From Cetorhinus maximus (Eukaryota): a stretch of 64,000 nucleotides of DNA. Each line of letters begins with the position of its first letter. Within the stretch, counting starts at the first letter, position 1. The stretch lies in contig NC_135901.1 in the NCBI RefSeq assembly GCF_964194155.1, positions 26,660,001-26,724,000 on the forward strand, read 5' to 3'. The notes under the pieces were generated by a model. The model made no database searches. It saw only the letters and a list, made by a program, of their open reading frames with translations, and was not told the DNA's origin. This document shows positions 1 through 64,000 of this stretch, in pieces. A program made the position numbers and the translations under genes.

Positions 1-1930
1 TTTCCTGGTACTTGGCCCGTAGCCCTGTATGCTATGAAGTTTCAAGTGCTCCTCTAAATACTTCTTAAATGTTGCGAGGGTTCCTGCCTCTACTGCCCCC
101 CCTCAGGCAGTGTGTTCCAGATTCCAACCAACCTCTGGGTGAAAAATCTTTTCCTCAAATCACCTCTAAACCTCCTGCCCCTTACCTTAAATCTATGCCC
201 CCAGGTTATTGACACCCCGGCTAAATGGAAAAGTTTCTTCCTATCCACCCTATCTATGCCCCTCATAATTTTGTATACCTCTTATCAGGTCCCCTTTCAG
301 CCTTCTCTGCTCTAAGGAAAACAACCTTAGACTATCCAGTCTCTCTTCATAGCTGAAACGCTCCAGCCCAGGCGACATCCTGGTGAATCTCCTTTGCATC
401 CTCTCCAGTGCAATCACATCCTTCCTATAGTGTGGCGACCAGAACTGCACATGATACTCCAGCTGTGGCCTAAATAGCGTTTTATACAGCTCCAACATAA
501 TCTCCCTGCTCTTATATTCAATGCCTCGGCTAATAAAGGCAGATATCCCATATGCCTTAACCACCTTATCTACCTGTTCTGCTGCCTTCAGGGATCTATG
601 GACATGTACAGCAAGGTCCCTCTGATCCTCTGTACTTCCTAGGGTCCTACCATTCATTGTGTATTCCCTTGCCGTGTTAGTTCTCCCAAAATGCATCACC
701 ACCAATTTTCGTGTCATCTGCGAATTACTGATCATACCGCCTATATTCACATCTAAATCACTAATGTACACTACAAACAGCAAGGGCCCCAGAACCACTC
801 CCTGCGGTACACCATTCGGCACAGGCTTCCAGTCGCAAAAACAACCTTCGACCAATCCCCTCTTCCTCCTGCCACTAAACCAATTTTGGGTCCAATTGGC
901 CCTGGATCCCATACCTTCTTGACCATTCTCCCACACGGGACCTTGTCAAAATCCTTACTGAAGTCCATGTAGACTACATCAACTGCACTACCCTCATCTA
1001 CACAACTAGTCATCTCCTCGAAAAATTCAACCAAATTTGTTGGACATGATCTCCCCCTGACAAAGCTATGCTGACTGTCCCTGATTAATCCCTGCCTCTC
1101 CGAGTGGAGATTAATCCTGTCCCTCAGAACTTTTTCCAATAATTTCTCTACCACTGATGTGAGACTCAGTGGCCTGTAATTACCTGGTTTATCCCTACTA
1201 CCCTTGAATTATGGTACTGCATTCGCTGTCCTTCAATCCTCTGGCACCTCTCCTGTGGCCAGAGAGGATTTGAAAATTAGTGTCAGAGCCCCTGCAATCT
1301 CCTCCCTTGCCTCACACAGCAGCCTGGGATACATCTCCTCTGGGCCTGGGGATTTATCCACTTATAAGCCCACTAAAACCGCTAATACTTCCTCCCTTTC
1401 AATGATAATTTGTTGAAGTATATCACAGATCCCCCTCCCTGATTTCTACACCTACATCGTCCTTCTCCATAGTGAACCCAGATGAAAAGGAACCATTTAA
1501 AACATCACATTCATCCTCTGGCTCCACACACAGATTGCCACTTGGTCCCTAATGGGCCCTACTCCTCCCCCGGTTATCCTCTTGCCCTTAATATATTTAT
1601 AAAATGCCTTGGGATTTCCCGTTATCTTGCCCGCCAGTGTTTTTTCATGCTCCCACTTCACTCTCCTAATTACTTTTCTAAGTACGCTTTCTATACTCCT
1701 CTAGGGCTTCCACTGTTTTCAGCCCTCTGTATCTGCCATAAGCCTCCTTTTTTTCCTTATCCAATCCGCTGTATCCCTTGACATCCCGGGTTCCCTGGAC
1801 TTGCTGGTCCCACCCTTCACCTTTATGGGAACACGTTAGCCCTGAGCTCTCTCTATTTCCTTTTTGAATGACTCCCACTGGTCTGATGTAGACTTTCCTA
1901 CAAATAGCTGCTCCCAGTCCACTTTGGCAG
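1..1930 (-). mobile_element. CR1-clade LINE, degenerate ORF2 (RT and C-terminal part)
   Basis: ORFs 771..1154 (SFVRGRSCPTNL, VDVVYMDFSKDFDKVP) and 250..936 (GVPQGVVLGPLLFVVYISD, RPQLEYHVQFWSPHYRKD) carry typical CR1 RT motifs; frameshifted. Confidence 0.93.
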
Positions 1931-1959
1931 TCTGTTTGGATTATCCTATTGGTTTTGAT

Positions 1960-2230
1960 ACAACCGAGTGGCTTATATGACTATTTGAGAGGGCAATTAA
2001 GAGTCAATGGCTTTGCTCTGGTTCTGGGGTCAGATGAGGTTTGGGTGGCAGGTTTCCTTTCCTGAAGGATCTGACTTGACCAGATGGATGTTGCTAACAA
2101 TCCAGTAGTTTCCTGGCAGCATTTAATTCCAGATCTTTTCAATTAACTGCATTTAAATTGCTTAACTGCTCTCGTGGAATATTCCAGATTCTGGATGACT
2201 AATCCAATAATTTAACCACTCTGCCACCAG
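1960..2230 (-). mobile_element. degenerate tRNA-like SINE / LINE 5' repeat
   Basis: Reverse complement resembles the repeat head at 31186-31430 and 44685-44840 (ggactagtaatccag...aatctggaattaaa...gggaaggaaatctgc). Confidence 0.5.
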
Positions 2231-2399
2231 AAACTTCTCTGCCTGGAGATCAGGTTGTAAACTCTTTTGAGCAAATCAAATAAACAGATAAATCAATTAA
2301 CTAAAGAACCACCCCTTAGAGAGATACTGTCACAAAACAAGAAACCATAAACTTGAACAGAAACTTCTACAATTAAATGGAAATATTATTTCCAGGGCT

Positions 2400-3020
2400 G
2401 ATGATGCACTCCAGTCACTGCCGCACCCTACTGGTCACAGAAGGCCTCAAGCCTATCAGCGGACACTGCGTACTCCCTCTCCAGGGACAGCCAGCCATGG
2501 GTGTAATCATGGAAGAGAAGTAGGCAGTCAGGTCGAACGACCCCATCAACCGCCTGGAGCTGTTGATGGCCACCTTGGCCAGCCCCAGAAAGAGGTCATC
2601 TATCCTGTCTGCTCCCCACACACCCTGCACCAGGTGACCAAAGTTCAGGAGCGTGGGGCTGAAGTGCAAGCAAAACTTGAGGAGCAGCTACCTTTAGGTA
2701 GTGAAACAGGGGCTGTGACCTCACTCATCCTGCCTATACGTGGAACATGGAACACAAGGGCTGCGAAAATTGCAGGCAGACAGGAAGTCTGTGAACCTAC
2801 TTAACCTTCTATCTCAGGGGACCGCTGCGTGCAACACCCTCCAGGCCAAATCCCCGATGGAACAGGGGAGGACTCCCATGTAGAGGGCCTCCCAATGGGA
2901 TTCTCTGCCTCCTCCGGACGGCAGGTCGGAACACCATGGTGTGTCCGGACTATCGATTAGGGCAAGGAATTGGAGGGCGCGCAGCGGGAGCCCGTGCAGG
3001 AAACCCCTCCAGAGTGGAAT
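2400..3020 (-). mobile_element. Tx1/L1-clade LINE 3' fragment
   Basis: Peptides LYMGVLPCSIGDLAWRVLHAAVP and HFSPTLLNFGH...LFLGLAKVAI match the C-terminal (zf-RVT-adjacent) region of Tx1-type ORF2. Confidence 0.75.
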
Positions 3021-3219
3021 GACACAAAGGGGATGATTGCAAAATGGCTCAAATTGACTGTTGTATAATTGTGTTAGCAATTTACACGCTCCTGTGAATC
3101 GTCCATCTGGTATTTTAACACAGACTTTAACCAATTGGTTTTAAACCTGTTTATGTTAAATGAGTTAACGCACAATTTTGTAGCGCATAGATTAGACCTC
3201 TGCTGGAATAGTGCATTCA

Positions 3220-3695
3220 ATTCTGGAATCACGCTTTGGGAAGGAAGTCAAGGCTTAAGAGAAGGTGAAGGTGAGGTTTACCAGAATGTTCTATGGAGAG
3301 ATGAGAGAACTGGGTTTGTTTTCCCTGGAGTAAAAAGGGTTTAAGAGGAGATACGATAGAGGTGTTCAAAATCACGAACAGTTTTGACAGACTAAATAAG
3401 GAGAAAGTGTGTTCGGGGCAGAAGCAAACACAAGACCAAGGAGTGAGGAGATTGCCAAAATAATGTTTTTTTAATCCAATGAGTTGTTGTGACCGGGAAC
3501 TTTGCGTAGAGTCTGTTTCCGTCACACTTACAGGCCAGTAAGGGTAATGGAAGCAGATTCGACAGCAACGTTCGAGAGAGCAATGGATACGGGGAAGAAA
3601 TGTCCAAGGCTATGTGTAAAGAGGGGAGTGAGGCAAATTCGATCGCTATACTAAAGAGCTGGCACAGGCACAATGAGCCGAATGGTTTCCTTCAG
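3220..3695 (+). mobile_element. old CR1 3' fragment
   Basis: Diverged match to the CR1 3' region (ttgttttccctggag...aagaggagatacgatagaggtgttcaaaatc...gagccgaatgg). Confidence 0.6.
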
Positions 3696-3824
3696 CTGTT
3701 GAACCAGCAGAAGACAAGGGCGGACGATCATACCCAGGAATCTCCACATGGTACAATACGACCCGTCCTCATCGGCACGGACACAATATGCAGTCTCCAA
3801 TTGTTCTCCCTTACTGTCTTGTAG

Positions 3825-4092
3825 GTGCTGTGTGATAGTGGGATTCAGTCCCAGATTACCCTCCAGTATATTCACAACTGCTAATTCTGGGTTGTGATCC
3901 TGTTCTGAGGTTCCTGTGTGATGGTGGGGTTCAGTCCCAGTCACTGATTACCCTCCAGTACCTCCACAAGTGGTAATTCTGGGATTGTGACCCTATACTG
4001 AAAATGCTGTGTGATGGTGGGGTTCAGTCCCAGTCACTGATTACCCTCCAGTACCTCCACAAGTGGTAATTCTGGGATTGTGATCCTACAGG
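3825..4092. repeat. tandem repeat, about 90-bp unit, about 3 copies
   Basis: Recurring tgtgtgatggtggggttcagtcccagtcactgattaccctccagtacctccacaagtggtaattctgggattgtga. Confidence 0.85.
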
Positions 4093-4294
4093 ATGAGGTG
4101 CCAGCATTTCAACCATGGGGAGCAGCACAGCCGCCGTCCCTGGCTGATTCTGTCTGGTAACACTGAGGCCAATGGGAGCACACCAACAACAACTTGTTTT
4201 TACATAGCACCTTTAACGTTCCAAGGTGTCGCACACGAGTGTAATCAGTCAAAAACTGACACCCAACCAGAGGAGACAAAACATTTCAGGATTC

Positions 4295-4555
4295 AGAAAT
4301 GTGTCCCAGCCGCTCTCTTCCATGGTTCAGAGCTCCTAGACACGGAACAGAAGGCTCCTTCACAACTGTGTTTGGAGGCAGGAAGAACAACGGTGAATGC
4401 TGGAAACATGCTGTCAAATCAGAGATTGGTGTAAAACTGTGATCTGTTCCTGACTGAGAGTGAAACGGCAGGTTTAAGTTTCCAGTCTGAAAATGACTGT
4501 GGTAATTATTCTGTGATGGGTTAATATGTTTGTGTGGCAGTCTTGAATCTACCAT
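4295..4555 (+). repeat. dispersed ZNF-associated 3' block, copy 1 (no adjacent + strand ZNF gene)
   Basis: Homologous to 11797-12055 and 46027-46285; core 4409-4508 reads identical to 11911-12010. Confidence 0.9.
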
Positions 4556-5193
4556 TTTAAGGCGGGTGTTAGTTTGTTTAAAATAAACCTTCTGAGAAAT
4601 AAATTGATTAAAGTCTGTAATTAAATGAGGAGGAGTTCACAGGAGCTTCTTAACTGCTGCTACAATTAAACAACAGACATTTGATCTCCAAATAAATTAG
4701 GGTACGGTAGCCTCGTGGTTATGTTACTGGATCAGTGATCCAGACCCTGGAGATGTGAGGCTCAAATCCTGCCAGAGCAGATTGAAAAATTTACATTTAG
4801 CTTGAGTGGAAAATCCTTCAGGATTAACCCACACGGGGACTTTGCTGTCAGTGAAGAGAGACGAGAAAGACCAAAGTGCCGTTTGTCCCTCTCGGTGTGA
4901 CCCTGAAGGACTGTGTCCAGGCTGAAGTCCTGTTCCTGCCGTATGATCCTCCCCCAGATTGTCCTTTCTGAGCTCCAGCCTGGTGATGTTAAACGCTCAG
5001 GTGGGATAGACAAAAATCAACAACAACGTGTTTAAAACAAATCCAAATTCATTTGACATTTATCCTGAATGTTAAACACCGGCTCAGTTATTGGGCTACG
5101 AACATCAGAAAAATAAACTCCAACTGTCTGAACAAACACAGTTCAGTTTGGATGATTAACAACAGCAAGAAGAGCAGAAACCAGCGCCTGAAG

Positions 5194-5868
5194 TCACTTG
5201 TGAATTCGCTGGTGAATCACAAAGTTGGATGAACGAGTGAACTCTTTCCCGCACACAGAGCAGGTGAACGGTCTCTCCCCAGTGTGAACTCGCTGGTGTC
5301 TCAGCAAGTTGAAAGAATGGGTGAATCCCTTCCCACACACGGAGCAGATGAACGGTCTCTCCCCGGTGTGAACTCTTTGGTGCTCCACCAGACTGGATGA
5401 CTGAGCGAATCCCTTCCCACACACGGAGCAGGTGAACGGCCTCTCCCCAGTGTGAGTTCTCTGGTGTTTCCGCAGGGTGGATGACTGTGTGAATCCCTTC
5501 CCACACTCGGAGCAGGTGAACGGCCTCTCCCCGGTGTGGGTGCGTTGGTGTGTGACCACCTCACTTCTGCTTTTGAAACTCTTCTCACATTCCGAACATT
5601 TGAAAGGTCTCCTGTCAGTGTGAACACGTTGGTGTGTCAACAGACTGGATAACTGTGCGAATTCCTTCCCACATACCAAGCAGGGGAATGGCCTCTCCCC
5701 GGTGTGAACTCGCATGTGGATATGGAGCTTGGATGTCTCTGCAAATCCCTTCCCACAGATAGAGCAGGTGAACGGCCTCTCCCCAGTGTGACTGCGTCGA
5801 TGGATTTCCAGCTGGTACGGATAATTGAATCCCTTCCCACAGTCCCCACATTTCCATGGTTTCTCCAT
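5194..5868 (-). CDS. C2H2 zinc-finger protein (ZNF-1), 8 tandem fingers, no effector domain
   Basis: ORF 5194..5904. First ATG at 5868 in accATGg context gives [27 protein letters not shown]; 8 CxxC-x12-HxxxH units with mostly TGERP linkers; ends HQRIHK*. Confidence 0.9.
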
Positions 5869-6232
5869 GGTGTGGGTGTCATTGCATCTCTCCAGGTTGG
5901 ACAATCAGTTGAAGGCTCTTTCACATAGAACAAGTGTATGGTTTCGTCCCGCTGTGAATGGTGTGGTGTATTTTCAGGCTGTGGAACTGGCTAAAGCTCT
6001 TTCCACAGTCAGTGCACTTGGACACACTCACTCGGGTGTGTGTGTCTCGGTATTTTTCCAGTCACACTGATGTTTGAAATCTTTTTCCCACAGACAGAAC
6101 AGGCAAACGTTCCTCTGTCCACATTCAAAGACAGATGATATTCAGGCTCTGATGAATCAAGTCTCTCGATCAAATACTGATTATGATGTTTGGTTTGAGT
6201 TTCCGGTCCGTAAATCCTTGTCTTCTAATATC
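5869..6232 (-). other. non-coding leader derived from three decayed zinc fingers, preceded by a splice acceptor
   Basis: Acceptor ccttttacag at about 6233-6242. Decayed [42 protein letters not shown] and FN*LSNLER with frameshifts. Confidence 0.75.
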
Positions 6233-6394
6233 CTGTAAAAGGAGTTTACAAAATTCAGCAAGAACAGGATAAAAATTCAGAATGGACAATTCTGGTTTCT
6301 ATGAAACATTCTTTCAACTATCTTGTTTTCCCAAACGCGTCATCCAGTCAAACTGAAAGAAGCCAAAATCAGCATCACAGCCCAAACAAGAGTT

Positions 6395-6860
6395 TAGAGA
6401 ACCTTCCTAACTAAACCAGAATGTTGTTTCCAGTGTCTGTGAGACACTCTGTACCGAGGTGCCCACTGGTGGTGGAAGGTACCAACCGTACCGATGGACA
6501 CCACATGCTCCCTCTCCAGAGCCACCCAGACACGGACAAGACCATGGGAGGGAGGCCAGCAGCCAGAATAACCGCCCAGCCCCCACCAAACCCCATGTGT
6601 CCCACCCATCCCAAATCTACAAATTGCTGTTTCAACCAGGCCCAAGAGCAGGTCCAGGAGAAGATATACCAACCTACCCACCCGCTTCCACATTGGGCAG
6701 ACAAAAGATTAGGAGACTGGGGCTGAAATGTAACTAAAAGTTGAGCAGTAGCCCCTTCAGGTAACTATACAGGGGCTGCAACCTCTCATACTGAATGTAC
6801 ACGGCCCATGGACTCCTCTAGGCTGTAAACATGACCTGTAGCCCGGGAGTGGGTGAAGCT
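6395..6860 (-). mobile_element. Tx1-clade LINE 3' fragment
   Basis: LLLDLLLGLVETAICRF...VRVWVALEREHVVS...WAP; same family as 2400-3020. Confidence 0.7.
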
Positions 6861-7124
6861 GTTCGAAAACCTGACACCCAGGATGCTCAAGGAGGATGGG
6901 AAGATTCAGGAAAGCAGAAAGGGAAATGTCAAGGTTACAGAGCTCTGCAGCGTTTTGGTAAAAATAAGCAGAGTGGGTCAGGAAGAGACAGCGAGAGTAA
7001 CAAAGCGAATAGGGCATTAGTGACAAAGGTGACATCAGGGAGAATTAGAAAAATATCGAAGCAAAAGGTGCCAGATCTAAATGTGCAAAGTGTTTGCAAC
7101 AAATTAGATGACTGTTCAGGTTGG

Positions 7125-7460
7125 ATCTGCACACAGAACACATGTACAATCGCTCCCAGCTGCACGGTGCGCTATTTTGTTAGGTTTTGTAACTGGTTAA
7201 AACTCTTTCCAGTCAGTGCACTGGAACACTCTCACTCGTGTGTGTGTGTGTGTTTTTCTCAGTGATATTCCAGTCACAATATTGCTTAAAATCTCTTCTC
7301 ACAGTCAGAACAGTCAAACATTTCTCCTTCCACATTCAAAGGCCGATGATATTCAGGTCCTGATGAATCGAGTGACTCTGTCAGATCCTGACATGGTGTT
7401 TGGTTTGAATTTCTCATCTGCAAATCCAACCCTCAAAATACCCTGCAAATGGAGTTAAAA
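7125..7460 (-). pseudogene. extra isolated copy of the decayed zinc-finger leader
   Basis: Homologous to 5940-6240 (gatattcagg.cctgatgaatc, ccagtcac, cagtgcactggaacactctcactcg). Confidence 0.7.
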
Positions 7461-8019
7461 TTGAAATTCTCAGATATTCAAAAAAATAAAGACCATTCTA
7501 TTCAAATACTCTGCTGGTTTCTGTACACCACACACTTCTACTCCCATTCCATGCACCTCATCTTGGCCTTTCAGCTTTTTATTCCATTCCCTTTTCCCTC
7601 ATGTACTTATCTAGTTTCCTTTTGAAATTATCTCAGCTTTTTCCCTCAGTGGTTTCCTGAGTTCTGCATTGTAACCACTCTCTGAGTTTCAGGTGGAAAC
7701 ATTCTCTGCAATCCTACCCCGTCCAACCCATTGATCATTGTAAAGACCTCTATCAGCTCACTGCTAACTCTCCCTTTTTCCTAAAGGAAAAAAAGCCCCA
7801 GCCTGTTTAATCTTTCATAACAGGAGTATTTGTTTTGGTTTACAAAACTCATCACTGTCAATCCAGGATAGAAATTAAGAGACAAGCATGTCTCTTGATT
7901 TGAGTTTGCTGCGTGTAAATCCTCCCCTTCTAACCCCCTGTAAGAGGAGTTTCCAAAACCCCATCCCTGTCAGTCCAGGATAGAAACGCACAACATTCTC
8001 TCCTCCTGCTGACAGGGAC

Positions 8020-8790
8020 AGGGATGACTGCGCATGCGCACTGCTGCATTCTCTGATCAAAATGGCGGCGGTGACCCAGGGTCTGTCATCAGAAACCCCG
8101 CAGCTGCGGCTCCGCTTCATGAAAACGCGGAACCGATGGCTTTGTATTCGGAGCTTGAAGCCCACATAAAGTGTTTGTGAAACCTCCCAGTCCACCCGCC
8201 CGCTCTATCCCTCGCCTGCCCGGGGATATTTTTCACCTCCGCGGATTCCACACCGCCGCTTCCATCCGATTCTGGCACCTACACCGCGCATGCTCCAACC
8301 ACAACCCCCGCACCACGCCTGCGCGGGGGCTGCCGTGGCGGAAGAGAGAGCAACCGCCCCTCATTCAATCCGATTGGCGGGAGGACCCGGCAGCTCTTGT
8401 TCGGTCCTCCAGCCAATCGGCGTGATTGAGGGGGCGGGGCTGGAGGACCGGCTGCCCTCGTTCGGTCCTCCAGCCCCGCCCCCCTCATTCATTCCGATTG
8501 GCCGGGGGACTGGCTGCTCTCGTTCGGTCCTCCAGCCCCGCCCCCCTCATTCACTCCGATTGGCCGGGGGACTGGCTGCTCTCGTTCGGTCCTCCAGCCC
8601 CGCCCCCCTCATTCACTCCGATTGGCCGGGGGACTGGCTGCTCTCGTTCGGTCCTCCAGCCCTGCCCCCTCATTCACCCCGATTGGTTGGAGGACAAACC
8701 GCTCCCGTTCGGTCCTCCAGCCCCGATCCCTCTCTTCCTATTGGTCTGGAATAACAATCAGCCGCTTCCGGATCCTCTCGGGCCTGAACC
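8020..8790. promoter_or_regulatory. CpG-rich putative bidirectional promoter between ZNF-1 and ZNF-2
   Basis: High CpG density; NRF1-type gcgcatgcgc at 8030, YY1-type aaaatggcggc at about 8059, multiple CCAAT (attgg) and GC boxes. Confidence 0.75.
8355..8745. repeat. 62-bp GC-rich minisatellite built from CCAAT plus GC-box units, about 6 units with one inverted
   Basis: Unit cattcactccgattggccgggggactggctgctctcgttcggtcctccagccccgcccccct starts at 8486, 8548, 8610 and 8671; inverted unit at about 8404-8450. Confidence 0.92.
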
Positions 8791-9233
8791 TGAACCAAAG
8801 GCCCCATTGGGAAAAGGTGGTTGTTTCTGTTTAATTAAAATTACTGATAGAGACATGAAAGGTAATTTGCTGTCTTGACCCAAAGTATTTGGTGGAATTA
8901 GAGTGAAGGAGTGGAATTGACCCACAGCCTGAGTCACCAGTTTAAGGACAGGAGGAGAGAGAATCTGGAGAGGAGAAAAGAATAAGTAGGAGACTGGACA
9001 CTGAATCTGGGACAATGAGCAGAGAGGGAGAGGAGTGTGTGGGACAGAGATTTATAGATTTGGGGGAATGAAAGGGGAAAAATGTTCCATAGAAACCAGA
9101 ATTGTCTGTTCTGAATTTCTATCCTGTACTGACACTGATAACTTCTGTAAAAAATAAAAACAGGAAATGCTGGAAAATCTCAGCAGGTCTGACAGCATCT
9201 GTGGAGAGAGAAACAGAGTCAACGATTCGAGTC

Positions 9234-10091
9234 AGTGTGATTTGATCGAGCTGAGTGAGTGGGCAAATGCATGGCAGATGCAGTACAATGTGGATAAATG
9301 TGAGGTTATCCACTTTGGTAGCAAAAACAGGAAGGCAGATTATTATCTGAATGGCTATAAATTGAGAGAGGGGAATGTGCAACGAGGCCTGGGTGTCCTT
9401 GTACACCAGTCGCTGAAGGTAAGCATGAAGCAGCAGGCGGTAAAGAAGGCAAATGGTATGTTGGCCTTCATAGCCAGAGGATTCGAATACAGGAACAGGG
9501 ATCTCTTGCTGCACTTATACAGGGCCTTGGTGAGACCACACCTGGAATATTGTGTGCAGTTTTGGTCTCCTTATCTGAGGAAGGATATTCTTGCCACAGA
9601 GGGAGTGCAGCGAAGGTTTACCCGACTGATTCCAGGGATGGCGGGACTGACATATGAGGAGAGATTGAGTCGATTAGGATTATATTTGGTGGAGTTCAGA
9701 AGAATGAGGGGGGATCTCATAGAAACCTATAAAATTCTAACAGGACAAGACAGGGTAGATACAGGAAGCATGTTCCCGATGGTGGGGGAGTCCAGAACCT
9801 GGGGTCACAGTCTGAGGATATGGGGTAGACCATTTAGGACTGAGATGAGGAGAAACTTCTTCATCCAGAGAGTAGTGAGCCTGTGGAATTCGTTACCACA
9901 GAAAGTAGTTGAGACCAAAACATTGTATGCTTTCAAGAAGGAGTTAGGAATAGCTTTTGGGGCGAAAGGGATCAAAGGGTACGGGGAGAAAGCGGGAGCA
10001 GGCTATTGAGTTGGATGATCAGCCACGATCATAATGAATGGCGGAGCAGGCTCGAAGGGCCGAATGGCCTACTCCTGCTCCTAGTTTCTAT
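9234..10091 (+). mobile_element. 5'-truncated CR1 LINE (open C-terminal ORF2 plus 3' UTR)
   Basis: ORF 9167..10009 (WQMQYNVDKCEVIHFG, RPHLEYCVQFWSPYLRKD); 3' tail ends tttctat; gagtc on both sides. Confidence 0.93.
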
Positions 10092-10118
10092 GAGTCCATT
10101 TGACTCTTCTTCAGAAGA

Positions 10119-10157
10119 AGCTCTGAAGAAGAGTCATACGGACTTGAAACGTCAACT
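10119..10157 (+). ncRNA. minimal type I hammerhead ribozyme-like motif in a Penelope pLTR
   Basis: agct-CTGAAGA-a-GAGTC-atacg-GACTT-GAAA-c-GTC-aact; Penelope-like elements are known to carry such minimal hammerheads. Confidence 0.6.
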
Positions 10158-10384
10158 CTGTTTTTCTCTCTCCACAGATGCCATCAGATCTGCTGAGCTT
10201 TTCCAGCGTTTTCTGTTTTTATTTCAGATTTCCAGCACCCACAATATTTTGCTTATAACTTCTGTAAACTGCTTTTACAGGGGGTTACAAGGGGAGAAGT
10301 TCCAGGCGAGAAAAATCGTAACAAACATCCTGTCAAGATCTGACACGGCCACTCAATTCATCGGGACCTGAATATCATCGGCCT

Positions 10385-10594
10385 TCACACAGCGAGTGGT
10401 TCGGGTCTGGAATGCACTGCCTGGAAGTGTGGTGGAGGCAGGTTCAATCGAGGCATTCAAGAGGGCATTAGATGGTCATTTAAATAGAAACGATGCGCAA
10501 GGTTATGGGCAAAAGGCAGGAGAATGGCACTAAGTCATAACGCTCATTTGCAGAGCCGGTGCAGACACAATGAATGGGCTGAATGGCCTCCTTC
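10385..10594 (+). mobile_element. CR1 3' fragment fused to the ZNF-2 start
   Basis: ttcacacagcgagtggttcgggtctggaatgcactgcc...ggtgcagacacaatgaatgggctgaatggcctccttc is a CR1 3' end. Confidence 0.8.
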
Positions 10595-11718
10595 AGCTGG
10601 GAACTGATCAACGCAGTCAGACTGCGGAGAGACCATTCACCTGGTCCATGTGTGGGAATGGACTTACTCAGTTATCCAGTGCATTGACAGACCAGCGAGT
10701 TCACACTGGGGAGAGGCCGTTCAGATGTTCTGTGTGTGGGAAGGAATTCGCTGAATCATCTGAGCTACTGGTGCATGAGAAAGTTCACACTGAGGAGAGT
10801 CCATTCACCTGCTCTGTGTGTGGGAAGGGATTCACTCAGTCATCCCATCTCACTGAACATCAACTTGTACACGGCGATCAGAGACCTTTTAAATGTTCTG
10901 ACTGTGAGAAGAGCTTTAAAAGCAAGAAGTATCTGCGAGTACACCAGCGAGTTCACACTGGGGAGAGACTGTTCACCTGCTCTGACTGCGGGAAGGAATT
11001 TGTTCAGTCACACCACCTTCTGAGGCACCAGCAAGTTCACACAGGGGAGAGGCCGTTCACCTGCCCTGACTGCGGGAAGGGATTCACACATTCACACAAC
11101 CTTCTGACACACCAGCGAGTTCACACTGGGGAGAGGCCGTACACCTGCTCTGACTGTGGGAGCGGATTCACTCAGTTATCCCACCTTCTGACACACCAGC
11201 GAGTTCACGCTGGGGAGAGACCGTTCACTTGCTCTGACTGTGGGAAGGGATTCACTCAGTCACACCACCTTCTGACACACCAGCGAGTTCACACTGGGGA
11301 GAGGCCATTTACCTGCTCCGAGTGTGGGAAGGGATTCAGTCAGTCATCCCACCTTCTGACACACAAGCAAGTTCACACTGGGGAGAGGCCATTCACCTGC
11401 TCTGAGTGTGGGAAGGGATTCGCTCAGTCATACCAGCTTCTGATGCACCAGCAAGTTCACACTGGGGAGAGACCGTTTACCTGCCCAGTGTGCGCAAAGG
11501 GATTTACTCAGTCATCAAACCTACTGGTACACCAGCGAGTTCACACCGGGGAGAGACCATTCACCTGCTCCATGTGTGGGAAGGGATTCACTCAGTCATC
11601 CCACCTTCTAACGCATCAGCAGGTTCATAGGGGGGAGAGGCCATTCACCTGCTCCGTGTGTGGGAAGGGATTCACTCGGTCATCCCACCTGCTGAGACAC
11701 CAGCGAGTTCACAAATGA
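10570..11718 (+). CDS. C2H2 zinc-finger protein (ZNF-2), 12 intact plus 1 degenerate finger
   Basis: 382-aa ORF with 12 canonical CxxC-x12-HxxxH fingers and mostly TGERP linkers; ends HQRVHK*. The start ATG lies in CR1-derived sequence, so the true start is uncertain. Confidence 0.88.
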
Positions 11719-11771
11719 CTGCCAGAGTTGGATTGTGTTATTGCTGCCGTTAGTCACATCCAGGACTGAAC

Positions 11772-12106
11772 GTGTGGGTGAATCCTGAGGTGTGTAAGAA
11801 ATGTGTCACAGCCGCTCCCTTCCATGGTTCAGAACCCCTCGACGTGGAACAGAAGGGTCCTTTACAACTGGGTTTAGAGTCAGGAAGGACAATAGTGAAT
11901 GCTGGAAATGTGCTGTCAAATCAGAGATTGGTGTAAAACTGTGATCTGTTCCTGACTGAGAGTGAAACGGCAGGTTTAAGTTTCCAGTCTGAAAATGACT
12001 GTGGTAATTATGGTACGTAGATTTAAAATGTTTGTGTGACATTCCTGAGTCTACCAATGTAAGGCAATAACAACAAGAGGTTGCATTTCTACGTGGAACC
12101 TTCAAC
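11772..12106 (+). repeat. dispersed ZNF-associated 3' block, copy 2
   Basis: Closely similar to 46002-46335, including the downstream gcaataacaacaaga.gttgcattt junction. Confidence 0.9.
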
Positions 12107-13148
12107 CGCTCTCACCTTCCATTAACTTCAATGTAACAGAAATTGACAGTTGGAACCTGTCAACATTTGAAAGATATTTACAAATGATTGGAGGGTTTCT
12201 TACAGTTGGGATCTTCCTCTGTTCTGTCCACTCGAGGTGTTCGATAACAGACTTTCTCCTGTGAATATCGAGCTGGAGTATTGGGCTGTGATGTGTTTCC
12301 TTGTTCATCTTGTTGACTCTAAATATTGAATCTTGTGGTTTCAGACACCAGATAATCAAGCTCACAACATCAGATTGTCTTTTCCTGACTTTATTAACAG
12401 CACTGCAATCATACAGACAGAGTAATTCCTCACATGGTTCCGGTCCTCAATGAAGTACTTATAAATGTTATCATTTTATATACTTCAGAGCCTGTAATAT
12501 AGGAATGGTGGATTGGTGTGTAATTTTAATATAATTTAAATTCAATATTCCTTCTTTTAATATCATGTTCACCACTTCCCTGTTACCTGCTGCATTTGTT
12601 TGTCTATTGTTGTTAGTACATGATTGTCACATGTTTTCATGTTTTGAATTTGATTATGTAGTCTATAGATGACATTTTATGAATTATTTGATGTAAGTGA
12701 CACTGCAATTCATCCTTTGGGCTGTGAATATGTTTCTTGAGTAAAATACCATTATATTAAATAAAATATTACCCGATCAGGAGTACAGAGATAATACAGC
12801 GGATTCAGAGCTCTCTTCTCCCCAGCTCTGATCTAACAAGCTGCAGCAACGCTGAAGATATTTATATTCAACTTGTTCACTACATCCGTGAACTGATTCT
12901 GCACAAACCATAACTACCAGGATATCTGTGCACCGTTCTGAGTGTGAGCACAAGGCGGTGTCACTATCACACACAGATACCATTTCCTTGGTTCACGTCT
13001 CCAGACAAAGACCAGCTCTTTACACATCCCCTTTCTACACAATTGCAGCAGACATGAGCGAGGATGTGGGCTCATTAATATTCTCCCACATTTCATAACA
13101 GCAAAGGTTCCACTGGGACAAAGGTTCAGGCATTTTCCATTACAGGCA

Positions 13149-14000
13149 AAATACAGAGTAGTACAGGAGCACATTGACAGTTTAACAGTCATCAGCCTGC
13201 AGGCTCCTGTTAAATACAGAGTAGTACAGGAGCACACTGACAGTTTAACACTCATCAGCCTGCAGGCTCCTGTTAAATACAGAGTAGTACAGGAGCACAC
13301 TGACAGTTTAACACTCATCAGCCTGCAGGCTCCTGTTAAATACAGAGTAGTACAGGAGCACACTGACAGTTTAACAGAGTCTTATCTGCCTGCAGGCTCC
13401 TGTTAAATACAGAGTAGTACAGGAGCACACTAACAATTTAACAGTCATCAGCCTGCAGGCTCCTGTTAAATACAGTGCAGTATAGGAGCACACTGACAGA
13501 TTAACACAGTCTCATCAGGCTGCAGGCTCCTGTTAAATACAGAGCAGTGCAGCAGCGCACTGACAGTTTAACAGAGTCTCATCAGCCTGCAGGCTACTGT
13601 TAAATACAGAGCAGTACAGGAGCAGACTGACAGTTTACCAGAGTCTCATCTGCCTGCAGGCTACTGTTAAATACAGAGCAGTACAGGAGCAGACTGACAG
13701 TTTAACAGAGTCTCATTCGTCCACAGGCTCCTGTTAAATACAGAGCAGTGCAGCAGCTCACTGACAGTTTAACAGAGTCTCATCAGCCTGCAGGATCCTG
13801 TTAAATACAGAGTAGTACAGGAGCTCACTGACAGTTTAACAGAGTCTCATCAGCCTGCAGGCTCCTGTTAAATACAGTGCAGTATAGGAGCACACTGACA
13901 GTTTAACAGAGTCTCATCAGCCTGCAGGCTCCTGTTAAATACAGTGCAGTATAGGAGCACACTGACAGTTTAACAGAGTCTCATCAGCCTCCAGGCTCCT
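13149..14000. repeat. minisatellite, 63-67-bp unit, about 13 copies
   Basis: Unit aaatacagagtagtacaggagcacactgacagtttaacagagtctcatcagcctgcaggctcctgtt. Confidence 0.95.
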
Positions 14001-14389
14001 CTCCGATACATTCGCTGAGTGGGTTTCAATTTAAGCCAGGTTTACAGACCTGATGCTCCATTCACACATCGAAGGTGGGAGAGATGCTGTGCGACACACA
14101 CCACGCCCAGAAGCTGAAAGTAATTAACAGTCTGGGTTTTGCATTTTGTCATCCCGGGAGTGTTACCGATACCTTCCCTGGATAGGAGAGACACTCTGGA
14201 ATGTATGGGGAGCTGGGACTTGTCCATGAGAGTCACCAAAGGTATGAGGACTGAAATAATCGAGAGTTAGAGAGGGGAAAAGATCCAAAAGTGGAACAGT
14301 CAATCAATCGCTTTCCTTTACCTTGGAGAATTTGAGAGGACCACTGGAGCGCTGAGTGCAGTTCTGATCTCCATATTTAAGGAAGGAGG

Positions 14390-14700
14390 AGGTCTTGTGT
14401 TGCAGTGGGTAATATCCCTGTCTCTAAGCCGGTAGCTCCGGGTTCAAGTCCCACTCCAGGACTTGGCCACAGAAACAGCGTGCATCACGCAGCCAAACAG
14501 CTCGAGTATCAGCCTGTAAACCCTCCCAAGACAGACCAATCGCAGGTGGGCAGAGGGGGAGAGATTCCTGGTCAGCCTTTGGTGGAAAGAAAATCGAAGC
14601 TTCTTCCGTTACTTGTTCATAGCTCTGTACTAAAACACGCCATGTAAAAATGTATGCTGTCATAGCAACTCGGACTCCTTAGGGGGCCAGTTGGTGGTCC
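14390..14700 (+). mobile_element. tRNA-derived SINE-like element
   Basis: A-box-like tgttgcagtgg and B-box ggttcaagtcc in the head (14398-14452); 3' extent uncertain. Confidence 0.45.
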
Positions 14701-14849
14701 GTGGGGATCGGGTTGGTGCCCAACAGCATGTGGTTTGCTCCCCATTTTAGCTGGGGTGGGTTTGGTACCTGCTTCATCGCCCTGCGCATGGTAGAGATCA
14801 CAAGTGCTATGGCTCAGACCTGGCTTTGGACAGAGAACTGAAGATGACT

Positions 14850-15504
14850 TAAGGAAGGGTATACTTGCATTGGAGATGGTTCAATTGGCTCCTGGCTTGA
14901 GAGGGTCTTACGATGAGAGGCCTATATTCTCTGGAGTTCAGAAGAATTGAGATGTGAGTTCACTGAAATGTACAAGATTCTGAATGGGCTTGACAGGGTA
15001 GACACTGAGAGGATGCTTCCTCTGGCTGTGGGGAATCTAGGGCAAGAGGGCATAGTCTCAGGATAAGGAACTGAGATGAGGAAAAATTTACTTTCTCAAA
15101 GACACCCAAGCTGTAACTAATGGAGTGCCACAGGGGTCAGTGCTGGGGGCCTCAACTATTTACAATCTACATCAACGACCTGGATGAACAGACCAAATGT
15201 AGGGTAGCTAAATTTGCCAATGACACCCAAGATAAATAGGAAAGGTAAGTGGTCAAGAGGAGGTAGAAAGTCTGAAAGGCAGATAGACAGGTTAAGTGAG
15301 CGAGCAAAAATTTGGTAGATGGAGTATAACGTGGGCAAATGTGAACTTGTTCATTTTGGCAGGAAGAACGGAAAAGCGGAACTCTGTGGTACAGAGGGAT
15401 CTGGGTGTCCTGGTACGTGAATCACAAGAAGTTAGTATGCAGGTACAGCAAGTGATTAGGAAGGCAGGTGGAACGTTGGCATTTATTGCAAGAGGAATGG
15501 AATA
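14850..15504 (+). mobile_element. CR1 fragments (left part of a CR1 split by a solo LTR)
   Basis: ggagtgccacaggggtcagtgctggg and QRDLGVLVRESQEVSMQVQQVIRKA; continues at 17246. Confidence 0.85.
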
Positions 15505-17245
15505 TGTTAGGACGTGGCAGGTGATATGTGCCAGGCAGACAAAATCCACAAGGGAAACTTGGCCACGCTATCACAACAGTTTTGTCATTTGCTCTTATTA
15601 CGAGAAGGCTGATGCACTGAATTCAGAAGAATTGAGGCCACTGACACCTTTAGAGATTTTAAAATTCGATTAAAACATTTAGTAACAAAAGAAAAAAAAC
15701 AATAAACACACAGTTACATGGTTATTTAGTCTTGACAGTTCCAAAAATTCTTAATTAACCTGACTCCCAACTATACACTCCATTTAAGGCAACAGTCCAA
15801 AATAGATTTTAAATTTAAGTAAGCAATCCAGCAAGGTTACCACAGCACCCACTCAACAGTGGAATTCTAAAGGCTTTTAACACGACTGGAACAGCACTTC
15901 TTTCTGCAGAGTGGCTAGGGCTTCTACCAGTCAGTCAAGATTTTACATGGCCTCCCCCCTAAATAGCCTTTCGTCCTTCTTTATATATGTTTCTCTCTCT
16001 TTAATGTGTAAAATCCCATTGTTCTACATGTCTTTGGAAAATTACTTTTCCCATAATATAAAAACCTTTCATGTTGTCATTATGGCTTTTTTCCTTTTGG
16101 GAAAAATACAAGTAATAACCTTGCTCCATTTATCTTGCTAGTTGTAAACATCCTACCATCCCTTTGAAAATCAAACAATTCCTTCACTTATCTAAAAATG
16201 CAAATTTCATTCACACCTTATCTGTGGAACATAATGAATATAACGTGGAAAAACGTGAGGTTATCCACTTTGGTAGAGGGAACAGATGTGCAGAGTATTT
16301 CTTAAATGGTAAGAGATTAGAAAGTGCAGGGGTACAAAGGGACCTGGGTGTCCTTGTCCATAGGTCACTGAAAGCTCACATGCAGGTGCAGCAGGCAGTT
16401 AGGAAGGTTAATGGTATGTTGGCCTTCATCACAAGAGGATCTGAGTACAGGAGGAGTGAAGTCTTGCTTCAATTGTACAAAAGCTTGATTAGACAGCACC
16501 TGGAGTACAGTGTGCAGTTTTGGTCCCCTTACCTCAGAAAGGATATTATTGCCATAGAGGGAGTGCAACAATGGTTCACCAGGCTTGTTCCGGGGATGGC
16601 GGGACTGTCTTATGAAGAGGGATTGGGGAAACTGGGCCTGTATTCTCTAGAATTTCGAAGAATGAGAGGTGATCTCATTGAAACCTACAAAATACTTAAA
16701 AGGAATAGACAGGGTCGGCGCAGGTAAGATGTTTCCCTTGGCTGGGGAGTCTAGAACCAGGGGACACAATTTCAAAATAAGGGAGAGGCCACTCGAGACT
16801 GAGATGAGGAGAAATTTCTTTACTCAGAGGGTTGTGAATCTTTGGAATTCTCTACCCCAGAGGGCCGTGGAAGCTCAGTCATTGAGTGTGTTTAAGGTAA
16901 AGATTGTTAGGTTTCTGATTAATAATAACGCAAAGGGTTATGGGAATAGTGTAGGTAAAAGGCATTGAGGTGTTCAATCAGCCATGATCATATTGAATGA
17001 CAGAGCAGGCTCGGCAGGCTGAATGACCTTCTCCTGTTCCTATGTTCCTAACCCTCATCCTAGCTTATCCATCTCCATTTCAAAAGTCTGCTTTACACCT
17101 AATTCTTTTGATGCTTTCAACCTTGCAGGCTATCTGACTCTAATTTAATTAAATTAGCCACACAGGCAGGCCCATCCAACACACAACCATAAACCTACTT
17201 TACTGTGCCCCACAGTAATATGGGAAAAATATGAGTTTTGTGGCA
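15505..17245 (-). mobile_element. solo LTR of the Gmr1-like Gypsy family, interrupted by a CR1
   Basis: Reverse complement of the LTRs at 38951-39762 and 61880-62805; TG...CA ends; 4-bp TSD aata (15501-15504, 17246-17249). Confidence 0.88.
16225..17048 (+). mobile_element. 5'-truncated CR1 nested in the solo LTR
   Basis: ORFs 16164..16727 and 16669..16968 with CR1 C-terminal motifs; 3' tail cctatgttccta. Confidence 0.9.
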
Positions 17246-18065
17246 AATATAAAAGTAGGGAAGTTTTACTGCAGCCGCGCAGGGCCTTGGTGAGACCACA
17301 TCTGGAATACTGTGTACAGCTTTGGTTTCCTTTTTTGCAAAAAAGATATAATTATGTTGGAAGCAGTTCAGAGAAGGTTCACTCACTCATTCCTGGGATG
17401 AAGGGCTGATCTAAATGAAGAAAGGTTGAACAAGGCCTATATTCATTGGAGTTTAGAAGAATAAGAGGTGACCTTATTGAAACATACAAGACTCTGAGAG
17501 GACTTGAGGACGTTTCCACTTTTGGGGCAGACTAGAACTGGGGGACACAGTCGAACAATCAGAGGTCTCCTTTTTAAGACTTGATACGGGGGGGGGGGGG
17601 GGGCGGAAATTCTCTCAGAGGGTCTGTGAAATTCTCTTCCCCAGAAAACATTGGAGGCTGGGTCACTGAATTTATTCAAGGCAGAGTTAGACAGGTGTCT
17701 GGTAGACAAGGGCGTCAAGGTTTCTAGTGGGCGCTGACAGGAAAGTGGAGTTGAGGTCAAACCAACCATGACCTTATTGAATGGCGGAGCAGGCTCGAAG
17801 GGTCAAATGGCCGACTGCTGCTCCTAAGTCCTATGCTCCAATGTGAATCTTTGGAATTCTCTACCCCAGTGGGTTGCAGGTGTTCCATCGTTGGATATAT
17901 TTAAGCCTGAGATAGGCAGACTTTTGTCTCTTGAGGACTCAAGGGAAATCCAGAGCAGGTGGGAAAGTGGAGATGAAGCCAAAGATCACCCACTATCGTA
18001 TTGAATGGCGAAGCAGCATCGATGGGCCATGCGGTCTACTCCTGCGCCTATTTCTTATGGTTTTA
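17246..18065 (+). mobile_element. CR1 3' parts (right part of the split CR1 plus a second 3' fragment)
   Basis: Resumes aatataaaagtagggaag (EYKSREV); two CR1-type 3' UTR tails ending near 17835 and 18065. Confidence 0.8.
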
Positions 18066-18203
18066 TGACACGCAGCCTGCTTCCACCAGAACTGATACAT
18101 GTGACGGATATTTGGTAAATATGAAACTCCGGCCCAGTTATAGGGGTTATTTACATCAGCAGAAACAAAGGATGTGATTAACAGCAGGATCCAACCTCTG
18201 CAG

Positions 18204-18795
18204 TCACTTGTGAACTCGCTGGTGTGTCAGCAAGTGAGACGATCGAGCAAATCTCTTCCCACACACAGAGCAGGTGAACGGCCTCTCCCCAGTGTGAACT
18301 TGCTGGTGTGTCAGCAGATTAGATGACTGAGAAAACCCCTTCCCACACACAGAGCAGGTGAATATCTTCTCCCCTGTGTGAACCCGCTGATGTGTCACCA
18401 GGTTGGATGATGAAGTGAATCCCTTCCCACACACGGAGCAGGTGTACGGCCTCTCCCCGGTGTGAACTCGCTGGTGTTGAATGAGGTGAGACGACTGTCT
18501 GAATCTCTTCTCACATTGAGAACAACCGAACGGTCTCTCGTCAGTGTAAACAAGCTGGTGTTTAATTAGATCCGGTGAGATTTTAAAGCCTTTCCCACAA
18601 TCAGAGCATTTAAAAGGCCTCTCATCAGTGTGAACTCGCTGGTGTAACTGAAGGCTGGACATCAGAGTGAATCCCTTCCCACACACAGAGCAGGTGTACG
18701 GTCTCTCCCCTGCATGACTACGCCAGTGAGTTTCCAGCTGGGATGGGCAACGGAATCCCCTTCCCACAGTCCCCACATTTCCACGGTTTCTCCGT
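18204..18795 (-). pseudogene. C2H2 ZNF-3, probably a pseudogene or N-truncated (5 intact fingers, 1 His-to-Tyr finger, first finger frameshifted)
   Basis: ORF 18204..18776; ACG instead of ATG at 18795 and an extra G in gggaaggggattc break finger 1. Confidence 0.72.
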
Positions 18796-19351
18796 GATGC
18801 AGGTGTCCGTGTGTCTCTCCAGGTTGGATGATCAGTTGAAGACTCACTTACATTCAGAACACTTGTCCAGTTTCTCCCTGCTGTGAATGTGGTGATGTTT
18901 CTCCAGGCTGCGTAACTGGTTCATGTTCTTTGCACAGTCAGTGCATTGGAACACTCTCACTCAGGTGTGTGTGTGTGTGTGTGTGTCTTGGTACTTTGGT
19001 TTGCGATCCTTTCCTGTAAATCCTCTCCTTCTAAAACACCTTGTAAAAGAAATTTACAAAACCGAGCCCTGTGAACACAGGATAGGTATTCAGAACAGAC
19101 CGCGCTAGTTCTGACGGAACATTCTTTCTTCTCTCGTTTCCCCAAACATCCACAGCAATGGGCTTGATTTTTACTGCCCTCTGAAATGATCTAACAAACC
19201 ACTCAGCTGTAAAAACGCAGCGGAAAGCAGTAGACCGTGGGCGTACCTACACCAAAGTACCTGCAGCAGGTCAAGAAGGTGGCTCAGCATCACCTTCTCA
19301 AAGGCAATGAGGAACAGGGAACAAATGCCAGTCTTGCCAGCGATGCACACG

Positions 19352-19680
19352 TCACAGAATCACAGTGCAGAAGAGGCCCTTCGGCCCATCGAGTCTGCAC
19401 CGGCACATGAGAAACACCTGACCTACCTACCTAATGCCATTTACCAGCGCTTGGCCCATAGTCTTGAATGTTATGATGTGCCAAGTGCTCATCCCGGTAC
19501 TTTTTAAAGGATGTGAGGCAACCCCCCTCCACCACCCTCCCGGGCAGCGCATTCCAGACCGTCACCACCATCTGGGTAAAAAAGTTTTTTCCTTACATCC
19601 CCCCCAAACCTTCTGCCCCTCACCTTGAACTTATGCCCCCTTGTGACTGACCCTTCAACTAAGGGGAACAGCTGCTCCCA
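19352..19680 (-). mobile_element. CR1 3' fragment
   Basis: EQLFPLVEGSVTRGHKFKVRGRRF; same 3' tail as 34608-35095 and 60750-61768. Confidence 0.88.
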
Positions 19681-19834
19681 AGACGGACTTAAAAGAAACC
19701 ACAAATATGAAACCTATGGGTTTGCTTTCCTGAGTGCAAATTCTCCCTTCCGTAACCCCTTGGAAAAGGAGTTTGGAAAATCCAAGACCGTCAGCCCAGG
19801 ATAGAAAATCACAACATTCTCTCCTCCTGCTGCC

Positions 19835-20010
19835 GGGCCCAGAACGACCGCGCGTGCATCCTCCTGCGTCACGGTCGATCAAACCCGAAGACCCACCCCG
19901 CTGGAGACACACGTGATCTCCAATGGACCAATCGGCTTCTCTCTCGGGCAGAGGGAGGAGTTGAAAAAGGGGTCTGAAGCCCAGCCCACTCAGTGTTCCT
20001 GCACGGAAAT
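19835..20010. promoter_or_regulatory. GC-rich promoter remnant of ZNF-3
   Basis: Follows the ctctcctcctgc module as at 7997-8010; CpG-rich with two CCAAT motifs at about 19920-19933. Confidence 0.5.
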
Positions 20011-20104
20011 TAAGGCGAATTGACCCTTTTCCCTTCACCCCAGTAATTAATTAATTATAAACGAATTGGGACTCTCAATGTGGAGGTTTGACCCAGCTTC
20101 GCCC

Positions 20105-21335
20105 ACGGTGGAGAATGTCCCCTGTAGACATACTGTATTTTGATTTCCAGAAGGCATTTGATAAGGTGCCACATCAAAGATTATTACGGAAAACAAAAGC
20201 GCATGGTGTAGTGGGTAACATATTAGCATGGGTAGGAGATTGTCTGGCTGGCAGAAAGCAGAGAGTATGCATAAATGGGTCTTTTTCTGAATGGCAGGAT
20301 GTGACGAGTGGCGTCCCACAGTGGGTCTGTACTGGGGCCTCAACTTTTTACGATTCACATCAATGACTTAGATGAGGGGAGTGAAGACCTGGTAGCTAAA
20401 TTTGCAGATGACACAAAGATAAGGTAGGAAAGTAGGTTGTGAAGAGGACCTGAGGAGATTGCAAATGGATACAGGTAGGTTGAGCGAGTGGGCACAGATC
20501 TGGGCAAATGGAGTTTAATGTGGGAAACTGTGAAGTTGTTCACTTTGGAAGGAAGAATAAAAAAAGCAGAGTATTACTTGAATGGAGAACGGCTGCATAA
20601 TTCTGAGGTGCAGAGGGATCTAGGTGTTCTAGTACATGAGTCACAAAAAGTTAGTGTGCAGGTACAGCAAGTAATTAAGAAGGCTAATGGAATGCTATCC
20701 TTTACTACGAGAGGAATTGAACATAAAAGTGAGGATGCTTCAGTTACACACGGAATTGGTGAGACCGCACCTCGAACACTGTGTGCAGTTTTGGTCTCCT
20801 TATTCAAGGAAGGATAGAAATACATTGCAGGCGGTTCAGAGGAGGTTTGCTGGATTGATACCTGGAATGAGTGGGTTGTCTTATGAGGAAAGGTTGGACA
20901 GACTGGGCTTGTTTCCACTGGAGTTTAGAAGAATGAGGGGTGATTTGATTGAAGTTTACAAGATCCTGAAAGGCCTTGACAAGGTGGACGTTGAAAGGAT
21001 GTTTCCTCTTGTGGGTGAGTCCAGAACTAGGGGGCACTGTTTTAAAATTAGGGGTCGCCCTTTTAGGACAGAGGTGGGGAGAAATTTTTTCTCTCAGGGG
21101 GTTGTGCGACTTTGGAACACTCTGCCTCAGAAGGGGGTGGAGGCGGGGTCGCTGAATATTTTTAAGGCAGGGGTAGATGGATTCTTGTTAGGCGAGGGAA
21201 TCGAAGGTTATCGGGGTTAGATGGAAACGTGGAAATCGAAATACAAGATGATCAGCCATGATCTTATTGAATGGTGGAGCAGGCTCGAGAGGCCAAATGG
21301 TCTACTCCTGTTCCTATTTCTTATGTTCTTATATG
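20105..21335 (+). mobile_element. 5'-truncated CR1 LINE between two promoter halves
   Basis: VDILYFDFQKAFDKVPH, GVPQ, RPHLEHCVQFWSPY; 3' tail tcttatgttcttatatg. Confidence 0.93.
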
Positions 21336-21344
21336 TTTTATCCA

Positions 21345-21660
21345 CATCGCAGGACAGCAGTGCGCAGGCGCAGTGCGGAACACGAGCATGCGCAGTCCGA
21401 GTGATGGCGGTAGACAGCTTGTTTGTTGCATGTGAAGCCGGTTGAGCGGTGGCAGTGAGGTGGAGGGAGCGATGGAGCTGGAGGGTGGGCAGAGAGGTGT
21501 CAATAATGCCCGGCGTAGGCTGCAAGCACGGCAAAAGAACCTGCAGGTCCAGCATTTACAACCTCAGGGATTTTTGACACAGAAACAGGCCCAAGTTACA
21601 GCCACCATCTGGTTTCAGTAGGGAAGAGAGCGCGTGCGCGGCCATCTTGTTAACGCAGTG
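21345..21660. promoter_or_regulatory. CpG-rich promoter of ZNF-4
   Basis: NRF1-type tgcgcaggcgca and gcatgcgca; YY1-type gcggccatctt at about 21638. Confidence 0.6.
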
Positions 21661-22003
21661 GAGAGTGGGTGAATGGGTGTTCAGGGTTCTATGTGACCAG
21701 GAGAAAAAAACAATTGACGCCGATTTTATTCTCAGTCTGCAGACAGGGACTGGAAAACTGAACCCAGGCAGAGAGGAGAGGGAGGGAGGGAGAAAACTGG
21801 GGGCGGAGGAAAGAAATGGTGTAGATGGGTGAGATGGGTTTGGATTTCAGCCTGGGGAGGAAGGGAGAGTGTGTGGGGGGACGGGGATTTACAGCTTTGG
21901 GGGAAACAAGAGAAGGAAAAAAATATTCCACAGAAACTAGAATTGTCTTCTGAATTTCTATCCTGGACTGACAGTGAATGACTATTATAAACTCCTTTCC
22001 CAG

Positions 22004-22557
22004 GTTATTAGAATGGAGGATTTGCCTACAGGAACCTCAAGCATCGTGTCAAGAGCTGACAGAGTCACCCGAGTCAGCAGGACATGAGTATCATCAGCCT
22101 TTGAATGTCGAGGAAGAAATGTTTGCCTGTTCTGTCTATGGAAAAAATATTACAAACTTCGGTGTGACTAGAAAAGCACCGGGACACACACACACACACC
22201 CGAATGAGAGTGTTCCAGCGCACTGACTGTGAAAAGAGCTTTCACCTGTTACACAGCCGGAATAAACATCACGCCATTCACAGCGGGGAGAAACTAAACT
22301 GTACAGCCGCTGTGTGTGTGTGTGTGTGGATGAGGATTCAACTGATTGTTTCACCTGGAGAGACACCAGGACACTAACACCACGGAGGAGCCATGGAAAA
22401 TGTGGGGACTGTGGAACCGGATTCATCCCCCCCAATCCCTGCGGGAAATGCATCGGCGTATCCACACTGGGGAGAGGCCGTTCACCTGCTCCGAGTGTGG
22501 GAAGGGATTCACTGTGTCGCCCAATCTGCTGAGACACCAGGACGTTCACAAGGTGAC
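22004..22557 (+). pseudogene. C2H2 ZNF-4 pseudogene (decayed leader plus 2 fingers, frameshifted)
   Basis: Acceptor ttcccag at 22003; decayed leader; ACG at 22382; extra A in tggaaaatgt; one intact finger [21 protein letters not shown]. Confidence 0.8.
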
Positions 22558-22819
22558 TGCAGAGGGTTTGGATTCCACTGTTATTCCTGTGGTTAATCAC
22601 CTCCAGGACTGGACAACGTTCATTTTGTGACACTTGGGTGTCTGTTTCTGCTGCTGACGATGATCCCCATAACTGGGCTGGAGGTTAATATTCTGGATGA
22701 ATGTCAAATAAATCAGCTTGGTTTCAAACAGATAGTGGGTGGAGTGTTTGTTTCCTCCAGGATAAGAGGAACTAATTAAAATCCTGTTCCAGAAAGATTT
22801 GTATTTTTGCAGCCAACAA

Positions 22820-23095
22820 AATTCCTTTCAAGTGCAGCAACTGTTGTAATGTAGGAAATACAGCAGCTAATTTATGCAGAGCAAGATCCCACAGACAGGA
22901 ACATGACCAGGCCCAGAAAAATCTGCTTCGGTGATGTTGTTTGAGGGGTCAGCACCGGCCAAGACTCGGGGCAGAGCTCCCTCTGCTCTTCAAATAGAAT
23001 CAATGGATCTTTCATTCCCATCGACAGAAAGATCTCACCTGAAAGATGGGATCTCTTGAACAGGGCAGTGCTCGCTCAGCACCGCAACGGAATCA
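22820..23095 (-). mobile_element. Deu-domain SINE (SacSINE1/AmnSINE1-like), degenerate
   Basis: ctgttgtaatgtaggaaatacagcagctaatttatgcagagcaagatcccacagacag...gagctccctctgctcttcaaatag resembles the reverse strand of DeuSINEs as I recall them; not database-verified. Confidence 0.55.
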
Positions 23096-24084
23096 CCATC
23101 ATCGTCGACGTCCCTCCATCCATGTCAAGATGATGGACGTGCAGCGAATCAAATCTGTCGGGGATGGGGGGAGCCTCATACGGTTCACTTTTCTTCTGAT
23201 GGCTGAAGAGACCAATCCGTGAGAGGCAGGTTCTGCCACAGGTGTGTCAGACATGAAGAGGTTCTCAGGTGCGGTTGTGGGTTGTTGCTCTCGGTGTTGG
23301 CGCCTGCTGCCAAGTTGCTGTAGTGACCAGGGATGAGCGTGGCTGAAGACAGAAAGGTCTGAAAAATATTTTGGTGACAAGGAATCATGTAATTCTAGCA
23401 CCTTCTACGATCTGTTGTGAGGGCAAATGACTCTAGGCCGCTTCAGATGGGTGGAATTATTCAACTTCAAGTGGGTAGAACTTGAGTTTTCCCTTTGTTT
23501 ACTTTCTATTACATCAAAACTGCGACCAATGCCTTTGTATCAAGTCACCAGAGTGAGATGAGCATTCAATGTAGTTAGTGCCTGTAATACAGGATGAAGT
23601 CCATACTAACAACAACATGAGCTTGCTGGGTTATGTACATGCGAAGTGAAGTAAAGGATTATGTCAGTGTGTCGCCAGCTATTTTCCGATGTGACGCCAT
23701 TTTAATTCACCAGCACCTTCGAGGGCAATTAGGGATGGGCAACAGATGCTGATCTTTCCAGTCACGCCCACATTTCATGAACAAATATCTGTACGATAAA
23801 ACTCTTGAAATGAACATGATCCCAGACACCAGCAAAAACAAAACAATGAAGCAGTTCAGTAACATTCAGCGTATAATTATTAAAATTCAACATATCGTAC
23901 ATAATATCAGTATGAAAGTATGTGTTTCCAAAGTACTTTGTTAAAGTGTTATTATTTTATACAATTGGAGGTGAAGCTGGCTCAGTGAAGCTCCTCACAC
24001 CCACATCCACCCCCCCTACACACTGTGATCAGCTCCTCTCCCCCAACAACACACACATGCCCTTCCTTTCAAACCCTCTCCCCC

Positions 24085-24640
24085 TCTCGACATCCCCTCC
24101 TCCTCCCAGCCCCTTCACACCCCCCACTCACTCAGCAGCCCCATCTCCTCCCAACCCGTCTACACCCCCCACTCACTCGACATCCCCTCCTCCCCCAACT
24201 CCTCCACATCCCCCACTCACTCGACATCCCCTCCTCCTCCCAACCCCTCCACACCCCCCACTCACTTGGCTGCCCCTCCTCCCAGCCCCTCCACACCCCC
24301 CACTCACTCGACATCCCCTCCTCCCCAACTCCTCCACACCCCCCACTCACTCGACATCCCGTCCTCCTCCCAACCCCTCCACACCCCCCACTCACTCGAC
24401 ATCCCATCCTCCCCCCAACTCCTCCACACCCCCCACTCACTCGACATCCCCTCCTCCTCCTCCCAACCCCTCCACACCCCCCACTCACTCGACATCCCCT
24501 CCTCCTCCCGACCCCTCCACATCCCCCACTCACTCGACAGCCCCTCCTCCTCCAAACCCCTCCACACCCCCCACTCACTTGGCTGCCCCTCCTCCCAACC
24601 CCTCCCTACCCCCAGCTCACTCTGCAGCCCCTCCACACCC
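24085..24640. repeat. C-rich minisatellite, about 42-48-bp unit, about 12 copies
   Basis: Unit ccccccactcactcgacatcccctcctcctcccaacccctccaca. Confidence 0.93.
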
Positions 24641-25113
24641 TCGGCAGCCTGGCCTTCCCAACAGCCTGACAGTAACATGGAGCCGCCCCGGGGGGGGGGG
24701 GGTGGGGGGGAGTCCCAGAGACCCTTTCATGACCAGGCCACCGTGACTGAAAACTGCAGCTGATTCACTCTAATCGGCTGAGATTCGGGGCTCTGCTGCT
24801 CTCACCCGGGTTGCCAAAGCAAGTCCCTTAACACGTCAGTTTCATGCTATTTTGCAAGAGCTCTCATTCAGACTGGATTCAATGAACAATCACATAATAA
24901 GCAAAAAAACATACTCGTCTGAATGAACAAGAACCGAGCTGTCAAATTAATTTCAGAGCATTAATGAATCTAAACAAGGTTGTTCTGAGTCTATTCCCTA
25001 AAAGTACTTCATGAACAAATGGTTAAGGAGTAACACTATTGACAATAACTGCGCCTCTGATTCTCCGCGTGCCGACGCTGCGAGGTTTCAGAAAGATTCC
25101 TGTGTCTCGTGAG

Positions 25114-25490
25114 TCTAACAGGACTAGACAGGGTAGATGCAGGAAGGATGTTCCTGATGGTGGGGGAGTCCAGAACCAGGGGTCACAGTCTTGAGCATAC
25201 GGGGTAGACCATTCAGGACTGAGATGAGGAGCAATTTCTTCACCCAGAGAGTGGTGAGCCTGTGGAATTCACTACCACAGAAAGTAGTTGAGGCCAAAAC
25301 ATTGTATGTTTTCAAGAAGGAGTTAGATATAGCTCTTGGGGCGAAAGGGATCAAAGGATATGGGGAGAAAGCGGGAGCAGGGCTATTGAGTTGGATGATC
25401 AGCCATGATCATAATGAATGGCGGAGCAGGCTCAAAGGGCCAAATGGCCTTACTCCTGCTCCTATTTTCTACGTACATTTCTATGTATGT
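25114..25490 (+). mobile_element. CR1 3' fragment, with a second copy of its tail at 25625-25750
   Basis: RGRPFRTEMRSNFFTQRVVSLWNSLP; same subfamily as 9234-10091. Confidence 0.9.
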
Positions 25491-26329
25491 TAATGCTTCA
25501 GGGTATACAGAATGAATTATGGGGACTAAAAATGGTGCAACATTTGATGGTCAATATAAACTCAGAAACAGAAGGGAAATGGACGATAGTGCTAAAAACA
25601 ATTCCTGACTATGAAAGATACTGTGGGTACGGGGAGAAAGCGGGAGCAGGACTATTGAGTTGGATGATCAGCCACGATCATAATGAATGGCGGAGCAGGC
25701 TCGAAGGGCCGAATGGCCTTACTCCTGCTCCTAGCTTCTGTATTTCAATGTCATTTTTAAAAAATATATATTGTTGGAGATCAGAAGTCAGCAACCTTCA
25801 TGCGTTTCCTTCCAGCGGACAAGTTTAAACGCGTCGCTCTCTTTTGGTTTGATAAATCAATAAGAACGCAGGGTACAGAATCTACCTTGCTAACATCTGA
25901 GAATTTTCAGTTTCGACACATCTTCATTTACATCCTCTGCAGCCGCTGTTTCCAAACGTTCCACAGAGCAAAAAGACTTCCGTCTCAGACTCGCCTCTGC
26001 TGCTTTCCCCAACCCAGCCCCCACCCCACCCCCCAACTCAGCCGGGCCTTTCCGAACCTTGGGGCTCCACCAAGCGGGGCAGCAGCGGAGTGCAGCCTCT
26101 CACCGGGATGGTGCCAGCTTCCCCCGATCCAGCTCCCGGCCACGCCGTGGACAGAGCGAGGGATCCTCCCGACATTTTCATTTGAGAGTCTCCCCCCACC
26201 CCCCTTCCCGGCTTTGGCCTCATCGGAGGAGGCGACGGCCGAGGGGAGGCAGACGCCAGGAGGCAAAAAAAATTCCAGGGAGTGGAATTCCACGATCTAA
26301 AAGTCGGAATTCTGCCGCATGGTGGAGAT

Positions 26330-27290
26330 TTTACAATCCACGTTAGTGAGATCTGCGACAGTGAGGTAAAGAGGCATATCCAGTTCCCGACGCTTCTCTT
26401 GTCGCTGGTGTGTCCGCTGTAGATCTGCCCGCACAGAAACCACACTGTGATTCTGGACAGACTCGGTCTGCAAGTCGATGAAGTCTTTAAGCGTGACCCC
26501 AGTGAAGGCCTTTCCCAGTGACGCGAAGGAGTGAGATGTCCCTGTAGTTGTTGCAACCTCATCTCTCGCCTTTGTTTTTTGTTCATTGTGATGATTTTCG
26601 CATCACATGTATCCTGTGGAAGGGATCCTACCTCCCAACAGACAAGGAGGGAGGAGATCATGAAGGTGCGACGGTGGATGGGACTGTCCGCGCTCGAGCA
26701 GGTCGGCTGGAATTCCATCCTCGCTGGGTGCCTTTCTGCTTGCTGAACAATCAATGGCCTTTGAGCTCAAGCGACGAGGATTCCTCGTCCAACTCAAACC
26801 ACGACAGGGAAGCTGCAGGGCAGAGTCAGAAACAGAAACTGGGAGATGTCCGTCTCATGTGAATACAGCTCACAGTAATGTTCAGCCCAGCGGGACATCT
26901 GTTTACGTCTGTCGGTGAGTGCTTCACCATTTGCTGATTTCGGCGGGGGGGGGGGGGCAACTTTGGTGATGGTCGGACCAAGCGCCCTCTTGATCCCATC
27001 ATACACAGCATGTAGATTTCCATTGTCACAGGCAGTTTGGATTTCTTGATCAGTGATCCAGTGTTTATTTACACAGTATCTCTCTGTCTTTTACATGACT
27101 GTCTTGGCTACTTCCAAGTTGTGCAGTGTTCTAGCTGTTGGGTTTATTTTGTGCATCAGGTGGGCTTTGCTTTTTGCTTCAATGACAGTTGTCATCTCTG
27201 CTGAGTAGGTCTCAAACCAGCCTTTGTTGTGGGTTCCACCTTTACCAAATGTTGCTGCTGCTGTGTCAGAAATGATTGAATCAGCAACTT
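26330..27290 (-). mobile_element. RTE-clade LINE fragment
   Basis: GIKRALGP...SANGEALTDRRKQMSRWAEHYCELY and CWEVGSLPQDTCDAKIITM are typical of the RTE pre-RT/RT N-terminus. Confidence 0.78.
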
Positions 27291-27774
27291 CCAAACTTCA
27301 TCAATATCAATGTTGATCGATTAAGCTTTTATTGATGTGCCTGTAAAATATTTTACTGTTTTGTTTCATGTTCCTTGATAATTTAACTTCATAATGGAGG
27401 TGTCACTGTGAAGAATGTGGAAGTCAGTCAGAATTGTCAGCAAGGGTTAATCAGCACTTTCTAATCGGAGATGTTAATCAGTGGAACCTTTCAAACACTG
27501 AATTGTAGAGTTTGCATCAAAGATCAATTTAGGATTAAAGTAAAAGTTTGTAACTTCATTGTAAAAAGGCTCTTGTTAAGAGTTAAGGGGAAAGATCACG
27601 GATGGTGTTTTTTAAAAAGGGACACTGTAGCCCCGAAAACCAGTGACATCTCCAGAACATTAAACTCCAGTTATAGGGGTTGTTAACATCAGCAGAAACA
27701 AACCAGATACTGTCAGACTATCAATCCTGGGTGTGATTAACAGCAGCAATAGCAGCAGAATGCAACCCTTGCTG

Positions 27775-29049
27775 TCACTTATGAACTCTCTGGTGGGTCA
27801 GCAGATTGGATGACCGAGTGAATCCCTTCCCGCAGACTGAGCAGGTGAACGGCCTCTCCCCGGTGTGAACTCTCTGGTGTGCGGTGAAATCAGATGAAGA
27901 CCTGAACCTCTTTCCACAGGAAGTGCAGCTGAACGGCTTCTCCTCAGTGTGAACCCGTTGGTGTGACCAAAGGCCGGATGACTGAGTGAACCCCTTCCCG
28001 CACACGGAGCAGATGAATGGCCTCTCCCCAGTGTGGATGCGCTGGTGCGCAGTGAGGTCTGATGACTGCCTGAAGCTCTTTCCGCAGTGAGTGCAGCTGA
28101 ATGGCCTCTCCTCAGTGTGTATCCGCTGGTGAAACATCAGGCTGGCCGACTGAGTGAATCCTTTCCCGCACACGGAGCAGGTGAAGGGCCTCTCCCCGGT
28201 GTGAACTCGCTGGTGCGCCGTGAGGGTGGACAGCTGCCTGAAGCTCTTTCTGCAGTGAGTGCAGCTGAATGGCTTCTCCTCAGTGTGAATCCGCTGGTGT
28301 ACCATCAGGTTGGCCGACTGAGTGAACCCCATCCCACACACGGAGCACGTGAACGGCCTCTCCCCAGTGTGGACGCGCTTGTGCGCATTGAGGTTGGACG
28401 AAGACCTGAACTTCTTTCCGCAGGAAGTGCAGCTGAACGGCCTCTCCCCTGTGTGATTTCGCTGGTGCGTCAGCAGGGCTGATAACTGAGTGAATCCCTT
28501 CCCGCAAACAGAGCAGGTGAACGGCCTCTCCCCGGTGTGATCTCGCTGGTGGGACCAAAGGCCGGACGACTGAGTGAATCCTTTCCCGCAGATGGAGCAG
28601 ATGAATGGCTTCTCCCCGGTGTGAGTGCGCTGGTGTATCAGCAGGGTGGAGGACTGAGTGAATCTCTTCCCGCACACGGAGCAGGTGAACGGCCTCTCCC
28701 CAGTGTGAATTCGCTGGTGTGCAGTGAGGGTGGACGACTGCCTGAACCTCCTTCCACAGTGAGTGCAGCTGAACGGCCTCTCCTCAGCGTGAATTCGCTG
28801 GTGTGACATGAGGCAGGCTGACTTGGTGAACCCCTTCCCACACTCAGAGCAGATGAACGGCTTCTCCCCAGTGTGGCTGCGCCGATGGATTTCCAGTAGG
28901 CACGGATAATAGAATCCTTTGCCACAGTCCTCACATTTCCACGGTCTCTCTGTGATGCCGGCCCCGGTGTGGCTGCGCCGGTGGTACTCCAGCCGGGATG
29001 GATAATTGAATCTCTTCCCACAGTCCTCACATTTCCACGGTTTCTCCAT
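27775..29049 (-). CDS. C2H2 zinc-finger protein (ZNF-5), 15 tandem fingers, no effector domain
   Basis: 424-aa ORF from accATGg (MEKPWKCEDCGKRFNYPSRLEYHRRSH) to HQRVHK*; all 15 fingers canonical. Confidence 0.93.
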   Translation of the reverse strand: MEKPWKCEDCGKRFNYPSRLEYHRRSHTGAGITERPWKCEDCGKGFYYPCLLEIHRRSHTGEKPFICSECGKGFTKSACLMSHQRIHAEERPFSCTHCGRRFRQSSTLTAHQRIHTGERPFTCSVCGKRFTQSSTLLIHQRTHTGEKPFICSICGKGFTQSSGLWSHQRDHTGERPFTCSVCGKGFTQLSALLTHQRNHTGERPFSCTSCGKKFRSSSNLNAHKRVHTGERPFTCSVCGMGFTQSANLMVHQRIHTEEKPFSCTHCRKSFRQLSTLTAHQRVHTGERPFTCSVCGKGFTQSASLMFHQRIHTEERPFSCTHCGKSFRQSSDLTAHQRIHTGERPFICSVCGKGFTQSSGLWSHQRVHTEEKPFSCTSCGKRFRSSSDFTAHQRVHTGERPFTCSVCGKGFTRSSNLLTHQRVHK

Positions 29050-29380
29050 GGTGCGGGTGCCCTTGTGTCTCTCCAGGTTGGACGATCAGTCGCAGCCTCG
29101 TCCACACGCAGTTACGCGTGGACGGTTTCCCCCCCGCGGTGAACGGTGTGGTGTTTTTTTCAGGCTGTGTAACTGGTCCAAGCTTCTGTCACAGGTCTGT
29201 CTCGGTGCTTTTCCAGTCACGCTGATGTTTGAAATCTTTACCCACAGGCAGAACAGACAAATATTTCTCCTTCTATATTCAAAGGCCGATGATATTCAGG
29301 TTCTGATGAACCTCTTGTCAGATTTTGACCTGATGCTTGATTTGATTTGGTTGTTCCTCTGTCAATGCTCCCCTAATCCC
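29050..29380 (-). other. decayed zinc-finger leader of ZNF-5 with upstream splice acceptor
   Basis: Acceptor ccttttccag at 29381-29390; FQTSA*LEKHRD and CD*SSNLERHKGTRT-M. Confidence 0.75.
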
Positions 29381-29504
29381 CTGGAAAAGGAGTTGAAAAG
29401 AGTCCTCACTGTAAACACAGGATGTAAATTCAGAACAGACAGTTCTAGTTTCTGTGCAATATTATTTCCCCCAAATCTGTCAACCCCAGTCTCTGTCTCT
29501 CAAA

Positions 29505-30120
29505 GGAAAGAGCTAAACCCTGCTCAACATGGCGGCCGGTTGCCTGGGTAACCCGGGCCTTTCACCCGGAGAGGAAACCCCGCCCATTCCCTCACCAAGA
29601 TGGCCGCCCATGAGCCCCGCCTTCCTCTCCCGACAGAGCGGCCGGTTCTCTGGGTGACCGGGACCTGTCACCAGGGAGCAAGCCCCGCCCACTCCCTCTT
29701 CCCTCACCAAGATGGCCGCCCATGCGCCCCCGCCTCCGTGATCGGCCCTGACTCCCACTCGCAAGATGGCGGCCAGTGAGCCCACTCCCCGCCCCCCCCT
29801 CCACCTTCCCCCCCCGCGGGGCCTCTCACCGCGGGGTAAACACGGGGCCTGTGGCCTCTTATTCGGGGCCTGGGGCCTACCGCAGAAGTTGATCCAGTTC
29901 CCAGCCCAGCCGCGGTTTCCATTCCTACCCTGTCCTCACAATCTCCTCCCGCCACCCGAACCGTCCGCTCCTCCTCACTCTGTCACCATGACTGACACTG
30001 AGCATGCTCAGAGCGCACACCCACACTGCACCTGCGCACTGGACTCCTATGGTCATTGATAGGGGACATTCTGCAGCGCGGGGTGTTCTGGGTAACTCAG
30101 CCGGCATAGAGCGCAATGAG
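29505..30120. promoter_or_regulatory. CpG island promoter of ZNF-5
   Basis: Very GC/CpG-rich; four YY1-type motifs at about 29526, 29598, 29708 and 29763; NRF1-like motifs at 30000-30040. Confidence 0.78.
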
Positions 30121-30245
30121 TGAACTGGAAGGATTTTCGCCAGTCAACAAAATAGAGGATTCACTGGTGAGGGGGATACGGGACGCCAAGCACAATGTAG
30201 GGTTGTGACACCTCATTAAATAAAACACGGGGGAGGCAATGATGT

Positions 30246-31185
30246 AAAACAAAACAAAAACAGAATTACCTGGAAAAACTCAGCAAGTCTGGCAGCATCG
30301 GCGGAGAAGAAATCAGTCAACGTTTCGAGCCTCCATGGCCCTTCGGCAGAACTGCAGCATAGTTTCAACAAGGGAGAAATATAAATTGGTTTAAGGTGGG
30401 TGGGGGGCGGGGGGGAAGAGACACATTGAGGGTGTGGTGTGAGCAGATAATCAAAAGATGCCAGAGACAAAAGGGTCAAAGAGGTGTTGAAGGTGGTGGT
30501 CTTTGTCTGAGAAAAGTGCTAATTAAGAATGGAATACAGGATATTCAAAGTACAGCTCTAGTGGGGGTGGGGTGGAAAGACTAAAGGTTTTAGTTTTAGA
30601 TTTAAAAATAATGGAAATAGGTGGGGAAAGAAGAATCTATATAAATTATTGAAAAAATAAAGCGGGTGGGGGGTGGAAAAGAAACGGGGTGGGGATGGGG
30701 GGAGGGGGAGTTTAAGATCTAAAGTTGTTGAATTCAATATTCAGCCCAGAGGGCTGTAAAGTGCCTAGTCGGAAGATGAGGTGCTGTTCCTCCAGTTTGC
30801 GTTGGGCTTCACTGGAACAATGCAGCAAGCCAAGGACAGACATGTTGGCAAGAGAACAGGGTGGAGTGTTAAAATGGCAAGCGACAGGGAGGTTTGGGTC
30901 TTTCTTGTGGACAGACCGCAGGTGTTCCGCAAAACGGTCGCCCAGTTTGCGTTTGGTCTCTCCAATGTAGAGGAGACCGCATTGGGAGCAACGAATGCAG
31001 TAGACTAAGTTAGGGGAAATGCAAGTGAAATGCTGCTTCACTTGAAAGGAGTGTTTGGGTCCTTGGACGGTGAGGAGAGAGGAAGTGAAGGGGCAGGTGT
31101 TGCATCTTCTGCGTGGGCATGGGGAGGTGCCATAAGTGGGGGTTGAGGAGTAGGGGGTGATGGAGGAGTGGACCAAGGTGTCCCG
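30246..31185 (-). mobile_element. Penelope-like element, 3' fragment (GIY-YIG endonuclease plus pLTR)
   Basis: ORF 30712..31176 NLVYCIRCSQCGLLYIGETKRKLGDRFAEH...QPSGLN; pLTR with hammerhead-like motif at 30315-30353. Confidence 0.92.
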
Positions 31186-32966
31186 GCAATGATGTAGTGG
31201 TTTTGTCGCTGGACTAGTATTCCAGACACCCAGGGCAATTCTATGGAGATCCAGAGTCGAATCCCACTATGGCAGATGGTGGAATTTGTATTCAATAAAA
31301 ATCTGGAATTAAAAGATGACTATGAAACCATTGTCGATTGTTGTAAAAACGCATCTCGTTCACTAATCCCCTTCAGGGAAGGAAATCTGCTGTCCTAGCA
31401 AGCCACTCAGTTGTATTAAACTGCTACAAAGTCACAAAATAAAGAGAAATGCAGCCGAAATGCAACTGGCATTGACCTACGAAACGACAATGGCAATCTC
31501 AGTCCTGTCGACCTTGCAAAGTTCACCTTACCTACATCTGGGAGCTAGTGCCAAAATTGGGAAAGCTGTCTCAAACTAGTCAAGCATGATTCCCTCATGG
31601 AATCATACCTTATAGATATTATCTCAGGCACCACCAACGCCATCCCTGGGTGTGTTCTGATCCACGGGCAGGTCAGGCCCGGCAGAGGTGGCGCCACAGT
31701 GGTATACAGTCGAGAGGGAGTTGCCCTGGGAGTCCTCAACATCGACTCTGGAACCCATGAAGTCTCAAGGCATCGAGTCAAACATGGGCCAGGAAACCTG
31801 TTGATTACCACATACAGCCCTCCCTCAGCTGATTAGTGCTCCTCCATGTTGAGCACCTCTTGGTGGAAGCACTGAGGGTGGCAAGGGCGCAGAATGTACT
31901 CTGGGTGGGGGACTTCAATGTACCCAAGTGGCTCGATAGCACCACTACTGACCGAGCAGGCTGAGTTCTAAATGACTCAGCTGCTAGACTGGGTCTGCGG
32001 CAGGTGGTGAGGAAACCAACAAGAGGGAAAAACATACTTGATCTCATCCTCGCTAACCTGCCTGCGCAGATGCATCTGTCCATGTCCGGTGGTAACTCCT
32101 ATCAATAAGAAGTCCCGCTTCACATTGAGGATACCCTCCATCGTGTTGTGTGTCACTACCACCATGCTAAATGGGATAGATTTTGAACAGATCTAGCAAC
32201 TCAAGACTGGGCTTACATGAGGCACTGTGGGCCATCAGCAGCAGCAGAATTATACACAACCACAATCTGTAATCTTATGACCCAGCATATCCCCCAATCT
32301 ATTATTACCATTAAGCCAGGGATCAACCCTGGTTCAATGAGAGTGCAGGACCAGGCATACCTAAAAATGAGGTGGCAACTTGGTGAAGCTATAACACAGG
32401 AGTACTTGCATGCCAAACAGCATAAGCAGCAAGTGATAGAGCTAAGCAATCCCACAACCAGGGGATCAGATCTAAGCTCTTCAGTCCTGCCGCATCCAGT
32501 CTTGAATGATGGGGGACAATTAAACAACTTGTGGAAGAGGCTCCACAAATATCCCTATCCTCAGTGATGGAAGAGCCCAGCACATCCGTGCAAAAGACAA
32601 GGCTGAAGCATTTACTACAATCTTCAGCCAGAATTGCCGATGGATGATCCAATTTAGCCTCTTCCAAAGGTCCTCAGCATCACAGAAGCCAGTCTTCAGC
32701 CAATTCGATTCACTCCACGTAATATGAATAAATGGCTGAAAGCACTGGATACGCAAAGGCTATGGGCCCTGACAATATTCTGGCAATAGTACTGAAGACT
32801 TGTGCTCCAGAACTTGCCGCACCCTTAGCCAAGCTGTTCCAGTACAGCTACAACACAGGCATCTACCCGGCTATGTGGAAAATTGCCCTGGTATGTCCTG
32901 TACACAAAAAAGCAGGACAAATCCAACCAGGCCAATTACCACCCCATCAGTTTACTCTCCATCAGT
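31186..32966 (+). mobile_element. CR1/L2-group LINE, second family (5' region, APE endonuclease, RT start)
   Basis: LLITTYSPPSAD, VLWVGDFNV and AKAMGPDNILAIVLKTCAPELAAPLAKLFQYSYNTGIYPAMWK. Confidence 0.82.
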
Positions 32967-33017
32967 AAGGCTGGTCTTAAAGCAACAATCACCACATCCC
33001 TCCCCCTTTAATTCCTT

Positions 33018-33437
33018 AGGACATAGGAACAGGAGAGGGCCATCCAGCCCGTTGAGCCTGCTCCGCCATTCAATATGATCATGGAAGATCGAACACTTCA
33101 ATGCTTTTTACCCACACTATTCCCATAACCCTTTACCTTATTGTTAATCAGAAATCTATCAATCTCTACCTTTAACATACTCAGTGACTGAGCTTCCACT
33201 GCCCTCTGGGGTAGAGAATTCACAACCCTCCTCATCCCGGTCCTAAGTGGCTTCCCCCTTATTTTGAAATTGTGTCCCCTGATTCTAGGCTCCCCGACCA
33301 GGGCAAACATCTGACCAGCATCTACCCTGTCTATCCCTTTAAGTGTTTTGAGGGTTTCAACGAGATCACCTCTCATTCTTCGAAACTCCAGAGAACACAG
33401 GCCCAGTTTACACAATCTCTCTTCATAAGACAGTCCT
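33018..33437 (-). mobile_element. CR1 3' fragment nested in the Gypsy element
   Basis: KLGLCSLEFRRMRGDLVETLK. Confidence 0.88.
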
Positions 33438-33916
33438 TGTTTTACGTTCCTTATTTACACAAATTACTGTATACAGGTGAATAGAAACAATATCAAAAAT
33501 CTTAGAAATAATCGCACTGGTACTTTGTCATGTTTGCAGATTGTACACTTATTGACGTAGGTCCAGTAATTATAAATCAAGTAATTGAGGGGGTTTTCTG
33601 CTTTGGGTAGAGCGGCGTAATTCTATGGATTGAGGCTCTCCTACAGGATCAACACTAACAGGAACTGCGATATCGGGTACTTCTTTTGGCACAGTCAGTT
33701 CACTGTTATTCGATTCAATGGGGGCATCAGTTATGTCTATAACACGTCGATCAGGTACTTCGGTGCTTGCGGGTTCAATAACATTCCTTGGTGGCAACAC
33801 TGACCGTGGAAGCGCTTCCCTGCTCCTCAGGTGATCCACGCGTATACGAACGATCCGGCCCACCACGTCTTCTTGGTATGACAGGGGTCTGGTCTCACAG
33901 ACAGTAATTCCTGGGA

Positions 33917-34327
33917 CAAAGACAGAAAATGCTGGAAACACCAAGCAGGTCTAGCCCTGCATCTGTGGAGAGAGAGAGAGAGAGAGACTGAGAGCGAGAG
34001 CAAGAGAAAGAGAAAGAGAGAGAGAGAGAGCTAGAGAAAGCAAGAGAGAGCGTGAGAGAAAGAGCGCGAGAGATAGCGCAAGAGATAGCGCGAGAGAAAG
34101 CATGAGAGAGAGAGCGAGAGAGAGAGCACGAGAGAGAGAGAGCGAGAGAGAGAGCGAGCGTGAGAGAAAGCGTGTGTGAGAGAGAGAGTGAGAGCGAGAG
34201 AGAGCGAGTGAGAGAGAGCGAGAGAGAGCGAGTGAGAGAGAGCGAGAGAGAAAGACAGAGTTAACATTCCGAGTCTATATGACCCTGTTTCAGATTTCCA
34301 GCATCTGCAGTATTTTGCTTTTATGTT
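33917..34327. mobile_element. Penelope pLTR-derived insertion with an expanded (GA)n-like microsatellite
   Basis: pLTR motifs (gaaaatgctggaaa...gcatctgtggagagag; cagatttccagcatctgcagtattttgc); GA-rich tract 33969-34258; 16-bp TSD aca(g/a)taattcctggga at 33901-33916 and 34328-34343. Confidence 0.8.
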
Positions 34328-34607
34328 ACAATAATTCCTGGGATCCCACTTGGAACGCGGCCGAAGTTTCTTACATACATGGCTTCAGCTACTATAAACG
34401 TCCGGGCTCTATTATGCAAATCGTGACTTGTTTCTCGATTACCTTGGTTCTTCTCTTCCCTCCCCGGCAAATTTGGAAATACGAGACTCGGTCTCATTTC
34501 TTTTCGACGACGCTTCATAAGCGGTTCTGCTGGTGGAACTCCCGTTGCTGCACACGGAGCAGTGTGGGAGCGAAGAAGGAAGGGCGAGATTTTGGTTTCC
34601 GAGATTA

Positions 34608-35095
34608 GTCCAGAGGAGATTCCCCAGGATGTTGCCTGGGGTGAAACATTTAAGTTATGAAGAGAGGTTGGATAGGCTTGGGTTGTTTTCGTTGGGGCAG
34701 AGAAGACCGAGGGGCGACCTGATCGAGGTGTACAAGATTATGAGGGGCATGGACAGGGTGGATAGGGAGCAGCTGTTCCCCTTAGTTGAAGGGCCAGTCA
34801 CGAGGGGACATAAGTTCAATGTGAGGGGCAGGAGGTTTGTGGGGGGGATGTGAGGAAAAACTTTTTTACCCAGAGGGTGGTGAGGGTCTGGAATGCGCTG
34901 CCTGGGAGGGTGGTGGAGGCGGGTTGCCTCACATCCTTTAAAAAGTACCTGGATGAGCACTTGGCAGGTCATAACATTCAAGGCTATGGGCCAAATGCTG
35001 GTCAATGGGATTAGGTAGGTAGGTCAGGTGTTTCTCACGTGTCGGTGCAGACTTGATGGGCCGAAGGGCCTCTCCTGCAACTGTGAGATTCTGTG
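34608..35095 (+). mobile_element. CR1 3' fragment nested in the Gypsy integrase
   Basis: VQRRFPRMLPGVKHLSYEERLDRLGLFSL; tail ...ctgtgagattctgtga. Confidence 0.9.
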
Positions 35096-35727
35096 AAAGT
35101 TTGGACAGCTTTCTCGGCTGGTCCGTTTGACGCTGGGCGGTGAGGCGCAGTTCGGACGTGTTTACCGCTGTTTAGATGGGCGAAGTTCTGAAATTCAGCG
35201 CTTGTAAATACGGCTCCATTGTCTGATACATTGGCTTCGGGCGATCCGTGAGTGGAAACGCATTGGCGTAACCTTTCGATGGTGGAGTGCGACGTGGGTG
35301 ATCTCACCTCAAAAATCTCCATCCGTTTTGAGTCCGTGTCGATGACGAGCAAAAACGTTGAGCCCAGGGATGGATCCAGGTCGCCCACATGGATTCGCGC
35401 CCATGGTCTCAGCGGCCAGGCCATTCCCGAGGGTGTAGTGGGGGGCTGCGGCTGGCCATTTCTGTTGCAGTTGGCACCGCTGACGGTGCTCGAATAACTT
35501 CTCGATATCCGCATCCACGCCGGGCGTCTGCACGTAACTCCCGGTGAGCGTTTTCATTTTAGAAATACCCGGACTAGTGCCGTGTAATTCGGCTAGGGGC
35601 AGTTGCCTGCCTGGTACGGGGGCGGCTAACACTTGCTCCCCAAACTGCGACGCCATCCCGACAACTCAAGTCGTATTTGCGTGGTATTTGAAATCCCTTG
35701 ATTGGGTTGGAGTTGGCGGATCTTAAG

Positions 35728-37232
35728 GTCGCGTCTGGATCTGGAAAAATTTATTGATTTTGCTTCCAATTTCCACCCCTCCATCATTTTCACATGGTCC
35801 ATCTCTGACACTTCCCTTCCCTTCCTTGACCTCTCTGTCTCAATTTCTGGTGAAAGGCTGTCCACCAATATTCATTACAAGCCTACCAACTCCCACAGCT
35901 ACCTCGACTACAGCTCCTCACACCCCGCTTCCTGTAAGGACTCCATCCCATTCTCTCAGTTCCTTCACCTCCGTCGCATTTGCTCTGATGATGCCACTTT
36001 CAAAAACAGTTCCTCTGACATGTCTTCCTTCTTCCTTAACCGAGGTTTTCAACCCACAGTGGTTAACAGGGCCCTCAACCGTGTCCGGCCCATCTCCCGC
36101 GCATCCGCCCTCACATCTTCCTCTCCCTCCCAGAACCATGATAGGCTCCCCCTTGTCCTCACTTATCACCCCACCAGCCTTCGCATTCAAAGGATCATCC
36201 TCCGCCATTTCCGCCAACTCCAGCATGATGCCACCACCAAACACATCTTCCCTTCACCCCCCCTGGTGGCATTCCACAGGGATCGTTCTCTCCGGGACAC
36301 CCTGGTCCACTTCTCCATCACCCCCTACACCTCAACCCCCTCCCACGGCACCTTCCCATGCAACCGCAGAAGGTGCAACACCTGCCCCTTTACTTCACCT
36401 CTCCCCACTGTCCAAGGGCCCAAACACTCCTTTCCAGTGAAGCAGCATTTCACTTGCACTTCCCTCAATTTAGTCTACTGCATTCGTTGCTCCCAATGTG
36501 GTTTCCTCTACATTGGAGAGACCAAACACAGACTGAGTGACCGCTTTGCGGGACACCTTTGGTCTGTCTGCAAGCATGACCCAGACCTCCCTGTCGCTTG
36601 CCATTTCAACACTCCACCCTGCTCTCATGCCCACACGTCCATCCTTGGCTTGCTGCATTGTTCCAGTGAAGCTCAACGCAAACTGGAGGAACAGCACCTC
36701 ATCTTCTGACTGGGCACTTTACAGCCTTCTGGATTGAATATTGAGTTCAACAATTTTAGATCATGAACTCTCTCCTCCATCCCCACCCCCTTTCTGATCC
36801 CCCTTTTTTCCAATAACTTATATAGATTTTTCTTTTCCCATCGATTTCCATTATTTTAAAATGTATTTCCATCCATTGTTTTATCTCTACCTTTTAGCCT
36901 ATTTCATTCCCTTCCCTTCACCCACCCCACCCCCACTAGAGCTAACTGTACCTTGCTCGTCCTGCTTTCTACCCTTAATGTCACCTATTATCACATTCCT
37001 TAGATAATATCACCACTTTCAACACCTCTTTGTCCTTTTGTCTATGACATCTTCTGGTTATCTCCACCTATCACTGGCCCTCTATCCAGCTCTACCTGTC
37101 TCACCCCCACCTTAAACCAGCTTATATTTCACCCCTTTTCTATTTTTCCTTAGTTCTGTTGAAGAGTCATACGGACTTGAAACGTTAACTGTGTTCCTCT
37201 CCGCAGATGCTGTCAGACCTGCTGAGTTTTCC
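35728..37232 (+). mobile_element. Penelope-like element (RT C-terminus, GIY-YIG, pLTR)
   Basis: ORF 35702..36709: LPFLDLSV, HYKPTNSHSYLDYSSSHP, SIPFSQFLHLRRICS, NLVYCIRCSQCGFLYIGETK; hammerhead-like motif at 37152-37190. Confidence 0.93.
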
Positions 37233-39762
37233 CATGCTTAAAAAGTACTTTGACAGGGAAGATGACCAAATGGAGGTATTACTGGTGGTAGATAAGAGAA
37301 AGAGGTAGAAATGAAGGATTCTGAAATTGACTTTCCTTTAAATTGGATAATGAGGGGGTACTTAAAAATTAAATGTAACATTGAGTTACCTTCTAGGCAA
37401 TTTTCCAAGTGATTTAGAGAAGTTGTTGCGGTTACACAAAGCTATTTGTGGGAATAAGCTAGGGAGGGCAAATTTAGTTGTGCATGATGTAAATGTGGGT
37501 GATGCAGTTTCAATAAGGAAACATCCTTATGGATTAAGTCCAGCAAAATTATCACAAGTACAGAAAGAAATCAAATTCATGCTTCAAAATGATATCATAG
37601 AGTCTGGTTGCAGTAACTGGAGTTCACCTATTGCGCTGGTCCTGAAACCGGATGGAACACAAAGGTTATGTGTGGATTATCGAAAAGTAAATGCAGTGAC
37701 AAAAGCGGATTCATATCCTATTCCAGGGTTGGAAGATTGTCTTGAGAAAGTGGGACAATCAAAGTTTATCACAAAGATCGACTTTCTGAGAGGATATTGG
37801 CAAGTGCCATTATCGGAGAGGGCAAAAGGAGATACCGGCTTTTGTGACACCAGATGGACCATATCAATTTAAAGTTGGTATGAAAAATGCACCAGCAACA
37901 TTTCAAAGGCTGATAAACAAAGGAATTGCAGGGCTGAGCAATTGTGCTGTTTATATCGACGACTTGATAGTTTTCAGGCAAACGTGGGAGGAGCATTTAC
38001 AACATCTGAAAGAACTGTTTGATCGACTTCGAGAAACTAATTTGGTGGTGAACTTGGCTAAAGAGTGAATTTGCAAAAGTGCAAGTCACACATCTAGGCC
38101 ATGCCATTGGACGTGGTAAGGTAGCTCCGAGAGATGTGAAAATAAAAGCCATTGTGAATTTCCCAGTGCCTACAACAAAAGAAGTTTTGAGATATCTGGG
38201 GATGAGTGGATTTTATCAGCAATTTGTACCAAATTTTAGCAGCATGGACGCTGCATTGACTGAACTGTTAAAAAAGAACAAGAGGTTTCAGTGGGCACAG
38301 GAGTGTCAGAAAGCATTTGGCAGTTTAAAAACTATGTTGACTGCAACACCAGTTTTTTCGGCAGAACCTAATTACGCCAAGCCATCTAAGCTGCCATTTG
38401 ATGCGAGTGATGTAGGTGTTGGTGCTGTACTGTTGCATGATGATGAGGCTGGAATTGAGAAACTGATAGGATATTTTTCGCGCAAGCTGAATGTGCATCA
38501 TTCAACCATTGAAAAGGAGACTCTGGGTCTGGTATTAGCAGTACAGTGTTTCAAGGTTTATGTTGCAAGCAATTCTTCAGAAACAATTGTTTATGCAGAT
38601 TTCTGGACAAATTTCAAGACCAAGAAAGTGCAAGACTGTTCAGATGGAGTTTATTACTGCAGCCGTTTAATTTACAGATTATACATGTGGCTGGACGAGG
38701 AAATCTAATTGCAGATGCATTGTCGAGAGCTTAAAGCTCAAAAGGAAACTGGACATTTAAAACCTGGATGCTGGACTGAAATGACCCCTGTTGACACAAA
38801 GGATTTGTAAATATTGCTGTGTTAACGCATGTCCCTGGTAATGTAACGGTTTGTGTACATCGTTAAGTATAGTAAGTAATGTAAGATGGATTGAGAAAAT
38901 GGAGCCATCTTTTAAAGTTATGACAGTTCATTTTTCCATAAGGATGGAGGTGTCACAAAACTATAATAAGTTTCATAATATCATTGTGGCTTATTGTAAA
39001 GTAGGTTTATGGGTGTGAGTATAGCTCGTTTGGTCTGTGTGATTTAATTAAATTAGAGTCAGATAGGCTGCAAGCTGAAATTATCCAAAGAAGCTAGGGG
39101 TAAAAGGCATTTGGAATGCGAATGAGTAAATATGGATGAGGCCTTAGCATGTAGGGTGTGAAGGAATTTTGCATTTTTAGATAAGCGAAAGAGTTGTTTG
39201 GGTTTCAAAGGGATGGTAGGATGTTCACAACTAACAAGATAAATAGGGCAAGGTTATTATGTTTATTTTTCCCAAAAGGTACTGACCATATTGGCAACAT
39301 GAAAGATTTTTATATTATGGGAAAAGTACATTTCCAAAGACATATAGAACAATGGAATTTACAGATTAAAGACAGAGAAACATATATAAATAAAAGAGGA
39401 AGTTGATGTTGTGGGGATATACAAGAACTAGAAGGAGTGTCTAAAACAGTCTTGGGGAAGCCTCCAGCCATGTTTGCAAAAGTCTGCTGTGTCCAGTAAC
39501 TAGTGATTAGGAACTTTGGGATGTGTTATAATGTTAAGACACTGTAATCTTATGTATGTGCTTGAAATCTTTTCATTGGTTAATAAATGTTTTAATTTAG
39601 TTCTTAAGATCTCTAGAAGGTGTGAGCGGACTCATTACTTCTGAATCCAGTGCCCAAATCTTCTCGCAATAAATACAAATTGCAAAACTGTTGTGATAGT
39701 GTAGCCAAGTTTCCCTTGTGGGTTTAGTCTGCCTGGCACACAACACCTGCCGCGTCATAACA
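37233..39762 (+). mobile_element. Gmr1-like Gypsy, 3' half (post-integrase linker, RT, RNase H, 3' LTR)
   Basis: RLCVDYRKVN, GMKNAPATFQR, VYIDDLIVF, DASDVGVGAVL, STIEKETL, ADALSRA*; no integrase after RNase H; PPT 38940-38950; LTR 38951-39762. Confidence 0.9.
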
Positions 39763-42700
39763 GTAACAAAATGCTTTCACTTCCTCGGAGACTGGCTCAT
39801 TTAACCATCCTGTAAGTATCTGGTCTCTCACTTTGGGCAGAAGCGGGTCTTGATTGGTCCAGTTCCTGATCTGCTTTGCACAGATGGGCAACTTGTCTAA
39901 AACATTCAATGCAAGGATAATTTCTTGGGGTACAGGGGTGTGTAAGATACTTTCTTGCAAAGGTTAGTGGCTAAGGGCATCCGCGTTCGCTATGCATATC
40001 TCAGGTCGGTGCTTGAAAATGTATCCGTAGGTGGGCAGAATTAATGCCCATCGCTGAATTCTTGCCAAAGCTATTGGCGGGATAGCCTTGTCTTCTTTGA
40101 AAAGGCCCAGAAGTGGTTTATGATTGGAGATGATAGTAAAGTGCCTGCCATGTAAGTACTGGTCGATTTTTAAAAAAAACTCTGATGACTATTGACAGTC
40201 CTTCCTTCTCGACCTGTGAATAACCTTCCTCGGCCGCTGAGAGGGTTCTTGATACATAACCTATTTGGCCTCTCAGAACCGTCGTCTGTTTCATGGGACA
40301 ATACTCCGCCAACGCCATACGGAGAGGTGTCGCGGGTCAATATCAATTCTTTAGCTGGGTCAAAGTGCACTAACAATGTTGAGGAGTGCAGCAGTTGTTT
40401 TACTCTGTTGAAGGCTGACTCCTGTGGGCCAACAATGGTGTTTCTTCAATAGTGTGTGCAAGGTGGCCAAAACAGTTGATAAGTTTGGTAAAAATCACCC
40501 GTAGTAGTTTACCATCCCTAAACATGATTTGAGTTTGTGGGGGAAGGCGCCTCCTTTGTCACCTTAACCTTTTCTTCCACAGGGTGTAATCCTTGTGCAT
40601 CTACGCGGTGCCCAAGATAGGTAACTTCGGTGACTTGGATAGTGCATTTCTCCTTTTTTTATGTGGGCTCCAGCTTCCTCCTCCAAATTTGGTAAATGCT
40701 CAGCCCCTGTTGATCCAGTTGTGAGGACATCGTCAAGGTGGGCTACAACCCATGGCAATTCCTGTAGCAAACTCTCCATCATCCTTTGAAGTATTTGAGG
40801 ATACGCCAAAAGGTAGACACGTGTAGTGGAATAGGCCTTTGTGTGTGTTTATCATGACATACCCCCCCGGGATGTGTTATCCAACTCGAATTGCTGGTAC
40901 GCGAGGCTCATCTCCAACTTAGTGTAGGATTGACCTCCTGCCAGCTTTGCGTACAAGTTTTCAATTCTTGGGATTGGGGGGTATTTATCCAACTTGGTGG
41001 CCCGATTGACTGTTAGCTTATAATCGCCGCAAATGCGGACGGCCTTATCCGGTTTCAGAACGGGGATGATTGGTGCTGCCCATTTCCGAAAATTGAACCG
41101 GCTGTATGATGCCTAGTTTTTCCAACCTGTTTAACTCAGCATCCACTTTTTCCTCTTAAGGCATATGGTACTGGTCTTGCCTTAAAAAGAAACGGGGAGT
41201 TGCCTGTGGATCAATATAAATCTTGGCTTGCAAGCCATTTTTCTGAACTTGTTACGAAAGGAGCTGTCGTATTTTTTTTTAAACAATTCTAGCATTCCTC
41301 CTGCCCGTACTTGAAAAATCTCAGACCAAATTAACTTGATTGCTTTTAGCCAATCACGGCCCGGAAGAAGGCTTGGTCCTTTCCCAGTCACTATTATTAC
41401 TGGGAGCTGGGCTGACTGCTGCCCATAGCTCACAGATGCCATGGCGGTGCCTTTTACTTTCATGGCTTCTCCCGTGTAAGTCTTCAACTGGGCGGAAGTT
41501 CTCTCCAGGCTTAAGGGCTAGGTACCTTATCTCGGGTACTGAAATGTGCGCTCACCCATCGCTGTGGCTGATGCCCCTGTATCTACCTCCATATCTAGAG
41601 GCTTCCCATTTATGTGGAGTGTAACAGTGATATGGTTTGCCTTGACCACTTTAAGATTAAAAAGAGTGTGAATGTCAGGATCAGTCATTTCAGGCTCTTC
41701 CACATTATGTACTTCTTTGCTGGCTGGTTACTTGGCAATCTGGACCTGGCTCTGCCATGCTTTATCAAATGCCCTCTTTTGCGACAGTAGTAGCACTCGG
41801 CCTCCTTAAATCTACATGTTTCAGAAGTGCGGTTACCCCCACATCAGTAACAATTCAACTTCAGGGTCGCTGTCTGATTGCCACCGGTATGTTTTTTTTG
41901 ATTTCTGGGTGATTGGGAAACGATTCCCACTTCGCGGCTGCTTCCGCGGTTTTGGCACCACATCTGCCTGCAGGGCTCCCTCCCTAACTGGTAAACAGCG
42001 CCATTTTGCGAGCTCTGTAGCTCCTGCAAATCTTTATCAATGCTTTCCATGGCCAGCGCTATCTCCATTGCTCGTTTAAAATTGATATCTTCTGCCTGCA
42101 ATTGACGCTGAATGGCACACAACAAACCAACCCATCCCGTAGCACCTCATTCACGGTCGCTCCAAAATCACCATGCTCTCACAATGGCTTCAACTTAGCA
42201 ATTTAATTCGCTATCAATTCACCTGGGGCCCTCACCCTCATTTTAAATTTGAATCTTTGCACAATGACGGATGGTTTACGGCTGAAAATGGCCCTTTGCT
42301 AAATCCACGAGCTCACTGAACGATTCAGAGTCGGGCGCGCTTGGGGCTGTGAATAAGGTTGTAGGTTTGACTCCCAAAGGCGCTCAAGAGAACTGCTTTG
42401 CGCTTTTCCTCCTCCCCTGTTTAGAAATAAAACCCGAGGCCGCGTATTGAGGCCAGTCCTCTGTGTGGGGGGTGGGGCCGGGGGGAGTCAAATGGGTCGC
42501 TCCTCCCAAAGGGAGGCATCCTGGTGAGTATATATTTTTTTCCTTCTTTAAAAGGAGATACTCACAGTTGTAGGGCGAGAGGCAGCACCAGGGTCATTTA
42601 TCCTCGTCGCCAGATGTAGAGAGGTTACGACCGAGAGGCTTCTGTGGTTGAACACCGAACTTTATTTACAGAGCTGCTGGATTAGCTGCAGGTCCCTCGC

Positions 42701-42794
42701 AAGGCTACAATACATTCTCCAGACTAGGAAAACTCTGCCCCTTATAAACTTGCCTCCGCTTGGTGTTGATTGGCTGCTCTGACCACCAAGGTTT

Positions 42795-43740
42795 TTTTTT
42801 TGAAAAATATACTTTATTCATAAAATATCTGGAAGAACATTACAAACCATTTCAAAATCACCGTCGCATAAGTACAATCAAATTCAACTTTTACATATGT
42901 ATCACAAGGTGCATCAATACAATCAATGAATATTACAATCATTTCAATATGGTCAATGCAGACAATCAGACAATGGTACTGGAGTTATCAACATACATCA
43001 TGTTGCACTCTGAGGTGCTTCAATACAATTATAATACAATTAGTATTCACTGCATACATTCATTTTGAGCTGTACAGCCCGAGTGGCTCTCAACAGTTCC
43101 CAGCCCCTCGGAGCTCTGTGGCAGAAAGGTCTGAGACAGCGAACTTTTCCCATTGTGCCTTTGCGGCGGCTGCCCCAAGCTTTAGTGCGTCCCTCAGCAC
43201 GTAGTCCTGGACTTTGGAATGTGCCAGTCTGCAACACTTGGTCGGGGACAATTCTTTGCACTGGAAGACCAACAAGTTTCGGGCAGACCAAAGAGCGTCT
43301 TTCACCGAGTTGATGATCCTCCAGCTGCAGTTGATGTTTGTCTCGGTGTGTGTCCCTGGGAACAGCCCGTAGAGCACAGAGTCCTGTGTCACAGAACTGC
43401 TCGGGATGAACCTCGACAGAAGCCACTGCATCTCTCTCCAGACCTTCTTTGCAAAGGCACAATCCACAAGGAGGTGAACAACAGTCTCGTTCCCACCACA
43501 GCCACCTCGAGGGCAACGTGCAGAGGGGGTGAGACTCCTGGTGTGTAGGAAGGATCTGACGGGGAGGGCCTTTCTCACCACCAGCCAAGCTACGTCTTAG
43601 TGCTTGTTGGAAAGTTCTGGCGATGAGGCATTCTGCCAAATGACTTTGACAGTCTGCTCGGGGAACCATCCCACAGGATCCACCCTCTCCTTTTCCTGCA
43701 GGGCCTCTAAGAAGTTATGTGCCGACCACTGCTTGATGGA
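42795..43740 (-). mobile_element. Tx1/L1-clade LINE 3' fragment inserted in the Gypsy 5' LTR
   Basis: ALPVRSFLH...CPRGGCGGNETVVHLLVDC (CCHC); poly-T tail on the + strand; 16-bp TSD ctgacca(c/t)caaggttt at 42779-42794 and 43741-43756. Confidence 0.88.
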
Positions 43741-43984
43741 CTGACCATCAAGGTTTGCCTTAAAGCAACGTTCACCACACCAGTTATTCCTTGAAGTCAG
43801 CCCTTGAATTGTTTGTGCATTGTTTCATCATGTTCCCACATTTCAGTAACAAATGTTGAAATGTTTGCTCCACACCCACAGGGTTTCATCTGTTTAAAGC
43901 CACAAACAGGAAGATCCAGTTTTCTCCTGGAGTTTGAGACAAATCAGCTTCCAAAATGATGCAGAGTTTCAGCCAATGAGGGAG

Positions 43985-44480
43985 ATCAGGGCTCAGCCCC
44001 GCCCCTCATTCATCCCGATTGGTTGGAGGACCAGCCGCTCTCATTCGGTCCTCCAGAACCGCCCCCTCTTCCTATTGGTCCGGAGCTGCCGTCAATCACT
44101 CCCCGGGCCTTGTGATCTGGAGCATGCGCAGTGCGGGTGATGCCCATGGCTAAGACGCCTGTTTGACTCACCTTCAGGCGGGAAGGACCTTCGCTTGGGC
44201 GAAGGAAGCGTGAGGTGCGTTGGGTGGGCGGAAAGGCTTTATAAGCCAGTATAGGCCTCGAAGGCGAAACAAGAAGTTACTGGTCCCGAGTTTGCATCGA
44301 GCCGGGAGGATTTTTTTTCCGCAGGGCCTTTCTCGGTCACAGGTCCGAGTAAACAGCCGCCATCTTTATTGGGGGCGATGTGCAGCAGGGCGCATGCGCA
44401 GCTTCCATCTTGAGCGGGGTAAATGTGCAGCGGTGCGCATGTGCGGTCATTCCTCCTCCGCCTCCTCCCCCCCCAAGCAG
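43985..44480. promoter_or_regulatory. CpG-rich promoter of ZNF-6
   Basis: Single copy of the CCAAT/GC-box unit (43995-44085); NRF1-type gcatgcgca at about 44122 and 44392; YY1-type gccgccatctt at about 44356. Confidence 0.75.
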
Positions 44481-44684
44481 GAGGAGAGAATGTTGTGAAT
44501 TTCTATCCTGGACTGACAGGGATGGGTTTTGGAAACTCCTTTTACAGGGGGTTAGAGGGGGAGGATTTACGCAATGCAAAGATCACATTAAGATCTGACA
44601 GAGTCACTCGATTAATCAGAACCTGGTTGTTATCGACCTTTGGGTGTAAGCATTGCGTCCCAGGTCATCACCGCTCTCCATGGG

Positions 44685-44842
44685 GGAGACAGTGGTAACG
44701 TCCCTGGACTAGTAATCGAGAGGCCCAGGCTAATGTCCGGAGGACAAGGGTTCAAACTCAACCAGCTAGTGGAATTTAAATTCAATTAATTACCTGGAAT
44801 TTAAAAGCTAGCCTTCGTAATGGCGACTGTGAAACCATTGCC
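44685..44842 (+). mobile_element. tRNA-like SINE / LINE-head fragment
   Basis: agtggtaacgtccctggactagtaatcgagaggcccagg...ggttcaaact...ggaatttaaaagctag; related to 31186-31340. Confidence 0.55.
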
Positions 44843-45288
44843 GTGACTTTGTGGGAATGGGAAATTGTGAGGGACTGAAATTTACAGCTTTGGGAAACAA
44901 GAGAGTAAAATATATCTGCTAGAAACTAGAATTATCTGTTCTGAACTTGTGGCCTGGACTAACCTGTCTAAACTGGTTTTACAGTGTTATAAGGATTGGA
45001 TGGACAGATAGGAAACTCAAATCGAACATCACATCGAGATCTGACCGATTCACTCAATTCATCAGGACCTGAATATCATTGGCCTTTGACTGAGGAAGGA
45101 ATGTTTCTCTGATCTGTCCGTGGGAAAAGATTTCAGACATCAAGTGTGACTGGAAAAGCACCGAGACACACACACACACACACACACACACACCCGAGTG
45201 AGAGTGTACCAGCGAACTGACTGTGGAAAGAGCTTTACACAGCCTGAAAAAAAAATCACACCGTTCTCAGCGGAGAGAAGCAATATAC

Positions 45289-45945
45289 ATGTGTGTTGTG
45301 GACGAGGCTTCAAGTGATCATCCCAACCTGGAGAGACACAAGGACACCAACACTACGGAGAAACCGTGGAAATGTGGGGACTGTGGGAAAGGATTCAGCT
45401 ACCCGTCTGAGTTGGAAATTCATCGACGCACTCACACCGGGGAGAGGCCATTCACCTGCACTGCGTGCGGGACGGGATTTTCTCGTTTGTCCAACCTGCA
45501 GAGACACCAGCGTATTCACTCCGACGTGAGAATCTTTAAATGCTCCGACTGTGAGAAGAGCTTTAAAAGCAGCAGTGACCTGCAGAAGCACCAGCGCACT
45601 CACACCGGAGAGAGGCCATTTGCCTGCCCCGTGTGTGGGAAGGGATTCACGTGTTCATCCAACCTGCTGAAGCACCGGCGCACTCACACTGGGGAGAGGC
45701 CGTTCATCTGCTCTGTGTGCGGGAAGGGATTCACTGGGTCTTTCACCCTGCTGCAGCACCAGCAAGTTCACACGGCAGAGAGGCCATTCACCTGCTCCGA
45801 GTGCGGGAAGGGATTCACCCGTTCGTTCACCCTGCTGTCACACCAGCGAGTTCACACTGGCGAGAGGCCGTTCACCTGCCCTGTGTGTGGGAAGGGATAC
45901 ACTCGGTCGTCTCATCTCCTGAGACACCAGGTAGATCACGACTGA
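45289..45945 (+). CDS. C2H2 zinc-finger protein (ZNF-6), 7 fingers
   Basis: ORF 45223..45945. First in-frame ATG at 45289; ACG at the paralogous start position (45355); 7 fingers from [21 protein letters not shown] to [21 protein letters not shown]. Confidence 0.85.
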   Translation: MCVVDEASSDHPNLERHKDTNTTEKPWKCGDCGKGFSYPSELEIHRRTHTGERPFTCTACGTGFSRLSNLQRHQRIHSDVRIFKCSDCEKSFKSSSDLQKHQRTHTGERPFACPVCGKGFTCSSNLLKHRRTHTGERPFICSVCGKGFTGSFTLLQHQQVHTAERPFTCSECGKGFTRSFTLLSHQRVHTGERPFTCPVCGKGYTRSSHLLRHQVDHD

Positions 45946-46001
45946 CTTGAGGGGTTGGAATCCACTGTTTCTGCCGTTAATCACATCCAGGCCAGATTCA
46001 T

Positions 46002-46335
46002 GTGTGGGTGAATCCTGAGGTGTGTAAGAAATGTGTCACAGCCGCTCTCTTCCAATGGTTCAGAGCTCGTAGACATGGAACAGAAGGCTCCTTTACAACT
46101 GGGTTTAGAGTCAGGAAGAACAACGGTGAATGCTGGAAATGTGCTGTCAAATCAGAGATTGGTGTAAAACTGTGATCTGTTCCTGACTGAGAGTGAAACG
46201 GCAGCTTTAAGTTTCCAGTCTGAAAATGACTGTGGTAATTATGGTACGAGGATTTAAAATGTTTCTGTGACATTTCTGATTCTACAAATGTAGGGCAATA
46301 ACAACAAGAAGTTGCATTTATATAGAACCTTCAAC
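46002..46335 (+). repeat. dispersed ZNF-associated 3' block, copy 3
   Basis: Homologous to 11772-12106; core 46142-46241 differs from the other two copies at one base. Confidence 0.9.
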
Positions 46336-48057
46336 TTTGTAAAACATCCCAAGGTGCTTCACAGATGGCCAAAAGCTTGGCCGAAGAGGTAGATTTCAAG
46401 AAGTATCTTAAAGGAGGAGAGAGAGGTTTAGGGAGGGAATTCCAGAGCTCAGGAACTCGGTAGCTGAAAGCACGGCCACCGATGCTGTCGTGATGGAGGT
46501 AGGGGATGCATTGGATGAGAGCAGGGAGCTCGGAGAGTCATGGGCTGAAGGAGGCTCCAGAGGGGAGGAGGAAGAGGAGGCTCCACAAATAACACCGTTC
46601 TCAACGATGGGAGAGCCCAACACATCAATGCAAAAGATGAGGCTGGAGCATTTGCAACCACCTTCAGCTAGATGTGCTGAGTGGATGATCCATCATGTTC
46701 CCCAGCGTCACAGATGCCAGTCTTCAGCCAATTCGGCTCCACGTGATATTAAGAAGGACTCTGGTCCTCCAGCCAATCAGAGCGCGAGCTTTGCGCTTAT
46801 GAAGATTGAGCTTCACCCCCAACAAATACTTCCTCGCGGGTCCAACATCTGTGCGTAAAGCACTTTCTTCCCTCCCCTTTCCATTTAGTTTCCGATTCTC
46901 GGTTTATTTCTGTTGATTTTAGTTTGATTGTTACAGTAAAAGCTTTTCTCGAGCGAAATCTTGCCCTTTGGTTCATGCCCTTGGAATTGTCTGAGAACTG
47001 GTTTATCGTAGAAGTGACCAGTCTCCATGGAGACCGTGGCAACATCGATATGTCTAGTATTGTTAACATGGTACACATGAGATATATCATTTATGGTTCT
47101 GTAATAAAGTATATTGATTACTATTACTAGTCTTGTAATACATGACTGTAGTTGCCTTATACATTTCCAGTCGTGGGGTCATTACAGCACAGAAGGAGTC
47201 CAATCTGAAACGCGGGCTCTTTCCTCCCCCCTTTCCATTTCTTTGCTGGTTCTGGGTTTGTTTGCTGTCGATTTTAGTTTGGTCGTTACATTAAAGTTTG
47301 TAATCTTGCTCTTCAGTTTACTCCCTCGGTGTTTGCCTGAGAATTGGTTTCTTTTAAAGCCGTCGGTCCCCATGGGGATTGCAACCGCATTGATATGTCC
47401 TGCGTCGTCACACGGTACATATGAGATATGCTATTTGTGCTTCGATCATAAAGTACACATTATTTCTAGCCTTGTCGTATAGTCCTGTGGCAATGGCATA
47501 TATTTCCAGTCGGAGAGCCATTGTGGCACAGAAGGTGCCCATTCGGCCACTCGTGGCCCATGCCGACTCTCTGTGGAGCAATCCAGTCAGTCCCATTCCT
47601 CCTCTATATCCCCATTCCCCAGCAAGTTTATTTCCTTCAAGTGCCCGTCCAATTTCATTTTGAAACCGTTCGTCTTGGCAACCACCAGGCTCATAGGCAG
47701 CAAGCTCCAGGACACGGCCACTCGCTGCTTAAATAAAGTTTTTCCTCACATTGTCTCCTGTATTTCTAATCAATCAATGTAGTACTGTATATCGCACACA
47801 TTTTTAGTCCAGTTTTATCCATATATGAAATATATACGTATGGCGAACAGCCTGCATGAAGATTTTCTTATCTTTGTGTCCCAGACAGAAAGCGGTGAAT
47901 TGGGAAGGTGTATATTCGGTACCAACAGAGTGAGAATGGAGGGAGTGTGTGTGTGGGGCTGGAGATTTACAGCTTCAGGGGAACGAGAGACAAAAGAATG
48001 TTCCATCGAAGCCAGAATTGCCTATTCGGCGCTGACTTTTGCAACTCCTTTTCTCAG

Positions 48058-48885
48058 GATATTAGAAGGGGAGGATCTACAGACAGAAACCTCAAACCGA
48101 ACATCACATCATTTTCTGACAGAGCCACTCAAGATTCATCGGGACCTGAATTTCACTGACCACTGATTCTTGGAGGAGAAGTGTGTGTCTGTTCTGTCTG
48201 CTTCAAAAGGTTTTAAACATCAGTGTGACTGGAAAAGCACCAAGACACACACACACCCCTCCCAAGTGAGAGTGACCCAGTTCACTCAGAGAATTTTACA
48301 GTCTGAAAATACATCGCACCACTCAGAGCAGGGAGAGACCAGACCAGAACTGTTGCGTGTGTGGACGAAGCTTGAACTGCCCGTTGAAACAGGAGAGACA
48401 GAAGGATACGCGCACCATGGAGGAGGAAAAAGTGCTGGAAGCTCATTGATGTGTTCACACTGGGGAGGGGCCTTTCACCTGCTCTGTGTGTGGGAAGGGC
48501 TTCACTCAGTTATCCAGCCTGCAGACACACAATCACATTCGCACTGGGGAGTGTCAATTCACCTGCTCTGTGTGTGGGAAGGGCTTCACTCGGTTATCCA
48601 GCCTGCTGAGACACCTTGGTGGCCACACCAATGAGAGACCTCTCCAATGCTCTGACCGTGGGGGGTGACTTTAAGAACTCTGAGGAACTAATGGTCCACC
48701 AGCGCATTCACACTGAGGAGAGACTGTTCAACTGCTCTTGCTGCACAAAGTGGTTTAGAACGTCATCCAGCCTGAGCAGACACCAGCGAGTTCACACCGG
48801 GGACAAGCCATTCATCTGCTCTGTGTGCGGGAGGGGATTCACTCAGACATCCACCCTGCAGAGACACCGGCGAGCTCACAAGTGA
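48058..48885 (+). pseudogene. C2H2 ZNF-7 pseudogene (decayed leader plus about 5 fingers, frameshifted)
   Basis: Acceptor ttttctcag at 48057; accATGg at 48417 followed by a deleted first finger; fingers split over ORFs 48486..48668 and 48616..48885. Confidence 0.82.
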
Positions 48886-49164
48886 TTACAGGGGTTGGTT
48901 TCTGCTGTTATTGCTGCTGTTAATCACATCCAGGACTGAACCATGTTCATTCTGACAGTTGGTGAAGTGGGAGGGTCGGAGGGTTTCTTTCTGCTGGACT
49001 GGCCGGTCTCATGACCTTGCTTCCCGTGGCCTGATGTTCTTTGAGCCTGGGAGGGCACATTTCCAATGAAATTATCCACAAAAGCTGATGGAGGACATTT
49101 ATTTATCCTGGATAGTAAATAGTGTTTTTCCTACCACTACAGTTAGATCTAAAGTATATACATT

Positions 49165-50475
49165 TGACTCTGTTCCATTGAGTCTACAGCACGGGGCCAG
49201 GCCAGTCAGCACAATTGGTCTCTGTCAGTATTTATGCTCCACATGAGCCTCCACTCACCCCTCTTCATCTCCCCCTATCAGCACATCCTTCTATTCCTTT
49301 CTCCCTCGTGTTTGTATCTAGCTTCCCCTTAAATGTATTTATGCTATTCACCTCAACCACTGGCTGTGGTAGTGAGTTCCACATTCTCACCACTCGCTGG
49401 GTAAAGAGGTTTCTCATGACATCCCTACTGGATTATTGAACCCTTTCATAATCTTAAAGACTTCCATCAGGTCACCCTTCAGTCTTCTCTTTTCCAGAGA
49501 AAAGCAGCCCCAGTCTTTCCTGAGGGTTAAATGCTCTCAGTTCTGGTATTATTCTTGTGAATCTTTGTTGCCCCTTCTCCAGTGCCTCTATTTCCTCTTT
49601 TTAAATGGAGATCGCAAATGTTGACAGTCCTCCCAGTGTAGTCTAACCATGGTTCGAAACATGTTGAACATAACCTCCCTGCTTTTCAATTCTATCCCTC
49701 CAGAATGGAACCCTATATCTGGGCCCCGCACTTTAGGAAAGATGTGAAGGGCTCAGAGAGGATGCAGAGGAGATTTACGAGAACGGCACCAGAGATGAGG
49801 TACTCCAGTTAGCTGGAGGGACAGGAGCAGCTGAAATTGTTCTCTTTGGGTCACACATTTACTGGGGCAGTGAAGCAGGCCATTCGGCCCATCGAGTCCA
49901 GGCTGACTCGGTAGAACAAAGCAATCAGTCCTAATGGCCCGTTCTATTCCCAAAGACCGGCAAATTTATGTCCCTCACGCCGATCCAATTTCCTTCTCAG
50001 ATTGTTCATCGTCTCCACTTCCACCAACCTCGTAGACAGAGAGTTCCAGGTCATTACCGCTCATTGAATAAAAATGTTTTTCCTTCTATCCCTCCCCTAT
50101 ATCTCCTGGCCAAATCTCTAAATCTGTCCCCCTAATCCTTGTACCATCAGCTGATGGGAACAGCTTTTCTCTGTCCGCCTTATCCAAACCTGTCAGAATC
50201 TTCTACACCTCTATCAAATCTCCCCTCCACCTCCTTTCCTCCAAGGAGAACAACCCCAGTTTCTCCAACCTGACCTCGCGGTTAAAATCCCTCATCCCTG
50301 GAACCATTCTGGTAAATCTCCTCTCCACCCACTCAGGGACCCTCACACCCTTCCTCAAGTGTGGTGACCAGATCTGGATACAATAATGTATTTGGTTCTA
50401 TCCGGAACTTTATAAAAGGTTCAGCGTAACTTCCCTCTTTTTGTACTCAGTACCTCTATTTCTGAAGCCCAAGAT
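49165..50475. mobile_element. several old CR1 fragments, mostly minus strand
   Basis: agtgagttccacattctcaccactcgctgggtaaagaggtt; aaatctcccctccacctcctttcctccaaggagaacaacccc; ggaaccattctggtaaatctcctc. Confidence 0.7.
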
Positions 50476-51744
50476 TCTATCAATCCGCGAATCCTCCCAG
50501 CAACACCTATGGCAGGCGGTAAGAGTGGGAGCAACTCCGGCTCAGACAGGCTTGATGTGGATTGGTGCCCCTCAAGCGATACCCTCTGGCTTCAGGCTAG
50601 TGATCTGTTCAGGGAAAGAAACAATCCAGGAGAAACAGCCGGAAGCAGGTGCTTTGTCTGCCACGTGTGTATCACGACACGGGAAGTCTTTGAAGCCGGA
50701 GATCCCGCTTGCTTTGCTAATTCCTCTCTCAATCACCCCACCACCTTCAATGATCTCTGCACATGAACCCCCAGGGAGCCTCTGTCCCTGCTCACTCTTT
50801 GGAACTGTGCCAGTCAGTCTATGTTGCCTCTGCCTGTCCCTTCCGCCAAACCACATCGCCTCACGCTTCTCTATTAAATTCCATCTGCCACTTCAGAGAA
50901 TGTTAAGGGGAGATTTAAGTGTTAAGCTAAACGTAGAGCAGAGGAGACGCTGCTTTCTTTAATCTGTCACCCACAATTGAAGATGAGCCTCCTCCCTTTA
51001 AACATACGAGGATGGTGGAGCACAGAAGGAGGCCATTCGGCCCATCGTGCTCATGCCAGCTCTTTGAATCAGCGACCCAATTAATCCCATAGCTCTGCAA
51101 TTTTCTTATCCTTTACCTGTTTAAAGGTCCCACCATTTGCCTCCAGTGCCAAAATCTGCTAATAAGAAAACCATAGTATAAATAAATGCACTGGACTGAC
51201 AAATGTTGAAGTGTTGGCTTAGAGCCACAAGTTTAAATTCTCATTTGAGCGTCTGGCACCTTTCTGACTCCCTATTGCTCGTGTCACTGACAGCCAGGCG
51301 ACGGAGCTGAGGGCTGAACTGATCAGAGAATATCAGGGTCTGCGCCCCAGGTGGGAAACTGCCATGGGCGTCGCACTGATAGAGAGACAGGGAGGTGCCG
51401 GAGGACTGACTGGGAAATGGGCCTCCAACCAGCTGGGGCAGGAGGGGCCGACCGGGGCTGATGGTGACGGGACCCCCGGGGGTTCAGTGCCCCTGTGACC
51501 AAAGCAGAGAGAGTCATGGAAACAGGGCACGGAGGAGCCGAACAGAAACCATTCGGATCCAGAACATTGTGGCACATCCTTTTACTCTGACTGTCTTTGA
51601 CCCTGAAATAATTTTCTGTGTTTCTGACCATGAATAAACTTTTTTCAGTAATAATATTTGATTTGGCTGGGATTTTCATGAGCAAATTTATGCATTTTCA
51701 GAGAAAACAGGTAAGAGGGGCAGGCAAGCTCTAAGTGAGTCCCT

Positions 51745-54272
51745 CTAAATCGGGAAATAATGGAGGTGTGTAAGAAAGGCGCTACAATTGTCATGGGTGA
51801 TTTTAATCTGCATATTGACTGGACAAATCAGATTGGCAGGGGTAACATGGAAGACGAATTTGTTGAGTGCATCAGGGATTGTTTCTTAGAGCAATACGTT
51901 GCAGAACCTACCCGGGAACAGGCTATTTTAGATCTAGTAATGTGTAATGAGGTGGGATTAATAAGAGGTCTCATAGTTAAGGATCCTGAAGGGGGTTGCG
52001 ATCACAACATGGTAGAACTTCAAATTCAGTTTGAGGGTGAGCAACTCGGGTCTCAAACCAGTGTCCTCAACTTAAATAAGGGCAATCACAGAGCTATGAA
52101 GAAAGAGTTGTCTAATGTGGGCTGGGGAAAACAGACCAAGGGGAAGGTCAGTGGATGAGCAATGGCAGACATTTAAGCAGATATTTCCTAATGCTCAGCA
52201 AAAATTTATCCCAGTCAAAAGGAAGGACTCGATAAGAAGGATGAATCACCCGTGGTTAACAAAGGTGGCCAAGGAGCGAATCCAATCAAAAACTAAAGCA
52301 TACAAAGTGGCAAAAACTAGTGGTAGGAATTTTTAGGAACCAGCAGCAGATGACTAAAAAGCTAATAAAGGGGGAGAAAATTGATTATGAAAGTAAATTG
52401 GCAAGAAATATAGAAACAAACAGCAAGAGCCTCTACGGGTATATATAAAAAGAGAGAGAGTAGCTAAAGTGAGCATGGGACCCTTAACAGATGCGACTGG
52501 AGAATTGATAAAGGGGAACAGGGAACAGGGAAATGGCAGATCATTTAAACCAATATTTTGCATTGGTCTTCACGGTATAAAAGTTCCAAAGATATCAGAT
52601 AAGCAAGGAGCTAATGGGAGGAAAGATCTTGTGACATTCTCCGTCACGAGGGACAAAGTATTTGACAAACTAATGGGACTAAAAGCAAACAAGTTGCCAG
52701 GACCTGATGACCTGCATCCAAGGGTTTTAAAGGAAGTGGCTGCAGAGGTAGTGGAGGCATTGGTCGAAATATTCCAGAACTGGTTGGATTCCAGGAGGGT
52801 CCCAGCAGATTGGAAAACTGCTAATGTGATGCCCCTGTTCAAGAAGGAAGGGAGAAAAAAAGCAGGAAACTATAGGCTAGTCAGCCTAACATCTGTCATT
52901 GGGCAGATGTTATTGGACAGAGTTCATTATTAAGGAAGAAAGAGCAGGACATTTAGAAAAGCTTAACGTAATCAAGCAGAGTCAACGTGGTTTTGTGAAA
53001 GGGAAATCATGTTTGACAAATTTTCTAGAGTTCTTTGAGTATATAACAAGCAGAGTTGATAAAGGGGAACCAGTAGATGTAGTGTATTTGGATTTCCAGA
53101 AAGCATTCGATAAGGTGCCACATAAAAGGTTATTGCACAAGATCAGAACTCACGGTATTGCGGGCAATGCATTACCATAGGTTGAGGATTGGTTAACACA
53201 CTGAAGACAGAGAGTAGAGATTAATGGGTATTTCTCAGGTTAGAAAGACGCAACTCGTGGGATGCCACAAAGATCAGTCCTAGGGCCTCAATTATTTGCT
53301 AACTATATTAACGTCTTGGAGGAGGGGGCAGAGTGTAATGTATCCAAATTTGATAACGATACAAAAATAGTTATGATGAGGACATAAGAAACCGGCAAGG
53401 GGATATAGACAGGTTGAGTGAGTGGCAAAAGTTTGGCAGATAGAGTTTAATGTAGGAAAGTGTGAGGTCATGTACTTTGTTAGGAAGAATCAAAAGGCAG
53501 ACTATTATTTAAATGGAGAGAGACTCCAAAAAAACTGCAGCACAGAGGGATCTGGGTGTCCTTGTGCATGAAACACAAAAAGTTAGCATGCAGGTGCAGC
53601 AAGTAATTAAGAAGGCAAATGGAATTTTGGCCTGTATTACTAGGGGGTTGGAGTTTAAAAATAGTCTTGTTACAACCGTACAGGGTGTTGGCGAGGCCGC
53701 ACCTGGAGTACTGTGTACAGTTTTGGTCCCTGTATTTAAGAAAGGATATACTGGCATTGGAGACAGTTCAAAAGAGATTCACTAGGCTGATTCCTGGGAT
53801 GCCGGGGTTGACTTATCAAGAACAGCTAAACAGGTTAGGCCTTTATTCATTACAGTTTAGAAGAATGAGGGGTGATCTTATTGAAATGTACAAGGTTCTG
53901 AGGGGGTTTGACAGGGTAGATGTTGGGAAGATGTTTCCACTAGTGGGGGAAACTCGAACGAGGGGGACACAGTTACAGAATAAGGGGACACTCATTTAAA
54001 ACTGAGAGGCAAAGGAATTTCTTCTCTCAGAGGGCAGTGAATGTCTGGAATTCTCTACCCCAGGGAGTTATGGAGACCAGATCACTGAAAGTATTTCAAG
54101 AGGAGGTAGATAGATCTGTGAAATATTGGAGAGTTGAGGGTTATGAGGAGCAAGGCATGAAAGAGGAGTTGAGGCATGGGGCAGATCAACCATGATGTTA
54201 TTGAAAGGCGGGGCAGGCTTGAGGGGCTGAATAGCCTGCTCCTGCTCCTATTTCATATGCCCTTATATTCTA
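51745..54272 (+). mobile_element. long CR1 LINE (endonuclease C-terminal half through RT and 3' UTR), frameshifted
   Basis: IVMGDFNLHIDW, EPTREQAILDLV, PGPDDLHPRVLKE, NYRLVSLTS, YLDFQKAFDKVPH, RPHLEYCVQFW. Confidence 0.94.
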
Positions 54273-54634
54273 AGGTAATTGGCAAAGCAGCCAACCGGGC
54301 AACATGATTTTTTTTTGATGCAGAGACATTAGAAAATGGCATTTGGGGAGTCAATTAACCCTTTTCTCAAACTCAGAAGTTATTCAAGATGATAACTCTG
54401 ACAATGACAGTGAACATTCAATTTTGTTATGTTTTTAAATACTTTTGGGAATATGGTGGTATTTTGTATAAAAAAAAGGCTGTGAGTGTGTGTGTCATGA
54501 AAATATAATGATTCATTCATTTTCATAATATCTTTCTGGTTTATTGTGAAGTAGGTTTATGGGGTAAGTATAGTTGGGTCCGTCTGCCTATGATTTAGTT
54601 ACATTTGGAGTCAAGTGGACTGAAAGCTTTAACT

Positions 54635-55194
54635 TAAACAAAAACAGAATTACCTGGAAAAACTCAGCAGGTCTGGCAGCATCGGCGGAGAAGGAAAGAG
54701 TTGACGTTTCGAGTCTTCATGACCCTTCAGCAGAACTGAGTATAGTTAGGAGAGGGGTGAAATATTAGCTGGTTTAAGGTGGGGGGGGGAGCGGGGAGAG
54801 AGAAGTTGGAGGGGGCGGGTGGTTATAGGGACAAGCAAGCAGTGATAGGAGCAGATAATCAAAAGATGTCACAGACAAAAGGAACAAAGAGGTGTTGAAG
54901 GTAGTGATATTATCTAAGAAAATGTGCTAATTAAGAATGATTATTATTAAGAATGATAAGAATTGATTATCTGCTCCTATCACTGCTTGCTTGTCCCTAC
55001 AACCACCCCCCACCCCCCAACTTCTCTCCCCCCCCCAACCCCCCTTAAACCAGTTTATATTTCAAGGGTCATGAGGACTCAAAACGTCAACTCTTTTCTT
55101 CTCCGCCGATGCTGCCAGACCTGCTGAGTTTTTACAGGCAATTCTGTTTTTGTTTTGGATTTCCAGCATCCGCAGTAGTTTTTTGTTTTTATGT
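54635..55194. mobile_element. Penelope-derived foldback element inserted in the 5' LTR
   Basis: Inverted arms 54637-54870 and 54962-55156; 11-bp TSD aagctttaact (54624-54634, 55195-55205); absent from the 3' LTR. Confidence 0.85.
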
Positions 55195-56867
55195 AAGCTT
55201 TAACTCATCACCTGACATGCTAATGGGTGAACATGGATGCTATCTTGGCATGTCAGGTGTGAAGTGAATTTGCATTTTTAGACAGATTACGGGAGATTCG
55301 GATTTCAAAGGGATTTTAGTCTGTTTACAACCAGCCAGACAAGCAGGGCTAAGGAATGTGTTTATTTTTCCCAAAGGTTATTGGCAATAAATAGTAGCAA
55401 CATGAAAGAATATTGTGAGGAAGATACAGTTTCAAAGACATATGAAACAATAGAATTTACATATGAAAAGAGAGAAACATATATAAGGGAGAATGAGGCT
55501 ATGTGTCAGGAGAAGACCCATGTGAGAACTAACAGAAGTGTGTGAAATAGCCTTAATGAAGCCTCCCACATTTGTGCATAAATCTGCTGTCTACCGAAAC
55601 TGAAGCTGGAGAAAAGCCATTTGGAATCCCATTGTCCAGAGTATTGTGTTAATTTGTTGGATCTGTTTAAAATCTAAAATGTATTTTTGGACCGTGGCCT
55701 TAAAGGGGGTGTAACTGGGAGTCAGGTTAATTAGGGACTTTAGGAATTACAGAAGTAGTTAAGTCTCATGTATGTGCTTGACAGCTCTTATTTTGTTAAT
55801 AAATATTTTAATTTAATTTTTCAAATGTCTAAAGGGCTTGGTGGGCTGATTACTTCTGAATTCAGTGCACACATCTTGAAATAAATACAAATTGCAAAAT
55901 TGTTGTGATAACGCGACCAAGTTTCCCTCGTGGATTTGGTCTGCCAGGCACACATCATCTGCTGTGTCATTACAAATTGGGGGCTCTTTGTGGGATGTTT
56001 GAAAATCTTTGCTTGGTTTGGGGTTGGTGAATCTTAATGTTACGAGTATGAGAAGCACTTTTAATTCAGGAGTTGGTGCGAGGGATTTTTAAAGTGGTGA
56101 GATAAAATGGCTGTATTGATGGCTAATTCTTTTGGAATTAGATGATATAACTCTGGTTGGGTTACAAAAAGTACCTAAGGGTAAGTTAACAGAATTGGCG
56201 GATAAGTTGCGATTGAGGTTACCTCTAGGGGCAAAGAAAGCAAACATAGTTGAAGCGATAACACAGCATTTGAAGTTGGAAGTGATACCTGACACTAGTG
56301 AGTCACAGCTGGAGGTAGTGAGGCTTCAGTTACAAATGAAGAAGCTTCATTTTAAACAAGCAATGGAAATGAAAAAAAACCTTGAATTAGAGGCAGCAGA
56401 GAAAAAGGGCAGAGAAAGAGAAAGAAAGGGGAAAACAGAGAGTATTTCAAAGAGAAATAGAAATGCGGAAACTTGACCTCCAGGGAGGAAAGTTAGCAAT
56501 GGAGGAGAGAGAGAAGGAAAGAGAAAGAGAGTACCAGCTTAAAAAGCTGGACTTTAAAAAAGAGGCCTCACATGCAGAGGAAGGTTCTAATGATGAAAAA
56601 AACCTTCTACCTAAAACCCAGCAAGGAGATGTTTAACTTTGTGCAAGCTCTTCTAAAGTTCAAATAAAGGGATGTGGAGGTGTTCTTTATTTCATTTGAG
56701 AAGATAGCTAATCAGATGAAGCGGCCACAAGGAAACTGGACATTGCTTTTACGGTCTAGGTTAGTGGGTAGAGCTCATGAGGTTTATGCTTCACTGTCAG
56801 AATAAGTGTCAGTGGATTATGATGTGGTAAAACAAAAGGCTATTTTGAGTGCATATGACTGGTTGCT

Positions 56868-57133
56868 GAGGCATACAGACAGAAGTTTAGGAATATAAGG
56901 AAACAGCCCGGGCAAACTTATATTGAGTTTGAGAGAGTAAAACAAAGTAATTTTGATCGGTGGATACGGTCATTAAAAGTAGAAACAACATATGCAGTTC
57001 TTAGAGAAGCAATTCTTTTGGAATAACTTAAATATTCAATTCCTTCAGTAATGAGAACTCATGTGGAGGAACAGAGGGTTAAAATGGTAAGTCAACAAGC
57101 AGAGATAGCTGATGTTTATGAGTTAGTTCATAG
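56868..57133 (+). pseudogene. SCAN-like capsid segment of the Gmr1-like Gag (one internal stop)
   Basis: Hand translation: EAYRQKFRNIRKQPGQTYIEFERVKQSNFDRWIRSLKVETTYAVLREAILLE*LKYSIPSVMRTHVEEQRVKMVSQQAEIADVYELVH. Confidence 0.7.
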
Positions 57134-58219
57134 ATCTAAACCTTCTTTTTGACACCCTTTTAAATCCAAGGAGGATATAAAGCGGGAAGGTGAAAGGAAG
57201 GTAGGTAGTCAGGGAAGAGAGGGAGTAGGTGGAAATTCCCAGGAAGTTTTTTCTCAGACTAAAAAGGAAAGTGCTGAAGGTAGAAGTGACACTCAAAAAT
57301 TGAGGTGTTTTCATTGTAATAAAGTTGGGCACACCAAGTCAATGTGTTGGAAATTACAGGGAAAATCTGTTGCAATTATTGGGATGCAGAAAAGTTTTGG
57401 AAGTAAAAGTACTGTGGGTTCTGAGGTCCAGGCACAGAAAAACCACTGGTTTGTGGACAGGCAAAGCAGGAAAGAATCAGTGATAGGTAAAGAAATGGGA
57501 ATGTGTTCATAATTTATCCAAGGGAGTTCTGAGGAGCAGATTGCAGAAATGTTTAAAGATTTTGTATGTGAAGGGGAAGTATTTCCATGTGTACAGGGTG
57601 GAGCAGGTAAAGATATTCAAATTCTAAGAGACACAGGGGCTAGTCAATCCTTAATGTTATGGGATAGTGATATTTGTTGTTCAGAGGGGCTATTGCAGTG
57701 AGGTTCATGGAGACACCACACCTATTCCATTGTGGAAGGTAAATTTAAAGAGTAAGTGGAAAACAGGTGAGGTGATTGTTGGAGTAATGGAAAAATTGCC
57801 CATTGCAGGGGTTCAATTTATTTTGGGTAATGATAAAGCTGGGTCACAAATATGGGTGATGCCTACAGTAGTTGAGCAGCCTGTAGAGGTGCTTTCAACA
57901 GAAGTGATGCAGAAAGAGCATCCTGGATTTTTTCCCGATTGTGTGGTAATGGGATCACAAGCTCACAGGTTGAAACGAGAAGAAGAGGAAGTTAAAAGGC
58001 AGGGAAAATGTGTTGAAGTTCAATTGGCTGATACAATCTTTGATAAGATTAACCGGGAAGAAAGAATGGACGAGAATGTGGGTGAAGTGTTTAGCTCAAG
58101 GCAGTTGATAGAGTTAAAGCAAATGGATCCACGAATAAAAGTTATATCAGACAACTTCCTCAGAAACAGAGGCAAAATGCATTCATTCCTTAAGGATAAT
58201 GTGTTAATGGACTGATGAA

Positions 58220-59052
58220 GCACTCCATGCCCAAATGCAACAAGACCTGGACAATATCCAGGCTTGGGCTGACAAGTGGCAAGTAACATTCACGTCATAC
58301 AAGTATCAGGCAATGACTATCTCCAACAAGAGAGAATCCAACTGTTGCCCCTTGATGTTCAATGGCATTACCATCATTGAATCCCCCACTATCAACATCC
58401 TGGGGGTTACCATTGACCAGAATCTGAATTGGACTAGCCATATAAATCCGGTGGCAAGAGCAGGTCAGAGGCTAGGAATCATGCAATGGATAACTCACTT
58501 CCTGATTCCCCAAAGCCTGTCTGCCATCTACAAGGCACAAGTCAGAAGTGTGATGGAATACTCCTCACTTGCCTGGATGAGTGCAGCTCCCACAACACTC
58601 AAGAAGCTGCACACCATCCAGGACAGAGCAGTCCGCTTGATTGGCACCACATCCAAAAACTCCCTCCACCACTGATGCACAGTAGCAGCAGTGTGTACCA
58701 TCTACAGGATGCGCTGCAGGAATTCACCAAGGCTCCTCAGACAGCACCTTCCAAACCCACGACCACTACCACTTAGAAGGACAAGGGCAGCAGATAGATG
58801 GGAACACCACCACCTGGAAATTCCCCTCCAAGTCACTCCCATCCTGACTTGGAAGTATATTGCTGTTCCTTCACTGATGCTGGGTCAAAATCATGGAGCT
58901 CCCTTCCTAACAGCACTGTGGGTGTACCTACACCACATGGGCTGCAGCAGTTCAATAAGGCAGCTCACCCCACCTTCTGAAGGGCAACCAGGGATGGGCA
59001 ATAAATGCTGGCCCAGCCAACGAAGCCCACATCCCGTGAACGAATTTTTAAA
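58220..59052 (+). mobile_element. CR1/L2-group LINE 3' fragment nested between protease and integrase
   Basis: QQDLDNIQAWADKWQVTF, ILGVTIDQNLNWTSHIN, YKAQVRSVMEYSSLAW. Confidence 0.85.
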
Positions 59053-60751
59053 AGTGACGATTGTATCAACTTTCAGCAGATGAAAAATAGATGGAAGTGC
59101 ATCAGATTGTTATACCATCAGGATATAAAAATGAGATACTGAGAATAGCTCATGAAATTCCAATAGAGTGACATCTAGGAATTAGAAAGGCACAGATGAA
59201 AATACAAAAACATTTTCATTGGCCTTGATTACATAGAGATGTAGTCAAATGCTGTAGAACATGTTACACATATCAGGTAATAGGGAAATCACAAGCAGTG
59301 ATTGAGCCAGCACCTTTAATTCCAATTCAAGAATTTAAGGAACCTTTTACTAGGGTCATGATTGATTATGTAGGATCCCTCCCTAAGACTAAAAGTGGAA
59401 ATCAGTACTTGCTGACAATAATGGATGTGTCTACAAGGCTTCCTGAAGCAATACCTTTGAGAAATATTACAACAAAGAGCATTGTGGATGAGTTGACTAC
59501 ATTTTTTTTACGAGATATGGTTTACCATAAGAAATACAGTCAGATCAGGGTTCAAATTTCATGTCACAGCTGTTTAACGAAGTCATGAGCAGTTTGGTGA
59601 TAAATAGTTTAAGTCAACAGCTTACCATCCTGAGTCACAAGGGGCTTTGGAATGATGGCTTCAAACTTTAAAAAACAAGACGAGGGTATATAATCAGGAT
59701 GATCCACAGGTTTGGGATAGGGGAATTCCTTTCTTGTTATTTGCTATTAGGGATGTTCCGAATGCATTGACTGGATTTAGTCCTTTTGAATTAGTCTATG
59801 GTCATGAGGTAAGGGGACCACTAAATTTAATTTGTGAGAAATTAATGGTTCAAAATTCGGAAACGACTCTCCTGGATTATGTATCAAACTTCAAAGACAG
59901 ATTGGACAGAGCATTTGAGTTAGTGAGGGATAATTTAAAGATAGCTCAACAAGTGATGAAAGTGAAGGCAGTTAGGAGAGCCACAGCTCATAGTTCTGTT
60001 TCTGGGGGAAAGGTTAGTTTTGTTACCAGTACTGGGCGACTCATTAAAGGCAGGGTTTAGTGTGCCTTACAGGATTGAAAAGTACCTGAGTGAAGTAAAT
60101 TATTTAATAAATACCCCAGATAGAAGAAGGAAGCAGAGGGTGTATAATGTAAATGTGCTTAAAAAGGGAAAAGACCAAAAAGAGGTGGTAGACAAGGAGA
60201 AAGAGGAAGAAATGGGGGATTCTGAAATTGATTTTCCTCTAATCAAATTGGAATAATGAGGGGTACTTCACAAATTAAATGTAATATTGAGCTACCTTCC
60301 AAGACAAGTGTCAAAGTGATTTGGAGAAGCTATCGCAGTCACACAAAGCTATTTGTGGCAACAAGCTGGGGAGGAATAGCCAGTTAATTACTGTGGCAGA
60401 ATTATTGGAGTTTTACCCAAAAAAAAACACAGGAGAGGTTTTTAGATCTTTCCTCTTGGCAGCTTAGGATACTTCTGCTGGCTACTGCTATCACAAAACC
60501 CTGGCCATCTGGTCAGCAGCCAATCAAACACCATTGCGAGGCAGTTCTCCCTTAAACCATATCCTTTCTGGCACCATCGTCCAACCTGGCACACGCTGTT
60601 CCAAGAAGTAGCAACATTGTAGATTTTCTCTTCCTGCTTCAGGAAACATGTTTTCTTTTTAAATTGCAGCCACTGTAGGTTATTGAAGCTACTGTCCAAT
60701 CTTAAAGTCACAGTCCAAGAAATTTTTTTTAAAAGTTCCTTACATAATGCA

Positions 60752-61768
60752 TGCATCTGGCGTACCACAGGGATCTGTGCTGGGTCCCCTATTATTCGTC
60801 ATTTGTATAAACGACAGAGATGACTATGTAGGGGGTAGGATTAGTAAGTTTGCAGATGACACAAAGATTGGCTGGGTGGTTAACAGTGAGGTTGAGTGTC
60901 TTGGGCTACAGGAAGATATAGACGGGATGGTCAAATGGGCAGATAAGTGGCAGATGGAATTTAACCCTGAAAAGTGTGAGGTGATACACTTTGGAAGGAG
61001 TAATTTGACAAGGAAGTATTCAATGAACGGCATGACACTAGGAAGTTCTGAGGAACAAAGGGACCTTGGCATGAGTGTCCATAGATCTCTGAAGGCAGAG
61101 GGGCATGTTAGTGGGGTGGTGAAAAAGGCATATGGGACACTTGCCTTTATCAATCGAGGCATAGATTACAAAAGTAGGGAGGTCATGTTGGAGTTGTATA
61201 GAACATTGGTGAGGCCACAGCTGGAGTGCTGTGTGCAGTTCTGGTCGCCACATTATAGGAAGGATGTGATTGCACTGGAGGGGGTGCAGAGGAGATTCAC
61301 CAGGATGTTGCCTGGGATGAAACGTTTAAGTTATGAAGTGAGGTTGGATAGACTTGGATTGTTTTTGTTGGAGCAGAGAAGACTGAGGGGCGACCTGATC
61401 GAGGTGTGCAAGATTATGAGGGGCATGGACAGGGTGGATAGGGAGCAGCTGTTCCCCTTAGTTAAAGGGTCAGTCACGAGGGGACATAAGTTCAAGGTGA
61501 GGGGCAGGAGGTTTAGTGGGGATGTGAGGAAAAACTTTTTTACGCAGAGGGTGGTGACGGTCTGGAATGTGCTGCCTGGAAGGGTGGTGGAGGCGGGTTG
61601 CATCACATCCTTTAAAAAGGTACCTGGGTGAGCACTTGGCACGTCACAACATTCAAGGATATGGGCCAAGTGCTGGTAAATGGGATTAGGTAGGTAGGTC
61701 AGGTGTTTCTCACGTGTCGGTGCAGACTCGATGGGCCGAAGGGCCTCTTCTGCAGTGTGTGATTCTGT
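60752..61768 (+). mobile_element. young 5'-truncated CR1 with an open RT/C-terminal frame
   Basis: 294-aa ORF: SGVPQGSVLGPLLF, SKFADDTK, WQMEFNPEKCEVIHFG, RPQLECCVQFWSPHYRKD. Confidence 0.95.
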
Positions 61769-64000
61769 AATGTAATAATGCGAGTATATAGATAAGTATA
61801 GTAGGTAGTGTAAGATGGGTTAAGAAAATGAAGCCATCATTTTAAATTATGATGTTTCATTTTCTCATGAGGAGGGAGGTGTCATGAAAACATGATCATT
61901 TTCATAATATCTTTCTGGTTTATTGTGAAGTAGGTTTATGGGGGTAAGTATAGTTGGGTCTGTCTGTCTGTGATTTAGTTACATTTGGAGTCAAGTAGAC
62001 TGCAAGCTTTTACTCATCAAAAGAAACTAAGTGCTTGATATGCTAATGAGTAAACATAGATGCTGGCTTAGCATGTAAGGTGTGAAAGGAATTTGCATTT
62101 TTAGATATACAGATGATGGGAGATTTGGATTTCAAAGGGATTTTAGTCTGTTTACAACCAGCCAGATAAGCAAGGTTAAGGAATGTGTTCATTTTTCCCA
62201 AAGTTTACTGACAATAAATAGCAGCAACATAAAAGTTTATATATTGTGAGGAAGATACAGTTTCAAAGACATATGAAACAATAAAATTTACGTATTAAAA
62301 GAGAGAAATGTATACAAAGGATGATGAGGCTACGTGCCAGGAGGAGACTCTGTGAGATTGAACAGAAGTGTGTGAAATAGCCTTAATGAAGCCTCCCACA
62401 TTTGTGCATAAATCTGCTGTCTACTGAAACTGAAGCTGGAGAAAAGCCATTTGGAATTCCACTGTCCAGAGTATTGTGTTAATTTGTTGGATCTGTTTAA
62501 AATCTAAAATGTATTTTTGGACCGTGGCCTTAAAGGGAGTGTAACTGGGAGTCAGGTTAATTAGGGATTCTAGGAATTACAGTAGTAGTTGTAGTCTTAT
62601 GTATGTGCTTGACAGCTCTTATTTTGTTAATAAATATTTTAATTGAATTTTTTAAATGTCCAAAAGGCTTGGTGGGCTGATTACTTCTGAATTCAGAGCA
62701 TGCATCTCGAAATAAATACAAATTACAAAACCATTGTGATAGCGCGCCCAAGTTTCCCTCGTGGATTTGGTCTGCCTGGCACACATCATCTGCCGCGTCA
62801 CAACAGGATGTGTGTGTGTGTGTGCAAGGGTAATTAAACTGGGGAGCTGGGGTAGGTTAGTAAAGATAGCTTGTCTGTGGGAACTGAGAGATGAAAGGTA
62901 AAGGTGCTAGATGCACGCATTGGTCAAGAGAGGCTATGGTGAAGTTGGAATTACAAGTAAATAAGTTGGGTTTTAAAATTTGTATGAGGTAACAGGTAAG
63001 GACTTGACTTTTCGGCTGCCAAACTTCAAAAGGAGTTTAAGGGACTTTCACAACTTACAAAGCTTTCATAAGTAAACAAGGGAAGGTTATTAAATTTTAT
63101 TTCACCTGAAAGCGGAGGCAATAGGAAGACATAAAAGATTTTTATATTTTGGAAAAGTTGAACCATCTGCACCCAAACTACGTTAAACAATCAAATTAAA
63201 AACAAACGCACAGCCAGTCATGGAATTTAATTTAATGTTCGCTAATTAGCAATAAAACCCCAAGTAGGGGGTTCCCCCAGGATTCTTACAGTTCACACCT
63301 TGAGGGTGAGGAGTTCTCTCTCACCGACTCCTCACTCAAATCCGCTCTGTTATTTTCTAGTTTTGTTTTGACCCCACCTGGGGTAACATCTACTCGATCT
63401 TTTCTTCTCCTGAAGGAGTGCTGTGAGTTCTAGGTTACTCGTACATAAGGACACATGCTTCAAGCAACAAATCAAGCATGGATGTAAAAGATTCTCCAGC
63501 TCTCTCTTCACCCCTATCTAACTTGTGGACAGTTCTTACCGAGTATTATTTCCCATGTTACTTTAAGTTTTTGACCACGACACGTGTGTTTAATTCTATC
63601 CTGATTGTTTTAAAGTCAGTTTTGCTATGGAGTATGCGCCAATGCTTTCACGATATCAAAACGTTGTTTCATTTCCCCGGCCGTGTAAACTATTTCATGT
63701 CACGGTGTTTGTCAATTAGCTGCACATCTTTGGGACCTGATCTTCAGTACAATTTCATCGTGCATTTACACGCTATTTGCTTCATACGTGACGTGACAAA
63801 TCGCATCTGCGCACTTGCACCAGTATTCCAATGTCATGCCGCATAGTCTTAACTTTCAGGTTTGCTTATCGAAAGATTGAAGCCTGTCTTTGTTTCCGTC
63901 TGTCCGTTCCGGTCCTGATATTTCAGGTAGTGGCCAGGCTTTCAAAGGTGGTTTTCTTCAAAACGAAGTTCATAGGCAAGGGTGCAAATATCTCCGAGAG

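What the first reader, a model, noticed from the sequence alone, without database searches (positions are those of the whole stretch)
5194..48885. Cluster of effector-less tandem C2H2 zinc-finger genes built on one shared template
Seen: seven paralogous loci follow largely the same order of CpG promoter, repeated splice-acceptor module, decayed-finger leader, finger array ending near HQRVHK*, and shared 3' UTR (gttggattc.gctgtt..taatcacatccagg). The fingers' helix residues and number (2-15) differ between copies, and three copies are broken. No KRAB, SCAN or BTB domain is visible. Known: tetrapod KRAB-ZNF and cyprinid FiNZ-ZNF clusters show birth-and-death evolution linked to transposon repression. 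Inference: this may be an independent, effector-less (or cryptic-effector) ZNF expansion playing a similar role.
Basis: partly seen in the sequence, partly recalled or inferred. Interest (0 to 1): 0.72.

Follow-up and report, generated by a model that had tools for sequence, protein, structure and literature searches.

The report
Shark chromosome of finger-only zinc-finger genes
These seven genes are a small slice of a shark chromosome packed with thousands of related zinc-finger genes whose predicted proteins are bare DNA-reading finger arrays with no known silencing domain; they likely police repeats or transposons, but that is untested.

Summary
In detail: seven paralogous C2H2 loci share one template. 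Two are intact, two are altered and three are broken. They belong to a shark family that fills contig C24 (65 Mb; roughly 4,000-7,500 arrays extrapolated from sampling). The leader is non-coding: 0 of 59 sampled copies are stop-free in the array frame, and database models suggest its two stops are shared across distant sharks. No upstream effector exon can therefore join in frame, and the proteins are finger-only. The arrays stay open far more often than neutral decay allows. Helix positions -1/3/6 are hypervariable, but positive selection is not proven, and TE binding and expression of these seven genes are untested. Two leads emerged. First, an atypical first 'W-finger' has constrained non-DNA-contact residues and is a candidate cofactor handle. 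Second, relatives in four rays carry an in-frame N-terminal PxVxL-type motif that was not found in this genome. Shark ZNF expansions are already counted or mentioned in print, and this scan found the family before on other DNA. I found no published description of the architecture. Verdict: new variant of a known kind.

The parts
5194..5868 (-). Gene A coding array, intact: ATG-MEKPWKC start, 8 C2H2 fingers, 1-residue tail
5869..6232 (-). Gene A non-coding leader: linker remnant plus three decayed fingers, TGA at 6064-6062 and 5907-5905, frameshifts; predicted acceptor AG at 6234-6233
7134..7460 (-). Orphan duplicate leader (predicted acceptor at 7442) with no array behind it
7895..8072 (-). 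Extra acceptor module (predicted acceptor 7937) preceded by YY1-like and NRF1-like motifs (motif names recalled)
8030..8800 (.). CpG-rich, probably bidirectional promoter between A and B, with a 62-bp tandem repeat of CCAAT/GC-box units (8357-8732) and a predicted exon-1 donor for A at 8236
9049..10385 (+). Gene B acceptor region split by an about 1.1-kb retroelement insert flanked by a 14-bp target-site duplication (9138 and 10255); predicted acceptor at 10281
10570..11718 (+). Gene B open array, 12 fingers; W-finger and most of the leader replaced by a LINE-like fragment that supplies the only ATG
18204..18795 (-). Gene C array, broken: ACG at the start site, frameshift in finger 1, 5 complete fingers
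18796..20050 (-). Gene C shortened leader, two acceptor modules and CpG promoter
21330..22627 (+). Gene D, broken: CpG promoter, predicted acceptor 22004, leader with both TGAs, frameshifted W-finger, one finger, 3' UTR motif
27775..29049 (-). Gene E coding array, intact: ATG-MEKPWKC start, 15 fingers including a duplicated W-finger
29050..30100 (-). Gene E leader (predicted acceptor 29380; TGA 29219-29217 and 29088-29086), GC-rich intron with four YY1-like motifs, predicted exon-1 donor at 29928, promoter
43950..44640 (+). Gene F promoter, exon-1-like segment and extra acceptor module (44548)
44985..45945 (+). Gene F leader and open 7-finger array; ACG at the usual start (45355), in-frame ATG at 45289
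47940..48960 (+). Gene G, broken: predicted acceptor about 48058, decayed leader, frameshifted array, 3' UTR motif

Best explanation
The window holds seven members of a shark-wide birth-and-death family of finger-only C2H2 genes that fills most of one chromosome; the intact members are predicted to make bare DNA-binding arrays that likely mark repeats or transposons for silencing, probably by recruiting a shared partner through an atypical first finger rather than through a separate effector domain. Shown: the template, the chromosome-wide copy number, a non-coding leader in front of an ATG at MEKPWKC, selection keeping many arrays open, hypervariable helix positions -1/3/6, and constrained non-contact residues in the first 'W-finger'. 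Inferred: a short, non-coding or uORF-only exon 1 is spliced to the shared acceptor; translation starts at the strong-context ATG after leaky scanning or re-initiation past upstream ATGs; the type I genes arose when three N-terminal fingers and an older linker died and a new start arose in a finger linker, before the main shark lineages split. Untested: DNA targets, cofactor and repression.
For: Scale: 58 arrays of 2 or more fingers in 660 kb sampled at 33 even points of C24 (21 of 33 positive), 0 in 14 control 10-kb stretches of other contigs; bootstrap 3,900-7,500 arrays; 644 and 660 exact genome-wide matches to the two start-site 25/27-mers, 0 for reversed controls. Non-coding leader: among 59 non-redundant type I copies, TGA1 in 46, TGA2 in 52, ATG in 50, purine at -3 in 59, stop-free leader in 0; indels 0.8-1.0 per 100 nt per copy and mostly frameshifting, against 0.13 in finger 1; pN/pS 0.75-1.2 in the leader against 0.48 in finger 1. 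Database models from Pristiophorus and Heterodontus end exactly at the TGA1 position and one from Carcharodon at the TGA2 position. Selection on arrays: 35 of 60 type I copies keep an ATG and 4 or more fingers, against at most 10% expected at the leader's frameshift rate; linker pN/pS about 0.4. Diversification: entropy 3.1-3.25 bits at -1/3/6 against 0.3-1.5 at most scaffold positions; 69 distinct fingerprints in 74 genes. W-finger: present near the N-terminus in 47 of 59 intact genes; Pro at +1 in 45 of 46 (8 of 361 internal fingers), Glu at +5 in 37 of 46 (1 of 361); pN/pS 0.10 (0-0.22) at four fixed positions against 1.23 (0.86-1.66) at -1/3/6 in 18 independent pairs. One KRAB match in the genome, on C34. 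ZNF and retroelement numbers correlate across animals independently of accessory domains, and zebrafish FZNFs repress young TEs (PMC10547256).
Against: No binding, expression or repression data for these genes. Contact-position pN/pS is 0.74 (0.23-0.92) in the 9 closest pairs and 1.26 (0.92-1.51) in 14 wider pairs, where finger shuffling confounds the alignment; this fits relaxed constraint as well as an arms race. Position +2 is mostly Ser and the commonest fingerprints are generic. The W-finger's own contact residues vary, so it may simply be a DNA-binding finger with an unusual scaffold, and 12 of 59 intact genes lack it. Only 2 of the 7 window genes are canonical and intact. The window genes are old (best paralogue of leader A 82%), not recent arms-race products. 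Four of 32 type II linkers are open and in frame, so a minority of the wider family could still accept an upstream exon.
Confidence: 0.55

Rival explanations
1. The proteins bind DNA or RNA but recruit nothing: they act by occupancy, blocking transcription factors or recombination at repeats, and the W-finger is only a structural cap.
For: Heads are 6 residues and tails mostly 1-2 residues (29 of 35 type I heads; 34 of 59 tails), leaving no room for a domain. W-finger contact residues vary like those of other fingers.
Against: Four W-finger positions outside the -1/3/6 set are held at pN/pS 0.10, including three that differ from or vary freely in internal fingers.
Confidence: 0.22
2. The expansion is mostly a by-product of runaway segmental duplication on a repeat-rich chromosome; a few copies are ordinary transcription factors and the family has no special link to transposons.
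For: 25 of 60 type I and 20 of 44 type II copies are broken. Intron, leader and UTR are co-duplicated. Leader divergence is equal in intact and broken copies (0.137 vs 0.132). Positive selection is not demonstrated.
Against: More than half the arrays remain open, against at most 10% expected under neutrality. The scaffold is under purifying selection. The family persists across sharks and rays.
Confidence: 0.17
3. A hidden effector exon is joined in frame by an alternative acceptor close to the ATG, or by read-through or recoding of the conserved TGAs.
For: The linker reads as one open acidic frame in many copies. Ray relatives translate a homologous linker behind a conserved N-terminal motif. 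TGA1 lies in a hairpin of the consensus fold.
Against: Of 60 copies only 16 keep the leader in frame from the upstream ATG and 4 have TGA-only stops, several with compensating frameshifts. The alignment fold gives no consensus structure and the hairpin window has mean z -0.8. The linker shows no codon-position signal. Exon-1 ATG-to-donor lengths are inconsistent. Database N-termini upstream of the linker match translated promoter DNA with stops and have no Pfam family.
Confidence: 0.06

Closest known systems
Cyprinid FiNZ-ZNF (FZNF) genes on zebrafish chromosome 4q (PMC10547256)
   Same: A lineage-specific family of hundreds to thousands of genes concentrated on one chromosome; two-part gene with the whole array in one exon; birth and death.
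   Different: FZNFs have a 28-aa coding N-terminal exon in frame with the array and shown TE repression. Here the region in front of the array is non-coding and function is untested.
Tetrapod KRAB-ZNF clusters
   Same: Tandem clusters, single array exon beginning with a linker, variable -1/3/6 residues, finger gain and loss, many pseudogenes.
   Different: No KRAB domain: one genome-wide KRAB match, on another contig. The linker is a non-coding remnant.
'ZNF-only' polydactyl genes (PMC3971581, Table 1: for example 1,026 models in zebra finch)
   Same: C2H2 arrays with no KRAB, SCAN or BTB domain, sometimes in large numbers.
   Different: That class is a default bin that includes gene fragments and conserved factors. 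This family has one shared template, a fossil-finger leader and a diagnostic first finger.
Shark ZNF clusters already noted: catshark chromosomes 13 and 17 (PMC11979771); 3,586 ZNF ORFs in Scyliorhinus canicula and 1,851 in Carcharodon (PMC10547256 supplement)
   Same: Very probably the same expansion; named shark proteins share the W-finger and linker.
   Different: In the passages and supplement rows I saw, only counts or one sentence are given, with no gene architecture or domain analysis.
Batoid W-finger ZNFs with an N-terminal RPRVVLRRL motif (database models from Rhinoraja, Hemitrygon, Pristis, Mobula)
   Same: Same W-finger and a homologous linker.
   Different: The linker is translated in those models and preceded by a conserved PxVxL-type motif with basic flanks. 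That motif was not found in G000 with two queries or in 1.4 Mb of C24.

Membership tests
KRAB-ZNF | N-terminal KRAB domain in frame with the array | tested here: not met
   One KRAB match genome-wide, on C34 (150 of 152 candidates scored); leader closed in 59 of 59 copies
KRAB-ZNF | Tandem TGEKP-linked C2H2 array in one exon, clustered paralogues | tested here: met
KRAB-ZNF | TRIM28-dependent repression of TEs | not testable with these tools
   TRIM28 is reported in elephant shark (PMC8292531 passages); not searched in G000
FiNZ-ZNF | 28-aa acidic FiNZ domain on an upstream coding exon | tested here: not met
   No FiNZ profile was available, so this is indirect: no upstream exon can be in frame in type I genes, and exon-1 candidates give at most about 13 codons in inconsistent phase
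FiNZ-ZNF | Concentration on one chromosome | tested here: met
   only 3 and 1 exact start-site matches on contigs C1-C23; the unlisted remainder includes small contigs and was not mapped
FiNZ-ZNF | Positive selection on DNA-contact residues | tested here: inconclusive
   pN/pS 0.74 (0.23-0.92), 1.26 (0.92-1.51), 1.23 (0.86-1.66)
SCAN-ZNF | SCAN domain in frame | tested here: not met
   SCAN-like matches are scattered genome-wide (4,987 candidates, 150 scored, none of those on C24; probably retrotransposon gag, by inference); leader closed
BTB-ZNF | BTB domain in frame | tested here: not met
   Not searched by profile in the genome; excluded indirectly by the closed leader and absent from displayed Pfam hits
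ZNF-only polydactyl genes | Two or more tandem C2H2 fingers without a KRAB, SCAN or BTB exon | tested here: met
HP1-binding PxVxL proteins | PxVxL core with basic flanks in the protein | tested here: not met
   Absent from window proteins and not found in G000; present in four ray relatives; HP1 binding itself not tested

The most novel reading that the evidence does not exclude
Elasmobranchs run a third, independent vertebrate ZNF silencing system beside KRAB and FiNZ. The ancestral gene carried an N-terminal HP1-binding (PxVxL-type) module, still seen in rays. Sharks lost that module, turned its linker and three fingers into a 5' UTR, and expanded thousands of finger-only genes over a whole chromosome, using the invariant surface of the first W-finger as a built-in cofactor handle to silence transposons.
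Probability: 0.2. Interest if true: 0.8.

Novelty: new variant of a known kind. Interest (0 to 1): 0.55.

Why it matters
How KRAB-less vertebrates use their large ZNF repertoires is an open question; PMC10547256 names dozens of uncharacterised families. This family gives a clean test case. It has thousands of genes on one chromosome, provably no room for an N-terminal domain in the type I form, one constrained candidate surface (the W-finger), and a sister lineage (rays) whose relatives carry a candidate HP1-binding motif. Tethering and pull-down assays on these two short elements could show whether sequence-specific silencing can work without a dedicated effector domain.

Tried and rejected
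RNA evidence: no RNA holder was listed on record for window 5000-8400. Contigs of four runs only guessed to be RNA, three of them from other organisms, covered the leader regions when laid on 5800-8350. Most were under 95% alike and so paralogues, and none of the 15 joints shown (of 231) was a clean exon-1-to-acceptor junction. Splicing and expression of the window genes therefore remain unshown, and no read evidence was obtained for gene E.

Conserved RNA structure in the leader: the alignment fold of 60 copies was empty and the hairpin window gave mean z -0.8 with 20% of 30 copies below -2; not supported. Stop read-through: rejected because frames are broken. Special constraint on the leader: it diverges less than the adjacent intron (0.135 vs 0.19) and than finger-1 silent sites (ratio 1.83), but non-CpG four-fold sites (0.115, 7 sites) match it; equivocal.

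Linkage to histone or MHC clusters: the best 150 histone matches lie on C32, C39, C22 and small contigs, and MHC class I matches on C22 and two small contigs, none on C24; two family start sites do lie in the C22 MHC-I region. Exon 1 as a conserved coding exon: ATG and phase are inconsistent. Rfam: 0 matches. Exact proteins A and E are not in the protein collection. Atlas search with the ray N-terminus gave only sub-0.9 leads. The one G000 match to the ray motif (E 0.6, C6) looks like chance. A whole-protein homologue search was swamped by unrelated ZNFs. No binding-motif prediction against TEs, no structure job and no complex job were run.
Full report
OBSERVATION. A six-frame motif scan finds C2H2 arrays at the seven places described, and self-BLAST shows a shared acceptor region, leader and 3' UTR at about 65-80% identity. 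A (8 fingers) and E (15) are intact, with ATG-MEKPWKC starts in strong context. B is an open 12-finger frame whose leader and first finger were displaced by retroelement inserts. F has ACG at the usual start but an in-frame ATG 66 nt upstream. C, D and G are broken. CpG-rich promoters precede A/B (head to head), C, D, E and F; G has none that is clear. The spacers hold LINE-like and LTR-retrotransposon-like remnants: 6 of 12 scanned fragments gave reverse transcriptase, RNase H, integrase or endonuclease families.

WHAT IT IS PART OF. The window lies at C24:26.66-26.72 Mb of G000 (3.99 Gb). The leader gives 3,338 first-look candidates and the promoter-side module 2,961, with the best 40 of each on C24 (2.3-63.4 Mb) or small contigs. 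Even sampling of C24 (33 x 20 kb) found 58 arrays, 21 of 33 samples positive; 14 control stretches from seven other contigs had none. This extrapolates to about 5,700 arrays (bootstrap 3,900-7,500), a figure that includes broken copies. Exact matches to the two start-site patterns number 644 and 660 genome-wide, with only 3 and 1 on contigs C1-C23 (only the first 100 places of each were listed). Two subtypes are interleaved: type I (long leader, MEKPWKC start; the form of the window genes) and type II (short leader, MEGKSTVHS start, with an arginine codon where type I has its second TGA). Named relatives sharing the linker or first finger are all elasmobranch: Heterodontus, Stegostoma, Pristiophorus, Carcharodon, Scyliorhinus, Chiloscyllium, Mustelus and rays.

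THE LEADER IS NOT CODING. I collected type I copies by BLAST coverage from 1.42 Mb of sequence: the even samples, three contiguous blocks (one around the window, one chosen for its gene density) and search-hit loci. The counts below use the 60 copies not taken from search hits. One further copy, G, lacked a recognisable start and was dropped, and B and C failed the coverage filter. Among 59 non-redundant copies, TGA1 is kept in 46, TGA2 in 52, the ATG in 50 and the acceptor AG in 56, and none has a stop-free leader in the array frame. Indels run at 0.8-1.0 per 100 nt per copy and are mostly frameshifting, against 0.13 in finger 1. pN/pS against the majority sequence is 0.75-1.2 in the leader and 0.48 in finger 1. 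Database models from a sawshark and a horn shark stop exactly at the TGA1 position, and a white-shark model at TGA2. The stop codons themselves were not seen in those species, but the inference is that the leader died before the two main shark lineages split (their deep split is recalled, not looked up). Whatever exon is spliced to this acceptor cannot add a domain to type I proteins. In type II, 4 of 32 linkers are open and in frame. The leader carries 1-8 upstream ATGs in 57 of 59 copies, so translational damping is plausible but untested. Read-through and a conserved RNA structure were tested and not supported.

SELECTION. 35 of 60 type I and 24 of 44 type II copies keep an ATG and at least 4 fingers. 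At the leader's frameshift rate only about 10% of 4-finger and 1% of 8-finger frames would survive, so arrays are selected to stay open. Entropy peaks at helix positions -1, 3 and 6, and 69 of 74 fingerprints are distinct. Against the arms-race reading, contact pN/pS is 0.74 (0.23-0.92) in 9 close pairs and 1.26 (0.92-1.51) in 14 wider pairs; 4 of 18 pairs fell below the identity cut. Arrays also diverge faster than their leaders, which points to finger shuffling that confounds such counts. The Cys/His class is conditioned by my motif and is not evidence.

TWO LEADS ON THE MISSING EFFECTOR. It lies near the N-terminus in 47 of 59 intact genes of both types, with near-fixed knuckle Asp, +1 Pro and +5 Glu that internal fingers lack or vary. 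pN/pS is 0.10 at four fixed positions against 1.23 at -1/3/6 in 18 independent pairs. This fits a shared binding surface but does not show one. (2) Ray relatives. Models from Mobula, Pristis, Rhinoraja and Hemitrygon share an N-terminal stretch ending in RPRVVLRRL, in frame with a linker homologous to the shark's dead linker (shortened in the Hemitrygon model) and with the W-finger. Of the 6 hits, the other 2 were unrelated repetitive proteins, and a fifth ray model (Hypanus) lacks the motif. The core matches the PxVxL HP1-binding consensus with basic flanks (PMC12526061, passages; that paper also says the motif alone is not sufficient). It was not found in G000 with two queries or in the sampled C24 DNA. 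Loss in sharks or gain in rays cannot be told apart here.

COMPARISON AND NOVELTY. Papers seen: PMC10547256 (passages, sections 4 and 10 in full, rows of supplements 1-2; files 3-5 not searched and may hold more on sharks) counts shark ZNF ORFs and describes FZNFs. PMC11979771 (passages) notes ZF clusters of recent duplicates on catshark chromosomes 13 and 17. PMC3971581 (passages) defines ZNF-only genes. PMC8455134 (passages) reports KRAB families lost in cartilaginous fish. PMC8292531 (passages) reports TRIM28 in elephant shark. PMC11620358 was seen as abstract only. Nine searches (listings only for papers not named above) returned no description of this gene architecture, but subscription papers are not covered. 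This scan reported the same family in at least eight other windows and has no note on the ray motif. The family works like FZNF or KRAB-ZNF clusters in organisation, is a member of neither, and is best filed as a new variant of lineage-specific ZNF expansion.

VERDICT. The feature is real and the architecture well supported (about 0.9). The TE-silencing-through-W-finger mechanism is a committed inference (0.55). Interest 0.55.

Noticed in passing
P0146, P0144, P0148, P0149 (ray database proteins): Conserved N-terminal RPRVVLRRL (PxVxL-type) motif in frame with the linker and W-finger in four batoid genera: a candidate effector module for the ray branch of this family.
   Followed up: partly
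window 9138-10268: About 1.1-kb nested retroelement insert with a 14-bp target-site duplication inside the acceptor region of gene B.
   Followed up: partly
window 8357-8732: 62-bp tandem repeat of CCAAT and GC-box promoter units between head-to-head genes A and B; head-to-head neighbours are closer (median 4.5 kb) than other orientations (about 6.5 kb) in the sample.
   Followed up: partly
window 4295-4563, 11797-12106, 46027-46335: An about 270-300-bp element at 88-89% identity lies just downstream of the 3' UTRs of A, B and F; unidentified.
   Followed up: no
window 13149-14000 and 24086-24634: Minisatellites of 67 bp (13 copies) and 45 bp (12 copies).
   Followed up: no
window 35038-38708 and 51700-61630: Decayed LTR-retrotransposon-like (RT, RNase H, integrase) and LINE-like fragments; 35702-36709 and 30712-31266 resemble the end of a Penelope-like element by eye (recalled, no Pfam match).
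   Followed up: partly
L021 (G000 C34:9123034-9123144): The only KRAB match in the genome, a single short exon that looks like the PRDM9-type KRAB exon (resemblance recalled, not tested).
   Followed up: no
G000 C32, C39: Very large histone gene arrays (2,465 candidates); two sawshark models fuse histone sequence to this family's linker (P0121, P0126), so histone and ZNF genes may be interleaved in some sharks.
   Followed up: partly
G000 C22:29.3-29.8 Mb: Two type I start sites lie among MHC class I exons.
   Followed up: no
G000 genome-wide: About 5,000 SCAN-like candidates scattered over most large contigs, probably Gmr1-type retrotransposon gag (inference).
   Followed up: no

Follow-up and report, generated by a model that had tools for sequence, protein, structure and literature searches.

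A leader of fossil zinc fingers shared across a shark C2H2 gene family is likely a neutral coding remnant

The window, that is, the whole 64,000-nt stretch of Cetorhinus maximus DNA analyzed here, contains seven tandem C2H2 zinc-finger loci interspersed with retroelement fragments. The first locus, ZNF-1, is preceded by a leader that reads as three decayed fingers carrying two TGA stop codons (TGA1 and TGA2). In our judgment this leader is, with good probability, a neutral coding remnant: a founder gene gained an ATG in a finger linker, lost three fingers to two stops, and then multiplied locally. The shared stops are likely inherited scars rather than switches. A sequence-only reading had proposed both a fossil-finger leader and a regulatory role for it. 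The first proposal was borne out, with an open paralog on contig C1 as evidence that the leader once coded for protein. Regulation by the stops or by an upstream open reading frame (uORF) was not borne out, since rates and codon retention match those of neighboring sequence.

The leader and its copies

The ZNF-1 leader spans 364 nt on the minus strand, from a predicted splice acceptor at 6233 to the ATG at 5868. Its parts are as follows (the C1 gene and the short subfamily are described below).

6233..6300, minus strand: intron end with a branch-point-like sequence and a pyrimidine tract; AG at 6234-6233 is the predicted acceptor of the finger exon
6112..6232, minus strand: fossil spacer of ~40 codons with pN/pS 1.00; its frame is open both in the C1 gene and in the family majority sequence
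6040..6111, minus strand: fossil finger 1, containing TGA1 at 6064-6062, where the C1 gene has TGG, and a 1-nt insertion near 6082
5954..6016, minus strand: fossil finger 2, its pattern intact yet out of frame; the third-stop site is TGC in this copy
5869..5935, minus strand: fossil finger 3, which has lost its second His and contains TGA2 at 5907-5905; the C1 gene and the short subfamily read CGA at that codon

All 11 TGA codons that had been listed from the sequence alone read TGA on the strand given. A third stop, which that list did not include, is polymorphic: it arises by a TGC-to-TGA change in finger 2, and among 71 family copies it was found as TGA in 33 and as TGC in 25. The acceptor CAG is retained in 65/71 copies. 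The family's upstream ATG (uATG) is ACG in the ZNF-1 leader. Between fossil fingers 1 and 2 lies a CA microsatellite (6036-6047 and its homologues) that ranges from 4 to 27 nt; it is a common source of frameshifts and is interrupted in the C1 gene.

The other window copies align to the ZNF-1 leader at 69-79% identity with bit scores of 152-282; the best score among 200 shuffled ZNF-1 leaders was 32.8 bits. The loci and the associated elements are listed below.

5194..5868, minus strand: ZNF-1; ATG in ACCATGG, a former TGEKP linker; 224 aa with 8 intact C2H2 fingers, the ORF without an effector domain
7100..7508, minus strand: extra leader copy with TGA1 at 7276-7274, lacking TGA2 and the ATG
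7895..8500, minus strand: partial acceptor-region copy (7895-8004) adjoining a promoter-like, GC-rich stretch that contains GCGCATGCGC and GCCGCCATT, motifs we take to be NRF1- and YY1-like
10253..11715, plus strand: ZNF-2; 12 fingers, separated by unrelated sequence from the one part of the leader that is present, the spacer (10253-10385)
18207..19127, minus strand: ZNF-3; TGA2 at 18834-18832 in a leader that lacks finger 1, ACG in place of the start codon, and a frameshift in the first coding finger
21919..22627, plus strand: ZNF-4; full leader (TGA1 22165, TGA2 22343), ACG at 22382, array broken
27775..29467, minus strand: ZNF-5; TGA1 at 29219-29217, TGA2 at 29088-29086, ATG at 29049-29047; 424 aa, 15 fingers
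44908..45945, plus strand: ZNF-6; leader with TGA1 at 45147, an out-of-frame TGA2, and ACG at 45355; an alternative in-frame ATG at 45289 in fossil finger 3 gives a 218-aa ORF with 7 fingers
47994..48882, plus strand: ZNF-7; TGA1 at 48226, TGA2 changed to TGC, array broken

The claim that the leader is kept in six of seven loci plus one extra copy stands for the six leader-bearing loci and for the extra copy; the seventh locus, ZNF-2, keeps only the first ~130 nt. Also as claimed, exactly 12 codons (36 nt) separate an in-frame TGA2 from the ATG (5868-5866) in ZNF-1, and the spacing is the same in ZNF-5. The same spacing follows TGA2 at 18.8 kb and 22.3 kb, where the start position is ACG. At 45.3 kb the start position is again ACG, and a 1-nt insertion throws TGA2 out of frame. 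Thus, the ATG is present in 3 of the 6 leader-bearing loci (at 5.9, 29.0, and 48.4 kb) and is ACG in the other three.

The window contains 55 C2H2 finger patterns of the form C-x2-C-x12-H-x3-H with TGE[KR]P linkers. Pfam PF00096 scored above its cut-off in all four ORFs scanned, which places them among the Kruppel-type C2H2 proteins; KRAB (PF01352) was absent from the best 22-25 families for each of these finger-exon ORFs. Partial acceptor-region copies also occur at 9077-9151, 19718-19825, and 44480-44647 in addition to 7895-8004. Close to every promoter-like stretch, an acceptor-like segment is duplicated (7895-8100, 19718-19825, and 44350-44647) with GCGCATGCGC and GCCGCCAT motifs beside it, a pattern that suggests small repeated 5′ exons. 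Broken frame pieces, LINE-like and LTR-retroelement-like by their motifs, lie between the genes at 253-1208, 20061-21217, 35702-36706, 37366-38065, 40567-42146, 51739-53782, and 56120-60253.

The window sits on C24, a 65-Mb contig of the 4.0-Gb genome (G000). The ZNF-1 leader used as a genome query gave 2,950 first-look candidates, mostly on C24, of which 40 were scored; genes with the broken-finger leader number in the hundreds and likely in the thousands. Exact leader patterns of 24-27 nt had 89, 436, and 468 genome matches, counts that include near-identical duplicates; of the 89 matches, C24 has 64, small contigs have 20, and the remaining 5 are on large contigs other than C24. When C24 was sampled evenly (40 samples of 10 kb), 20 contained at least five fingers. 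Genome-wide dispersal of the leader, a trait of transposon cassettes, was not seen, and paralog introns are colinear over more than 1 kb. Five leader copies off C24 (L175-L179, on C6, C13, C22, C25, and C26) have 0-1 fingers nearby in four cases and 8 in the case of C22. Between 0.3 and 18 Mb of C24, many positions carry near-identical sets of leader patterns, a recurrence pointing to large recent segmental duplications or to a collapsed or expanded assembly.

For the comparisons below, 123 full leaders were extracted and reduced to 71 by de-duplication at 93% identity (28 taken without bias, 34 located through a finger-2 pattern, and 9 that were top matches to the leader), together with 15 short-type copies; 17 extra copies were added for the substitute-ATG test only. 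The tree of leader copies is star-like, with unsettled bootstrap support.

The open C1 gene and the origin of the stops

The leader is fully open in one gene, the 12-finger C1 gene (G000:C1:215369484-215370540; L073:628-1750, minus strand), in which an uninterrupted frame runs from the acceptor across all three leader fingers into nine more. At the stop sites it reads TGG (TGA1), TGC (third stop), and CGA (TGA2), and a His-containing linker occupies the position of the family ATG. It is the sole finger array within 120 kb. A GC-rich promoter-like stretch lies ~5.5 kb upstream (near 215376000), and a second acceptor-like copy lies at 215372854-215372944. TGG at the TGA1 site was found in five genome matches, and the four besides C1 are read as back-mutations because they retain TGA2. 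A single contig from another organism, from a run guessed to be RNA, covers the C1-specific finger 3-4 junction gap-free with 22 differences in 194 letters, a hint that the C1 gene is conserved there. Compared with the majority sequence, C1 gave a pN of 0.05 and a pS of 0.12 (7 and 6 changes; not significant, p 0.11), and in the tree it belongs to the basal polytomy and does not branch off before it. No orthologue emerged when proteins were searched with the open C1 leader; of 15 candidates, 6 were non-shark poly-finger matches. Nor was there one among the best 120 of 861 generic matches; another representative search was swamped by long finger arrays. The open three-finger leader was present in 0 of 295 retrieved proteins.

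A short sister subfamily (n = 15) provides a third type. It lacks fingers 1-2 and starts MEGKST, its finger 3 is coding with CGA, its linker is intact, and most copies have their own upstream TAA (examples are L035:920-1222, L043:2756-3061, and L057:7079-7384). Comparison of the majority, C1, and short types shows that the linker codons T-G-E became ACC ATG GAG, a context we take to be a strong Kozak sequence.

The proposal that both TGAs predate the amplification of the family held up on three grounds: the open C1 gene, the TGA2 allele counts, and the presence of TGA1 in four other organisms. By genome pattern, the TGA2 alleles were 89 TGA, 1 CGA, 1 GGA, and 0 CAA. TGA2 does derive from CGA, and CpG sites nearby are mixed, as independent CpG decay of CGA codons in many copies would have it. 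However, decay should give CAA about as often as TGA, and CAA was missing from these matches and from the 71 aligned copies alike, while the TGA1 site in the open copy is not at a CpG. Independent decay is therefore excluded for practical purposes. In putative RNA contigs from four other organisms, TGA1 made up 98.5-99.9% of depth, as did the prevailing letters at several neighboring sites, and TGA2 was seen in the loose-end letters listed for the contigs of two of the four. The third stop reached 46% in one of these organisms and was at ~1% or absent in three. It is polymorphic here as well, so it is younger; it is also mixed within supported clades of the tree.

Proteins with the MEKPWKC start or the decayed finger 3 were found in Chiloscyllium, Heterodontus, Mustelus, and Pristiophorus, and in none of the five ray proteins viewed. 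These genera fall on both sides of the galeomorph-squalomorph split, which dates the founder to before that split. The closest named proteins to the ZNF-1 N terminus come from sharks and rays. Elasmobranch models named "zinc finger protein-like" share the MEKPWKC or MEGKST N termini with the leader family; for instance, Chiloscyllium and Pristiophorus models begin MEKPWKC and one Mustelus model begins MGKPWKC. These models carry automatic names and no account of a leader. Three ray proteins (P0176, P0177, and P0254) share the basic N-terminal peptide MG-W-S...DPKL-G--RPRVVLRRL-L, which is followed by a spacer with weak similarity to that of the shark family (E 0.013 against the fossil spacer, in the 295-protein set). 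Its core PRVVL fits PxVxL, and HP1 ligands have PxVxL-type motifs within basic clusters (PMC12526061). It is possible, judging from these predicted proteins, that the peptide is an effector exon absent from the shark family. The peptide had no Pfam match, and a single query of G000, run without a positive control, did not find it. In 1.45 Mb of DNA it gave one weak match (E 0.014), which has an in-frame stop and lies upstream of a short-subfamily gene (L031).

Tests of function in the leader

The sequence-only reading had asked whether the TGAs are more conserved than neighboring sites, and the alignment of paralogs showed no excess. TGA1 was kept in 63/70 copies (92nd percentile of 294 non-CpG triplets) and TGA2 in 53/71 (44th percentile); other, out-of-frame TGA triplets in the leader, the polymorphic third stop aside, were kept at 0.77-0.93. 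With the same flanks fixed, TGA1 was kept in 436 of 511 genome matches, compared to 436/524 for the next codon (p 0.39) and 436/470 for an upstream codon, relative to which TGA1 was less kept (p 0.0002). TGA1 aligns with TGG in the open copy, and a TGA-to-CGA change, the alteration once suggested for reporter assays, matches the ancestral state at TGA2 only.

Several further measures bear on neutrality. First, pN/pS in the 71 copies was 1.00 for the spacer and 1.07, 1.14, and 1.24 for fingers 1-3, compared to 0.58-0.61 after the ATG. The 12 codons between TGA2 and the ATG gave 0.63, a value that counts against plain neutrality. Second, only 25 of 204 leader indels up to TGA2 were multiples of three. 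Third, intact (n = 32) and broken (n = 28) genes retained TGA1 (30/31 versus 26/28), TGA2 (27/32 versus 22/28), and the uATG (22/30 versus 20/25) equally, all with p above 0.5. Finally, paralog pairs with colinear introns, top-match loci left out, showed similar divergence (K) in leader and intron and equal gap rates (0.053 and 0.042 in 18 recent pairs; 0.120 and 0.114 in 12 mid-aged pairs). The medians for recent pairs were 0.037 for the leader and 0.0375 for the intron (Wilcoxon p 0.86), and the comparison of leader with coding divergence gave a p of 0.10. In the recent and mid-aged pairs and at codons, then, the leader, TGAs included, changed at the neutral rate, the outcome that had been named beforehand as speaking for simple shared ancestry. 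In the oldest 11 pairs the leader was less diverged than the intron (0.147 versus 0.189; 8/11).

The leader is probably exonic and present in mRNA, to judge from contigs guessed to be RNA and representing paralogs in other organisms. Putative RNA contigs from four runs span the leader and coding fingers (e.g., 5750-6009 and 5768-6029), and summed contig depth, itself a poor measure in which contig joints reflect paralog noise, drops more than 250-fold from the 6046-6157 bin to the 6270-6381 bin in all four. The frame from the acceptor is blocked by stops or frameshifts in all C24 copies examined and is open in the C1 gene.

If the TGAs were recoded, by readthrough, selenocysteine insertion, or A-to-I editing, the three fingers could still be translated. 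At the TGA1 site the open copy codes for Trp (TGG), and TGA-CTG resembles a leaky-stop context, both of which fit such recoding. Against it, leaders carry a median of 3 frameshifting indels, those of intact genes included, pN/pS is ~1, and the third stop is present in 33/71 copies. In the putative RNA contigs of the four runs, the third base of TGA1 was A, not G, in 98.5-99.9% of depth. Neither a maintained frame nor purifying selection upstream of the stop, as programmed readthrough entails, was found, and we give recoding almost no credence.

A second possibility is that the uATG and TGA1 form a conserved uORF, or that TGA2 insulates the start, and that either tunes translation across the family. 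The majority sequence does have a 15-codon uORF ending at TGA1, TGA1 lies in the upper conservation range, and most copies have TGA2 in frame, with 12 codons separating it from the ATG. However, the uATG was kept in only 50/66 copies (47th percentile), is lost in both ZNF-1 and ZNF-5, and is retained equally by broken genes. The number of uATGs per leader varies from 0 to 9, and an out-of-frame uORF overlaps the start in 11 of 32 intact genes. A uATG and stop kept above background, more so in functional genes, would mark a regulatory uORF; this was not seen, and we regard such tuning as very improbable.

A third alternative is that the leader and ~500 nt of adjoining intron are kept by selection on DNA or RNA, as a splicing, protein-binding, or chromatin element, with the stops incidental. 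It draws on the 8 of 11 old pairs above and on a block of low divergence that runs from ~500 nt upstream of the acceptor as far as the ATG, seen in 20 copies of a subfamily located at 33-64 Mb of C24. In this derived subfamily, the median K was 0.072 for the leader, 0.070 for the nearest 400 nt of intron, and 0.138 for the distal intron, from 79 non-independent pairs, and the leader and near intron were also less diverged than the first coding finger (0.12). Its copies are unusually near the family majority sequence (0.92-0.98, compared to 0.82-0.96 for unbiased copies). The branches that join the subfamily (L002-L030 and L180-L193) to the family root are short, and five copies have AGT where TGA1 is aligned. 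On the other side, no deficit was found in the 30 recent and mid-aged pairs, and leader identity was equal in intact and broken genes (medians 0.898 and 0.893). All 20 copies had been picked by the leader itself (8 as top leader matches and 12 by leader pattern). The block takes in intron, and the third stop occurs in a mixed state inside supported clades, as paralog exchange would give. On these grounds we read the block as paralog exchange or regional rate variation and consider DNA- or RNA-level selection quite unlikely. Substitution rates do vary along shark chromosomes (PMC13100897), and the shark mutation rate is low (PMC10587355), which helps explain why the fossil fingers are still legible.

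Some arrays may have a substitute start in the leader. Among 87 copies, an in-frame leader ATG was found in 5 of 13 open arrays that lack the usual ATG, compared to 0/14 ATG-less broken arrays (p 0.016) and 2/38 open arrays with the ATG (p 0.008), in a test chosen after the data were seen and with p values that ignore relatedness; the other 8 of the 13 have no such ATG. The five arrays are window 45289-45945, L071, L085, L105, and L137. In three of them the substitute Met falls within the opening codons of finger 3, a site at which ACG readily turns into ATG, and TGA2 is lost or out of frame; ZNF-6 (45289) is one case. Loss of the ATG and loss of TGA2 were marginally linked (p 0.053).

Proposed history, parallels, and meaning

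The neutral-remnant reading would unfold as follows. In the founder gene, a new start codon would have arisen in the TGEKP linker after the third finger, and the three fingers ahead of it would have been lost to two stops. Local duplication of this founder would then leave most copies with the same scars. Slow shark substitution, a star-like radiation, and paralog exchange may together keep the finger pattern recognizable in the majority sequence. A ribosome would either scan through the several weak upstream ATGs, no single one of which is conserved, or reinitiate downstream of them. We infer the order of these events, the use of the ATG in ACCATGG, and the role of the leader as the 5′ untranslated region of a spliced mRNA. 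A broader scenario seems unlikely to us: the founder of a shark finger-only chromosome shed both three fingers and a coding N terminus kept in rays as the PxVxL-like peptide, C1 is a surviving gene of the ancestor type, and the leader and intron form an exchanged cassette, a reservoir of start codons that rescues ATG-less arrays.

Conserved uORFs and programmed stop-codon readthrough likewise show an upstream ATG-to-TGA frame or in-frame TGAs in the 5′ region; unlike them, the leader family shows no excess conservation and its frame is not maintained. Tetrapod KRAB zinc-finger clusters are similar in being birth-and-death Kruppel-type arrays with TGEKP linkers and many pseudogenes, and degenerate N-terminal fingers occur in single genes. 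The leader family differs from them in that the four scanned ORFs gave no KRAB match. No precedent for a family-wide conversion of fingers to leader was found in the literature searched (mostly open papers), where neither this leader nor a zinc-finger chromosome in sharks was described. KRAB families have been reported as enriched among the families lost in cartilaginous fishes (PMC8455134). A further parallel is the cyprinid FiNZ-ZNF family (Wells et al. 2023, PMC10547256), whose tandem C2H2 genes, hundreds in number, occupy one transposon-rich region, zebrafish Chr 4q, with an upstream exon preceding a single finger exon; the leader family is similarly concentrated in one chromosome region, on C24. 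However, FiNZ genes have an acidic 28-aa N-terminal domain on a coding exon, whereas the ORF of the leader family starts within the finger exon, behind three dead fingers. The main text of that paper does not mention sharks, skates, or cartilaginous fishes (PMC10547256).

The finding reveals no new control device. It carries an annotation warning that many models of the family have a wrong or missing start, and the common leader offers a single target to block or tag the whole family, as was done for the zebrafish FiNZ genes (PMC10547256). The three shared marks can be used to trace the family across sharks. If the ray N terminus were in fact an HP1-binding effector lost in sharks, it would bear on how cartilaginous fishes put finger arrays to use without KRAB. 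As matters stand, this is a clear case of coding sequence that became leader a single time and was afterwards spread over a chromosome, while one gene still shows the ancestral state. The finding dates and roots what looks like the largest gene family of this genome.
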